This document shows positions 1 to 64,000 of a stretch of 64,000 bases of DNA, piece by piece. The notes below the pieces were generated by a model that was not told the DNA's origin, made no database searches, and worked only from the letters and a program-made list of their open reading frames with translations. The DNA is from Octopus sinensis (taxonomy: Eukaryota). Where the stretch lies: assembly GCF_006345805.1 (NCBI RefSeq), contig NC_043005.1, positions 10,850,001 through 10,914,000 of the forward strand. Direction: 5' to 3'. Position numbers and translations under genes: made by a program. Every line of letters begins with the position of its first letter. Position 1 is the first letter of the stretch.

Positions 1-1478
1 TTCATTTTAAACAGAGGAAAGGAATTGTGACACTCCTCTACTGCCAAATACCTTCCTCATGAATTCTCTCAAGTTCACTGGAGTGGAAATAAAACTGGGT
101 CTGTTGGGACTTCTAAAATAAGGTAGTATTTGCAGATGGAATGGGATCTGACATATTCAGAATGGAGATGGGTGTTATCTGATAGTAGGTAAACAAGCAG
201 GTATCTTTTAGATGAAAGCTAACTTAAGTGTTATTTTTGACTTTATCTAAAGTTATCTTACAGTTTTGCAAATATTTTCTCACAGAAAATATTTGCCAAC
301 TAAATTATATTTAAATTTGAGTAGGATTTTGTTTATCATTGAAATTAAAGCAGTGTGCAGAATGTAAATTTCAGGATGTAGACCATACAGTTAATCAGAG
401 TACACAGCCACAATATAAAACTTGTTCCCCTACACACACCTTATGTTAATTGTGAAGCAATACTTTGCCTGAGATGCTCTTGGAATCTTGGATTCCTAAA
501 TTATATTCCTATTCAACTTAATAGCATTATTTTATCACAAGTTAGCTCTATGTTGGAATATTATCTAACAGTATTTGTAAAGGATTTTAAGCTTTCTAGT
601 GATATGAGGAGTCCTTTCTTGTTAAATAAACCTTTAGCTTGAAATTTTTAAATATCCTTTCTTGTTTTATTTCCTTTCAAAACCTTTCAAGTTTGTGTCT
701 GAATTTTTGCATGTGTTTATTTAGCAACATTTAAGTTTAATTAATTATTCTCATGAATAATTCAGTTATAGTGAATGTTTAGAACCCAAAATTTGATAAA
801 GGAATCTTTTGAATATATTTGATTTGTTTCCTGAAAGGAGGGAAAAAAATGTGGTTTGGCATATCTCTGTTCTGTTTCTTGTCTGTTTAGTGATGTTTAT
901 TAACAGTAAATCCAAATATTTAGAACCATCTAAGGGCAACCAACAACAGATGAATCCACTTTTGTCTAAGCCTGGAAGCAAGGACATTGTTTTTTACTGT
1001 CTTTGTAATAAAAGTGGTGATGTGAGAGAGAGAGATATGAGGAGATGCAGGAACTATTTAGCATAGGAGAAATCTGTTGGCTCATTTAATGAGTCCCCAT
1101 ACTTGCATAGGTTGGATGAAGATATATAATTGAGGTGTTGTTTCACTGCTGGATGCTTTCTCCTGTGCTAACCTCTACCTGTTTTTCAAGTAAGAGATAT
1201 TTAATCCATTTGTTTTCAAAAGCACTGAGCTCCAGGACAGTTTGTTGACTGGGGTTTGTCATTGCTTTTACTTCAGGGATTTCATACAAGGACATTGAAC
1301 AAGGTGAACATTCACATGGGAATAAAAGGAGCTAATTAGACATTTTATTGAGAGAGATGGTATTGCATATTGCAATGAGCATGTCTGAGCATGTGGTTGT
1401 TGATGGTAATATGTAATTTCTGAACTATCTATAAATAGTTTGGTGGGTAATTGTGCTTTGAATTCTATATCAATAAAA

Positions 1479-1870
1479 GGAGTGGCTGTGTAGTAAGTAG
1501 CTTGCTTACCAACCACATGGTTCTGGGTTCAGTCCCACTGCGTGGCATCTCGGGCAAGTGTCTTCTACTATAGCCTCGGGCCGACCAAAGCCTTGTGAGT
1601 GGATTTGGTAGACGGAAACTGAAAGAAGCCTGTCGTATATATGTATATATATGTATGTGTTTGTGTGTCTGTGTTTGTCCCCCCAACATCGCTTGACAAC
1701 CAATGCTGGTGTGTTTACGTCCCCGTAACTTAGCAGTTCGGCAAAAGAGACCGATAGAATAAGTACTAGGCTTACAAAGAATAAGTCCTGGGGTTGATTT
1801 GCTTGACTAAAAGGTGGTGCTCCAGCATGGCCACAGTCAAATGACTGAAACAAGTAAAAGAGAAAAGAGT
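1479..1870 (+). mobile_element. tRNA-derived SINE, family A, full length
   Basis: Head GGAGTGGCTGTGT..GGTTCAGTCCC (pol III A/B-box-like), internal (TA/TG)n, shared core and (AAAAGAGT)n tail; many copies in the window. Confidence 0.9.
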
Positions 1871-2089
1871 AAATTAAATTGTGTGTGAGGTTAATATTGA
1901 TTCATTGCTCTAAAATGTTAGTGGTTGAAACATTACCATTTTGTTTTCTTGTACTAGGGATGTGTTAGAAGAGGTTCAATCAGTTACTGTTTACTAGACT
2001 GCAATGACTGTGAAGTTAAAGTAATACATTACTAATCACAGTTATGCTACAACCATTGTTTTGTGTCTTAGGCTAAGGTACATTACTCA

Positions 2090-2296
2090 TGTTACCACGC
2101 TGGGCGAAATGCTCAGCGGTATTTCGTCTGTCGTTACATTGTGAGTTCAAATTCCGCCGAGGTCAACTTTGCCTTTCATCCTTTCGGGGTCGATAAATTA
2201 AGTACCAGTTACGCACTGGAGTCTATGTAATTGACTTAATCCCTTTGTCTGTCCCCTTTATGTTTAGCCCCTTGTGGGTAATAAAGAAATAGGTAC
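2090..2296 (+). mobile_element. SINE family B, 5'-truncated
   Basis: GAGTTCAAATTCCGCCGAGGTC..CCTTTCGGGGTCGATAAATTAAGTACC..AAAGAAATAGGTA shared with 37171, 50361 and 61868. Confidence 0.88.
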
Positions 2297-2845
2297 ATTA
2301 CTCCTTTTACATCAGATTGCCTAGCTGATAATAGAGTATATATTTAGTAGTCAGTCCAGCTGTAAAATATCTAAACATCTGCTCTAGCTGTTTGTAAATA
2401 TTCAAAATTGAAGGAACTTGACTGAGTTAGAAAGTTGAGTTAGGATACTGTGGGAAAAGAGGAATTTGACTTTTTCGAACTGCTCTTTCACCATCGGAAA
2501 AATGAATTTTCAAATAGAGAAAATATATATAGGGATTTTTCAAGGATTTCATATAAAGACATGGAAGTTTTCCTTAACAAAGGTTATTTAGCCGGGTCAA
2601 AACTGATCCAACAACCCTATGGTTAGGAGTATTCCAAACTTTATCTTACTTCCTTTTATTTCAGTCTGTTTATTTTGGACTATATTATCTAGTGGTCTTT
2701 ATTTTTTCACTCATTTGGCATGCTGTGTCACCACTTTGCAGGTGTCCCTGCATGCTGAACAAATCAACCCCAGTGCCCCACTCCTCCCTTTTTTAATTGA
2801 AGGTTAGTCCTTATTCTATCAGTCTCTCTTTGCTGACCTACTAGA

Positions 2846-3090
2846 TTATGGGGATATAAACAAACCAACACTGGCTCTCAAGCAGTGATGGTGGACAAAC
2901 ACAAGTACATGCATGCACACACATACACACACACTCACACATGCACATATATATACACTGTATGCTTCTTGAAGTTTCTGTCTGCCAAATCTACTCCCAA
3001 AGCGTTTTTCAGCCCAGAAATGTAGTAGAAGACACTTGCTCAAGCTGCCATGCAGTGGGATTAAACCCAGAGCCATATGGTTGGGAAGCA
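2846..3090 (-). mobile_element. Degenerate SINE family A fragment
   Basis: Diverged reverse-complement similarity to the family A 5' half. Confidence 0.65.
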
Positions 3091-3094
3091 GATA

Positions 3095-3481
3095 TACTCT
3101 CTCTTTACTCTTTTACTTGCTTCAGTCATTTTGACTGCGGCCATGCTGGAGCACCGCCTTTAGTCAAGCGAATCGACCCCGGGACTTATTCTTTGTTACT
3201 CCAGTACTTATTCTATCGGTCTCTTTTGCCGAACCGCTAAGTGACGGGGACGTAAACACACCAGCATCGGTTGTCAAGCAATGCTAGGGGGACAAACACA
3301 GACACACATACATATATACAACAGGCTTCTTTCAGTTTCCATCTACCAAATCCACTCACAAGGCATTGGTCAGCCTGGGGCTATAGCAGAAGGCACTTGC
3401 CCATGATGCTACGCAGTGGGACTGAACCTGGAACCATGTGGTTGGTAAGCAAGCTACTTACCACACAGCCACTCCTGCGCC
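3095..3481 (-). mobile_element. SINE family A, full length
   Basis: Reverse complement of the 1479-1870 family. Confidence 0.9.
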
Positions 3482-3830
3482 TATCTTAACAATATATGCA
3501 GACGTGTGTGTGTGTGTGTGTGTGTATGTATAAAAGGATGCGTGGCGTTCAATCATAGAATAATATAAATATATATAAATATACATACATATATTTACAT
3601 ACCTACATATATATGTATATATACATGCATAGATGGGTACAGGACATCAAAAAACAAGACAGGATGAGAAACACACACACAGATGTGGGAGGTAGGGCAT
3701 GATTTGAGGAGGATATCACTGATTCTTCTAGCAGGTTAAATGATCACATTTTCTTATTTAGTTTACTTAGAAATAACTTGTTACGATTATAAGAACTTTT
3801 GCAGAAGACAGATCAAATTATGTAAACATG

Positions 3831-3898
3831 GCACCTTGGGCAAGTGACCAAAGCCTTGTGAGTGGATTTGGTAGACAGAACCTGGAAGAAGCCCGTCG

Positions 3899-3937
<39 letters not shown>

Positions 3938-4140
3938 ATATGTTTGTGTGTCTATTTGTCCCCCCAACATCGCTTGACAACCGATGATGGTGTGTTTACG
4001 TCGGAGAAAGGAACCGATAGAATAAGTTACAAGGCTTACAAAGAATAAGTTCTGGGGTCGATTTGTTCGACTAAAGGTGGTGCTCCAGCATGGCCGCAGT
4101 CAAATGACTGAAACAAATAAAAGAAAAGAAAAGAAAAGAA
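3831..4140 (+). mobile_element. SINE family A, truncated/internally deleted
   Basis: Family A core with (AAAAG)n tail. Confidence 0.85.
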
Positions 4141-4508
4141 TGAATACAAAATAAGTACATAATTACAGTTTAGTGTGTCCTCTGATTTTTCTCTTATAAT
4201 TTCCTGGAAAATGCAAATTTTTAAATGAAATTTTGTCAGAAATACATTTTCGAGAGTGTAATGTATGATTAAATTGATAAAATATAGGTGACAAAAGATT
4301 ATGGAGGTGTGTTTTAGATAATACTTTCCCCATCCTCCAAATTTATTATCAGCATTTTCATTTCTTTCTTTCAAATTTAGCAGTTTGAAGTATCAACGTT
4401 ACTTAATCTACACTCTTGGAAACGTATCTCTGCACAGTGTCATTTATAAATATACATTTTAAAGAGCTGTAAGGGAACAAAGTCAGAAGAAGAAGGGTGA
4501 GGTGCGGG

Positions 4509-4902
4509 TTACTCTTTTACTTGTTTCAGTCATTTGACTGCGGCCATGCTGGAGCACCACCTTTAGTCGACCAAATCGACCCCCGGGACTTATTCTTTGT
4601 AAGCCTAGTACTTATTCTATCGTCTCTTTTGCCGAACCGCTAAGTGACGGGGACATAAACACACCAGCATCAGTTGTCAAGCAATGCTAGGGGGACAAAC
4701 ACAGACACACATATACATATATATATATATATATACATATATACGACGGTCTTCTTTCAGTTTCCGTCTACCAAATCCACTCACAAGGCATTGGTCGGCC
4801 CGGGGCTATAGCAGAAGACACTCGCCCAAGATGCCACGCAGTGGGACTGAACCCGGAACCATGTGGTTGGTTAGCAAGCTACTTACCACACAGCCACTCC
4901 TG
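4509..4902 (-). mobile_element. SINE family A, full length
   Basis: Reverse complement of family A. Confidence 0.9.
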
Positions 4903-5139
4903 AGCCTTGGGGGTGTTTTAAAAACTTCTCATAAAATGAAGGATATCTTTTGTTTTTGTTTTTTAATTTATCAACCTAATCCTAATATACAATCTTGAAA
5001 ATGTATCTCTGCAAAATATCACAGAAATCAGTATTTTCCCCTGAAAATTGTGAGGAAACAAAGTTAGCAGAGCACCAAATGGTATTTAAGCCACAATAAG
5101 TGTAGTGCGCTAAAATAGTGGAGTTTTACAGGAAATATG

Positions 5140-5378
5140 TAAGGTTTGTTTATGTGTGTGTCTGTGTTTGCTCCCCAACCATGACTTGACAACCAATGTT
5201 TGTGTGCTTACATCTCCATAACTTAGTGGTTTGGCAAAAGATTTCGATAGAATAAATACTAGGCCTACAAAAAATAAGTCCTGGTGTTGATTTCTTCAAC
5301 TAAAAAAAAAAACCCTGTATGGTGGTTGCTCCAGCATGGCCAGAGTCAGAAATGACTGAAACCAGTAAAAGAATAAAA
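5140..5378 (+). mobile_element. Degenerate SINE family A 3' half
   Basis: Diverged core (ttgacaaccaatg..gatagaataaatactaggc..ctccagcatggc). Confidence 0.75.
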
Positions 5379-5635
5379 CTATACATATTTACCCCCAGAT
5401 GAACCTACTTCAGGGCAAGAGGTGCAAATGAGAGTAGCTATATCAAACTCCATTCTTCACCAAGTGCCACATATTAGACAAGGTTCTTCGCAATAGCAGT
5501 GTAGCACAAAACGGCGGTGCATCAGCATGGCCACAACTCTGAGCTGAAACCAGAGAAAAAAAAATATATATATGTATATACATATGTGTATATATATATG
5601 TGTATATATGTATATATATATATGTGTATATATAT

Positions 5636-5672
<37 letters not shown>

Positions 5673-7170
5673 GTGTATATATATATGTGTGTGTGTATAT
5701 ATTTTTATGGATTCTTAGAACCTTTAGAACTCTATAATACTTCATAACAAGCAAAAATGCTAATTCTAAAATCTAAGAGATAAATGCAGTAGTTGTACTA
5801 ACAGGAAATGTTTGTAGCCACTTCAACATGGCTGTCCATTCGGATTTTTTTATCCGAAGAGAACATCTCTCTAGCTAGTTAACGATGCACAGCTGCATCC
5901 GATATCTCGCAAGCAATATATCGAATGCAGATATTACAACTATTGGGGTTTAAAAATTGCACTAAAGTTTGTTTGAAGGGACAGCCCTGTTGAAGAAGTG
6001 GCTGAGAAAATTATTTCATATAACAGATAGTCCTGTTAACCAGACATCCTTTCTACTTGATTGGTCATCTTTCAGCTTTGGTGCTGCCAAGCAGTGTTTG
6101 TATATCTAGGGAGAGGAAGATGTAAAGTGAACTTTGTGTCACCTCAACATTGTGTATGTCTGTGTGTGATGGGTTGGGTATTTGAGCCACTGGGCAGACC
6201 AAAATTGCTGTCTTATTTTATTGAAGAGATATCTGTTCTTTTCATTTCATGGCTGACTGGCTCCAAGTGTAGAAGAAAGTTCTAGTTGAAAACCATCTGC
6301 TTCATTAATGTTAGGATCTGAGTACCCAAGTCACACATGTTGTTGCCTGGAAAAACAAATGTAAAAACAGATGAGAAATATAAAATAGCACTTGTGACAG
6401 TTTTATTTCTGATATAGGTGGGACAATCTCTTTCTTTACTATTGACCCAATGATGGCAGCTACTGTCTGAAGACTTGTTGCTTTCAATTTTTTACTTTCT
6501 GTCTTGATTTCTTAAGCTTTCTTTGCCTTATTTTCCTATTAAATGTGAATACAACAGCAGGTAGCCTCTTTATGTTTTCTCAACCTGCTAGAAATAGCAG
6601 CTAAATCATCCTTAAACTACATCGTACCATCTTAAATATAGGAACAATGGAGTAAATATTGTGGTCCCATATACCACTAAGAGGATGCCATGGTTGAAAT
6701 AGAGTTAACCTGGGTTTAAATTGCAACAGGAACAGCTTAAATGGGACATCCATTCTTTTTCCAGAGGTATTAGTGGAATAAACAGCAAGAGTCATAATAG
6801 CCTAACCTGCCTTATACCCTGTTGAAAATGATTTAAAAAAAAAAAATAAGTTGGGGTAATGGATCTTAAAATGTTTAAATTTACTAAGATTCAAATTTTC
6901 AAAAAATTCTTTGAGTTTATATTAATTTTATTATTTGTACTACATTTCTTTATGGTCATCATCATTTTTACATCTACTTTTCCCAGCTAGTATGGGTTGG
7001 ATGAGACTTAAAGGCAGTGTTCTATTGTCAAATATAAATCCTGCTACTTTTTACTTTGGTCTTTCAAATGATGATCAACTCATGGTGTAAATGTTTTACA
7101 GCACATCTATGCAGTGACATTATTTTTACACAGTGTCTAAACAATGCCAAGACTCAAGTCTGAAGACATG

Positions 7171-7208
<38 letters not shown>

Positions 7209-7715
7209 TACTCTACAGACTTCTGTACTTCTATTATTTTCACCCACAAAACATTGGTCAGCTGGAGTTTATAGTAGAAAATACTAAATCATAGTGCCAC
7301 TCTGGGAATGAACTTGAAACCATGTAGTCGTGATATGAACTTCGTAATTACATGGCCATCCATATGATGATTTTTTAATATATCTAGTGTACTTAGTATA
7401 AATTTTGTATTTTGCGCAGCCCAGCTTTCAGATTAAGAGAAAGAAAAGGCCTTAATTGTTCTTCTTGTTGTTTAGCCTTAGTTATCTTTGATTGAGCACT
7501 CCTATTGATCATCACTGTTGAAGACTAGCCTATCATTTCGTATATCAGACTACATTTTTAGTATAGTAAGATATAATTTGAAGAAATTTAACTGTTATTT
7601 CTGGTTGGTCAAGCACTCAATTTAGAGGCTCCCACATTGACTCAGATTCTTTAACTAATATGGTTGAGTGTGGGGTGAATCAAAACTGCTTAAAAAAAAC
7701 CTTACCTGTGATAAG

Positions 7716-8100
7716 TAGCTTGCTAACCAACCACATGGTTCGGGGTTCAGTCCCACTGCGTACATCTTGGGCAAGTGTCTTCTGCTATAGCCCCGGGCCG
7801 ACCAATGCCTTGTGAGTGGATTTGATAGACGGAAACTGAAAGAAGCCTGTCATATATATGTATATATACATAAGTGTGTGTGTATATGTTTGTGTGTCTG
7901 TGTTTGTCCCCCTAGCATTGCTTGACAACTGATGCTGGTGTGTTTACGTACCCGTCACTTAGCGGTTCAGCAAAAGAAACTGATAGAATAAGTACTGGGC
8001 TTACAAAAGAATAAGTCCCGGAGTTACTTGATTAAAGGCGGTGCTCCAGCATGGCCGCAGTCAAATGACTGAAACAAGTAAAAGAGTAAAAGAGTAAAGA
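7716..8100 (+). mobile_element. SINE family A
   Basis: Near full-length family A copy with (AAAAGAGT)n tail. Confidence 0.9.
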
Positions 8101-8183
8101 GATAAATAATTTCATAGAGACTGTAGAGGAAGGCTTGTTTGTGTTAATTTTTGCTCCTGTTACTACTTCTTGTTCCTTAACAG

Positions 8184-8207
8184 TGGTGCCCACATTCCAC
8201 CCAAAGT
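8184..8207 (+). CDS. Candidate 24-nt microexon in the FN1-FN2 linker ((x)VPTFHPK)
   Basis: Pyrimidine tract + ttaacag acceptor, AGT|gtatgt donor, frame-preserving and stop-free if the upstream intron is phase 1; no transcript evidence. Confidence 0.4.
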
Positions 8208-9915
8208 GTATGTCACCATTACATTGACATCATCAACATAATACTGGCCTGGTTGTCTTGCATCTCTGTTTGAACAGGAAGCCTGTCCATACAATAACCC
8301 CCCCCCCCGCCATATCTTAAGAGAGGAATGCAAGTGAATTGCTTGGCTGTGGTTCTTATTTCAGCTGCTGAGGGCCCAAACGTAAAAGCTAACCCCAGCT
8401 GGATTTGAACTCCTATAAATAAAGGAATGTATGTTGTATGCTGCAAGGGGATTTATTGTGATGCTCTGCTAATTTTAGTGCATAATAATATTTTTAACTT
8501 TGGCACCTAACCATAAATTTTCAGAATATGATGTAATAAGTTAATTCACCCATTCGTATTTGTTTTATTAATTCTGGAGAGTCTTAGAGAAGATTATATC
8601 GATTGCAACTAACTACAGCAAGTTTAAATACCTGTATGTGTTTCTTTTTGTTGGCCCTGAGGCAGTTTTTAATTAACATCAAGAAATGTGATATCATCCT
8701 CTTTCACTACAGATATTATCCTATTTTGGGAATATTTTATCTCAATATAGCTTTTAATTAACTTTTTTCCTTTCTAATTTAACAGTAACATCAGTAATAA
8801 CATATTCCGGTTGGATTTGTTTGTTTTTAATTTTTATGAAATGAAATTATTATACTTATTAAAAATGTAAACATAGTAGAGGAGGGGGAGTAAAATTCAT
8901 TATTGATTGTAGTTTATTGTGTGTAATGAAGAAATGGTTGATGTCAAAATGTGTGTTCACTATATAGCATCTTCATGAGAGTTTCCTATTTCCTTAGCAA
9001 TAAATTCAGTTATTACTTGTTATGGAAGACTGTTCTGAAAACATCACTGCAGGAAAATTTATTCAAACTTGGAAAATCTCCAAAAAGGCAGTTCCGATAT
9101 AATTTGTTTTAAGATCGGATTAGTGGACATGCATATGGAAATAAATGAAGTAAAACATTTTAGCATGACATTGTTACAATTACAAAGAATTTTTCATTTT
9201 TATTTTTATGGTAAAGGTAAAAGATTAAAAAATAATGTCTAGAATGATTGTATATTTTCTATCGAGTTATCTGTTTATGCATAGGAGAAACCTTATACAA
9301 TTTTTTTTAAATGTCACACTCTTATCAGTAAACTGGGTTTTCCTTTTTCAAGAAAACCACCATTTTATTTTGATTTTTTAAAATTAATTTATGTTATCAA
9401 TTTTTTGGCAAATCTTTTTTTCAAGAACCAGTTCTCTCTTATCTTTTGTTATATTTCTGTTGAAATATGCTGACTTTGTTTCAATTAACTGAAGAATTTA
9501 AAACTAAAATAATTTGGTCATTAAGTCGGTGTTTGCAACAAATTAACATAAAAATTTTGATAGAAGGTCTTTAACTTATGGTACAAACAGGAAGGTTGGT
9601 ATCAAAAGAGCCAATGTCATTGCTTGGTGCTATCTTGTGACTTCATGATTTTGCTTTCCTGAAAATTGGTGATAATTTTTTGAGTCCTTTGCCAATATAT
9701 TTACATTTTTTAAATTAGCTAATAATTCCTATCAGTGGACTTGTTGTTCACTTCTGTCTCACCTTAGTTTATAATGTTTATCTAATATCAGTTATATTAA
9801 CCATTAATTAACTTAAGAGTATTGATGTTTTAGTAGAGAAATTATACTAGTGTTCATTTATGTCATTTAAAATGATGTGATTGTTAACCAACTGTTTTTT
9901 CCTTTAAACTTTCAG

Positions 9916-10016
9916 CCCCAGGAACAGCTCCAAGGAATTTGCGTGGAAGAGCTGCTAGTGCAACCACCATATCTTTGGAATGGCAAGAACCCGAAATTCC
10001 GAATGGAATAATTGAG
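9916..10016 (+). CDS. Lar: LAR-family receptor tyrosine phosphatase, exon encoding N-terminal half of FN3 repeat 2
   Basis: ttcag|CC acceptor and GAG|gtaagc donor; translates (x)PGTAPRNLRGRAASATTISLEWQEPEIPNGIIE, matching LAR FN2 ([34 protein letters not shown]); phase 1 start, phase 0 end. Confidence 0.93.
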
Positions 10017-11169
10017 GTAAGCTTAGCAAAATGCTATTTTATTAATCTCTCAGGTGAATTTCAATTCAGAGAATCCCCCCCACACTTTCCATTTCTCTCT
10101 CTCTCTCTCTTTCTTTCACTCGCACACAGACACAGTCATGGCTTTTTAACTTCTCAGGCTCTGGAGAAGAAATGTGATGTCATTTTATAGACTGACTCTT
10201 CATTTCCAGATCTTAAAGATATGCCCATGTTTCATCCCACATCACCATATCAGAAAACCATATTTTCATTGGCTTCAAACACTTACCAGCATATCAGAGT
10301 TGACATCCACCCCCTTTTCCTGCAGACCAGATGTCAACTGCCCAGACACTGGCCCCCGCATACACTTCCTGAACTTCTGTAATGCAATTGTGATGACAGT
10401 TCACTTGTGCAGCAAATCATTTTATCTACTCAATGGTAATTTTGTGTCACCTCTCATTGGTGGTGGTCACCTACTCTGTGGCTTGTCTTCAATGCTGGTT
10501 TCCTCTTCTTATATTTCATCCATCTTGCACATTGTCCTTGTTAATGGTGTCAGTTTTCATAAACAAGCTGTAGCTCCTGCAATGGATGTTGGACAATCTG
10601 CTCCCTATCTTTATCAAGAGCTCAATACTAGAACATTGCCTCTACTTGGAAACCATTATTTGCTTGTCATAACGAACAAGAAAAGTCATTACAGAGGAAT
10701 AGTTATCTCAACAATATATACAGTCTGAATAGCTTATGTTAGTTGCATTATTTTGTGTTTGTTTGTGTGTAAAGCTTTAGTGTTAGGAAGGGCATCCAGC
10801 TATAGAAACTATCCAAAACTGAGACACTGGAGCAAGATGTGGCCCTCTGATTTGGTGGATCCTGTCAAAACATCCTCCCCATGGCAGCATGGAAAGTAGA
10901 CCCAAAGATGATGATGATGATATATGCATGTGTGCAAGCATGCACGTGATGGGCTTCTACAGAGACGTACCCCCCCCACACACACACACACAAAAAAAAA
11001 GATTCCATTCAAAAGACATGGTAGATGACACTTGTTCACAGTGTCTCTTATGGTTGAAGACACTTAAAATGCTGCACAGTATCACTGAATATTCTCTTCA
11101 CATGCCCTAATAAGGTCAATCTTGTTGACTTTGAAACTGCCACATGTTTTCAAGTAAGTTACAGACACA

Positions 11170-11400
11170 CTGGACTTGACCCTGTGTAGAGATCATTCAG
11201 TGCTATGGAGCCAAAACCTGGGCTGTGAAGGAAGAATCTTGATGGCACACACACCAGGCTTTTGATGAAGGTTTAAAGCATAATTTGCTTTAAACACAAG
11301 ACAAAGGTTTTATGGACACATTTCACCCATCTCTGCTAATGTTGGTCAACACAACAGGCTTTACTGGCCGCTGCTTTCATAACATCTTAAAGACTTAGTT
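11170..11400 (+). mobile_element. Degraded RTE-like LINE ORF2 fragment
   Basis: Remnant YGAKTWAV motif; appears related to the better-preserved fragment at 50545-50760. Confidence 0.5.
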
Positions 11401-11667
11401 GTGATATATAGATTGTATAAGCTTCAGTTTTATGAAGTCAGAAAAAGGTACTTTTTAAAAATTAATTTAGGAAATTTATCCTACATTAGAGTAATAAAAT
11501 TTATCATACGTTGGTCACTGAAATAGAAATATGATTAAAATTAGAGGTTTCTTAATTCTTTTATTAATACAGTCTTAAAGTACTGACCATTATGTTTTGG
11601 GCTTTGTTTTTGCTGTATAATTTTTCTTTAGACCTTTTCCTGTTGTGACTTGTTAGAGTAACAACAG

Positions 11668-11716
<49 letters not shown>

Positions 11717-12295
11717 AATCCCTAGTGTCAATGTACAAATTAACTCTGGAATTGTGGACTAGTGAATTCTAGGGTGTTTCATACTGACAGTGTTCACCAT
11801 TATGATTTTGGCTTACACACATATTGCACATATGTCACCACCCCTGCCCCTTAAAGGAAAAATAAACTACTCCCTTCCTTTTTCACTGAACAGAAGGTCT
11901 TCTATTTTCACTTTTGTTAATATTCAAATGTCTAAGTGAAGGAGACGTTAACTAATGTTTTTGTTATTGGCTTTGTTTCTTCTACATCAGAACTACATTT
12001 TCTGTCAAGTACATTTATAATCATGTCTGAAATCTTGCAGTTTTCTGTTTTTTGTTTTTTAAAAAGCTCTATACTATATATATTATTTTGAACTACAAAG
12101 CCTGCAATATAATTAGAACAATACTTTATTTGCAAATTAAATATTGTTCCCCAAAAAAACCCATTGATATAAATTTTAGATTCTGATTGCTTTCTTACGT
12201 TATATACTTGTTGCGTTTTTAGTGAAATAGACTAGGCTAAAAAAAACTATTTGATATTTGACTGACTGTACTTTGAGTAGGTATTTCACTAGTGT

Positions 12296-12667
12296 GGAGG
12301 CGCAATGGCCCAGTGGTTAGGGCAGCGGACTCGCGGTTTCGATTCCAAGACCGGGCGTTGTGAGTGTTTATTGAGTGAAAACACCTAAAGCTCCACGAGG
12401 CTCCGGCAGGGGATGGTGGTGATCCCTGCTGTACTCTTTCACCACAACTTTCTCTCACTCTTACTTCCTGTTTCTGTTGTACCCGTATTTCAAAGGGCCG
12501 GCCTTGTCACTCTCTGTGTCATGCTGAATATCCCCGAGAACTACGTTAAGGGTACACGTGTCTGTGGAGTGCTCAGCCACTTACACGTTAATTTCACGAG
12601 CAGGCTGTTCCGTTGATTCGGATCAACCGGAACCCGCGTCGTCGTAACCGACGGAGTGCTTCCATCC
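12296..12667 (+). mobile_element. tRNA-derived SINE family C with 11-bp target-site duplication
   Basis: A box TGGCCCAGTGG, B box GGTTTCGATTCC, (CCAT)n tail; TSD ATTTCACTAGT at 12283-12293 and 12668-12678. Confidence 0.92.
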
Positions 12668-13025
12668 ATTTCACTAGTATGTACCAATTCTAATGCTAGT
12701 GCTTCTTGATGTTTCTTATGAAACCTAGAGCTATTCCCCAGTGCCATTGATTGAACACAATGCATGAATCGAACCAAAATGACTGCTAGTCTTTCTGTTA
12801 GCAAAGAAAGATAAATTAGAAAGAACTTCTGAACTACACAATTTTACAATCATATTATACAGGTTTCAGTCCCATTGGGTTGAATCTTAGGCAAGTGTTT
12901 TGTTTCATAGCACTGAGCCAACCAGTGTCTTGTGTGTGGAACATGTTGACAGGAGCTGCATCGAAACCCACTGTATTTGTTTGTGTGTATGCAAGAGGGG
13001 ATACATGCACAGATTCTTTCATTTC

Positions 13026-13250
13026 TTTTTTACTTGTTTCAGTCATTTGACTGCAGCCTTCCTGACGCACCACCTTTAGTTGAACAAATCTACCCCCAGG
13101 GCTTATTCTTTGTAAGCCTGGTACTTAATCTATTGGTCTGTTTTGCCGAACTGCTAAGTTACAGAGGGACATAAACACACCAACATTGGTTATCAAGTGA
13201 TGGTGGAGGGACAAACACAGACACACAAATACATATATATATATATATAT
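13026..13250 (-). mobile_element. SINE family A 3' half
   Basis: Reverse-complement core and tail. Confidence 0.8.
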
Positions 13251-13414
13251 GTATAAATATGAAATATCAATTAGTATCATTATTTTTATACTTTTTGGGA
13301 AAAAAAAATGTATATTATATTTTATATTAATTATATTAATATTATTTGTTATTTATGTATTGGTTTATGTCTATCACTGTTTGAGTTGCCTAATAGTGGT
13401 TTTATCTCTAATTC

Positions 13415-13680
13415 ATCATCATCATCATCATCATCATTTAGCGTCCGTTTTCCATGCTAGCATGGGTTGGACGGTTCAACTGGGGTCTGTGAAGCTGGAA
13501 GGCTTCATCAGGCCCAGTCAGATCTGGCAGTGTTTCTACGGCTGGATGCCCTTCCTAACGCCAACCACTCCGTGAGTGTAGTGGCTGCTTTTTACGTGCC
13601 ACCCGCACAGGTGCCAGACAGAGCTGGCAAATGGCCACGAACGGATGGTGCTTTTACGTGTCACCAGCACGGGGGCCAGA
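13415..13680 (-). mobile_element. SINE family D with (ATG)n tail
   Basis: (CAT)n followed by ttagcgtccgttttccatgctagcatggg..ggatgcccttcctaacgccaacc; copies at 21408, 35500 and 44454. Confidence 0.85.
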
Positions 13681-15224
13681 CGTTAACACGCACACAAAAG
13701 GCTACAATCTAAAATTACATCTACCTAATACAGCTAAATTAATGTCTCAAAAGTTATGAAACAATAATATTTTATATATTTATACTGTGAAATTTGATTT
13801 AATACTAAATCTAATTTTTCCCTGTAAGTTTGGAGCTATACTCCCTAATATTATTATTATATATAAATATATATATATATACACATGCACAATGAGCTTC
13901 TTTCAGTTTCTGTCTACCAAATCCATTCAGCCTGAGGTTATAGTAGATGACACTTGACCAAGGTGCCATGTGGTTGAGAAGCAAGCTTCTTACCACACAG
14001 CCACTCATGATTGTTTATATACTTGTCACTGCCGGAGCAAAATGAAGCTTACATTTCTCATTGACATTATAGCTATAACTGAACTGCATTTATAAAGAGC
14101 AGTGGAGTAAAAAAAAAAAAAAAAAAACCTTTACTTTTAAGACAAGTACAGATTGACAACAAGAACACCCAACTTTAATTAGCATTTCACAAAATACTCC
14201 ATTTGAACCATGCTGGCATAGGAAAACAGCTTTAACGAATGAGAATAGTTACGTTTCATTAGAAATACTGTTATAAAAGAATTACTTTTACTTTGTAGCC
14301 TGGTACTCAAGTCATTGTCTATCTACCCCCCATAGCAGAATTTGTGCAATGGTCAATGGTATTGCTATTTTGGTTTCAAAATTGCACAGAACATAATAAT
14401 TATTGTAAAATACAAGTCTGACTTTAAAATATTTTCAGCCTTGTGGTTGCTTCAGTGATATTACTGAAAGATTTTGGTAGAGAAATATATGAGCTAAATT
14501 AAGGTTATACAAAAATAATTTGACATTATATTTGGTTAAGGATAAATATTAAAGACTTATTGTTTTTTTAGCCCCTGCTTAGCCTTGGTCAAGCATACCT
14601 GTTACCAGAATATTCCTCTAATGATCATTCCATCTTATTTTCTGACAATGTGTTTAGGTCTAAATTATCAATAGCATCCTTTATTTTATTATTTTTTTTT
14701 TAGTTCCTAAGACATGGTTTGAAGGGCATTTAGTTCCTATTTCTGTTAGGCAAAGTGACCATGTGCAAGTACTGACATCAGGCTGCTTTAACTGTTAATT
14801 TTCAATTTTAGCTACTGGCTTTTGCTGGGAAAATATAGAGGTACACATTTTCCCCTGCTAGTGTAGAACTTCTGAAGGTAATAATGAAATAGAATTATGA
14901 GGAAAGTTTAATTCTGGACCTGTTTATAATTATTTGAATTGTTGCTTCGTATGGAAAATTTTTCTTTTTAATATTTTGAGATTTATGTAATTACACAATC
15001 TTATCTATGAAACGAACAATTTTGAAATAATATATGTGATAAACCATCATCATCACCACTGTTTTCGAGGATGGCATATGTTGAATAGTTTGACAGCATC
15101 TGACAGGTCCAAATACTGCATCAAGGTCCAGTGTCTGCTTTGGCATGATTTCTATAGCTGGATGCCCTTAATGCCAGCCAATTCAGAGGATGTACTGGGT
15201 GCTATTATTACTATTATTATTATT

Positions 15225-15775
15225 GAGTGAGAGAGTAGTGCATGCCATCAAAATAACACAGGGGTAAAATATACAAAGCCCAGTATACCCATCTAATAGG
15301 GATACACCAGGCACATGCATCACAACCATATGTACGCAACATGGTGATCTCATTTGAAGATAAACAGTGCATGTCCTTGCAGATGGGGCCCAGTTAGAAT
15401 TTTCTTCAGTTTGACTAGCCCATTCTACTCAAATGGTCCTTGAATAAGGGTTGTAACAAATGAAACACCAATGTTTCCAGAGGTGAATTATTCAAACTCC
15501 AAAGAATTCCTCTCAACACATGGCTATGATGTTCCTGCACTACTTCTGCTCATGGTCAGAGATGCACATGTCGTCAGCCACCAAGGGAGATGCTCTACAG
15601 GTTATGGTCAAACAACTGACAAGCCAATCTGTGGTATTGTAGAATATTTACTGTAGTCCATCTTTTGTACCAAGATAAAACAATGTGCATGATAACACTT
15701 CCAATCAGTTATGATCAGAGGCCATGTACTTCCAATCAGTTAACACCACGAGAGCCAGTAACTGGTACTGCATCA
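15225..15775. repeat. Probable unclassified interspersed repeat
   Basis: Higher-GC block unlike its flanks, bounded by (ATT)n/(CAT)n runs; family not assignable from this window. Confidence 0.4.
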
Positions 15776-16294
15776 TCATCATCATTATTATTATTATTTG
15801 TGGCACCAGTGCCAGTGAAGTCACTATGCAACTTGCAAGCCTAAGATTCCCTTTGAATGAATGCTGCTATAAGTAGAAAGGGGAGGCAGCTTTATTCTAT
15901 GGAATGGGAGATTAAAGTGTGATGGAAGGGGCCGAAACAGAACATTGGTAATTAAAATTTGAGATATAAAACTCCATCTATCTTTTGTGAAATCTTTTGA
16001 ATTAAACTGGCCAAGCAGATAAAATATAAGAAATATTTGCAGACAAAATGAGATTAATTGAAAACAAAAACAATAACAAACTAACCTGCTCATTTTGAAG
16101 AAAAATTTGGTATGAACTTAGTATTTTGTAATGTTCTTTAATATATAACATTTTAATAATTTTTTTAAAAATTGCTGGAAGGAAAATGCTTTTTGTTAGA
16201 GTTGCACTGTTTTTAAAAGTCCTAAAAAAAAACACATGGAAAATGCTTTTCTTAAACATAATATATTTATTTTTATTTATTTATTTTTTTGCAG

Positions 16295-16496
16295 GGATAT
16301 AAAATATTCTATACTTTGAATCCAGATCTCCCTATTATTCTTTGGGACCATAAAACCCACAACAATGGCCAGAATAAAGTGGAAACTCTTCTTAACTTGA
16401 AAACAAACAGCACATATACTATAACCATTTTAGCTTTTTCTAGTGCTGGTGAAGGTCCTCTTTCAGAAGAAATTCAAGTAATGACAAATCCTGGAG
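16295..16496 (+). CDS. Lar: LAR-family RPTP exon, C-terminal half of FN3 repeat 2
   Basis: Poly-T tract + gcag|GGA acceptor, G|gtaatg donor; GYKIFYTLNPDLPIILWDHKTHNNGQNKVETLLNLKTNSTYTITILAFSSAGEGPLSEEIQVMTNPG, in frame with the previous exon; aligns by eye to LAR GYRVYYT...LAFTAVGDGPPSPTIQVKTQQG. Confidence 0.95.
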
Positions 16497-17619
16497 GTAA
16501 TGCAGTCTTTATCACCCACTCCACTTCATTGCTAATTTTTGATGTCTTTTTTTAAAAAAAAAGAAAATTTATCGACATGCATGTTACAACACAAAGACAA
16601 CGAAGATTTACAAATTCCCCAAAAATATTCTTACCATATCATTATTTCACTAATGAAAGAATTAAGGATTCACTTGACAAAATGAATTATTTTCCCTGTC
16701 TGCAGATGAGTGCAGTCCAAACTCTCTCTCTTTCTCTCTAAGAAGAAACAGTATTTTATACACACATCAACTACAACATACTTATTTCAGTACACATTGA
16801 GTAAATACAGGAATATGTATTTCCCCACTTAGAAGATAAATTCAGGTCAGTATTCAGATTCTGAATATTACCACAAAATGGCCTTATAATGCATCATTCA
16901 TTTAATTTCTGTAGAGTTTCAATTTTTAGCAATCAACACAGCTTAGCCTATATTTCCACAGAGTTAGCTTTGTACCAGAAACTTCCAAATCTCACCTGAG
17001 ATGTAATAGGCCTCTACTTTCACTCCTCTAAAATACTTTACATAATGAAACTCTAAGAATATATTAGCTTCAGCTAACAACACTACAACAATACAAATTC
17101 CATCATCATGGCCTGTCTTCATTGGCATGTTTCATCTGACATGTTCCTTACATATTGTAGCATTGCATGTAATTTGGGCTAAATGTCTTTGGAAATTTTG
17201 GGCTGGAGAACCTATCTCCCTGAACACGTTTGGTAATCTTTAGTAGTTGAGCTAAATGGGTGTGTTGTCTTGTGCCTGCTTGCACCAAACTTCTATACAT
17301 GTATGTATATGTCTAGTGTAATTCTGGTTCTTGGGATGTGAATGTCATTGGATATCGTGTGGACGACAAGTCCAAATGTCCGAGTTGTTACTTGCGGACA
17401 CTTAGATGCATTTGCTCGTTATTATTACCTTTTTAAGAAAAAAAAAAAAAAAAGGTTGCATTTGTTGCATTTTTCTTTTACTTTCTAATATAAATCGGGG
17501 ATCAAAAAAGGTGGGGAGTTTTGCTGAAACAATTTTCAAATAAATTAACCTCCTAAGGGAAAAGGGGAAAAGAAAAGAAGTGCTAACAAAAAGTATGATC
17601 TTTTAATACATATACATTC

Positions 17620-17667
<48 letters not shown>

Positions 17668-18902
17668 AATGTGTATATATATGAATGTGTATGTATACAC
17701 TATTGCATGTGAAAATAAAACAAGGTTGCATTCTTTTCCTTTTCTTCTTTTCAATTAACCAAAAGCTTTGATCAAAAATTGTTTAAAGTTTTATTATTAT
17801 CATTATTATTATTATTATTTAAAATAAATCTCCAAATCAAAACGCCAGGTGTATTACTAAGCACAATTTGTTGATAAAAATCTTAGAATACAATTTTATT
17901 TTTAAAACATTAGTTTTTGAGATTTTCATAAGCCAATTTAGACATAATTTCATAATTGGTATCATCAGTATTACTTCTAAATTTTTGTTAAGAGGCAAAA
18001 AAAAGTCTTCAGAAATTGTTTCAGCTTGACTACCAAGTGCAGTTCTACAAAGTAAATTGGTCAAGATTAGTCAGATAACTTTGGTCAACAGCTCCATTTA
18101 GTGCCATAAACAATGTGTCTCTGAAACCTGCATTACTATTATAACTACTACTACTTGTGTGTCCAACATTTGTATGTGCACATATATGTGTGTATACTTG
18201 TGTGTGTGTATGTGTTTCTTACTTTACAAAAAGGACGATTTTTTTTGTTGAAACTTTGTTAAAATTTAATTTAATTATTTTTTTCTTTTTTTACCTTGTT
18301 TTGCTTATATTTATTCAGATTCCAATACAATATGTATTTCAATACCAAATGGATTATTATAAATACACAATACTAATATCAGAGTATTGAATCTATCTTT
18401 CTTAACCACAGGGAACAAATTCGTGGAATTTAGTGCAATATTTCAGCTTTCATCATTGTGTTGTACCAGATTTTTCAATCCAATATTGTACAAAATAAGG
18501 ATTATATACATCAAATTTTACAATTTGCTGTACACCTTTCAACAGATTATATTATGATGTGTCTATGTGTGTGCCTCTGCATAAATGTAAGTGATTATAT
18601 GTGTGTGTGTTTGTATGTGTATATGTAAAAAGTGCTGCATAGGGTTCAAGCATGTAGGATCAATTAAATTTTTATGTATGTATATAAGTAGATTAGAATA
18701 TGAAAAAAAGCATAATTACTAAACCCTTTATAATCATAATTGTGCAATGAATAATACCATATGTATTGTTTGAGGTAACACATTAATTATATTTGCTGTG
18801 TATGACTGGCATGGCTAGCTGCCTGATCATTATATTAGCTGATTCTTAGGGGATTTTCAAAGATATTTCAAAGTTGACAGTTGATATAAATTTTGACTTC
18901 TA

Positions 18903-19520
18903 CGAGGGGCATTCAATAAGTAATGCCCCTGACCCACTTCCCATAGCAGTAGAGCAACGACACTTGGCACAGTTATTAGTCTTTTTCTACATAGGAACCA
19001 CCCAGAGTTACGCATTTCTCCCATCGTTTGATGCAGCTCTGGAGACTGTTTTTGTAGAAGACCCCAGCTTGGTCCTCCAACCATGACGTGACTTCAGAAA
19101 TCAAGGCTGCATCATCTGGGAAACGCTTTCCTTTCAAATACAATTTCATGGCTGGGAAGAGGTGAAAATCAGAGGGTGCAAAGTCAGGAGAGTAGGGGGT
19201 GGATGGGGGAGGAGTTCATAGCTGCACACCTGTGCTTCTGATCTGGCGACACGCGTGTTGTGGACCGGAGCGTTGTCCTGCAGGAGGAGGATGCCTTTGC
19301 TGATCTTGCCTCGCCTCTTGATTTTGATAGCTTCTCTTAATTTCCTCAAAAGTGAAGCATAATAGTATCTATTTATGAGATGGAAGCCATTCTGTTTCCA
19401 AAAAGAACACAATCCCATTTCTGATTAGTCTTGCAATGGGGAATTTTGAACCTTAATGTCATGTTCTTTACTTCATCACATCGATTACTAGATGAAATCT
19501 AATAAAACTCTACTTGTACA
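18903..19520 (-). mobile_element. Mariner (D,D34D) transposon relic, 3' half with frameshifted transposase
   Basis: TA + CGAGGGGCATTCAATAAGTAATGC terminal repeat at 18901; minus strand reads LLQDNAPVHNTR..PHPP/YSPDFAPSDFHLFPAMK..RWEKCVTLGGSYVEKD* (stop 18976-18978), with 34 residues between the two Asp and a +1 frameshift at HPP. Confidence 0.92.
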
Positions 19521-20481
19521 CAACTCAAGACCTGCTATTCCTTTAAAGCTTTTTAAGACTTCTGTCTTTAGTCCACAGCTAAACATTTGCTAATGTTAGC
19601 AATGCTTTGTATGCACATATAGATTATCTTTACATTTTCTTTTTTATTCTTTATTTGTCATACTACTTTTAGAAATATTTACCCATTAAGGATAGAAAGT
19701 CTCTCAATATGTTGCTTTTGACATGTAATTATAAAACTAAATTAAACCTGTTGATGTTGCTTGAGGGTTGTCCATTTTAAGGTTAAGATGAATACTCTAC
19801 TTCCTCCAAAGTAATTGCAAACGCAAAATATCTTTTATGCTGCTAAGAACAAACTTGGCTCTGGTTTCATAGCATTCAGTGGGTGAGTGATAATTTTTTT
19901 CCAAGACTTGACTTCAGCTTATTTCTGATCTGATAAATATTCTTGACAACTGGCCTATGTCAGTTGAAGTGATGAAGAACAAAATGGTCTGCTTTGTAGC
20001 ATCTATAAATAAAGAATAGTCCACAATTTTATCCATTCAGTCATGGTATGTCTTAGAATGTTTCTGATTAGTGTTTCAGTATTTAATCCGAGTTCTCCTG
20101 AGATTTTCCTTCATTACCTGATAATATCTAATACTACATATATTGTTGGATCAGCCTATTTAAACTTCTATATGGGAGATGGAGGTCTGCTGTTTTTGGT
20201 TTTTGATATATATATATATATATAACTAAACTAAACTAATGTTTATTTATTCCTAATCACTGCTTGGTGCTGTTGCTGTTATTTTTATTCTGAGCAAGCA
20301 GTCCTCTAGTGCAACTTTAACTCTGAATCTGCTGGAGATTATCTCACTGGTATTTCCTATTGAAGAAGGCTAAAACGCTAGAAATGTATGTCTGGGAATC
20401 TAACAGCAGTAAGGACTCGGCATATATAGTGTCTTTACATCTACTATAAAAGAAATTCTCTACGTTTCTGAACTAATCTCA

Positions 20482-20518
<37 letters not shown>

Positions 20519-20521
<3 letters not shown>

Positions 20522-20816
20522 CGTGACCGACTAGGCTATCAGATGTAGTTACACATCGCTGGTCACAATGCGTTCGCAGTTTTAGCCTTCAAATGACGCC
20601 ACCCCGCTGGCTACGCGAGCAGGCCAACAGAAGAAAGAGTGAGAGAAAGTTGTGGCGAAAGAGTACAGCAGGGATCGCCACCACCCCCTGCCGGAGCCTC
20701 GTGGAGCTTTTAGGTGTTTTTGCTCAATAAACACTCACAACGCCCGGTCTAGGAATCGAAACCGCGATCCTACGACCGCGAGTCCGCTGCCCTAACCACT
20801 AGGCCATTGCGCCTCC
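20519..20816 (-). mobile_element. SINE family C head/body with a different 3' tail
   Basis: 20630-20816 is the reverse complement of the family C head; 20519-20625 does not match the tail of the 12296/48558 copies. Confidence 0.85.
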
Positions 20817-20870
20817 ACACACACACACACATATATATATGTATATATATACACATATATATATATATAT

Positions 20871-21262
20871 AGGCACAGTCATGACAATGTGGTTAATAAG
20901 TTCATGTGGTTCATGTTCAATCCCAAAATATGGTACCTTGGACAAGTGTTTTCTATTATAGCTCTGGGCTGACTAATACCTTGTGAGTGAATCTGGTTAA
21001 TGGAAATTTTGTGGTAACCCGTCACGTATGCATATATGTATTATGTGATGTGTGTAGCTCTCTGTTTCCTACCCCTACATTGCTTGATGATCAATGAGGG
21101 TTTGTTTTATGTCCTTGTAACTTAGTAGTTCAGCAAAAAAGAATGACAATAAGTACCAGGCTTTAAGAAAATGAGTACTGGGGTCAGACTGTTGGATGAA
21201 ATTTTTTCAAGGCTGTGCTTCAGGATGGCCACTGTCCAAACACGAAACAAATAAAAGATACA
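20871..21262 (+). mobile_element. Old degenerate SINE family A copy
   Basis: Diverged but colinear with family A. Confidence 0.65.
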
Positions 21263-21407
21263 AAGTATTACATCATCATCATCATTTAATGTCCATGTTC
21301 CATGATGGTATAGGTTGGATGGTTGGACGGATCCAGTGGATCAGAGGACTGTGTCATGTTCCAGTATTTGTTTTGTCATGATTTCTATGCCTGGAATCAT
21401 CATCACC

Positions 21408-21596
21408 ATCATCATCATCGTTTAACGTCCGTTCTCCATGCTAGCATGGGTTGGACAGTTCGACCGGGGATCTGGGAAGCCAGAAGGCTGCACCAGGCTC
21501 CAGTCTTATCTGGCAATGTTTCTACAGCTGGATGCCCTTCCTAACGCCAACCACTCCATGAGTGTAGTGGGTGCTTTTTACGTGCCACCTGCACAT
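21408..21596 (-). mobile_element. SINE family D fragment
   Basis: (CAT)n tail plus family D core. Confidence 0.85.
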
Positions 21597-23860
21597 CCCT
21601 AATGTCATCCACTTTGCAGTGGGTAATGGCTATGTTTTTCCATTCCACCTTGCAAGACAAACTCCAAGGTTTGTAGGTGCTAGGAGATGATGGGTAAAAA
21701 GTATGAGAAAAAGTGGCTAAGTGGAACTGGTTTCTTGTTGTAAAGGCACTAGCTACATGACTATTGACATAGTAGAAGAGTGTATGGTAGTGGTCAGAAG
21801 AAGCTGGAAAGGAGTAGAAATATTGGTGATGATGTCTCACTCTGAGTGGTAGACAGAAATTAGTGTTGCTAGGAGACAAGTATGTGGCCTGGGGGGGGGG
21901 GAGTAGGCAACTCTCCAACAATGCAAGTGTTGGAGTGAGAGTAGGAGATGGCTGACAGTGTGGAATAGCAGAACAGTAATACTGATTTTAAATGGCCACA
22001 GTCAAATGACTGAAACAAATAAAAAAATATGTGTTCACATACACATTCAACTAATGTTTTTGTAAAGAATTCATGATGCAGTCATACTATTTGAAGGAAG
22101 ATTTTCTCAAATTAAAAATTTTTAATCATATTAAAAGATCTTCAAAAAACTAAAGGACATAAACCTTTTAGAAGGAAGTTTCCATATTGAGTTTAAGTGC
22201 TTTTTCCCTTTACAGCTTTTCAAACACACGTGTTATGGGGTAATTCATAGAGAGGAAGTTATTTTTATAGTGTTGTTGATGATTTCTGGTCTAGTTTTGG
22301 ATTTAAAATTCTTATATGGTATTCTTCTCTTGCCTTTTATGGTCGATCATTTTCTTCCTTTGAAAATAGGAAATATGTTTCAATTTCCCATTTGCACAAA
22401 TGTCTAGTTGTTCAGTACATGGAACATTTCAAAGAATTGAATCTTTGATTTGCTGCTTATATACCCTAAGCCAGTGTATTAATTTTCATCCCTTTTGGGC
22501 AATATACATCACATTGCATTATGGGCATGTGATGTAGTAAAGGAGATTTGTTTTGTTCTGTTATTTTGCAATTTGTAGTTCCGTTAGCCTTTCTCTTCCT
22601 TCCCATTCTGGAATGTTTTCCTTGTTCCCTTTTCAGATATTTCATATGTTTGATGATGAAAGGTCTCTGCAGCTGGTTGCCAGCATTATTTTTTTCCTTT
22701 GACTTTTATTATATACCTGCGTATGTGTACATCCATACACATACGTGTGAACGCACAAAACAAAATAGTCCAACCCATGCCAGCATGGGAAATGGATATT
22801 AGATGATGATGATGATGATGATGATGACTACTATTAGAAACATAGAAGATTGGATGCTAAACCAATGGGTGATACATAAGGCATAGCTATGTGGTTAAGA
22901 TGTTTGCTTCCTAACCACACGATTTAGATCCAGTCCCTCTGCATGACCCTTGGGTTGATATCTTCTACTATAGCCTAAAGCTGACCAAAGGCTTGTGAAT
23001 GGATTTGGTCAATAGAAAATGAAATATGCCCATTGTGTATATGTGCAGTGGTTTAATTTCTTTTTACACCTATTGAAGAAGTGACTGCTTTGTGCTTCAC
23101 ATTGCCACAGTTTCCTCTATGACTTCTGCCTTGCTCTTACTTCTGGAATGTACCTAAAGTCTTTGATTCTCTTTAAACTCTTTAGAAATACTGAGAATGA
23201 AGAACAGCATAATTATTACTATATACATCTTAACTGCATTTATCATTATTCTTCATTATCATTATCATTGCTCTCACCTTCATCTTCATTATTCTTATTA
23301 ATTGCTACATCATTTTGTATTCATTTTCGTATAATGAATATAACAAAATTTAACATTAATTTAAGGCATTGTTTAATTAACCTGCATCGCGAGCATAAAC
23401 ATAGTTACTGAATTATCTCAGTACGTCTTTATAATTAAAAAAAAAAAAAATGGAAGACATTTAAAAAAAAAATCCTGTCATGTAAAGAAACGCAACTTCT
23501 TTTTTTTTTTCCTGTTTATTTTTGTTTTATTTCTAATTTTTTTTTTTTTCAAACTTCAATATTTATTTTTCTAATCCTCAAATTCATCTATTAAATTAGT
23601 GTTTCAGGTTTTCAACAAGCTATTTGATTGTGGTGGGGGAATCAACAACACTCACAAAACACTGAATACATCCACTTTATTTTTGCTTCATCATATAGAG
23701 CGCAAACCGAATGGAATAATAAAATAGCATAAACATGGGTAGAGAGCATGTCTAGCTAAATTTTGGCACTAACTGGATCTGTTTTATACCACCTTATCAT
23801 TCTTGGCTCAATACACCTATAACGATGCATTGGATTTCTTTTTTTTTTTTGCCTGCTGTA

Positions 23861-23902
<42 letters not shown>

Positions 23903-24621
23903 TGTTATATATAAATATATATATATGTTATATATATGCGTATATAGGATATATATATATTTAATATATATAATATATATTATATATATGTTATATATAT
24001 ATATATTATTGATATATGGATATATGTAATAATTTACATATATGATATATAATATATATATATATATACACACACACATATATATCTTTTTTTTTAATTA
24101 TTGATTTCTGCCTATGGATTTGTTGTTTATGTGCGGGATGTTCAAACACTTGCATCATTTCGTATTGCTGAAATCTCTTGTGTGTGTTTCAGTTCCAGTG
24201 AATAAACCTGTTATATTTGATCGTAAGTAGTTCTGAAAAGTATGGCATTTATAATATTTATTATTATTATCATTATTAATAATATTACCATCATATAAAC
24301 CTCCATGTCTTTATACAGTGCTCCTATATGGTGCATGTTGCTGCATATTTTTTAAAATATTTTTAGTAGCCTGAAGTCCTGTAGATTGTGACTTTCAAAT
24401 ATCTTCTGACAGTCTTGAACTGGCCTTTGTTTTTTGCATCAGTTATTACTTGTATCAATTTTGTCTAGCGTACGTACATGTAAATTTTTGCGCTGCCGCT
24501 ATATACTACTGCGAAGATGCCAGCATGCTTGCCCTTTGCTTTGATCTGCTGCCTGCTGCTGCTGCTGCTGCTGCCGACGCGTTGCACTGCGCGATCGTTA
24601 CAAATCAGTTTCTTTCTGCAG

Positions 24622-24660
24622 CGATGGATGGACTGAAGACCATACATCCTGATATTGCAC
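24622..24660 (+). CDS. Candidate 39-nt cassette exon in the FN2-FN3 linker (AMDGLKTIHPDIA)
   Basis: tttctttctgcag acceptor, GCAC|gtaatc donor, phase 1-1, no stop; preceded by a CpG-rich island with a (CTG)n/YGCY cluster. Confidence 0.5.
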
Positions 24661-25411
24661 GTAATCCATCCTGGGTTTACCAGTCCAGTCTTTGTCCATT
24701 GCCGTGTTTTTTTCCGAGTGATCTTCCTACTGTTTTCCTCCCTTCTTTCCAACGGAGCTATGCACACTTTATTTCAGCCATTATCTGCGAAAAGGTTTAC
24801 ATACATACATGTATGTACGTGTATGTGTATATATGTATATATATATATATATATATATGTGTATATGTATATATATGTATGTGTATTTATGTATGTATAT
24901 ATGTATTGGGGGAAGGGTGTTTGGTTTTAGTTTTTAGTTTTTTACCTTCTGTAAATAAAAAGAATATTTTTTTATTATATGGAAAAAAATTTTAAAAATT
25001 GCATCAATTCTGAAGGTCGCTGCTAATTTTAGCTAAAACTTTAAAAGTCCTAAGTTCTTTTATATGTGTGTATGTCTGTGTGTGCACACAATAAATATAT
25101 TCACTCACACACGCGCAGACATATATATATACACACACACACACATACTCTCTAATTCATATGTACATGTATACTTATGAAAGTGTATGTATATACTTAT
25201 AATCGTACACACACATACATATATGTGTGTGTGTGTGTGTGTGTTTATCTGTTAGAGAGTTAAATTTTTTTTTTTCTGTTGTAGTTTCGAAGTTTATAAT
25301 TATTTAATTTTATTTGGTTCTGATTTTCTTTTGATAATGGATATTATTCAAAATTTTGCAATAGGTTTATTTTACAAATGTACATCTAATATACACTTTT
25401 TTTTCGTTAAG

Positions 25412-25424
25412 ACTGGAGAGGAAG
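25412..25424 (+). CDS. Candidate 13-nt microexon ACTGGAGAGGAAG (frame-shifting alone)
   Basis: CTAAT branch point ~22 nt upstream, T-run, ttaag acceptor, AAG|gtggtt donor; purine-rich. Confidence 0.3.
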
Positions 25425-27569
25425 GTGGTTGGTAAAAGTCTTCCCTCCAATATTTACCTCTTTCTTTCTTTTGTTTTTTTTTTAAAGTAGTCTGGACATT
25501 AAGTCGTATTAGTTTTATTGACATCCTCTAGCGATGGCATTGTAAAAACAAAAAGCCTTGTCTAAAGACTCTTCAATTTATTTATTTTTATTTTCCTTTC
25601 CCTTCTTATATCAAACAATATTATTTTGATTAAAAGGAATTTCAATATATTAGAAATTATCAAAAATGTTATTTACAAAGTCATTTTTTGGCCTAAAATT
25701 TGGATGAAAAGATAATACAAATAAACATATTTATAAAAATATGAGGAAATCAATTTAAAATTCTGAAAAAAATAACTGAATAAAAGTAATGATTAAATGA
25801 ATTTTCTATTATTCTTCTAAACAAACTGTATTTTAAGATGTTATGGGATTGTTTTACTTGTGAAACAGTTGTGCATAGTTCCTGAGGAAGTTTTTCACAA
25901 CTTTTATTTCATAAAGTGTAGCCATTTTCCACCAAAATGCTTTTTTTCTTGTCATGCATATAGTTTTACTGAGATACATTGAAAAATTGTTATATTTATA
26001 AAACTTTTATGAAATTCTAGCGTAATTCAGGTGGTTGGAGCTGAAAGAAAAACCTCATTTCATAAGCTCTTATGCATTTTTTATTTAATACTTAAATTTA
26101 AGCAAACAGTGTGATTGTATGTACATGAGTCTATATATGTATTTATGTATACTTGGTTATATACATATGCATGCATATGTTATGTGCCTTTATACATATA
26201 TTCAGACAGTATACATTAATTATCAGAAAAAGGATTGTAAATGCCTTGAATTCAACTAATGATCTAACTTCATAACTAAAACTGATTGTTTACCAAGTAA
26301 ACAGCTAATAATGTAGACTAAAAAATGTTCCGCTATCTCATAGTATGTAAATTTAGCTTGTATCCTTTTTCTGATTTATCAGTTGTTATGTAACTTAACT
26401 CAATTGGTAATCTCTGCTATGAGAATCTAATTGTAACTATACATAGTAGTTTACAGATATTAAATTGTTAACTAATAGATCTAGATTAATAAGTGACAAC
26501 AGTAAAATGGCTGCTTTACTGTCTTTTCCTACTGCATAATAGTAATAATAATAATAATAACAATAATAATAACGATATTAAATAATACTAAATAATTATA
26601 ACCTCACAAACATGTGTGCTGAATTCAAAGATTTGTGATTTCAAGAGATTAAATTGGCTTTTCACAAAAGTTTGTGACTATTAAGTTTAAGAATAATTCT
26701 TAATCTAACTGCTTGTGTGTAACATCACATACACATCTAGCTAGTTATGAAGAACCTATGTCTTTTCATTATAGTTCATGTTTCTTTCTTTTTTTTTTTT
26801 TTTCACCCTTTCCTGGTGATCAGAGCTGTGTGCAGTCTGTAACTTATATCCTGTGACATTTGACATATTCCAATATGTTTGTCTCAGTTACATCCACACT
26901 AAGCTCTTGCATATGATTGCTATACATTTTTTCCTCCTGATCTTAAATTCCTACATTCTACAGTTTGAGGTGGACAAGATGTTCATAAACATTTTGCCTC
27001 AAATTCTTGTTACAACCTTAACGCAGAAGCCGCACCTTATACTTTTCTTCTAGCGCTTTCATTTCATTGCTTTACTGCTCTCCTTTTAGTGTAGGATAAA
27101 TAGCTTCTCTTCTCTCTTCCTCATCTTCCAACTTCTACAATGGATTACTAGCTATATTAATGCGCTATTGATGACTATGTTTTGGGGATTGAAATTTAAT
27201 TCTTTTATGATTTCTTCTAGATCATTCCAAGACCGAAGAAAAACAAAATTTTACTTTATTCTCATTCTGAGAAAAGAAATATTCTGGTTTACACTTGAGA
27301 AATTTATATCATGTGTTTTCAATGTCTATGCGCATTTGCTGTAAAAATATATTTTCCTGCAATACTTACTTATTATTAACAACATGCTATGAAGAAATTG
27401 ACCTGCTTAGTTACAAGTTTATAAGTCAGTGCTATCCTGACAGTATTAAAAGCGCAGTTTATTGGAGAATAGTTTTCTCTAGCTTACTCATAGATCCCTC
27501 CCCATGTATTGTGTAGTTCATCTATCTAACTATGCTGCTCAGATATTATGCTCTTGCTACATAGGGAAC

Positions 27570-27965
27570 TATATATATATATATATGTATACGTGTATAT
27601 ATATATATATATATACATACATATATTTATATATATATATACATATATATATATATAACTATATATATATATGTATGTATATATATATATGTACATGTAT
27701 ATATATATATATAACTATATATATATGTATATAGTATTCATATATATAGTATTCATGTATGTGTGTATATATATATATATATGTGTGTACACACACATGT
27801 ATATAGTATTCATATATATAGTATTCATGTATGTGTATGTGTATATATATATATATATATAATATATATATATATATGTACACACACATATATGTATATA
27901 GTATTCATATATACATGTAAATATATATGTATATATATATATATATAATCATATATAATATTCAT

Positions 27966-28039
<74 letters not shown>

Positions 28040-28130
28040 TACATCTCGTTCGGAGATTTATTAATGCTTATATATATATATATATATAATATGAATATGT
28101 ATAATAGTCATATATATACATGAAATTTAC

Positions 28131-28167
<37 letters not shown>

Positions 28168-28341
28168 ATACACACATATACATATAATGGTTATATATAT
28201 ATATGATATTCATAGATGCATACGTATATAAGTACATACATATATATAAATACATATGTATATATGCGTGTACACTTGTGTGTGTGTATATATAAACAAA
28301 CACATATATACATGTGCCTATATACAATATATGTATATATT

Positions 28342-28375
<34 letters not shown>

Positions 28376-28720
28376 AATGCTTATGTATATATGTGTGTGC
28401 ACTTGTGTCTATATATATATATATATATATATAAACACATATATACATGTGCCTATATACAATATATGCATATACACATATGTATATACACACACTTAAA
28501 CATATATGTATGTACATATATTGATATATTATATGTGTATGTATATATATGTTTATATATGTGTATATCTGCATATTTAAGTGTATATGTGTGTATGCAT
28601 ATGTATATACATTTATTTATTTATATATATTTATGTGTATGTGCATATATATAATTATATATACACACTCACGCACATATTTATGTGTGTATATACATAC
28701 ATATATATATATATATATTG
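27570..28720. repeat. Large compound (TA)n/(TG)n/(CA)n microsatellite field with local tandem re-duplications
   Basis: Near-continuous TA/TG/CA dinucleotides, pure (TA)n around 27969-28036, repeated TATATAGTATTCAT blocks. Confidence 0.95.
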
Positions 28721-28993
28721 AGCTGCTTGTGATTCTTATTACTGATATTTTTATACCTGCCAATTTATTAATGTTCAGCACACATGGAAATAGTTGAATA
28801 TTTAGAAAATATCTTGGTATTTTCATCTTAGTCAATTAATCTGAATGTAAGGCTTGATTGGTAATTAATAAATGCGCGTGCGCAGCCTTTCTCTTTGCAT
28901 ATAATGTACCATTGATCGCTAATATTAACACCATATTTTTCCTATTCATTATACTAATCTTCGTTTTTCCTTTTTCCATCCATTGTCCTGCAG

Positions 28994-28999
28994 AATCAG
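28994..28999 (+). CDS. Candidate 6-nt microexon AATCAG (inserts ES: NPG-ES-VPQQP)
   Basis: TACTAAT branch point at 28952-28958, AG-free pyrimidine tract, ctgcag acceptor, CAG|gtgagg donor, frame-preserving. Confidence 0.6.
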
Positions 29000-29538
29000 G
29001 TGAGGCCAATTACTAAACTTTCTAATTTCTTTTCAGCACATAATTTATGTATATTTTTTTTTTACCACTATCATTAATTATACATATGTATTTTTTTTAA
29101 AATTTTAAGCTAATCTGCAGAATAATGCATTAAGATTCTGCTACTTGATGCAATATGATTGTAGCAGTAGTTATTTCGTCCTTTTTTCATTTTTTTTGTA
29201 TTCGTTCTTTTTCCTTTTTTTTTTCCTTCTTTTGTAATCAAAATAATTACCTATAGTTTTTGTTTTTTGTATTTTTTTTTTTGGTTTTTTGCGTATGTCC
29301 TTTACATGATTTTGAGGGGACATTCGTGAAAACACTCTGAAAGAGTGAGGTGTAGATTGTTATTTTTGTTTCGTGGCTTTGCATTCTCTGCCACTTGTTC
29401 CAATTTATGATGTGTGTGTCTTTTTTTGTAATATATTTGTTCTCTTGTTCTTTTACTAACATCTTAGTGTTAGGTCTAAAACTCTATTACTAACCCCCCT
29501 GCCCATCAATCGTGGCTAATTAAAACAATTACTGATAG

Positions 29539-29559
29539 TTTTAGAGCTTATGCTATAAG
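29539..29559 (+). CDS. Candidate 21-nt stop-containing (poison/truncating) microexon VLELML*
   Basis: Perfect AAG|gtaagt donor at 29559/29560; TACTAAC at 29488-29494 whose first downstream AG is at 29537-29538; in-frame TAA. Confidence 0.4.
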
Positions 29560-29829
29560 GTAAGTTCTACACAGCTACTCAACAACAATATCAAAGGCTT
29601 TCTCCAATTTCGGAAAAGTAAAACAATTTATCATCATTAGCTGCAAAATTGGTGAGTGATCTTTCAGGGAAAGATATATATATATTTTTCTCTCTTATTG
29701 ATTTCAATATTCTGAATCTTTTTGGTTTTTTTCCTTATTGATGTATTTACTCTATATGTATGATCAGTTGTGTGTGTGTGTACATATATATGTGTGTGTG
29801 TATATGTATATATATGGATGGTTGACTAG

Positions 29830-30205
29830 TTTTTGACAAGAGAACATAAAGACAACTTTCTTCGTATCAAAGATATCTGTGAGAAAGACATGAAACCTCA
29901 TTACTCGAGCGTTGAAAAATGGGAAGGTGTTGCTGGTAATTGTTTCCACTGGACATTGGAACTAGGCAAGGGTTTAAAAAGATGAGAGGAGACACCTACG
30001 GTTGCTGATAAAGGAGAGCAAAATTGAAGGAAAAGCAACGTGAGGAAAAGACTGATAGGCAGCACCTTCGAATGCCGTTGCTGCAGCTGGGTTTGTTACT
30101 CACATGTGCGTCTCTAATAGTCACTGCAGACAGTGCTCTGCCAACAAGACTGAAGATTTTCCAGGTGCAGATCCGTGATCTCGTGCGACTAATGGATTCC
30201 TCCAA
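29830..30205 (+). mobile_element. Decayed RTE-type LINE ORF2 C-terminus
   Basis: One frame reads FLRIKDICEKDMK..WE..A....W...LGKGLKR*..FECRCCSWVCYSH, resembling the LRYKDVCKRDMK..C..C.R.C.S.IGL.SH LINE C-terminus; several stops. Confidence 0.7.
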
Positions 30206-30273
30206 TGTATTTGTGTGTGTTTCTGTTCACACACACAAACATATAAATAAATTATTATCTTTATCTAGTTTAA

Positions 30274-30481
30274 CCCTTTCGATACCAACCCGGCCAAAAC
30301 CGGCTCTGGCTCTGTAGTACAAATGTCTTGTTTTCATTAGTTTTGCATCAAAATATACCACCAAACCTTAGTTGCAATTTATATTCCTAATACTAGCTTA
30401 ATGATAACTAAGTTATTTTACTAAATTCTTTGTTATATTTAAAATAATTGAAAGAAACACAGAGCATCAGTAACGAAAGAG
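30274..30481. mobile_element. piggyBac-like MITE
   Basis: TTAA flanks (30270-30273, 30482-30485), CCCTTTCGATAC..GTAACGAAAGAG termini; second copy at 58723. Confidence 0.8.
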
Positions 30482-32445
30482 TTAATATGATTATTCCATT
30501 AATTTCATTTTCATTTTGCAACATGTTGCATTTACATTTATTGGTCGTAGATAACTAAGTGTTCTACTATATTTCATTTTACACTTTAGCTCTCTCTCTC
30601 TTTCTTCCTCTTTCTCCCTCTCTCTGTCCACTCCTAATAAATATGACCTTACACAAATATATACATAGATATATGACATCCCTGTATGTTCTGAGTTCAA
30701 TTGAAGCTGCAGTCAACTTTGTTCCCTTTCTGGTGGTGGTGGGGATCAGTAAAATAAAGTCACTGGGCTAGATTTAATTTGGGCCTTTGAAGAAGCCTCA
30801 ATTGGTGTTGCTCAGCTTGCTAGAAATAATAGCAAACAAACCTTCTTCACTCTTAAAAAAGTACATGTTGGATAGTGTAGTTCTCTGTATATAAGAAAAA
30901 GATGGGGTGGTCATTGTTGGAATACTTTTGATCAGAGGTTTTCTCAAACAGATCTTTCTTGGGGCTAAACAACAGTAAAAATAGTGTCCTTGTGACTATT
31001 TTAGAATTCAGTTTTACATTTTTCTACATGAGTATTGGATCGATAGAATCCTTAAGGTGTCATACAAATTACCTTGGCCTTATACAATCTAAGTTCAAAT
31101 CCAGCCATGGTCAACTTTTCATTTTATCCTTCTAGAATTGATCAAACATATTTGTGAAATACTGAGATTAATCTAAATCAACCATCTACCTCCCAATGTA
31201 ACATTGTTTGACATTGTACCTATGTCAGAATCCAGTATTATCTTATAGCTTTTTATGTGATGTCACTTTACATTTTGTGTTCAAATGCCTGTGTTTAGCG
31301 TTACTTTTCCTCCTTCCAGGGTTGATAAAATAGAGTGCTAGTCAATAAATAGGGTCAATTTTCACCAACTGTACCCTCAACAATTTGTGACATTGTGTCT
31401 TTAACAGAAATTAGTATTATGATTTTTCTGTAGTATTCATGATCATGATTTTCCCATCTGCTTCTCCATGTAAGCTACATTGGATAGGTTATAATGAGAT
31501 AGTGTTTTATGACTGGATACCCTTCTTGACACCAACCCTTTTCATTGCCTTGAATGAGTTCAGAAATGCAGTGTACATCTAATAATCGAAATTTTATTTT
31601 CTGCACTTTTAATATGATCTTCTTTAGTTTTTGGAATATATGATGTTAACATTATATCATACATGCCTCATTAGGTATCATAATAAAAGTTATAGTTTTT
31701 AATCTGTTTTATACCACTTAATACTGACTGTGTAACCTTTTCTTTTAACTCAGTAACTGCAGTTCTTTGGAGTTACGTTTGTTGTAGCTACCTAATATAT
31801 TAATAGTTTTGTTTTTGAGAAATAGTAGAGCTTGTGACACTAGACATGTTAAGCAGGGTTTTTTTTTTTTTGTCCTATTGCAGTTTGTGGCTGAAATCCC
31901 CTTCTGTATTGTTTCAGTTCTTGCTGGTCTTGGAACAGATTAGTGAGTAAAGAAGATTTTATTCAGAGGATAAACACAGACTAATATGATTTGTATGTAT
32001 TTTCATAGTCACTGAAAGGTCTGATAAATATGTTTCAAGATAATAAAAACTGAGTATGGTTATAAAAGATACTATATTATGTGTGTATGTATATATATTT
32101 TATATAAAATTTGTGTGTGTATGTTTATAAAATTTATATAATTTATGAAGGACTACATTATCCAATGTGTCTCTTTTTTTTTTTTTTGAAAACAGTTGGT
32201 AAGGAGTGTGTTGGTATTTAGTTTTAGACCTTTCCATTCTGACTTCAAATTCTGCCAGGGTCCTCTTTACTTTACATCCATCCAGGGTCAATGAAGCAAA
32301 GTAGTAGTGTTCATTTAATCAAATGACACTTGGTGTTTCCCTGGCCCTTTCAAGCAATAGACTGCAAATACAGGATCCTAAAAGTACAATTGTATTGCTG
32401 CATGCACATTAACAACAGGTGACTGAATAAACCCAATGGCCATAG

Positions 32446-32545
32446 TACAGTGATCCTTTGACTATCGCAGGTGTTATGTTCCAAAACCTCCTGTGATAGG
32501 TGAAAATCTGCAAAGTAGAAACAGTACTGTACTGTACTGTATATT
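32446..32545 (+). mobile_element. Tigger/pogo-like DNA transposon end
   Basis: TA-CAGTGATCC..CTATCGCAGGTGTTATGTTCC..CTGTGATAGGTGAAAATCTGC, a Tigger-type terminus with internal inverted repeat. Confidence 0.55.
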
Positions 32546-32565
32546 TTAAAAAATTTTAATAATTT

Positions 32566-32820
32566 CTCCGAAAAGCTCTATCTCCGACGATTTCATCTCA
32601 ATCGAAGGCGAGGGGCTATCTCCGTCCGGGTTGCGGATCCGTGGAATAAGCTGCCGGACGAGATAGTGAAGATGCCGACGACCGCTCGGTTCAAAGTCTC
32701 TCTTGACCAGAAATGGCCTGAACTCTTTGCATGAACACCACCCTGTACATAACTCCATGTCCCCCTACATGGCCTTGCTTTTTACTTTTTGAGCCAAAAA
32801 ATTAACTTAACTTAACTTAA
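32566..32820 (+). mobile_element. CR1-like LINE 3' fragment
   Basis: Highly similar to 36721-36960; reads EKLYLRRFHLNRRRGAISVRVADPWNKLP; (TTAAC)n tail. Confidence 0.88.
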
Positions 32821-32920
32821 TATTATTGTAAATACAAAACAAAACCTCAGAGCAATCGACATTAGCTTAAATAATAAACTGTGATATGGCAAGGGATTAC
32901 AGTATTCTTGTGGGAAGAAT

Positions 32921-32953
<33 letters not shown>

Positions 32954-33129
32954 GGTATGTCCACTTACTGTGAACATCCGAAAGATAAGACCAGCTGCCC
33001 ACTAACAGTATAAACTCCATATAACATAATCTTTTGTGTTGTGGTGTGTATGCATGCACACAACAGCAAGAGCTCCCATTAAGTCATTTTTATCAACTGT
33101 TCAGAAAACATCTTAAAAATAGTTGATAA

Positions 33130-33700
33130 TCCTCTGTAACCTTGGCGATTACGGTGGTGATGGGTATTCCACAACTGTAGCATTCAGAGTACAACTAAGA
33201 TGCAAAACATCAGTGAGCTGTTACCTCTGCTAACGAGTAGATTTCCTCTCATAAAGGGTGATGTGGCATGAAAGACTTGGCTATTGAATGTAAGGATGTC
33301 TGAAGACTGGAAAGAAATGAAATAAACATGCTCCACTGCACGACTTATGTTGGTTTGCATAAATGACAGCACAATGGGCTGAGTATGAAGCTCACCCGGT
33401 TCTCTCATGCCGAGTATGAAAGGAACCTGATGTAGGCGTTTAAGAGAGAAAACTCTACTAGTGCAGACATATGCATACAGTTCATGATAGTTGAGTAGAG
33501 AGTGCTGAGCAATCCAAGCAGAAGGAATCTACAAAAGATGGAAGACAAAGAAGATATAAGGAAAAGTTGTAAAATGGTGAAAGAGGATTTGAAGAACCTG
33601 GAACTCATGAAGGTGATAAAATATGTTACAGGAGATACTATGCAAGAGAAGACCCTCTAACAGATGCAAGCATGAAAATTCAACTGCAAAATGACAATGA
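33130..33700 (+). mobile_element. Degraded RTE-clade LINE ORF2 fragment
   Basis: Remnants ELLPLLTSR and RLERNEINMLHC match RTE ORF2 C-terminal motifs (ELLPLL..RRLERNE.SML.W). Confidence 0.65.
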
Positions 33701-33725
33701 GAGTGGTAATAGCATATGCGTATAT

Positions 33726-33772
<47 letters not shown>

Positions 33773-34189
33773 TACACATTAAAAATTTTATTTTTTATTT
33801 TATGGGTATCTTGACTTCATGGCATCAGCAATTTTGCTCACCTCTCAGAGCACTCAATGATACAGTGTACAGCCCATATTGGAGTGTAGTTCCTCCACAA
33901 TAGTATGGAAGAGCTGGCATAAAATGATCTTATATACATAAGGCACAATGAACTATGAGTAGTGATACCCTCAGGCACAACCTCCAATAAATATTTTTTC
34001 CAGTCCACCTAAGAGTGTTGATTATTTTCTGTTGCATAATTGTTTTTCATGCTAGTGTAATGTCACCAGCCATACATAACCATCATTTTCATTGTTTCTG
34101 TGCCAGCATTTTTTTCTTTCTGACATGAGTTTAACAAGACTTCTCAAGTCAGTATTCTTTGGCTGGATGTCTTTCTTGACATATTCTTT

Positions 34190-34590
34190 TACACTCTTTT
34201 ACTTGTTTCAGTCATTTGACTGCAGCCATGCTGGAGCACCGCCTTTAGTCGAGCAAATCGATCCCGGGACTTATTCTTTGTAAGCCCAGTACTTATTCTA
34301 TCGGTCTCTTTTGCTAAACCGCTAAGTGACGAGGACGTAAACACACCAGCATCGGTTGTCAAGCAATGCTTGGGGGACAAACACAGACACACAAACACAC
34401 ACACATATATATATATATACATATATATGACAGGCTTCTTTCAGTTTCCGTCTACCAAATCCACTCACATAGGCATTGGTCGGCCCGGGGCCATAGCAGA
34501 AGACACTTGCCCAAGATGCTACGCAGTGGGACTGAACCCGGAACCATGTGGTTGGTTAGCAAGCTACTTACCACACAGCCACTCCTGCGC
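34190..34590 (-). mobile_element. SINE family A, full length
   Basis: Reverse complement of family A. Confidence 0.9.
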
Positions 34591-34867
34591 CTTGTTTTCA
34601 AATTACTTTATTTCTCTGAGCTTTTTGTGTTAAAATTGTTGTGCTCTTGAGACCTATATTACTGCTGTTCAAGTGGTATCAGACAAAACATGGAAGACAA
34701 ATGTGCACGTGTGCACACACACAGGCATATAAATATATGCATATGATGCACTTCCATACAGTTTCCAACAACCAAATTTCACTTAGATTTTGGTCCACTT
34801 GAAGCCAAAGTAGAAAACTCTTGGCCAAACATGAGTAAACCAAGCTTTTTACACACACAGTCATACC

Positions 34868-34900
<33 letters not shown>

Positions 34901-35499
34901 GATGAATAAATAAATGGAGTTGAACGAAGATGTTAATAAAATTCTTTTACTTTCATCATGTTTCGGAGACAGCATGGTTTTATTCCAAAGGAATAAACGG
35001 TGTAAGATGCAATCTTTTCATCAGGAAAGAAAGAGAGCCTCTCTCAACAACAAGACATTATAACATTTACGATGGCTGCCTACATGATAAACAGAATTAA
35101 TTCTGACATGAATTTGCCACTCTGGTTACAGTTCATTGAATTTTCCATGTTAACAGTAAACATAGGATAATTCATTCACCCATCGATATATATATATTAT
35201 ATAGAGGGTACTATTATTCATAGGTACCGCACGCTAGGAGGGGCTTTTGCAGTCAAAACTACTAAAATAAACAAATTGTACTGAATGCAAAACTTCAAAG
35301 CAAGTCATTTAAAAACAGAATTTAGTTACATATCACCTGTGATTTCGCAATCAATGCAGAATATGCATTCTATGCTCTTCAGTGCAACGAACTCAAGACA
35401 TTGTGACACTTGTGAAGACCTGTTGAGGCAAGTGAGAATCGAATCGTATCAAATCAAATCGAACCAAATCAAAATAGATGAACATCAATGGAATTTGTA

Positions 35500-36093
35500 T
35501 CCTTGTGGTACCAGTGCCGGTGGCACATAAGAAAACCATCCGAACGTGACCGTAGCCAGTACCGCAATGACTGGCCTCCGTGCTGAGGGCACGTAACAAA
35601 CACCATCCGAGCGTGGCCGTCCGCCAGCCTCGTCTAGCACTGTGTCGGTGACACATAAGAAAACACCATCCGAGCGTGGCCGTCTGCCAGCCTCGTCTGG
35701 CACCTGTGTCGGTGTGGCACATAAAAAAACACCATCCGAGCGTGGCCGTCTGCCAGCCTCGTCTGGCACCTGTGTCGGTGGCACATAAAAAAACACCATC
35801 CGAGCGTGGTCGTCTGCCAGCCTCGTCTGGCACCTGTGTCGGTGGCACATAAAAAAACACCATCCGAGCGTGGCCGTCTGCCAGCCTCGTCTGGCACTGT
35901 GTCGGTGGCACATAAAATCACCCACTACACTCTCGGAGTGGTTGGCGTTAGGAAGGGCATCCAGCTGTAGAAACACTGCCACATCTGACTGGCCTGGTGC
36001 AGCCTTCGGGCTTCCCAGACCCCAGTTGAACCGTCCAACCCATGCTAGCATGGAAAGCGGACGTTAAACGATGATGATGATGATGATGATGAT
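35500..36093 (+). mobile_element. SINE family D with internal ~64-bp tandem array
   Basis: Units start at 35601, 35664, 35730, 35794 and 35858 (CACCATCCGAGCGTGG..), plus a diverged unit near 35536; family D core and (GAT)n tail. Confidence 0.9.
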
Positions 36094-36489
36094 ATATATA
36101 AGGCACCTAGCCATCAAAATCATGCCAAAACAGACACAGTAGCCTGGTGCAGTCTTCTCCCTGGCCGGCTCTTGTTAAACCATCCAACCTATGCCAGCAT
36201 GGAAGACAGATGTTTAATGATGAATGTATATATTTATACACATTTAGACAAGCAGTTTTAACACACAACATCAATGTATAAAGTTTTCTGCAAGCATTTG
36301 TGTTGTTATCAATGAGTACACTTTTAATCACAGGCATTCCATTTGTGATCATGTTTTTTTTTTTTTTTACCTTTAAACATACTGTGTCTATTACTTCATT
36401 TTCTAGCTTTTTTTTTTAAGGCTGTGATGTTTTGTTTGAGAGGTAGTTAGCTATTTATAACCACATAGAAGCTTACTTACTGGCTCATG

Positions 36490-36977
36490 AAGGGAATAGT
36501 TTCAGCATCTCGAAAGAGTCCAGAAGCTGGCTACCCGCATGGTTCATGGTCTCAAAAATTTGTCCTACAAAGAAAGGCTGAGGACGCTCAACCTTTATTC
36601 TCTTGAGAAACGCCGCCGCCGTGGTGATCTCATTCTCACCCACAACATCATAAGCGGAAAGTGTAACCTCTCGAAAGAGCTGTTCTTCACTCCTGCTCCA
36701 GAGCGTCGGCTGCGGGGTCATTCCGAAAAGCTCTACCTGCGACGATTTCATCTCAATCGAAGGAGAGGAGCTTTCTCCGTCCGGGTTGCGGATCCGTGGA
36801 ACAAGCTGCCAAACGAGATGGTGAAGATGCCGACGACCGCTTTGTTCAAAGCCTCCCTGGACCTCAAGTGGCCTGAACTCTATACATGAACACCACCCTG
36901 TACTTAACTCCATGTCCCCCTACATGGCCTTGCTATTTGCTTTTGAGCCAAATTAACTCACTAACTAACTAACTAAC
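36490..36977 (+). mobile_element. CR1/Jockey-like LINE 3' end (5'-truncated, open ORF2 C-terminus)
   Basis: QHLERVQKLATRMVHGLKNLSYKERLRTLNLYSLEKRRRRGDLI..LRGHSEKL..FSVRVADPWNKLP, typical CR1 ORF2 end; (TAAC)n tail. Confidence 0.93.
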
Positions 36978-37170
36978 ATGGAAAGTTTCTTCTCAAGCTG
37001 TTGGTGAGACCCAAGTCAGCTTTGACTGAGCAGAATTATGATCAGAGGAATTCCTACCATGACCACCCTATCTGTTTGCTTTTCTATATCAAGGATTACG
37101 TTATGCAACATATCTATTTGTTTTTTTAAGACAGTAGGTAAAGAGTGTATTGGTATTAAGTTATAGTTTT

Positions 37171-37407
37171 AAGGCGGCGAGCTGGCAGAAACGTTAGCAT
37201 GCCGGGGGAAATGCTTAGCGGTATTTCGTCTGCGTTACGTTGTGAGTTCAAATTCCGCCGAGGTCGACTTTGCCTTTCATCCTTTCGGGGTCGATAAATT
37301 AAGTACCAGTTACGAACTGGGGTCGATGTAATCGACTTTATACTTATGTCTGTCCTTGTTTGTTCCCTCTGTGTTTAGCCCCTTGTGGGTAATAAAGAAA
37401 TAGGTAT
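37171..37407 (+). mobile_element. SINE family B, full length
   Basis: AAGGCGGCGAGCTGGCAGAAACGTTAGC head, B box GAGTTCAAATTCC. Confidence 0.92.
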
Positions 37408-38999
37408 TTAGTGATAGACCATTTCATTCTCATTTCAAATCTTGCCATGGACATTTTTACTTTTCATCCATCCAGGGTCAATGAAGTAAAATTGTGGTAT
37501 TGATTTAATCAAGTGTTTCGCAGGCTTGTTCAAACAACAGACTACGACTGAGAATCCTAAAAGGATATCTGTTGTGCTTTGCGCACATTAACAACAGATG
37601 ACAGTATAAATCCAGTGGCATTAGTTTTCTTGTAATATCAGCTATAGCAGACATTAACTTTGATAGGCATAACGGTGGATCACTGCTGCACAAAACCTAT
37701 AATTAATGGTGATATACGGCATTTCTGTTGGCAGAACAGGGTGCAATTTCAGAAGGATTTGGCTGTTATTTCATTCATTATGTTCTCGGTTGGTCAGTTG
37801 GTCAAACGGTCTGTTCTTTTAATTTGATTCATAAATTGGAACAATGTGTTGGTGTCTGCTTGTTTTGTTTGTTTGTTCGTTTTTGATGTTTTTGTGTTTT
37901 TTGTTAGTTTCTTTTTTTGTTTTTGTTGTTTTCCTTTTAACTAGCCATTGTCTCAATACAGAAGCATGCATTATGTATTCTTGCGTTTATTGCGCTGTTC
38001 AAAGTTACATCTCAGTTGAATTTAGCAATTTATTTTGCCCCACACCCCAATTTTTTTTTTCTAATCTCTCCTTTTCTCCCTAAACTTTACTTCTGGTATA
38101 TAATACACTGGCTTCCATGTTTTGTGCAGTAGTAACTAACATTTCATTCAGAACAACCAGTTTAGCATTAAATAAATTTTCCCAAGTAAACAGCTAAATA
38201 AACAGCAACTGTGTATAAAATGTATGTATGTGTTCATGTGTATATGTGTGTTGTTTGGAAGCACAAAAAGTTGTACCATTTTCATCAAGTTCTAACCATT
38301 TTATAAATTTATATGTGTTTATATATATATACACATATGCGCGCGTGTGTATGTATGTCTGTGTATATATATTGTGTGTATATAATTTACTTTGAGTGTT
38401 GAGATTCTTGCATTTAACATTAATGTAGTTAGAAGGCCCCTTAAATTGTCTAGTCTGAACATTCTAAATATATTAGTATATATGTGTATATTTGACAATA
38501 CTAAAACAATGTTAAAACTATATCAAATAATCTGGAAGAAAATATAAGAGATTTTCAAATGTCTTCGATATTTTTCTTCTTTAAACAACTATTTAAACTA
38601 CAAGTGTGATTAAAGTTTAGTGTCATAGTAATGATAATGATGATGATCATAATAATAATTATAATTATAATAAACAATTGTAAATAGATATATAATTAGT
38701 TAATATAATTCTCTTGCTGAAACTAGCTGCAATATTTTCAAAATTATTTACCCTAGTAATTATATTTTCACTTATTAGTTATGTAACACATATTTGTGTA
38801 TGTGTGGGTGTGTGTGTATCCATGTACACACAGACACAAACATGCACTTTTTTTTTTTTGCGTCTTAGCATGTAGTAATATTTTCTAAAATATGTTCCTA
38901 AACTTAAATTTTTAGAGAAAGACCTCTTTAAAATGAAAGGTTACTGTTTGTTAAAAAAAAAAAGTGTGTTGTGTGTGTGTAGTTATGTAAAATTATATA

Positions 39000-39191
39000 T
39001 TCCTTTATACATAGACATCTGCAGATACACATATACATTCTATTATTCATATAGGCTTATATTTACATCTTTATATGTATATCTGCAGTTATACATACAT
39101 ATATATATATGTGTATATATGTATTATATATATGTACATTTATGTATGTGCATGCCGGTGTGTGTGCATATATGTATTTTATTTATATATA

Positions 39192-39235
<44 letters not shown>

Positions 39236-39887
39236 TGTACACATACATACACACACACATTCACACACACATGCATATGCATAGTTACATGCATATCTGT
39301 ACACAAACACAAATATTCACATGAGATTTTAAGCTAAGTTGTAGTTACAGTGTGTTTGCATACATTTTAAATATAAGGTAGTATTTATAACCTTCATATC
39401 CATTAATAAATAGGCCTCCTCTCAGCCAACTCCTCCTATAAACATGTAATTTAATGTGAGTCCCACACTGTATGTATTTAATTAATTCTAAGTATATTTC
39501 ATATTGCTAACTTAAACTTGCTTTTGAAACTAGGTTTCTTCTGTCTCATAAATTCTGCTGTTTACTATGTTTATAGCTGTACTATTTGAGTGTACTTCTT
39601 GCCCCGCTTGCTGCGTTGTTGCGCGGCTATGGGTTGCAGCTGGTATCTTCCTAGCTAGCGCTCTGCTCTGCCAAACACGGAAGACCATCGCAGCGGTCTT
39701 CTTGCTGTTGCTGCTGCTACTATAAATATTTTAAAAACATGTTGCATTAGTTGCCCAGTGTCTAGACTGCTACGAAATAGTGTAATCTCTTTTTTTTTTT
39801 TTTTTATTGACATAAAGGTCAGCTCAATAGATTTAAATGCTAACAAGTGACACAAAAAATATATATATACACACATGTATGTATGTG

Positions 39888-39920
<33 letters not shown>

Positions 39921-40380
39921 GTGTGTGCATATATATGTACATATATATATATATATGTATATATATATATTGAGCTCAAAAGAAGAAAAGAACTGATGCA
40001 CCATTTTTTGTGTTTATTGGGTCAATACACTTTGGTAGGTATTTTGGTTCACTGCCAGTTTTACATAGTGACTTTAAAAAAAAGAAAACAAATCGACCAA
40101 ATAATTTTACTTTATTTTAACACTCTTTTCCTTTTCTTTAATGACGCAACTTTTGACAATTTTGTTTTCAAAATTATAGTTTAATTTATTTTGAGTCTTC
40201 ATTTTATATATAATTACACACATATATGTATATAACATTCGTATAAACATATATATATATGTTTATATATGTATATATATATATTTTCACACATACATGT
40301 GTATGGATACATAATATATATACACATACATGTGTCTGTATATGTGCATATATGTGCGATTAAGAGTGTATATATGTGTA

Positions 40381-40415
<35 letters not shown>

Positions 40416-40458
40416 GCATATGCTCATATACATATACACCACATATATACATATGTGA

Positions 40459-40504
<46 letters not shown>

Positions 40505-40535
40505 CTGTATGTATATATATATATATATATATATG
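39000..40535. repeat. Cluster of compound TA/TG/CA microsatellites surrounding a unique GC-rich island (39540-39790)
   Basis: Dinucleotide fields at ~39000-39300, 39860-39970 and 40200-40535. Confidence 0.85.
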
Positions 40536-41796
40536 ACATTTTAGTTTTTCCTTACTCTATTTCTGTCTTTGTTTTCATTTCTTATAACTATTTTCCTTTT
40601 CTTCTATTAAAACTTTTTTCTTTTGTTTTTCTTTTTAGTTTCAAAGATTTTTTTTTTTTTGCAAACTATTTTCTCAATTTTTTTTTTTGGTTCTTTTTCC
40701 TTCATTTTTTCCTTTTGTTTTTTTATCAACAGACAAGAATGACGATGTCACTTGAAATTTAATTGTTATAATTTTTTGACTCCTTTCTATTTAATTTTAT
40801 TTATTATTTTTGACGAATTAAGGAAAAGTCATAATCTACTGATATATAATAAATATTACTTCTTAAAAAGGGTGGGACACAAAATTTTTTCTTTTTTTTA
40901 ACTTTTAATTATTTATAATTATTTTTTCCATTCCAGTACACACATGCAAGTGTTTTCAGTTGTCTGTATTTTGTTTAATAATTGATGCAAATGTTAATAT
41001 TTAATTACTAATTAAAGTATTAAGCAAGCACAAGATGTCACCCAAATCAAAACTTAAGTGAATAAGAAAGTAAATCCAGTAAGATAAAGGAAAAAGTTTG
41101 TATAAGTACACTCAAATGTAACTGCAATGCACCCTTTCAGTTCCAATGCACTTGTGCCCACTTTATACATTTTGAGTCTACTTTCTTACTAGTACACCAA
41201 AATATTATTTTAAATAATGTTAATTGCAAATAACAATTAAGACAAGCAAATGCCTGAAAAACCACTTTTTAAATTAAAAAAGAACCTTTTAATCTACTAT
41301 TGTTTTTCTCACATATCTCATAAAGTTTCATCAACAGTTGCCATTACAGATGGCTTCCTTATCTTCATATATATTCATATATATGTATGTATATATTTAT
41401 ATATATATATATAATATATTATATATGTTTTCATTCTAGTAGGTATTTTCATACTTTATTTATTATTTTTTTTATTTGATGTCTTGGGTGTAGAGCGGAA
41501 TATTTAGCTAAACTGAGAGGGTTAGCTTTTCAAGTAGGAGACATATTCCAAATTGCAAAATCTTTCGCATCTTCTTAAAAGAAATGACTATTTCAAAGCT
41601 GAACTAATATTTCTTTTGCATCTGTTCAAGACAACAACAATAATTCAAAGTATGTGTGTATATATTTATGTATACAAAGATGACAGAGATAGTTTCAAAC
41701 ATTAAAAGTAGCCTTTTTCATAAAGTATGATAGTCTCTATCAAAAGAAGACAAAGTAAATAAAATAAAAGTAAAAATGCTGCTTTGTTTAGACTAT

Positions 41797-41842
<46 letters not shown>

Positions 41843-42136
41843 CAACAACAACGTATGCAAATGAATTTTGTATTGACTAGGATATACTGTTTTATTTTAT
41901 TTTCATCTCTTTCCAAATATTAGTTAAAATAAATCTCAAATAAATAGTGGACTAAATTCAAGAATAAGGCTGTGTTAGCATTCTTGGAAGAGCAGTGTTG
42001 TTTGATGTGAATATTCATCCTGTATGGTTAAGCTGTTTAATCCATATAAGAAGTACCAAATCATCTCCAAGTTATATTTCCTTTGCCCCACTATGAGATG
42101 CTTGTGTCCAATATCATAATTACATAAGTATATATA

Positions 42137-42167
<31 letters not shown>

Positions 42168-43944
42168 ATTTATATATGTAATAATGGCCACAATTCACGG
42201 TTAAGTAGAATATCCAAGATACGTGAGTTAGGTAAAAGTAAAAATGGAGCAGTGTGTGTGTCTATGTGTGTGTCTTTTGATTGATTAGTTGCTTTCTGAA
42301 AGGAACATTCAAATCCCCATTACCTCTGTGTACAAGAAATACTGAATTATATTATGTATGTGTATGTGTGGGTATGTACCATCGTGTACTATGATAAGTG
42401 TGTGAATGTACAATTTCTGTTCTTGTGTAACACATCCCAGAAGACTCACAGTATTTCTCTATTCTTTGTTTAGTCATATTTTTCCTCTTGTACAGAAAGA
42501 AACCTTTCTCAAGGTTTCGCTATAGAAATTATCCTGTAGAGTCTGGTAAAGAACATTGTCATGATTTTTTATAATTATTACACTTTATTAAAATGCTAAT
42601 ATCTTAGTTGAGTGTTTACCATCAGAAGAAGCTGGATAAAGTGGCATTCATTCAATTATATATAACTCTCTATATTGCACTTATCCAGCAGAGTGAGGAA
42701 AAAATATATTTTTCTCCTTTTGATGAAAGTAGAAAAGGATAAAAAGCAAAACGTGGTACATTTTATATTTTATTTTCACTGAGATGTCACTTGTTCCTTT
42801 GTTTTTTATTAGAACAGCCATTGATAGTTTATTATTACTTTGATGAAACAAAATCTTGCATAATAATTATGTGATTAAAAAAATGAAGGTATAAATATAT
42901 AAAATCTCACAGTAGTTGAGAGAAATTCAAAACATTCCCATGGAAACATTAAATTGTAGTTTTGAAGAATCAGATAACATTGAATGAAATATTGTTAAAA
43001 TATTATGAAGACATGTTTCATCAATGTATCTTTTTATATTCATTCATTGATTGATTCATTATTATTATCATTTTACTTTAATTATTATCATTATTTAGAA
43101 GAATGCATCTATGATTTTCCACAGCATCTACTAATGTTCAATTTAAAAAACATGTTTTAAATTATTATTATTATTAACTAGCTAAAGAAGTTCATTGTAA
43201 ATGAATGATATCTTTAACTGTAAATGAAATTGGAGGAGAAAATGAAGAATTGTACATATAAACTATCATTGTATCTAAAGTGTATAGTGTTGCTGTATTG
43301 TACCTGAGCAATTTTGCTATTATCAATTATTTTATTGTAATAGCTCAGCATTAGCAATAGTTAGTTTTATTAAATTTGTCTAATTTCATTTCCAATATCT
43401 GCAGTTTGTTTAGAATTAATCAAATTTTAGCGTAAAATATAAATTAATAAAAGTTTTAAGAGACTAGTAGTAGTTTGAATATTTGGTAGGTAAGCCAAGA
43501 TGGATGATGCACAAATGTCTAAATTATCTTAAAAGAATTCAAGAATGGCTCTCCATACCTTGAACAAATTGCTCTTTACTGTGCAATAAAATTAAATGTA
43601 AATCAGCTATAAATTATCTTCATAAATAAAATAAGTTTTCGTGGTGGACTTAATTGCTTTGTGTATTTTCTTCTTTAAGGAGCTGCAACCAAGATGTGCT
43701 AGGATTTTCTTTATTAGTTTGTGAGGTCCTTAATTTCACATTGTACGTTTCTGCCAATGGCATCAGTGTAGTTCAGTGGTTTTATCCTCTTTTAGGGTGC
43801 AGAATTCTCCAAATTATAACATCTGATGTGACTTGTTGTTTCAGTATGAAAGCAGTGTCCATCATTAATTTCCTTAGATTGTTTTTCTTATACTGTAATA
43901 TTAATATTATCATTATTATTACTCATTTCATTCAAATTTACATT

Positions 43945-44085
43945 CTGAGTTCAAATTCTGTTGAGGTTGACTTTGCCTTTCATACTTTCAGGGCCAATAA
44001 AATAAGTAGCAGTTGAGGACTGGGGTTAATGTAATCAACTTACCCTCCACCCTAAAATTGCTGGCCTTGTGCCAAAATTTGAAAT
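43945..44085 (+). mobile_element. Degenerate SINE family B-related fragment
   Basis: gagttcaaattctgttgaggttgactttgcctttcat..aaaataagta..ctggggttaatgtaatc. Confidence 0.7.
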
Positions 44086-44453
44086 TGTTATTATTTTCTT
44101 ATTTTATGTACTATATTTTTTGATGGACAAATCAACTCAAGGCCTTGTTAGTAAAATAGGATAAATGGAAACCCTGTGGATGCCCTTTATGGCAGATTTA
44201 TCCCATTGCCTGGTTTACACCACCAGATAGCCATTGGGTGCCTTTAGCTGAGAGATGATAAATAAATGCTTGATATCAGATTTATCCAACAACCTTCATC
44301 TGCAATGGCCTCCAAAAGTTGGCTGTCCTTTAGTTCCTCATACATCAGTGCTATTTCAGTTTTCATGTAAATAATTTAAGCTTTTTAATTCCACAGAGGC
44401 CTTCTAGTCCATTAGAAGCCATACTATTGCTATAGTAACAGTTTTTATATACA

Positions 44454-44790
44454 TCATCATCATCATCATTTAGCGTCCGTTTTCCATGCTAGCATGGGCT
44501 GGACGGTTCAACTGGGGTCTGTGAAGCCGGAAGGCTGCATCAGGCCCAGTCAGATCTGGCAGTGTTTCTACGGCTGGATGCCCTTCCTAACGCCAACCAC
44601 TCCGTGAGGGTGCTTTTTACGTGCCACCCGCAGCTGGCAAACGGCCACGAACGGATGGTGCTTTTACGTGCTACCAGCACGGGGGCCAGGTGAGGCTGGC
44701 AACGGACACAAACGGAGGGTGCTTTTACGTGCCACCGGCACGGGGGCCAGGCGAGGCTGGCAACGGACGCGAGCGGATGGTGCTTCTACA
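44454..44790 (-). mobile_element. SINE family D with short internal tandem units
   Basis: (CAT)n tail, family D core, repeated GGTGCTTTTACGTG units. Confidence 0.88.
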
Positions 44791-46317
44791 ATATTATTAT
44801 AATGCTAGTAATGATGTTGATGATAATATGAAGATGGTCTAAATACTCTTACTCAACACCACAACTATTCAAATATATCTACTGTATTTACTAAGTACAG
44901 GACTAAAATCTAACTGAGATGAGTGATTAAGTTGAAGACTTTGGGCAGGTGAAAAAAGCTTATTAAGTGTTCTTTTGAAAATTTCTACAGTAATAATAAT
45001 ATGTGGGGAAATCCTTTAGTGTATAAGAATATTTAATGCAAATATAGGGGCTCTAGTCTGAGGATAACTTTCCCTCTTTCTCCCACTAATGTTGGGGTTA
45101 CTGCATGAATGTCTTGGAATCTGCCTTTCTATGGCAGAAAAAGACATAAGGGAAAATAATGAACAAATAAAAGTAGATGAGTAAATAGTTTGTTGATCTC
45201 TATGTGGATAAAGTCAGTTCTGCTGCTGAATTATCTTGGTATAAAAACTATTATGAGGCAGACTTTGTAACTAACAAGTGAAATTCATCACCGAATATAG
45301 GAAAACTCATCACATCTCTTTAGGGAACAGTTAATATGCATAAATGATTAAAATTGATAAGTGATGTCTTAATAATTAAGAAGAGTACAGTAAATGTAGT
45401 TTCTTATTACATCAAGCTTTTACTTTTTTTTCCTATTATCAAAGATGTTTTTTTTATTCTTTTATATCTTTGAATATATGTATTTATAGAAATACTGAAT
45501 CTGGATATTTACAAGATAATTATCTTTCGACACTTTAAAAAGATAAACTTTCTGTGTTTATTAAAACTGTTTAGTAAAATTATGACATAATTACGAGACT
45601 GAAATAAAAATTGAAAATAATAAACTTTTTTTTAGAAGTCTTGATATTTAGATAATAGACAACTTCTAGTATATTTATTTACATCTAGCTGCAGTTTCCT
45701 TTTTCTTCTCTCTCATTTCTTTTTCCCTCTCTTTTATCCTCTTCTTTTTTTTTTTCAACTTTCTCTCTTACATATACACAAATCCTTAGATAGCTTGGCT
45801 TAATGTCTTTTGTTTCCTTTTAATATTTGGAGCATCTATCTAGCTTAGCTGAATGAAATAATTATAGTAATCCATATAAGATTTATTATGATTTAAATAA
45901 TGATAGTATGATTTTTTAGTTCCATTTGTGCTGTGTATAAACCTGTGTATAGACAGGGAAATAGTTTGGAATTATCTGGCTCTTTGGTGTTCATCTTCGC
46001 TGTAAATGTTGATGACTTGTGTGTGGATTAGCCACACATTCAGTTGCTGAACATTTAATATGTGACTACACTAAACAAGTATTGTCGACATTTTCTCTTG
46101 GTTGATAATCTTGATTATTTAGCTTCTCAGCTGGCACCAAAGTTTAGTGTACTCTCGTCAATAGAAAGATGCTGTGGACTTGTGTAATTTCCCAATAATT
46201 CATAGTTATGTCATAATATTTGTCTTTTCAACAGCAAAATCATTTTCTTTAAAAAATTTCCATTATCTAATCATTATTATTTTTTTTTATTTTTTTATTT
46301 TACATTCTTTGTTATAG

Positions 46318-46602
46318 TCCCCCAACAGCCGAAAAATCTCCAGGCTCTTGCAGAGTCTGCAAATACTGTACATGTGACTTGGGATCGACCAGATGCAATG
46401 GATAATATCGAGAGCTACGAGCTATATTATAACGATTCCCACTACCGCCAGAATGTTCACATAAGTATTAAACCGCCTGTAGTAAGTTACCGTTTAGTTG
46501 ATCTTACACCCGATACAGTATACCACGTTCAAGTATCAGCAAAATCCTTACGTGGAGAAGGAGCACGTACCCCAACAATTCAAGTTAGAACACCTCAGTT
46601 CG
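46318..46602 (+). CDS. Lar: LAR-family RPTP exon, FN3 repeat 3 (symmetrical phase 1-1, 285 nt)
   Basis: ttatag|TC acceptor, G|gtaagt donor; VPQQPKNLQALAESANTVHVTWDRPDAMDNIESYELYYNDSHYRQNVHISIKPPVVSYRLVDLTPDTVYHVQVSAKSLRGEGARTPTIQVRTPQF, like LAR FN3 (VPAQPADFQAEVES...LKPDTLYRFQLAARS). Confidence 0.96.
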
Positions 46603-47805
46603 GTAAGTTGCTTTCCATTTTCTTTATTCAAAATATTCAAAGACTGCTATTTTATGTATTTCTGTTAAAATTTTCCATTTCCTTCTCAGGTGTCTCGAAG
46701 ATTATCATTGAATCTCCTTGCTTTTCAGAGTTTATTTGCTGTATAAAACAAACGCCATTCCTGATAAACACATATAATCTATTTTGTTTTGCTTTTATTT
46801 CAGTTCTTTAACTAATGTCTCTCTACAGGTATTTGGTGATGGGGGTGGGAGAGATTTCCATTTTTTTTTTTGTTCCACCAAGTGCTATCAGCCATTTCAA
46901 AAGAGAAAGAAAGAAAAAATGCTATATTTTGTTTTGTTTTTTTGGAACAAAATATGGAGATATTGGATCATCCTTGTATTGTATTTGCAATTATAAATGT
47001 ATTAATAAGCAGAGGAAAAAAAAAAATTTGAAAAAAGAAAACAAAAAAGAAAAACAGATCAAATTTAAAACGTTTGAATGGTATTTATTTGGTAGAAATT
47101 AGGAATTAAATCATGTTCAAAATACGTAGAATATCAAACTAAATATAAACTATAATACTTAAAGCTTAGAATAACACTTATGAACATGGCTTGAAGAAAG
47201 AAAAGGCTTTCTTTGGAAAATCTTAGAATTATAGGAGGCTTTTAGGGTAGATATATAATTTATTTAAATAAATAGGGTTCTCAGTGTAATGAGAACTGAA
47301 CTAAATGTTTGCCCCAAAGTGTTTAACTGAAAGTATAGGTAATGAATTATTGATGTGTTTTGAAGGTATCTCATCTCATTAAGCCAGATTGACTAATTAC
47401 TACCAGAACTGTTAATAAATTTAAGAACTGATTTTTAAAAAAAATTGAATTATGTTTTCAAACCATACAGTTTGATTACTTGATGATATAGTCTCAGGGT
47501 AATAAAAGTGGTTTATTTTATTTATTTATTTTTACAAATACATTAATTTAATCAGATTGGTTATTTAAATATATATATTATAATAATAATAATGTTCAAA
47601 TCAGTTGTTTTACCCTCTTTTTGCCCTTGAATTTAAATACATATATTAAGATAATTTTGGCAAAAGTATGCCGTTTTCTATTATTCCAATTGGCTCTCTT
47701 TCGCCGTGGACTCAACTTAATACACACACACAAGAGAGAAATGAAATTATAATGCAAATGCCATATTGTCACATCCATTTCTTTGACCCTGACCCTCCAA
47801 ACCAG

Positions 47806-47808
47806 TTG
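47806..47808 (+). CDS. Candidate 3-nt microexon TTG in the FN3-FN4 linker (adds one Val)
   Basis: TTGAC/CTGAC branch motifs in a pyrimidine tract, accag acceptor, TTG|gtaaat donor. Confidence 0.3.
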
Positions 47809-48205
47809 GTAAATTTCAATATCAACTGTAATCCTCATTATCCGTCTTCTAAAAGACCGAATAAAACAATGCTTCTGTTTCATTAAATAGAAGCTTCTGT
47901 ATTTTTTTTTTTTTCCACCTCCAGAAATTCAGGGTCCATACCCCCTTTTGCACCTTCTGCTTTCATTCTCCATCATATACCCTTTTTATTTATCTTTTTT
48001 TTTTTTTTTGGTGCTCTTTGTTATTATTATTACCACCACTATACCGCCCATCACTATTATCATTTCTCAACCTCTGTATTTAGGTAGTTTTTCTATATTT
48101 ATCCTACTGCCTTTTATTTTATTTTATTTTATTTATCTTCACTTATTATTAGCTACAGTAGTAGAAGTAGTATCGTTATTATTTTACTCTTATTTTGCAA
48201 ATATT

Positions 48206-48241
<36 letters not shown>

Positions 48242-48252
48242 TATATATATAT

Positions 48253-48310
<58 letters not shown>

Positions 48311-48557
48311 GTATATTCACAGTATATATTTTTCACACACACATATCTTGCTTATGTATTCATTAATCTCCCAATCATTTTGTGATGTCATTGTTGCCTA
48401 ATTATTCTTTTTTTTTTTTTGTTACAATGGAAAAAGTTCATACAAGTTGAATTACATTTTCCTTGCCTCTGTTAAAAATTATATATATATATTAGTTCAT
48501 TAAAGTTTTCCAAACAATATTTCAAAGTTCATATTGTAACCTATTGTATAATCATCC

Positions 48558-48949
48558 GGGAGGTGCAATGGCCCGGTGGTTAGGGCAGCGGACTCGCGGT
48601 CGTAGGATCGCGCTTTCGATTCCCAGACCGGGCGTTGTGAGTGTTTATTGAGCGAAAACACCTAAAAAGCTCCACGAGGCTCCGGCAGAAGGTGGTGGCA
48701 ATCCCTGCTGTACTCTTTCACCACAACTTTCTCTCACTCTTACTTCCTGTTTCTGTTGTACCTGTATTTCAAAGGGCTGGCCTTGTCACTCTCTGTGTCA
48801 CGCTGAATATCCCCGAGAACTACGTTAAGGGTACACGTGTCTGTGGAGTGCTCAGCCACTTACACGTTAATTTCACAAGCAGGCTGTTCCGTTGATCGGA
48901 TCAACCGGAACCCTCATCGTCGTAACCGACGGAGTGCTTCCATCCATCC
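48558..48949 (+). mobile_element. SINE family C with 10-bp TSD
   Basis: Near identical to 12296-12667; TSD ATAATCATCC at 48548-48557 and 48950-48959. Confidence 0.92.
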
Positions 48950-50360
48950 ATAATCATCCATAACTTGGTACCAGCACATCAGCTCATTTAGATACCATGA
49001 TAACCAAACCATGTTGTTGTCTCTTTTCATTTTGAAGTTGTGCCTTGTAATTCAACTTGTTTATTTTTCCATATGAAACACTGTCCATGTAGACTGTAAG
49101 CCGTGAAGCTATTATTGTTATTCGTTCCAGTTATGCACTGCCACCATTCTCATTACACTTTTCACATTTTCAGTAATGCCAACGTTAATCATTATTTATT
49201 TTATTTATTCATTTATTTTTTTGCTTATTACAATCATCATCATCATCATCATGTATTTGTCTTATAGCAAGCCTAGGGCTCATTCACTGTTATTATGTTT
49301 GTTTAATTTTGTCATTTTTTTTTTTTTTCTGTTTGTCTACCATTGTCATTTGTCAACTCATTAATTTAGATGCTAAAAATGGAATCTTCATATAATCCCA
49401 ATATTTGTTTAATTTTGTATCCTGAGACCTGTTTTCATGTCAACCTCTTCGGTGATCAAGCTATGCATGAAATATTTTGATGATATCTCTGTAAACCTCA
49501 GATGTACTAGCCGATTCCCCATATCCCATGCAGTCATTTCATTCAGCTTTCAGAATACAGAGTTTGCTTCAATTTAAGATATTTTTTTTCCATTTGTCAA
49601 GTTGAAAATAAGGCATTGTCATATTTTAGGGATACACACAAAGACACACACACACACATGTATACCATATAAAGCATTTTTGTCTGTTCAGAAAATGTCT
49701 AATATTTCCCACATTAGTGGATTAGCAGAATTCCTCCTGTATTTAGTTATGGCTCTTTATGTTGTGGTTCAAATCCTGCCTAAGTCAAATTTTGTTTTTC
49801 ATCTTTCTGAGACAAGGTTGATGTAATTAAATGTGGGGTGGTCTGGTCAGCTATTCAGTAAATGATGTAGAGTAAGGAAGTCCTACAGATATTGTACTCT
49901 TTCGTATGCACAATATAAGTACCAGATATCTTTACGTTGTCTGGATAAAGAAAGTACCACCATCATACCATAACAGCATCTACTTGTTCATGTTTGCATG
50001 GGTGAGCTGGAATTTATTTTGGCAAATTTTCTATGGCTAGATGACGTTTTTGTTGCCAACTTTCATCTGTTTCCAAGCAAGACAGTACTTTCTCATGGCC
50101 AGACATGTTTTCATGAGAGAATGGAAACAAATAGCATTGTTTGCACTGCAGTTACCCTTCATTTGCAACCATCAAATGAAGTCAAAACGAGGAGACACCA
50201 ACACACATGCACACACATCATCATCATTGTTCGACTGTGGTCGAGACAATGGAATTTACCATGCTACGCCAGACTTCACGGTCCATCATGGCATTACGGA
50301 GGTCCTGTTGCTGGATGCCTGTATCCCTGGAGATTACATCAGGGTAGGAGAGTGTGCGCC

Positions 50361-50540
50361 CTCTGCGTTACGTTGTGAGTTCAAATTCCGCCGAGGTCGA
50401 CTTTGCCTTTCATCCTTTCGGGGTCGATAAATTAAGTACCAGTTACGCACTGGGGTCGATGTAATCGACTTAATACCTATGTCTGTCCTTGTTTGTCCCC
50501 TCTGTGTTTAGCCCCTTGTGGGTAATAAAGAAATAGGTAT
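50361..50540 (+). mobile_element. SINE family B, 5'-truncated
   Basis: Near identical to 37230-37407. Confidence 0.9.
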
Positions 50541-50544
50541 TGCG

Positions 50545-50760
50545 AGAGGAAAAGAGTAGAAATTGCCTCATTTTCAGCTCTACAACAATGTCCAGCAAAC
50601 TGGACTCTCCTGCCTTTCACAAGAGATGACACAGGTGGTAGTTTCCCATATATTTGCATTTTGGTTGGATGACACTTCCATGAGAGATTTTAAGCTCTCA
50701 TAAGGAGATGAGTGTAGGTTCCATCCAACCGCCTCTCAAGCTTCTTCGATAACGTCCAGG
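50545..50760 (-). mobile_element. RTE-like LINE ORF2 fragment
   Basis: Minus frame QIYGKLPPVSSLVKGRRVQFAGHCCRAENEAISTL, an RRxxFAGH motif typical of RTE ORF2. Confidence 0.75.
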
Positions 50761-52489
50761 TTTCTGACGTTATGCACACACACACATACGAGAGGCTTCT
50801 TTCAGTTTCTCTACCAAATCTGCTTGTAAAGCTTTAGTCAGCTAGAGATTGTATTGTGAGACACTTTAAGTGTCATGCTGAATCTGGAGCTATGCTTGTA
50901 TCTGTTGAAATTTGAATAAGCAATAAGTGCTTGAATTTTGAAAGTAAATGATGATGATGATGATGATGATGATGATATGATGAAAACTTAGTAGCTGCTG
51001 TTTCAAATTTATTGTAGTAAGAAAAGTTGTAAGAGAATCACTTCTGGGAGTCTGATGGGGGGAAAATATTGATTTTTTTTTTTTTTGTGATGTAAGGTCA
51101 CAAATTTGTTGAAAGAAATCTATTTGATTGGATTGACTCATTCCTGTCCAGCACAGAATTGTAAAGATGAAAGGCAAAATTGACACCGACTTGATTTGAA
51201 CTCTAAATATGAAGCTGCAGAACTAAAAGCTGTAAACCTCTCAGCTATTTTTATTACCCCATTGCTTTTATTTTTATTATAAAAAAAAAATATGAGGGAC
51301 ACAAGGAAGTGTAGTTTCGAGTGTTTAAATGTATATTGATCTTGAATTTACTAGAGATGCTAAGCCATGTTGCCAAGTTGCTGTTTAAAAGGCCATTTTA
51401 AAAAATTATTTACTCACATGGACAAGTTAATTTTATGGAAGATAGTTATGTTTGATGAGATTTAATAGAGCTTTTTAGTGTCATAAAGAAGACTCGAGAC
51501 ATTTTGCTTGCATTAACAGCATTCATTTTATGTGTAGGAATGCTAAATCTATTTAAATTGTTGCAACATACAGCAGTAGTATTTAGATCGTTTTCATATC
51601 ATCAGCATCATTAACATGTTAGAATGTATATGCAAAAAAAAAAGGAATGTTACTTTAGGGATAATATGGCTTCTAATGAACTGAAAGGCCACTTTGGAAT
51701 TAAAAGGTTCATGTAATTTACATCACGACTGAAATAGCACAGATCTGTGAGGAAGAAAAGATAGCCAAGTTTCGGGGATTGTTGCTAACGAAGATTGTTG
51801 GGTTAGTCTGACATTAAAACTGCTTTTGATAAGGATAAAAGCGATAAAACATTCATAGTTGCTTGATAAAAGTAATTTTGAAAATGTTGATGAATTCTTG
51901 AACCCGATACTGTTTGAGATTAAATATTCTAACACTTCCTCAAGCATATCATAGGTATGTGATATAAGTTTTACGCGGCTGCTTTAGTGTCCTTTCTTCA
52001 TTATGGATTTTTAAATTGGTTGAAAAGATTTAGAGAAATTTTATTTAGGAAATGCTTGAAAAGTGATATTATCAATAAGAATATAATTATGATTTATTTT
52101 TTTAGTATATCTAATCTTTAGAGATGAACAGATTATATACATACATACATATATATATACTGCATTTCATTGAGTTTCATCTATGGTATTCTTTAAATAT
52201 GATACATTTCCTAGATGTATTGTATAATATATGACTAAAACTACACTTGAGTCAGCAGCCTATAATAGTTATATCTCCATAAGGCAGATGCTTAAAGCTT
52301 TTCCAAAGGAGGCTTTTATTTACTATTCAGTCTTACATAGGTTGGGCAAAACTACATTATTTTCACTATGTGTATACACATCCAGAAATATCTACTTATA
52401 AAATAGTTTCTCCTAAAATGACACTTGCTGTATTTTCAGTTTGTTAAAAAAACATAAATGTGAAAAGTATCTTTCTTTAGCTATTTTAG

Positions 52490-52520
52490 ATATATATATA
52501 TATATATATTTTCATCATAT

Positions 52521-52588
<68 letters not shown>

Positions 52589-52647
52589 CTGTATATGTGT
52601 GTGTGTATATATATATATATATAATATATATATTATATGTATCTGTA

Positions 52648-52693
<46 letters not shown>

Positions 52694-52704
52694 GTATCTG
52701 TATA

Positions 52705-52749
<45 letters not shown>

Positions 52750-52750
52750 C

Positions 52751-52796
<46 letters not shown>

Positions 52797-52910
52797 ATCT
52801 GTATATGTGTGTATATATATAATATATATGTATCTGTATATGTGTGTATATATATATATATATTATATATGTATGTATGTATCTGTATGTGTGTGTGTAT
52901 ATGATAATAT
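52490..52910. repeat. Compound microsatellite / minisatellite (TATATGTATCTGTATATGTGTG + (TA)n units)
   Basis: Repeated GTATCTGTAT core separated by variable (TA)n. Confidence 0.92.
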
Positions 52911-52999
52911 ATATATCTGTGGGAAAAAGTAACAAAAATAATACGCTGGAATTGTAGTGGGAAGTGGAGTAGCTTCTGTTTTTAGCTGAGGCCTTCTGG

Positions 53000-54620
53000 C
53001 TAAAGATGACCAGGGAAAAATAAAAGAAAGAGGAGAGTTTTACATCCTTAATGTAAAACTGGCTGCAAGTAATGAGGAACGCAAGATGTGAGATTGCACA
53101 CATAAACTGGAAGAAGTAGAGAGAAACTAGGTCTTGGGGTGAAGGAAAGAGCAATCAAAAGAGGAATGAGCGGGAGTGAAGTGAAGGGGGAAATTTGAAT
53201 TAAGAGGAGAGCTGAACCACAAGAATGACACTACTGAACTAAAAAGAGGTGTAGCAACAGAAATGAAAACAGTCATTGAAGCCCATCAGTGACATAGATT
53301 TGAATTTTGGCATGAAATGTTTCTTGTATTTCCTTGAACCTGCAGATTTAAAATCTGTGAGAGATGCCACACTGTAATAAATGTGTAACAGAATTGCCTG
53401 TTGTACTGAAGTCGGTGATGATAAGTTGGCCTAGAACTTCTATTAGTCTGCGTCAAATGTTCATTAAGATGACAGCCTGTTCTCTAAAGTCAAGTACACC
53501 ACAAAGTTTGTGGATGATGCGGTTGGAAAGTGTGCAGCAGAAATTTTAGGGTACTGTTGTGCTATGATTTGAGCCTTGCGATGTAGTGCTGTTAATGTTG
53601 AGTCAGGTGTTGCATTGAAGGCAAGTTCATTTAAAAGTTCCTTATTGTGTATGGCTTCTAACTAGGTGGTTGTCGAGTCACTATCTTTCTTGAAGAGAAG
53701 GTGAGGTGAGGTGGTGTGGGGAAAGATTGGAGCATCAGAAAGTAGGATTTGGAAGTTGTGGGTGAATGTGTTTCAATGGGTGAGTGAGTGGGTGGGTGCT
53801 GGTGAGAGAAACTGGCTATGTGCAGGAATAACAACTGATCAAGGTACACTTGATTGAGGAATTCTTTTATAGTGATTGAGATTCGAAATCCAAATCAGAA
53901 CCTGCAGAGCCAGGGAAACTGAAAGAATTAAGGGAATGATATAAGAGATTTAGTGTCCATGTGGTGAGAATCGATTTACTTGTAGTGGACAGTAATAGAT
54001 ATTATTGTTAGTGATAGAGATATTGAGAAAACTGAAAGTTTCAGATAGATTGGAAAGTGAAAAGAGTTAATGAAAGAATTGGACTTATCAAGCTATTGTC
54101 TGGTGAGGGTGGTAACACTGACATAGTCATCAATATAATAACAGCTCTGGAATGGGTTCCATGAAATGAGCAAAGATTTCTCTTCAATTTGGCCCGCAAA
54201 ATGCTTGGCATAATTGGGGTCCATCTTTGTACCCATAGCATCCCTACTAACTTGTTTGTAATATTCACCAGATAAGGAATAGCAATTAAGGGGTAATACA
54301 AGTTCAACTCAGCAGATGAATGTTGTAGTACTCGATACAGGTCAGGGATGGTGATCTAGAAAGTGTTTAAGGGCTGATGGGCTATCACTGTGGGTAAATG
54401 GCCAGGGATGGTGATCTAGAAAGTGTTTAAGGGCTGATGGGCTATCAATGTGGGTAAATGGTTGTGTGGACTGGTTTTAATGTCCATGGTAAGAATGATC
54501 TTTGACTACCCAGGCAGAAAAGACAATGAGTTGAAGGGTTTAGGTCATGGTTGATAACTCTATTGTATGAGAGTGAGACAGTGACTAAGAGTGGTTATAT
54601 TTTGTCAAAATATGCAGTGA
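53000..54620 (-). mobile_element. Decayed Penelope-like retroelement (RT plus possible GIY-YIG remnant)
   Basis: Minus frame ELVLPLNCYSLSGEYYKQVSRDAMGTKMDPNYA..YYIDDY (AMGT 54228-54239, YIDD 54126-54137); downstream RTGCHLNEHL-like remnant; many stops and frameshifts; ends approximate. Confidence 0.85.
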
Positions 54621-55472
54621 GAAGATGGGTTTGGTTCTTACAGACAGAGATAATGTATATGTATACAAGTCTTTGTGTTGTGTGTGTCATGTGAATGAGT
54701 GAGTGAGAGTGTGTATTTATTTAGATGAGAGGTTGTATGTCCCCTGCTTTGAGCTTATAAATGTCTTATACACACACACACACACACACACACACATATT
54801 TAAAGCCTATATCTATCCTTAAATTGAAGCAACTTAGTATTCCTCATGTAGCATCATTTCATTGTTAGATCACATGTTGTTCATGCTTTGTTTAAAATTC
54901 TTTGAAATAAAACTATGTTGCAATGCAGACCTGCAAGATGAAATATTCATTTTCTAAAAAAACTAGTTCATGTGCATTTGATACACACCTTTTTTTCTTG
55001 CATTTTTACCTTTTGCAAGATCATAATGAAGCATTTTTCTCTAAATTTCTGTCTCTGGAAAATGATGTACTTATATTCAATATATATTTACATATATGCA
55101 TACGTAAATGCATTCAATCTAAACTCTATTTAATAACACTTAATACAGCTTGTCCAAATTATTGGCTCTCAGTTTTCACTGAAATGTTTGTTGATATCAA
55201 ATGATGATATCATATAGTATTAAAAGTTTGAGAATAAAATAATTTCATCTTTTCTCCCAATATAACGCATGAACTTCATGTCTAACCTATGATGTCTGTT
55301 CACTGCTGTAATACTGTCTGATTCATTCTCACATATTTCAGCTGAATGTAACTATTTCTCACACCCTGACATGATTCAAATATTTCATGCATGTCCAATC
55401 CATTGCATGTTTTCTTTAGTTTAAGATTTCATTTATCACTCTTTATATTTTTTTACACCCTTATCCCCTCAG

Positions 55473-55781
55473 CCCCAGGTGCCCCTCCTTTGGCTGTGAG
55501 TGGTATTGCACTTGACTCACGCAGACTCAACATTACCTGGAAGCCACCACCCCGCACCAAGCAAAACGGTGACATCACTGGCTATAAGATAATGTATGTT
55601 GAAAATGATGGTGTTAAAACCAAAAATGATGCCTTAGTAGTTAATGTGGATGCAGATGTGAACTCTTATATATTGACTGACCTGTCAAAATGGACCCAAT
55701 ATAAGATATGGCTTCTAGCTTACACCAGCATTGGCGAGAGTCCTTCATCCCAACCCATCTTAGTGAGCACTGAAGAAGATG
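55473..55781 (+). CDS. Lar: LAR-family RPTP exon, FN3 repeat 4 (symmetrical phase 1-1, 309 nt)
   Basis: ctcag|CC acceptor, G|gtaggt donor; APGAPPLAVSGIALDSRRLNITWKPPPRTKQNGDITGYKIMY...LTDLSKWTQYKIWLLAYTSIGESPSSQPILVSTEED, carrying the LAR FN4 signature L..WT.Y..W..A.T..G....S.P.LV.T.ED. Confidence 0.96.
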
Positions 55782-56130
55782 GTAGGTACCAGAAAAATAA
55801 TCCTCATTTTGAAGTGGCTTTGGGTGACTTAACATGCTTCTTAACAACTTTAGCTTATCAGACTTGGCTGAAGTGGGTTCAAAATTTCAATTTTCTCTTC
55901 ATTAACAATTAACTTATCCTAAGCATAAAATTCAAAACTTTGAATGTTGCATCATCCCATATCATCTAACAGTCTACTCCTAACCATACTCCTTTTCCTT
56001 CAAGCTTTTAAAAACTTGATTTTAAAAAATATCTTTTCTGTTTTAATTTTTCCTCACTAACAATATCTATATTTCACCTAACAGGCAATAAAAAAAAAAT
56101 CATGTTGTTTTGATTGTAGAATATTAAAAT

Positions 56131-56190
<60 letters not shown>

Positions 56191-57967
56191 ATGTGTAATA
56201 TACATAAGAAACATTATAGATATTGTAAAAACACTTGATGTATTTGAAAATCTAAATGTTAATGTAAAATTAAATCGAGTTAAAACTCTATCTAGTGTGT
56301 CTCACACACCAAGAATATGGAAACATAATGACCTGGTGTTAAGCAAAGCTATTTAAATGATCTTAAATTAAACTCATTAAATATTTTGTTGAAACATGAT
56401 TTAGTTTAATAAAAACTAGGTTAAGAAAATAGATTGAACAATGGGTTGACTTTATTAGTCTACATTCTTCTATGAAATACTTGAAATGTCTTTTGTGATA
56501 TCATACCAGCATGTTCTCATCTTGTACGTATATTTTCTTCTTCAAATGTGAGTAAAAATTACTTTGTAAAAAATGTTCCGCATCACAAAATCCATTCTCT
56601 ACGGTAGATTACTTCCAAAGAATTCTGGGATAGCAAATGAGGGAAGACAAACATACTTTTTTTTTAGTCTATAGTTATCTTCATTCTTTTCCCTATTTTT
56701 CCTTTCTGTCATTTTAACTATTTTTGACACAGGTTCAGTATGCATTTACATTTTACTTGGAACAAAATGGTTTATGACAACTGACAAATAACATTTGGAC
56801 AGTGACATGTGAAATATTTTATGTTCCTCTTATACTTTTTACCAAATATTGGATCATATCAATTTCTTCAGGATGGTGTAGGGAAAACCTCTTAAAAATT
56901 GCTCATACTGTAAAACAAGCTCTATAACAGTGCTTGCTATTTTCTATGTAGCTGCTAGTGATCAATCTGTGATCCAGTTTCAATTTCCTGTTGGAGTACA
57001 TGCTCTTGCTTTAAGAAAAAGCATGGATGCTAGCTACTATCATCCAATTCTCTTCTCTGCTTAGGCATTTTTCTGCCTAACTAAACAAAGCTTGTGTATA
57101 TTATATACTCATCTACGTGCTCCATTTAAAGTTTTATATTGTAGTTAGTAGTATAGAAAGTTATGGCAAATGTTACTGAAACCATTTGTCAGTACTTGTT
57201 TCCTTCCAGAAAGCATATTTAAAATAATTTAGTAACATTTCTGTCTTTAAACTTAATGGAAGAAAACTAAACTATATTTCTGTTTAGGCTGATGATGGTG
57301 GCATTTTGTTATCTTATTGCTCCTTTTGAAATATGGTCTACCTCTAAATAATTTGATTGATTTCAATAAATAAATAAATAAAATGAAAAGTCATTTTTTT
57401 TTGCTCATCTGTGAAACTCTTCTCAACTCTCATTAGAACTTCTGTGAAAAACTAAATTCTCTGTTGTCCAGAAGCTATTTCTGTAATTTTCTTCTAATCT
57501 CTTTATATATAAAGTAAAACCATTTCATGTATAGTTAGAAATCAGAGATAAAGATCACATCTTAAAGAAAAAAAAAAATTACAGTTTTGAGCTACATCAA
57601 AGATCTTGGAGTTTACAAAGCACTTTCTTTTCCTTCTGTATATTTCTGTTTTGCTGTGCACTGACCAGTATATGTTGCACCACTTGTATCTGTTCCATTT
57701 ATAACCTCTGCATAATTTTTTGTTAATTTTTCTAGAATATGTATTCCACTCTATATTTCCCCCTACTCTTTTAATTATCCTTTATAAACTGTTGCTTTCT
57801 TACATTTAAACTTCAGTTATAAATCGGTATTTAATTAATCTTAGGGAAGATTTCTGGATGTTTATAAAGTTCTTCATATAAACACCAACTGATCGCTAGA
57901 ACTTTGTAGAATATTCGATTCTTAGTTCAGTGGAACAAATATCAGTAGAAGATACTTAGATGAATTA

Positions 57968-58367
57968 GTTACTCTTTCTCTTTTACTCTTTTACTTGTTT
58001 CAGTCATTTGACTGCGGCCATGCTGGAGCACCGCCTTTAATCGAGCAACTCGACCCCGGGACTTATTTTTTGTAAGCCCAGTACTTATTCTATCGGTCTC
58101 TTTTGCCGAACCGCTAAGTAACAGGGCATAAACGCACCAGCATCGATTGTCAAGCAATTCTAGGGGGACAAACACACACGCATATATATATATATACATA
58201 TATACAACGGGCTTCTTTCAGTTTCCGTCTACCAAATCCACTCGCAAGGCTTTGGTCAGCCTGAGGCTATAGTAGAAGACACTTGCCCAAGATGCCACGC
58301 AGTGGGACTGAACCCGGAACCATGTGGTTGGTAAACAAGCTACTTACCACACAGCCACTCCTGCGCC
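57968..58367 (-). mobile_element. SINE family A, full length
   Basis: Reverse complement of family A. Confidence 0.9.
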
Positions 58368-58722
58368 TATTTGCAAGTTTTGTTATCAAATGAATGTGCG
58401 TAGGAATGTATTAGTGTATGTAATTGTCTCATCGGTTAAAGCTAAGGACAATGTTCCAGCTTTAGGTATTAAATGTGAGGTTTATGATGAAGTACCATGG
58501 CTTGAACATGTAACTGTTATTTGCCTTCACTATGAACTTGTTTAGTAGACTAGTAAGTATACAATTACCAAAACCCTATTAAAAATGCTAGTGGTTACAC
58601 TATCATCTACTCAAGAGGAACATTCAAATATGTTGAGCCAATTTGGTGGTACTACCTGCTTAGAAAAAGCAGCTAAATCTTCAATCTCGTCTTATCATCT
58701 TGAAGATAGGTAGGACATTTAA

Positions 58723-58943
58723 CCCTTTTGATACCAACCTGGCTGAAACTGCCTCTGGCTCTGTATTACAAATGTCTTGTTTTCATAAGTTCTGAATTAA
58801 AATCTTCCACCAAACCTTAGTCACAATTTATGTTCCTAACACTAGCTGAATGGTAACTAAGTTATTTTACTAAATTCTTTGTTATATTTAAAGTAATTGA
58901 AAGAAACACAGAGCATCTCAAAATAAATACAGTAATGAAAGGG
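58723..58943. mobile_element. piggyBac-like MITE
   Basis: TTAA TSDs at 58719-58722 and 58944-58947; CCCTTT..AAAGGG termini; homologous to 30274-30481. Confidence 0.85.
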
Positions 58944-61867
58944 TTAAGGTAATCTAATTCCAAATAAATTTATACCTGAAAATAATATAGGGTAGCTCAG
59001 GTCGGAACACTATCGATCATAGGTTTGCATGATGAAAGCTGACTTTCAAAATGAGAAGCAAGTTTATTTAATTCTAATTTACATTCCAGTCTAGTTGAGA
59101 GGTATAATACTTAGATAGGATATGTATTTGAAAACGCTCATGCGTAGAATATTTTTGGTAATCTCAACCGCTCTGTGTGTGTGCATGAATTTTAAAATAA
59201 AAACCATGCAGTTTTCTATTGATTTTTACTTACCTTACACATTTAGTTCCAATAACAACATACTCTATAAATTGTTACCTGCTAGCTAGAATTTATTCTA
59301 AGAACTGATATATTGTTATATAAATTATTGCCAATATTAATTTTTAAGTTTTAATTATTACATGCTAATTAGCCATGAGGTTAATTACAGTTCTATTTCA
59401 TTATCTTTTGTATATCTTTCTGACTTTTAAACAGATGTTACTAATTTTATTAATAATTATATTGTAGCAGCAATGTCAGCTTCTTGAACATTTTTTTGTT
59501 TAACTTCTAATCATAAACAGTCAGTTAAAAAGAAATTCTTTAGATATAGGGGTATAGTTGTGTGTGTGCGTGTGTGTGTCTGTGTACATATAAACACTGG
59601 CTGGTGATACTTCAAAGTCTCTGTCAGTAAAATTACGATATGTGTATATAATATGTATACATCATATATATTAATGTGTTCATGTGTGTTAGCTTAATAT
59701 TTGTTTTAATATTTCTGAGCACTGATCTGATATCTTGAACAAGGCTCAATTCTATTCTAGTCCTAGTCTTATCTTTTGATATACAGTTTAGGAGTTTCTT
59801 GCTTTGCAGCGATAACTTGTAGGAAATGTAATTGTTGATTCTAGTGTTGTCCTTGCAAGTCAAGTGTCTGCATGTCAAGAGATTAGAAGATAATTTTGCT
59901 GACTTAGTTACTTTGTAGTTCCAGCAACTTCTCTGTTTTCTGTTTTGTCTACAACCAATAAGAATGGTTGCCAGATCTAGTTTTCAAGTTTGCTTCAGCA
60001 TGTACGCATTCAGTATATTCTGAATTTCTAGCAGATGGTTAGCAATTCCTTCTTTCAATGATGGATCAGTTTGCAACTGTTCTCTGTTCCTCTCCCAAGA
60101 AACACAGAGAAATTTCTTTTTTAGTTTGGCATTTCCAAAGCGAGACTTTTCTCTTAAATACTTCAACTCAGTCCAGACACTTTAACCTGTTTATATCAAA
60201 TCATTGTGAGGCGAGGTTGGGTTCATTTAAACGGATGAGTATATTGTTGAGTAATGAGTATATACATTTGTATGTTGTCTGTTTGATAAGTAGACAATGT
60301 ACAAAATGAGCTCACAGTTCTCAAACCTTGCTTCCAAATTCTTTCCTTATTTTAAGAGGAAAATGCCAATTTCCTCAGATACAATAACAACTAGCTTTGT
60401 AAAAGCTAGCACATTGTAATATGGAAAATTATAACTTAGCATTCACTTAATCACTCAATCTTATGGCTAAGATTTGCTTCAAATATCCATGACTTGATAT
60501 TTAAGCAGTAAAGTCACCATAACAATTGTATGTTGATGAAGTATGCAGTTGTAAGCTTTTATGTAAAGTACTCTTCTCTTTCACTCGTACTGCAAAACTA
60601 GTATTGTGTCCCATCATTACTGCTGCACCATCAATACACACAGATTCCAACACATTCCACTCTTGATAATTGCATTAAAAAAGAAGTATTATGAAGCAGA
60701 TGGAAAACATCAAGACCTTTGGTAGTTGGTTGCACTTGTTCCCAAAACAAAAGTTTATCCTACAAGGTATAATTCTGTATATATATAGCAAATGTATACA
60801 ATCAATTCACTCACTTATGAGATATCTGTTGAGTCACCCATTTGAATACTGATGGGATATGGGGGTCATTTCATTTCATTAGTCACTTGGGCAAAGACAA
60901 TCCTTCCAGTGACTCAGATTTAGTGACATTATCATTGAGTAGAATGTGTTGGATATTCTTGGCTGCTCTATGTCCAACGACAAGTTCTGCTTCATTCAGG
61001 GAGTATAATTTAACAGTCTTTTCTGGTGCATAGAACAACTATTTTTTTAATGCAAATATTTGTCACTTTAAACAGGACTGCTAAATTAGTTTTCAGGAAA
61101 TGCAAAATGCAAGATGAGGAAGAGTTCCCTTTTTTTATTGTATCAGACATTTTGGGAAGTTTTTCAATCTTGCAGGTCTTAAATTTGAATAACTCTTTAT
61201 GAAGTTGCAAAACATATTTGGTACTTGATTATTGCAGCCAAAGTTGTCTTTGATAGATGTGAATCCATACTCAACTGTTGCTGTGTTTCTTGACTTTGAC
61301 AGCACACACAGACAGTGAATCGGATTACTGTTAAAATCAAAATTTCTAGCACTACCCATTATGCAAAACAAACAAATAATTTTCTATCTATGAGAGTAGG
61401 TCCATTGGTTATTCTCAGCTAAGGATATAAACTATAAAAGGCTGGAGTTTAATAGAGAATGTGATGAAAATCAGGATAGGTGAATAGGGAACAACCCAAC
61501 CAAGCTACATAGGTGCATGCTCAGAGGTAGGCTAAGAAAAATACAATTACATGCAAGTTGTGATGTAGAAGAGCAGTGACAACAGTGTTATGATATTAGC
61601 AAAGAGTGTGAGTTGTGAAAAAGTAAATAAAAAAAACAAAACAAGCTGTGGGCAAATTAGGTCATCTACTCCCCATCATAATAAAATGTAATGGGACCAT
61701 TTCCAGCACCTCACCAATGAATTTTAGCACCCCAAATTGTGAAACACTGCTCTACGTGTCCATTCAACCTGCTAGAAATAGATGTGAATCTTCCTCAGGT
61801 CACACCCTATCATCTTAAAAAAGAAAAGATAATGTAAACCTAGACACACTATTTTTTTCTTTCTATT

Positions 61868-62093
61868 GCCTATTTCTTTACTACCCACAAGGGGCTACAC
61901 ACAGAAGGGACAGACAAACGGATTATGTTGATTATATCGACCCCAGTGCATAACTGGTACTTATTTAATCGACCCCGAAAGGATGAAAGGCAAAGTCAAC
62001 CTCGGCGGAATTTGAACTCAGAACGTAACAGCAGACGAAATACGGTTACGCATTTCGCCCGGCGTGCATACGTTTCTGCCAGCTCGCCGCCTT
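61868..62093 (-). mobile_element. SINE family B, full length
   Basis: Reverse complement of 37171-37407. Confidence 0.9.
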
Positions 62094-63344
62094 ATTTTTC
62101 TATTGCCTTCTACAATTAGACTGCAGCCATGCTGAATCAGCATCAGTTTTAATTGATCTACTATTCCCAGTATTCATTTCATTCAGACCGCATTTTATTT
62201 TATTGGTGTCTATATCAAACTGCTAAGCTGCAACACCAATTTCATTTTGACTTGTGGCAGCCGTGGTACAGCCACACATGTCTATGACTGGTTTCTCTAC
62301 AGTTTCTGCTAAGCAAATTTCACTTACAGGATACTGCTTAAGTTCAGGCTATAGTAAGACACTTGCCTAAGATACTGTGCTGTGAGATTGAATCCATAAC
62401 CATGTAATTATGAAACTATCTTCTTAGCTATGCAAGCCATGACTGTGTCTGTGCCCTGACCTTTTGTCTTTAACAGAAGAATTGGACAATCAGTGTTACA
62501 ACACTTTTGTTCATAGGACTCCGTAAGCGGAGATAATTTAGGGTTAAACTTTAGTTGATTTATGCATAGGTAGTAAATCATTTCATGTAGACATTTGCAC
62601 AATCATGTTCACACCTGGGGAGAGGACTAGAAATTATAGGATGTTGAGAGGGCCTGTATGTGGTTATTTGACTTACTAGAAATAGCAGTCTAGGACTCAT
62701 TACATAGCTTATATGTAATCCATTACTTAACAGCACTATTTTCACTACGTGCTCCTCATGTGCCTTTAAGAGAGTTCAGTCTATTACCAACATCCATACA
62801 AAATCCCTATAGAGGCTTTGCTCTCCACTCCTGCTTCTTTTACTTAACATGCATATATTCTGGCTGGGCACCAACCTCTATGTTTCTCCCTTATTTAGAA
62901 GAGCCTAAGTTATGACTGCTTTCTTTGCTCCTCCTCCTCTCAAATCCCACCTTTTCATAAATGTATTTCTAATGAAACAAATTTTTTTCTCTTTTAATGG
63001 TTTCAACCATTGGACTTCTATCATACTGGGGCACTACTTTCAAGAATTTCAGTTGATTATGTCAGCCCTAGTGCTAATTTCACTATTATTTTATTTCATA
63101 AATCTCTGTTTGTTGAATTGTGGGGAAAAATAAAAACATTCTTTTGACAGTTGTTTAAACATAAATTGAAATAGATACACACGCAAACACAACAAATATC
63201 TACTATTTCCATATATATCATATTCCACTCACAAGATATTGGACAATTCCCAGGCTGCAGTGGAAGATACTTGCTGAAGTGTCTCTCAGGGGGATCAAAG
63301 ATTCAGTAAAATAACTAACTTTTAATATTAAGATAGTGTAAGGC

Positions 63345-63480
63345 AGTGAGGTGGCAGAATTGTTAGCACACCTGGGAAAATGCTTGGCAGCATTTTGTCC
63401 ATCTTTATATTCTGAGTTCAGATTCTGCCATGGTCAGCTTGCCTCATTCCCTGAAATTGCTGGTCTTATGCCAAAATTTG
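63345..63480 (+). mobile_element. Degenerate SINE family B fragment
   Basis: aggcagtgaggtggcagaattgttagcac..gagttcagattctgcc head. Confidence 0.65.
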
Positions 63481-64000
63481 TAACGAATATGAAGACTGTG
63501 TTACAATATTGACTACCACCAGACCAAATCAGTAAAAAAAATACAGTGAAGACTTCTCTGAGTATGTGTGTACATGTGTATGCAAGAGAATGATTATAAC
63601 AATAACTTGGTTGCTAATGTAACACAGTGTGTGCTTGTGTTGGAAAATATAACCATATGAATTCTTAAAATTTTCTGAGAAATGGAGCTATCTCCAGTCT
63701 GTGATCAAACACACTGATGTTGAATAAACTGACAGTAAACCATTGAGTTTATATCATTAAATAATTGTTCTGTTGTTATGGGAGAGTTTATATCTATTCG
63801 TATTCTTTGATAAGATATTGAAAATAACGGCTATAAATGATATTACACTGTAACTGATTCTGATGGATATTTAATAAGCTCTATTAAAAATATCTATATG
63901 TTAGTATGTCAATTTTTTCAACTTTAAATTTTGTGTAAAACTGTATAATTGAGTATAAAGGAGACATTAGTTTATGCTTGAGTTTTAACAGTCATTCAGT

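Follow-up and report, generated by a model that had tools for sequence, protein, structure and literature searches.

A candidate 6-nt microexon in the FN2-FN3 hinge of an octopus LAR receptor gene and its positional counterparts in other invertebrates

The window (the whole 64,000-nt stretch of the Octopus sinensis genome analysed here) carries exons of a LAR-family receptor gene, of which two constitutive exons and the intron between them are considered first:

16295-16496, + strand: upstream constitutive exon (exon A), second half of the FN2 domain (GYKIFYTLNPDLP...IQVMTNPG), with a phase-1 end (gga g/gtaatg; here and below, slashes mark splice junctions)
16497-46317, + strand: phase-1 intron between the FN2 and FN3 exons, 29,821 nt
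46318-46602, + strand: downstream constitutive exon (exon B), the whole FN3 domain ((V)PQQPKNLQ...IQVRTPQF), with a phase-1 end

Joining exons A and B across the phase-1 intron gives the peptide ...IQVMTNPG-V-PQQPKNL..., which aligns end to end with PTPRS (4pbx, residues 420-574; E 1e-39). Its residues 1-159 also align with PTPRD (4yh7, 430-586) and PTPRF (6tpw, 142-299), with E values of 1e-39 to 3e-36 over all three receptors. The exon that follows exon B (about 55473-55790) aligns with residues 302-402 of PTPRF (6tpw), corresponding to FN4 (E 2e-33), and non-LAR FN3 proteins score far below PTPRF, PTPRD and PTPRS against the octopus exons. The gene is thus colinear with these three receptors, its best matches, over FN2-FN3-FN4 and is of the LAR type. 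Full-length gene models of relatives retrieved via exon B (P0044 and P0034) include both the three Ig domains at the N terminus and the two phosphatase domains of the cytoplasmic part. Given the alignments and the FN4 identity of the next exon, the assignment of the intron to the FN2-FN3 hinge is correct, and in this respect the sequence-only reading, which had placed the flanking exons and a phase-1 intron of about 30 kb in the LAR hinge, is borne out. The exon A protein is 100% identical to P0002, derived from Logan contigs. The nearest DNA consists of two Logan contigs (SRR11869390/91), 89% identical and restricted to exon A +/- 1.2 kb, and the NCBI match P0001 is a 383-bp contig.

Splice sites were scored with approximate consensus matrices (PWMs), the bit scores of which are meaningful only against controls, so that only comparisons with controls carry weight. 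On this scale exon A has an acceptor of 9.8 bits and a donor of 7.3 bits, and exon B an acceptor of 5.2 bits and a donor of 9.0 bits. Exon B starts at ttatag/tc ccc, a boundary common to all related loci. Most of the intron is unique, AT-rich sequence, accompanied by microsatellites and by tandem and dispersed repeats. No Rfam family or tRNA was found in it, the RNA-fold test of the region gave nothing, and a Pfam search with the long intronic ORFs returned only a sub-threshold remnant of a mariner transposase.

One site in this intron has the properties of a microexon:

28886-28991, + strand: AG-free zone of 106 nt, 5' of the candidate 3' splice site
28994-28999, + strand: candidate 6-nt cassette microexon AATCAG, read G/AA TCA G/TC, which would insert Glu-Ser (...MTNPG-ES-VPQQP...)
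29000-29013, + strand: 5' splice site GTGAGG followed by CCAATTAC, an 8-mer with a single sense-strand copy in the window

The 6 nt (immediate context ...ccattgtcctgcag/AATCAG/gtgaggcc; extended element tactaat...ctgcag/AATCAG/gtgaggccaattac) contain no stop codon and keep the frame, within the 3-27 nt range of a microexon. With an acceptor of 10.9 bits and a donor of 13.4 bits, both higher than those of the real flanking exons, the site is the top pair on either strand of the window (sum 24.3). Under a first-order Markov null, a maximum sum of at least 24.3 per 30 kb has a probability of 0.003, and two sites both reaching at least 10.85 bits one of 0.013. Neither the remaining 98 kb of window strands nor 889 kb of control sequence from 92 other LAR loci contains a pair as strong. 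The AG-free zone falls in the top 0.9% of 7104 AG sites. It includes a branch-point-like UACUAAU (28952-28958, positions -42 to -36), followed by a 30-nt pyrimidine tract (28959-28988; 84% pyrimidines over -35 to -4) and a UGC (28989-28991, -5 to -3) directly adjoining the candidate AG. A composite filter demanded a strong donor no more than 30 nt away in addition to a long AG-free zone, a CUAAY branch point, a pyrimidine content above 75% and UGC at the 3' splice site. Of the 7104 AG sites on both strands of the window only this one passes, the thresholds having been set after the site had been seen. A protein search with the ORFs spanning the candidate gave no match.

Counterparts are present in other invertebrate LAR loci. 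The metagenome scan yielded nothing with a single-protein query and 80 loci with an alignment query. Twelve metagenomic invertebrate loci carry in the same intron a 9-nt exon coding for Val-Gly-Pro (GTN-GGN-CCA) that varies mainly at third codon positions, and two further loci have exons of 12 and 21 nt. In the orthologous introns of loci L001, L004, L005, L019, L043 and L075 the short exon measures 9, 9, 9, 9, 12 or 21 nt, and the partial introns of seven more loci also contain one. All these exons are multiples of 3 and open, and they precede the strongest, or one of the strongest, sense-strand donors of their introns (the donor of L075 is weaker). The gene strand carries 13 instances of the 9-nt family, AG/TNGGNCCAG/GTGAG, and the other strand none, and AG/GTGAG is invariant in the 14 aligned sequences, octopus among them. 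Where the intron is complete (six loci), the exon begins after 34-47% of its length (octopus 0.42), and the AG-free zone before the exon spans 36-127 nt. Positional counterparts of the octopus site are found in at least seven lineages, with peptides (ES, DRL, AGYQ, VGP) and exon lengths that differ by lineage; the 3' splice sites of the 9-nt relatives are weak and purine-rich. Since the lengths are always multiples of 3 and the variation is concentrated at third positions, the segment is evidently translated in the relatives. Neither BLASTN or local alignment of the octopus element against the distant introns nor all-against-all comparison of the introns gave a significant match, and none of the orthologous introns yielded a second strong microexon candidate.

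In the mussel Sinanodonta woodiana, the same intron has a 9-nt exon, ttccatcattcag/ACAGACTAG/gtaagCCAATTAC, aligned to ttccatccattgtcctgcag/AATCAG/gtgaggCCAATTAC of octopus. In sense-strand local alignment, each of the two elements has the other as its best match. The score of 31 is borderline against a 95th-percentile null of 30, and the reciprocal one (25) lacks significance. The 8-mer after the octopus donor has a single sense-strand copy in the 80-kb Sinanodonta locus, where it likewise directly follows the microexon donor. The mussel exon is located 0.83 into its intron, as against about 40% in most complete introns. In the gene models of Sinanodonta and Elysia, as well as in the transcript-like protein P0064, FN2 is joined straight to FN3, which is compatible with an alternative or unannotated exon and equally with non-use of the site. 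The Elysia gene exceeds 100 kb.

Taken together, these data are best explained by an ordinary long LAR intron containing a single genuine 6-nt cassette microexon, the octopus version of an old element, with the remaining proposed sites as background; judged from sequence, the probability of this reading is roughly 60%. The site at 28994-28999 itself is probably real, because its splice signals are exceptional and counterparts exist in the mussel and in many other invertebrates. The same distribution bears on the proposal that octopus Lar evolved a separate microexon code: a bivalve and numerous further LAR loci of invertebrates apparently have the exon too, which makes it an old element and not one confined to cephalopods, and the proposal is not supported. 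What stands of the earlier picture of microexons in the LAR FN2-FN3 hinge is this one site, through its splice statistics, frame and invertebrate counterparts.

The principal alternative is that 28994-28999 is a chance combination of pyrimidine tract, AG and consensus donor in a T-rich intron, never used, and that the look-alikes elsewhere are unrelated. Unused splice-like sites are abundant in long introns: a second consensus donor at 44690 (CAG/GTGAGG), within a 61-nt tandem repeat, is clearly a decoy, the antisense strand attains sum scores of up to 22.8, and most of the other loci show no significant nucleotide alignment with the octopus element. The second-best pair of the window (44634/44678-44689) sits within that tandem repeat and was dropped. 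The octopus site, however, is an outlier against every control used and in frame. Its intron is the one that in other phyla houses a coding microexon under demonstrable constraint, and its relative position roughly matches that in the five other complete introns. It also shares its donor-proximal 8-mer with the mussel exon. A decoy is therefore regarded as unlikely.

The site could also serve recursive splicing, exon A being joined at the AG of 28999/29000 with regeneration of a 5' splice site, so that nothing would be left in the mRNA. Flies have recursive sites in introns above 10 kb (PMC6110457), a length that the 30-kb intron exceeds by far, the AG/GT at 28998-29001 would split it into 12.5 and 17.3 kb, and microexons of Ubx do participate in stepwise splicing. 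Against this, the acceptor part of such a zero-length site reaches no more than 3.7 bits and is fifth in the ranking for the window, the AG favoured by the pyrimidine tract and the AG-free zone is the one lying 6 nt upstream, and the coding constraint in the relatives indicates translation, which would be needless for a pure ratchet point. This makes a purely recursive role improbable.

The sequence-only reading had gone further, describing five non-repeat, CpG-retaining islands, each with a 3' splice site followed by a GT donor within 66 nt and mostly preserving frame, as a combinatorial cassette that may also yield truncated forms:

24450-24800: island 1; one of four AG...GT pairs in frame; CpG o/e 0.91
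25380-25560: island 2; two of six pairs in frame; CpG o/e 0.60
26800-27300: island 3; five of 12 pairs in frame; CpG o/e 0.35
28860-29600: island 4, containing 28994-28999; two of four pairs in frame; CpG o/e 0.65
39540-39790: island 5; two of four pairs in frame; CpG o/e 0.72

Every island does contain at least one such pair, among them a 39-nt in-frame pair at 24622-24660, and island 1 is an unusual, unique CpG-rich stretch. At equal PWM thresholds, however, AG...GT pairs 3-66 nt apart number 67 on the sense strand of the intron against 58 on the antisense strand, and 18 and 20 of them, respectively, are in frame (about a third), so that neither the pairs nor their frames exceed chance; the counts listed contradict the statement that most pairs preserve frame. 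No island is present in a second copy elsewhere in the window, but the same is true of 73% of the intron. Against an intron mean CpG o/e of 0.46, retention holds for island 1 and moderately for island 5, islands 2-4 being unremarkable. The CpG-rich stretches of the window are mostly repeats. Apart from one site, the island donors score 0.3-7.0 bits as compared with 7.3 and 9.0 bits in the two flanking exons; for the best pairs of islands 1, 2, 3 and 5 the donor scores are 3.3-6.2 bits, lower than in either exon. A joined protein query of 26 ORFs from all five islands returned no match, and accordingly there is no coding homology for the islands. The 206-codon open frame of island 1 belongs to no family. 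Island 1 was also considered as an alternative first exon with a signal peptide (ORF 24517-24636) and rejected: it has no usable donor in the right phase, and its frame is closed by a stop after 39 codons. As to truncated forms, neither a frame-shifting nor a terminal exon with support was found. Islands 1, 2, 3 and 5 are best read as background, with AG...GT pairs that occur by chance. With nothing above background in four of the five islands and no second strong candidate in the orthologous introns, a cassette of several alternative microexons is highly improbable.

If the single microexon at 28994-28999 is used, exon A would use the AG at 28993 as its acceptor, and the GTGAGG donor (29000) would be joined to exon B, giving the junction ...AATCCTGGAG/AATCAG/TCCCCCAACAG... 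The k-mers AATCCTGGAGAATCAGTCCCCCAACAGCC and AATCCTGGAGTCCCCCAACAGCC would be diagnostic of inclusion and skipping, respectively. Inclusion would add Glu-Ser to the short FN2-FN3 linker with the frame unchanged. This would probably alter the length and flexibility of the hinge, and hence how far the ligand-binding N-terminal part stands from the membrane-proximal FN domains or how it is oriented towards them. As for regulation, enrichment of inclusion in neurons is most likely, because the 3' splice region is similar to those of neural microexons that depend on eMIC/SRRM. A more extended version, which we advance only tentatively, is that of an ancient eMIC/Srrm234-regulated microexon that predates the mollusc-annelid split and acts as a length-drifted hinge switch in the invertebrate LAR FN2-FN3 linker. 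Its length would have drifted to 6 nt in octopus, 9 nt in the mussel and worm-like hosts, and 12-21 nt elsewhere. Such a switch might gate FN-domain ligand binding or cis-clustering at synapses, and would constitute a further ectodomain splice site beside the vertebrate meA, meB and meC.

Splice inserts of vertebrate LAR-family receptors decide which postsynaptic partners are bound. To our knowledge, the well-studied inserts are all located in the Ig region, and meC of the FN region has no established synaptic role. No description of an FN2-FN3 microexon was found in the literature. A conserved insert at this position in molluscs and other invertebrates would imply that hinge-length splicing predates the vertebrate code and has a wider distribution, and that the nervous systems of invertebrates, the large brain of cephalopods among them, employ another site of this molecule. 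Because a 6-nt exon escapes standard gene models and aligners (those for mussel and sea slug pass over it), the case also illustrates a recovery strategy: splice-signal outliers combined with comparison of the same intron across phyla can reveal such exons.

Among known systems, recursive sites of fly introns longer than 10 kb consist of 3' and 5' motifs juxtaposed around AG/GT (PMC6110457). The octopus site resembles these ratchet points in its strong juxtaposed 3' and 5' signals in the middle of an intron of more than 10 kb, and differs in the 6 nt (multiples of 3 in relatives) between the main AG and GT and in the coding constraint of the relatives. Exons dependent on eMIC are reported to combine a strong branch point of the CUAAY type with a long pyrimidine tract, an extended AG-free zone and a UGC close to their 3' splice site (PMC8797185). 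Like these SRRM-dependent neural microexons, the candidate is no longer than 27 nt, in frame and equipped with this cis architecture; its 3' splice site is strong, whereas those of fly eMIC exons are very weak and those of the 9-nt relatives weak. The mini-exons of LAR-RPTPs are positioned within Ig2 (meA), in the Ig2-Ig3 linker (meB), within FN5 (meC) and before D1 (meD) (PMC8711739, PMC12598525), so that the candidate, being located in the FN2-FN3 linker, is none of the four. Inclusion of meC (LASE-c) in FN5 of LAR abolishes laminin-nidogen binding (PMC2133008), and mini-exons of the FN region can therefore matter. Like meC, the candidate would be a small alternative exon of the LAR FN region; meC lies inside a domain and the candidate in a hinge, in a different intron. 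The closest parallel is meB of PTPRF, PTPRD and PTPRS, a 4-residue linker insert that alters ligand selection through linker geometry (PMC8711739, PMC12598525). It shares with the candidate the design of a tiny in-frame cassette exon in an inter-domain ectodomain linker of the same receptor family, although the two are not orthologous by position (Ig2-Ig3 versus FN2-FN3), and the insert comprises 2 residues in octopus and 3-7 in other invertebrates. By analogy, the octopus microexon is likely to work like meB.

The two exons flanking the large intron encode part of the ectodomain of a LAR-family receptor:

16295-16496: exon A, second half of FN2, reading GYKIFYTLNPDLP...IQVMTNPG and ending one base into a codon (gga g|gtaatg)
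46318-46602: exon B, FN3, starting ttatag|tc ccc and reading (V)PQQPKNLQ...IQVRTPQF

The joined peptide matches LAR-family ectodomain structures over its full length (PTPRS 4pbx, 420-574, E = 1e-39; PTPRD 4yh7, 430-586; PTPRF 6tpw, 142-299). The alignment runs from the second half of FN2 through FN3, and the next exon (about 55473-55790) aligns to PTPRF 302-402, which is FN4, thus confirming the gene identity and the FN2-FN3 hinge proposed by the sequence-only reading. The roughly 30-kb phase-1 intron between 16496 and 46318 was likewise borne out (29,821 nt, phase 1). The closest DNA found is represented by two Logan contigs with 89% identity around exon A.

The exons opening FN2 (9916/9922) and FN4 (55473/55479) both start with cag|CCCCAG|G, each carrying two in-frame AGs 6 nt apart, and use of these tandem acceptors would gain or lose two linker residues (Ala-Pro). 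A good acceptor at 46690 (ttccatttccttctcag|GTGTCTCG), 87 nt 3' of exon B, opens an in-phase 40-codon frame ending in TAA and might define an alternative terminal exon producing a secreted Ig1-FN3 form.

All AGs and GTs were scored with simple acceptor and donor weight matrices, based on approximate metazoan consensus frequencies, for which only comparisons with identically scored controls are meaningful. One site stands out:

28994-28999: candidate microexon AATCAG, in the context ...tatactaatcttcgtttttcctttttccatccattgtcctgcag|AATCAG|gtgaggccaattac..., within island 4, one of five intron segments earlier proposed to hold microexons

Its acceptor (10.9 bits) and donor (13.4 bits) are each stronger than the sites of the real flanking exons, and their sum (24.3) exceeds that of every other pair in the window, both strands included. 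A first-order Markov model of the intron, taken as the null, gives a sum this large or larger in 0.3% of 30-kb sequences, and in 1.3% a pair whose two sites are both this strong. Neither value was reached by any pair in the rest of the window strands (98 kb) or in 92 other LAR loci (889 kb, both strands), the maxima in these real-DNA controls being 22.4 and 10.0. The segment preserves the frame (G|AA TCA G|TC), converting ...NPG-VPQQ... to ...NPG-ES-VPQQ.... It is preceded by an AG-free zone of 106 nt (top 0.9% of AG sites), and its 3' splice region combines a UGC next to the AG with a pyrimidine content of 84% and the branch point UACUAAU; such features have been reported for eMIC-dependent microexons (PMC8797185). 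AATCAG is also the only one of 7104 AG sites passing a composite filter (3' features plus a strong donor within 30 nt), a descriptive result, since the thresholds were chosen with AATCAG already known. On these signals, 28994-28999 is predicted to be a splice-competent, in-frame 6-nt segment.

The mussel Sinanodonta woodiana, whose gene model was found via exon B, has an FN2-FN3 intron of 14.3 kb with a putative small exon 83% into it:

14483-14491: in-frame exon of 9 nt, ...cttttcacattccatcattcag|ACAGACTAG|gtaagccaattac..., preceding one of five strong donors

When the 91-nt octopus region was aligned locally, in an unbiased way, to the whole mussel intron and to the whole 80-kb locus on both strands, the best match fell exactly on this element (score 31; 95th percentile for shuffled queries, 30). 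In the reciprocal search with the mussel core, the octopus element was the top sense-strand match (score 25, not significant alone). The octamer CCAATTAC lies directly 3' of the donor in both species, with a single sense-strand copy in the 64-kb window and likewise in the 80-kb mussel locus, and TTCCATC(C)ATT is common to both upstream. The encoded residues differ (DRL in mussel, ES in octopus), and the evidence for orthology is suggestive rather than decisive.

Searches of ENA and JGI metagenome assemblies with exon B also yielded many invertebrate LAR loci, of which six contain the whole intron between the second half of FN2 and FN3, and several others 2-5 kb 5' of FN3. Tabulation of the strongest sense-strand donors in these introns revealed, in every locus except L075, a strong donor, usually the strongest, with a short exon 5' of it and a long AG-free zone before:

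L005: TGCGTCCAG, 9 nt
L019: TCAGCCCAG, 9 nt
L043: TCGGCCCAG, 9 nt
L004: CTGGCTACCAAG, 12 nt
L001: TGCCAGCAATACCGGGTTCAG, 21 nt
Seven partial loci: TCGGGCCAG, TTGGGCCAG, TCGGTCCAG or TTGGTCCAG
L075: TTGGACCAG, with a weaker donor

Each length is divisible by three, and each of these exons reads without a stop in phase 1; AG-N5-CCAG-GTRAG was matched 13 times on the gene strand across these loci and 0 times on the opposite strand. Variation in the 9-nt family falls mainly on exon positions 2 and 5, the third bases of the Val (GTN) and Gly (GGN) codons, with positions 1, 4 and 6-9 invariant, a pattern that marks a translated Val-Gly-Pro insert; within the group, conservation extends to the 45 nt 5' of the exon (alignment A2). 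In the six complete introns, counting that of the octopus, the exon is found 34-47% into the intron, behind an AG-free zone of 36-127 nt. The comparison points to a conserved and, judging by its codons, translated counterpart of the octopus candidate in other phyla, and together with the mussel element it argues for an old exon in place of the octopus-specific code suggested earlier.

A conserved intronic block, TGGTTGTATTGTACGAACGACGGCTGTGCAG, precedes the Val-Gly-Pro exon by about 45 nt in L034, L038, L050, L060, L061, L064, L068 and L075; the block is rich in purines and has a weak 3' splice site, and so may have a regulatory role. Further small exons may be represented by short AG..GT segments with strong flanks 3' of FN3:

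L048 18372-18425 and L053 13902-13955, gene strand: 54 nt
L001 11246-11261, gene strand: 16 nt, in the FN3-FN4 intron of L001/L002/L003

FN2 runs straight into FN3 (...QG|VP.QP...) in representative LAR-like proteins found via exon B, among them Sinanodonta KAL3869070.1, Elysia RUS75353.1 and a transcript-like protein of 1771 residues on a 6.7-kb contig, so the microexon is either alternative, with skipping, or missed by annotation, or both. A decoy, with the splice signals at 28994-28999 going unused, is an unlikely but credible reading. Recursive splicing would fit so long an intron and the AG|GT at 28998-29001 (PMC6110457), but is improbable: the zero-length site ranks only fifth in the window, and neither the multiple-of-three lengths nor the third-position variation in relatives is explained. 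The top zero-length AG|GT (ratchet-point-like) motif of the window, at 32955 (ctctctctctctctcacacacag|gtatgtcc) on a CT/CA microsatellite, could be a recursive splice site of the intron, or chance.

The combinatorial cassette proposed for islands 1-5 (24450-24800, 25380-25560, 26800-27300, 28860-29600 and 39540-39790) is very improbable, with only chance-level pairs in support and a single outlier, in island 4. An AG with a GT nearby is literally present in each island, but acceptor-donor pairs 3-66 nt apart at moderate thresholds number 67 on the sense and 58 on the antisense strand of the intron, with 18 and 20 in frame, so that AG-then-GT, often in frame, is the yield of any strand of this DNA. 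Frames inside the islands are mixed, contrary to the claim that most preserve frame, and donors of the best pairs in islands 1, 2, 3 and 5 score 3.3-6.2 bits, versus 7.3 and 9.0 for exons A and B. The islands do lack a second copy in the window, but so does 73% of the whole intron; only islands 1 (0.91) and 5 (0.72) have a high CpG observed/expected ratio, and the CpG-rich DNA of the window is mostly repeats. The ORFs of all five islands matched no protein homologue or Pfam family, and Rfam and tRNA searches gave no match.

Island 1, the only unique CpG-rich stretch of the intron (GC 46%, with a (CTG)7 run), carries a 39-codon ORF (24517-24636, MPACLPFALICCLLLLLLLPTRCTARS...) resembling a signal peptide, with no usable right-phase donor and no homologue; the island could be a promoter, enhancer or remnant. 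Other features are mostly repetitive:

27570-28718: (TA)n/(TG)n microsatellite, 1.15 kb, directly 5' of the microexon island
23893-24070, 24805-24906, 39859-39970, 40222-40534: similar arrays
35598-35917: G+C- and CpG-rich tandem repeat, 64-nt unit, 5 copies
44633-44789: G+C- and CpG-rich tandem repeat, 61-nt unit, 2.6 copies
19149-19424, minus strand: mariner-type transposase remnant (PF01359, E=0.001, under the curated cut-off)

A perfect CAG|GTGAGG donor at 44690 creates the second-best pair of the intron (44634/44678-44689), a false microexon discounted because it sits in the 61-nt tandem repeat. A dispersed repeat with the ORF ...FDCGHAGAPPL... has about 10 copies across the window.

The observation behind the proposal of hinge microexons holds in part, and the proposal itself is partly supported, in a narrower and altered form: the sequence evidence points to one microexon, at 28994-28999, rather than a cassette, and to an old element rather than an octopus novelty. 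Some transcripts would connect exon A with 28994, and 28999 with exon B, so that the FN2-FN3 linker gains Glu-Ser, and the architecture suggests that inclusion may depend on neuronal eMIC/Srrm234 activity.

No paper on cephalopod microexons of the LAR gene was found. The known LAR mini-exons are located in Ig2 (meA), in the Ig2-Ig3 linker (meB), inside FN5 (meC) and before D1 (meD) (PMC8711739, PMC12598525); none of the four lies in the FN2-FN3 linker, and the candidate is probably a LAR-family or neural-type microexon at a site for which we found no earlier description. The four-residue linker insert meB re-tunes ligand choice (PMC8711739, PMC12598525), and the FN5 exon of LAR turns off laminin-nidogen binding (PMC2133008). 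By analogy with these two, the Glu-Ser insert may alter hinge length and flexibility, and could thereby affect either the way the Ig1-FN2 module is presented or binding at the FN domains.

What the first reader, a model, noticed from the sequence alone, without database searches (positions are those of the whole stretch)
28920..29010. 6-nt microexon AATCAG (Glu-Ser) with textbook splice signals
Seen: TACTAAT branch point (28952-28958), a ~33-nt AG-free pyrimidine tract, CTGCAG acceptor, six bases, then CAG|GTGAGG donor. It converts NPG-VPQQ to NPG-ES-VPQQ. A CpG-rich motif (GCGCGTGCGCAGCC) lies upstream. This is the strongest single microexon candidate. Gene predictors usually miss exons this small, so it may be unannotated (inference).
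Basis: partly seen in the sequence, partly recalled or inferred. Interest (0 to 1): 0.75.

Follow-up and report, generated by a model that had tools for sequence, protein, structure and literature searches.

The report
Six-base microexon in LAR phosphatase gene
A six-base stretch deep in a 30-kb intron of a LAR-type receptor phosphatase gene has the hallmarks of a tiny alternative exon adding Glu-Ser to the hinge between two fibronectin domains; equivalent tiny exons sit at the same spot in other invertebrates, but no transcript data could be checked.

Summary
The flanking exons are the second half of FN2 (16295-16496) and FN3 (46318-46602) of a LAR/type IIa RPTP. AATCAG (28994-28999) would therefore turn NPG|VPQQ into NPG-ES-VPQQ at the FN2-FN3 linker.

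With a home-made splice-site matrix, this site is the best of 10,774 AG-N(3-30)-GT sites on both strands of the window. A score this high arose in 2 of 300 Markov simulations of the intron. The site is not in a repeat.

The strongest support is comparative. In nine other invertebrate LAR loci with a complete FN2-FN3 intron, the intron holds a single AG|GTGAG site. Each is preceded by an in-frame AG 3-15 nt upstream, giving exons of 3, 9, 12 or 15 nt that are conserved within lineages. Each of the seven loci with a detectable long exon also carries it as a 21-27-nt microexon upstream. The octopus-like window has that exon too (24199-24222, VNKPVIFD).

No transcripts of this species or close-relative DNA for the site were reachable, so inclusion, tissue specificity and regulation are inferred. 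Vertebrate mini-exons meA-meD lie elsewhere, so this is a new site of a known kind.

The parts
16295..16496 (+). Coding exon for the second half of fibronectin domain FN2 (GYKIFYT...QVMTNPG). It ends in phase 1 (..CCTGGAG|gtaatg).
   Evidence: It aligns to PTPRS, PTPRD and PTPRF FN2, and to the transcript-derived protein P0047.
24199..24222 (+). Upstream 24-nt candidate microexon TGAATAAACCTGTTATATTTGATC (VNKPVIFD). Acceptor ttccag, donor gtaagt. A tandem acceptor 6 nt upstream would give a 30-nt form.
   Evidence: It is a homologue of the 21-27-nt exons VNRKPIFH, ALLRPVFD, DGKIGIFD, VLDIGIFD and others in the same intron of eight other loci. The search criterion found 0 matches in 398 kb of control sequence.
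28874..28887 (+). GC-rich block GCGCGTGCGCAGCC. Its AG is the last AG before the acceptor, so it marks the 5' edge of the AG-free zone.
   Evidence: TGCGC/GCGCA motifs also lie 55-75 nt upstream of the short exon in L001, L006 and L002. This is weak, post hoc support.
28952..28958 (+). Branch-point consensus TACTAAT (contains CUAAY). The branch A lies about 36 nt upstream of the acceptor AG.
   Evidence: The motif class is described for eMIC-dependent exons in PMC8797185.
28959..28991 (+). 33-nt polypyrimidine tract (85% C/T) ending in UGC directly before the acceptor (ccTGCag). It lies within a 106-nt AG exclusion zone (28886-28991).
28992..28993 (+). Acceptor AG.
28994..28999 (+). 6-nt candidate microexon AATCAG. 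In phase 1 it inserts Glu-Ser. After the 24-nt exon it would read Gln-Ser.
29000..29005 (+). Donor GTGAGG (CAG|GTGAGG). It is one of only four AGGTRAG sites in the 29.8-kb intron.
46318..46602 (+). Coding exon for the whole FN3 domain (VPQQPKNLQ...VRTPQF), phase 1 to phase 1.

Best explanation
AATCAG (28994-28999) is a genuine in-frame cassette microexon of a LAR-type (type IIa) receptor tyrosine phosphatase gene. It is the second of two ordered microexons in the 29.8-kb intron that separates the FN2 and FN3 domain exons.

Inclusion lengthens the FN2-FN3 interdomain linker by two residues, from NPG-VPQQ to NPG-ES-VPQQ. Together with the upstream 24-nt exon (VNKPVIFD), the gene could make four linker variants.

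Shown:
- The splice-signal anatomy.
- The reading frame.
- The statistical outlier status of the site.
- The conserved two-microexon layout of this intron in other invertebrate LAR genes.

Inferred:
- That the exon is actually spliced in.
- That inclusion is alternative and neuron-biased, promoted by the Srrm234 eMIC domain acting on the UGC next to the 3' splice site. An exon this short cannot be recognised by ordinary exon definition and depends on strong flanking signals.
- That the insert tunes the length or flexibility of a hinge in the ectodomain, and so ligand geometry, by analogy with vertebrate meB.
For: 1. Anatomy. The site has a TACTAAT branch point, a 33-nt tract that is 85% pyrimidine, a 106-nt AG-free zone, UGC abutting the AG, and a CAG|GTGAGG donor. 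This combination of a long AG exclusion zone, UGC close to the 3'ss, a long polypyrimidine tract and a strong CUAAY branch point is the cis code reported for eMIC-dependent microexons in flies, and largely in mammals (PMC8797185).

2. Outlier status. The site ranks 1 of 10,774 AG-N(3-30)-GT sites on both strands of the window. Its signals are stronger than those of the two neighbouring real exons. Simulated introns reached its score in 2 of 300 runs. It is not in a repeat. Only four AGGTRAG sites exist in the intron. The only other one with a usable acceptor lies in an interspersed repeat (44454-44786), and that block has no counterpart in the aligned relative L008.

3. Position. The FN2|FN3 boundary is a phase-1 intron shared with vertebrate genes.

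4. Comparative evidence.
- In nine other loci with a complete FN2-FN3 intron, there is exactly one AG|GTGAG site, always with an in-frame AG 3-15 nt upstream. The encoded inserts are AGYQ, AGYQ, AGFQ, ANP, AGP, VGP, VSP, A, and AIPGS.
- Counting the window's two sites, 11 of 11 such sites in these introns have an in-frame upstream AG, against 8 of 21 in control sequence, about 6e-4.
- Within lineages the exon is conserved while the introns are otherwise unalignable.
- Between L001 and L006, the best-conserved island in the intron (84% over 151 nt) is centred on the short exon.

5. Shared upstream exon. The window has the upstream 21-27-nt exon found in eight of the other loci. In all 8 loci that carry both exons, window included, it lies upstream of the short exon. 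The search criterion matched 9 times in 98 kb of these introns and 0 times in 398 kb of control sequence.
Against: - No transcript evidence was reachable for inclusion in this or any other species. The one transcript-derived protein I found, P0047 from another species, shows the skipped form MTRQG|VPLQP.
- There is no nucleotide-level homology between the octopus-like 6-nt exon region and the other loci. Orthology of the short exon therefore rests on position and architecture only.
- Its peptide (ES) starts with Glu, while seven of the nine comparator exons start with Ala and two with Val.
- Six nucleotides is near the lower limit for exons.
- The intron is T-rich, so pyrimidine tracts are cheap.
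- My scoring matrix is generic.
- The site was chosen post hoc by a reader who was looking for such signals.
- L024 has no AG|GTGAG site at all in this intron.
- The taxa of the comparison loci are unknown.
Confidence: 0.7

Rival explanations
1. The site is a chance pseudo-exon. A T-rich 30-kb intron happens to place a consensus donor six bases after a good acceptor, and the site is never used or is used only as splicing noise.
For: - There are 82 AG-N6-GT sites in the intron.
- Pyrimidine runs are common in the window, with negative AT skew.
- 2 of 300 simulated introns reached the same score.
- There is no nucleotide homology to the short exons of other species.
- There is no transcript evidence.
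Against: - It ranks 1 of 10,774 sites, with a large margin over every non-repeat site.
- It lies in exactly the intron, strand, frame and order (downstream of the conserved 24-nt exon) where nine other loci carry a short AG...AG|GTGAG exon.
- It combines the branch point, AG exclusion zone and UGC features. Only 1 of 3,324 + strand AGs matches its acceptor score together with an AG-free zone of at least 100 nt.
Confidence: 0.2
2. The exon is real but not regulated. Either it is constitutively included, so the normal protein reads NPGESVPQQ, or it serves mainly as a stepping stone for removing the 30-kb intron in two or three pieces.
For: - Its splice signals are stronger than those of the neighbouring constitutive exons.
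- The intron is very long, and the two microexons divide it into pieces of 7.7, 4.8 and 17.3 kb.
Against: - A transcript-derived protein from another species lacks any insert at this junction (P0047).
- Arthropod-like genes have a tiny intron or none here, so the insert is dispensable for the fold (P0070, P0084).
- The exon does not begin with GT, so a 5' splice site is not rebuilt after the first step, as recursive splicing requires (sequence).
Confidence: 0.08
3. The true counterpart of the short exon in this species is the 12-nt CACGGGGGCCAG|GTGAGG at 44678-44689 (ARGP), whose peptide looks more like AGP and ANP. On this reading the 6-nt site is a decoy.
For: It has the same donor score as the 6-nt site, it is in frame, and it starts with Ala like seven of the nine comparator exons.
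Against: - It lies inside an interspersed repeat with copies at 13422, 21407, 36083(-) and elsewhere.
- The 333-bp block 44454-44786 has no counterpart in the aligned contig L008.
- Its acceptor is weaker, with an AG-free zone of 42 nt.
Confidence: 0.02

Closest known systems
Vertebrate LAR-RPTP mini-exon meB (4 residues, ELRE or DQRE, between Ig2 and Ig3 of PTPRD, PTPRS and PTPRF)
   Same: - It belongs to the same gene family.
- It is an in-frame microexon that lengthens an interdomain linker of the ectodomain rather than a domain core.
- meB extends a flexible hinge and switches ligand binding (PMC8711739; PMC4239663).
   Different: - The position differs: FN2-FN3 instead of Ig2-Ig3.
- The insert is 2 residues instead of 4.
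- There is no sequence similarity.
- No ligand or functional data exist here.
- Inclusion has not been shown.
Vertebrate LAR-RPTP mini-exons meA (Ig2), meC (FN5) and meD (before D1)
   Same: They are short neuronal cassette exons of the same family. meC also lies in the fibronectin region.
   Different: None of them lies at the FN2-FN3 junction. Two reviews place meC inside FN5 and meD next to D1 (PMC8711739; PMC12598525). The resemblance of 'ES' to meA3 'ESI' is coincidental.
eMIC (Srrm234/SRRM3/SRRM4)-dependent neuronal microexons
   Same: - The length is 27 nt or less and preserves the frame.
- It has a long AG exclusion zone.
- UGC lies next to the 3' splice site.
- It has a long pyrimidine tract and a strong CUAAY branch point (PMC8797185).
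   Different: - Dependence on eMIC and neuronal inclusion are untested.
- The donor is very strong, as in mammalian microexons. Fly eMIC exons have weak 5' splice sites.
- In several of the other species, UGC is not adjacent to the acceptor.
Recursive splice sites and RS-exons in long introns
   Same: It is a short element in the middle of a very long intron, with juxtaposed strong 3' and 5' splice signals.
   Different: The exon begins with AATCAG, not GTRAGT. No 5' splice site is regenerated at the junction with the upstream exon. The element is in frame and is conserved as coding sequence in relatives.

Membership tests
[quoted passage not shown] | An ectodomain of Ig domains followed by FN3 domains, with closest similarity to PTPRF, PTPRD and PTPRS. 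| tested here: met
   The concatenated exons match PTPRS 4pbx (E = 1.1e-39, residues 420-574), PTPRD 4yh7 (7e-38) and PTPRF 6tpw (3e-36) across FN2 and FN3. Other FN3 proteins score far lower. The phosphatase domains lie outside the window and were not seen.
Cassette microexon (27 nt or less, frame-preserving) | An AG acceptor and a GT donor flanking 3-27 nt, with a length divisible by 3 and no stop in frame. | tested here: met
   The exon is 6 nt and reads G|AA TCA G|TC between two phase-1 junctions.
Cassette microexon (27 nt or less, frame-preserving) | Found in mature mRNA, with both included and skipped forms. | not testable with these tools
   No transcripts of this species were found in the protein collections or in JGI contigs. 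There, one gapped pattern covering the 0-, 6-, 24- and 30-nt forms matched nothing.
Cassette microexon (27 nt or less, frame-preserving) | Evolutionary conservation of the exon and its flanks above the intron background. | tested here: inconclusive
   A positional counterpart is conserved in nine other loci, and is sequence-conserved within lineages. DNA from a close relative covering this site could not be reached. No nucleotide homology spans the deep lineages.
eMIC/SRRM4-type neuronal microexon | The cis code: a long AG exclusion zone, UGC near the 3'ss, a long pyrimidine tract and a strong branch point. | tested here: met
   The AG-free zone is 106 nt, UGC sits at -5 to -3, the 33-nt tract is 85% pyrimidine, and the branch point is UACUAAU. 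The code is as described in PMC8797185.
eMIC/SRRM4-type neuronal microexon | Neuron-enriched inclusion that depends on the Srrm234 eMIC domain. | not testable with these tools
   This needs tissue RNA-seq and perturbation of the factor.
Vertebrate LAR-RPTP mini-exons meA-meD | A location in Ig2 (meA), between Ig2 and Ig3 (meB), in FN5 (meC) or before D1 (meD). | tested here: not met
   The insert lies between FN2 and FN3 by alignment to 4pbx, 4yh7 and 6tpw. The mini-exon positions come from PMC8711739 and PMC12598525.
Recursive splice site / RS-exon | A 5' splice site is regenerated when the upstream exon is joined to the site, which requires the exon to start with GTRAG. | tested here: not met
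   The exon starts with AATCAG, so the junction GGAG|AATCAG is not a donor.

The most novel reading that the evidence does not exclude
The FN2-FN3 hinge of invertebrate (probably spiralian) LAR receptors carries an old pair of cassette microexons. One is a 21-27-nt exon with a GTAAG donor. The other is a very short exon with a GTGAG donor that has changed length in steps of three bases (3, 6, 9, 12, 15 nt) between lineages while keeping its frame, order and donor type.

Together they would give a four-state 'linker code' at a flexion point of the ectodomain. This would be a counterpart, at a different hinge, of the vertebrate meA/meB splice-insert code that selects synaptic partners. The window's 6-nt exon would be the cephalopod version.
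Probability: 0.5. Interest if true: 0.6.

Novelty: new member of a known kind. Interest (0 to 1): 0.5.

Why it matters
LAR-family phosphatases are presynaptic hubs. In vertebrates their partner choice is set by tiny splice inserts (meA, meB).

If invertebrates with a single LAR gene, including cephalopods with large brains, vary a different hinge (FN2-FN3) with their own microexons, it would be a clear case of the same gene being diversified by microexons at different sites in different lineages. In RPTPsigma, FN3 folds back at this linker, and the linker was proposed as a flexion point (PMC4239663).

It also gives a concrete target for annotation, because exons of 3-12 nt are routinely missed. 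It gives four junction sequences that can be looked up directly in RNA-seq data.

Tried and rejected
1. Transcript-derived proteins spanning the junction. Two searches of the large protein collection returned almost only single-exon genomic ORFs. The one spliced protein, P0047, shows the skipped form in another species.

2. DNA of a close relative at the microexon.
- Exact look-ups of the two window ORFs that overlap the site found nothing.
- A six-frame translation of 28731-29510 used as a protein query found nothing.
- A related cephalopod contig, L008, exists but covers only the FN3 exon region.

3. JGI metagenome contigs. I scanned for all four possible spliced junctions of this species with one gapped pattern. 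There were no hits, so the result is uninformative.

4. Deep nucleotide homology of the microexon region to other loci. None was found above shuffled controls. The apparent TACTAATCT..TTTTTC similarity to L001 and L006 is only shared signal consensus.

5. RNA structure around the exon. The z-score was +1.0, so there is no evidence for structure. Rfam gave no hit in the window.

6. Recursive-splice-site reading. Rejected because the exon does not start with GT.

7. The 12-nt ARGP candidate at 44678. Rejected because it lies in an interspersed repeat, in a block with no counterpart in the aligned relative L008.

8. Taxa of the comparison contigs. I could not identify them. A literature search for the WGS prefixes found nothing.

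Full report
**Observation.**
- TACTAAT is at 28952-28958.
- A 33-nt tract at 28959-28991 is 85% pyrimidine.
- CTGCAG is at 28988-28993.
- AATCAG is at 28994-28999.
- GTGAGG is at 29000-29005.
- GCGCGTGCGCAGCC is at 28874-28887.

It runs 106 nt, from the AG inside the GC-rich block to the acceptor. A UGC sits directly before the acceptor (ccUGCag).

**Host gene and reading frame.**
- The upstream exon (16295-16496) encodes GYKIFYT...QVMTNPG.
- The downstream exon (46318-46602) encodes VPQQPKNLQ...VRTPQF.

Joined, they match solved structures of PTPRS (4pbx, E = 1.1e-39), PTPRD (4yh7) and PTPRF (6tpw) far better than any other FN3 protein. The match covers the second half of FN2 and all of FN3. 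An earlier exon at about 9915-10016 encodes the first half of FN2.

The candidate therefore lies in a 29.8-kb phase-1 intron, exactly at the FN2|FN3 domain boundary. Fish-like genomic ORFs that read from ..KTQQG into 'GEMC..' show that vertebrates have an intron at the same place.

**Is it more than chance?** I scored every AG-N(3-30)-GT on both strands with a simple log-odds model of the 3' and 5' splice sites. The frequencies came from general knowledge and were not trained on this species.
- The candidate is the best of 10,774 sites.
- Its donor score is reached by only one other GT in 128 kb.
- It is the only AG that combines its acceptor score with an AG-free zone of at least 100 nt.
- Both of its signals are stronger than those of the two flanking real exons.
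- Order-3 Markov simulations of the intron reached its combined score in 2 of 300 runs.
- The region is not repeated in the window.

Only four AGGTRAG sites exist in the whole intron. Two have no usable acceptor. The fourth (44678-44689) lies in an interspersed repeat with several copies in the window. Its 333-bp block (44454-44786) has no counterpart in the alignment of L008, a Logan contig that otherwise aligns at 82%.

**Comparative evidence.** No DNA of a close relative covering the site could be reached. The large collections did hold LAR loci of other invertebrates, on long ENA contigs and JGI contigs whose taxa I could not identify.

In each of the nine other loci with a complete FN2-FN3 intron and an AG|GTGAG site, there is exactly one such site on the coding strand. 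Each is preceded by an in-frame AG 3-15 nt upstream.

| Locus | Short exon | Length | Insert |
|---|---|---|---|
| L001, L006 | CTGGCTACCAAG | 12 nt | AGYQ |
| L010 | CTGGTTTTCAAG | 12 nt | AGFQ |
| L007 | CCAACCCAG | 9 nt | ANP |
| L009 | CCGGTCCAG | 9 nt | AGP |
| L016 | TCGGCCCAG | 9 nt | VGP |
| L086 | TCAGCCCAG | 9 nt | VSP |
| L011 | CAG | 3 nt | A |
| L002 | CAATACCGGGTTCAG | 15 nt (21 nt with an upstream AG) | AIPGS |

- Counting the window's two sites, all 11 such sites in these introns have an in-frame upstream AG, against 8 of 21 AGGTGAG sites elsewhere in the same loci. The hypergeometric probability is about 6e-4.
- Within lineages the exon is clearly orthologous. Mismatch-tolerant searches with the L001 or L007 exon plus its splice sites hit only the candidate positions in L006/L010 and in L009.
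- The introns themselves are otherwise unalignable.
- Between L001 and L006, the best-conserved island in the intron (84% over 151 nt) is centred on the exon.
- One locus, L024, has no AG|GTGAG site in this intron.

**A second microexon.** While following a 23-nt perfect match between the L007 and L009 introns, I found a longer exon with a GTAAG donor in the same intron.

| Locus | Length | Insert |
|---|---|---|
| L007 | 24 nt | DGKIGIFD |
| L009 | 24 nt | VLDIGIFD |
| L016 | 27 nt | VLGVEGIFD |
| L024 | 27 nt | VLDQEGIFD |
| L086 | 27 nt | VLHLEGVFD |
| L006 | 24 nt | VNRKPIFH |
| L010 | 24 nt | ALLRPVFD |
| L001 | 21 nt | VGPPRYD |
| Window (24199-24222) | 24 nt | VNKPVIFD |

- The descriptive criterion for this exon matched 9 times in 98 kb of FN2-FN3 introns and never in 398 kb of control sequence.
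- In all eight loci that have both exons, the long exon lies upstream of the short one.

The window therefore shares the two-microexon layout of this intron. The 6-nt site sits exactly where the short exon is expected. It has the GTGAG donor type that the short exon has in every lineage, while the long exon always has GTAAG.

**Limits.**
- Inclusion has not been observed. The only spliced protein I found across this junction, P0047 from another species, is the skipped form.
- Arthropod-like genes have a minute intron or none here (P0070, P0084), so the inserts are optional for the fold.
- The 6-nt exon region has no nucleotide homology to the other loci.
- Its peptide begins with Glu rather than Ala or Val.
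- The GC-rich block recurs only loosely. TGCGC/GCGCA motifs lie 55-75 nt upstream in L001/L006 and L002 but not in the other lineages.
- No RNA structure stands out, with z = +1.0.
- Rfam found nothing in the window.

**Mechanism (inferred).** An exon of six bases cannot be defined across the exon in the usual way. The signals present are a distal strong branch point, a long pyrimidine tract, a long AG exclusion zone, UGC at the acceptor and a near-perfect donor. These are the ones reported for microexons whose inclusion is driven in neurons by the eMIC domain of Srrm234/SRRM3/SRRM4. That system is dated to the bilaterian ancestor (PMC8797185).

The product would be a LAR ectodomain whose FN2-FN3 linker is two residues longer and carries an acidic residue. 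With the 24-nt exon there are four possible linkers:
- NPG-VPQQ
- NPG-ES-VPQQ
- NPG-VNKPVIFD-LPQQ
- NPG-VNKPVIFD-QS-VPQQ

In the RPTPsigma Ig1-FN3 crystal structure, FN3 folds back on FN2, and the authors proposed the FN2-3 linker as a flexion point (PMC4239663). Linker length there could plausibly change ectodomain geometry. Vertebrate meB does this between Ig2 and Ig3 (PMC8711739).

**Comparison with what is known.** The described vertebrate mini-exons are meA (Ig2), meB (Ig2-Ig3), meC (inside FN5) and meD (before D1). None is at FN2-FN3, so this is not a member of any of those four.

It is a microexon of the same general kind, in the same gene family, at a new site. My literature searches found no description of it. 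I could not check whether automated annotations already list such isoforms.

**Verdict.** The microexon reading is supported by statistics and, more strongly, by a conserved intron architecture, but it is not yet proven by transcripts. I put the probability that it is a genuinely spliced exon at about 0.7. Interest is moderate at 0.5.

Noticed in passing
window 24199-24222 (+); tandem acceptor at 24191-24192: A second, 24-nt in-frame microexon candidate (TGAATAAACCTGTTATATTTGATC, VNKPVIFD, donor gtaagt) lies in the same intron. Its own splice scores are weak (rank 46). Homologous 21-27-nt exons occur in the same intron of eight other invertebrate LAR loci. Including it changes the next codon from Val to Leu, or to Gln when the 6-nt exon follows.
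   Followed up: yes
window 44454-44786 (+); copies near 13422-13679, 21407-21593, 36083-35727(-): This is an interspersed SINE-like repeat. The copy at 44.5 kb carries a strong exon-like site (ag|CACGGGGGCCAG|gtgagg, 44678-44689). Its block has no counterpart in the alignment of contig L008, which otherwise aligns at 82%.
   Followed up: partly
window 29110-29123 and 29011-29036 (+): About 120 nt downstream of the microexon, CTAATCTGCAGAAT repeats the branch-point core and the acceptor plus exon start (CTAATCT...CTGCAGAAT) without the pyrimidine tract. Directly after the donor there are two branch-point-like motifs (TACTAAA, TTCTAAT), a T-run and a CAG at 29034-29036. Their meaning is unknown.
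   Followed up: no
window 28874-28887; L001 about 5416-5436; L006 about 4713-4733; L002 about 8180-8193: GC-rich TGCGC/GCGCA-containing blocks lie 55-120 nt upstream of the short exon in three lineages. In L001 and L006 the block GCGCAGTGCTTTGCGCG is identical and could form a small hairpin. In L002 it is a 14-nt palindrome, ATGATGCGCATCAT. The block is absent in the other lineages, so the support is weak and post hoc.
   Followed up: partly
L050 2587-2613, L052 1689-1715, L082 2654-2680: A divergent group of LAR-like loci from JGI contigs carries a conserved 27-nt exon with a gtaagt donor in the corresponding intron, encoding DVEKEFNPD, DVEEAFNPD and DVEEDFNPD. No short GTGAG exon was seen there.
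   Followed up: partly
L005 4056-4076 and L011 9768-9788: Two 21-nt in-frame AG...GT segments (DNRHVYA and DNRQLYV) are 15/21 identical between two distant loci. They may represent a further microexon in this intron.
   Followed up: no
window 27500-28720 and 52400-53000: Long TA/TG-rich microsatellite-like tracts read as YIYIYI/VCVC in ORF lists. One lies directly upstream of the microexon region. The other causes the GC-skew spike at 52-54 kb. Such tracts probably break short-read contigs of relatives near the site.
   Followed up: no
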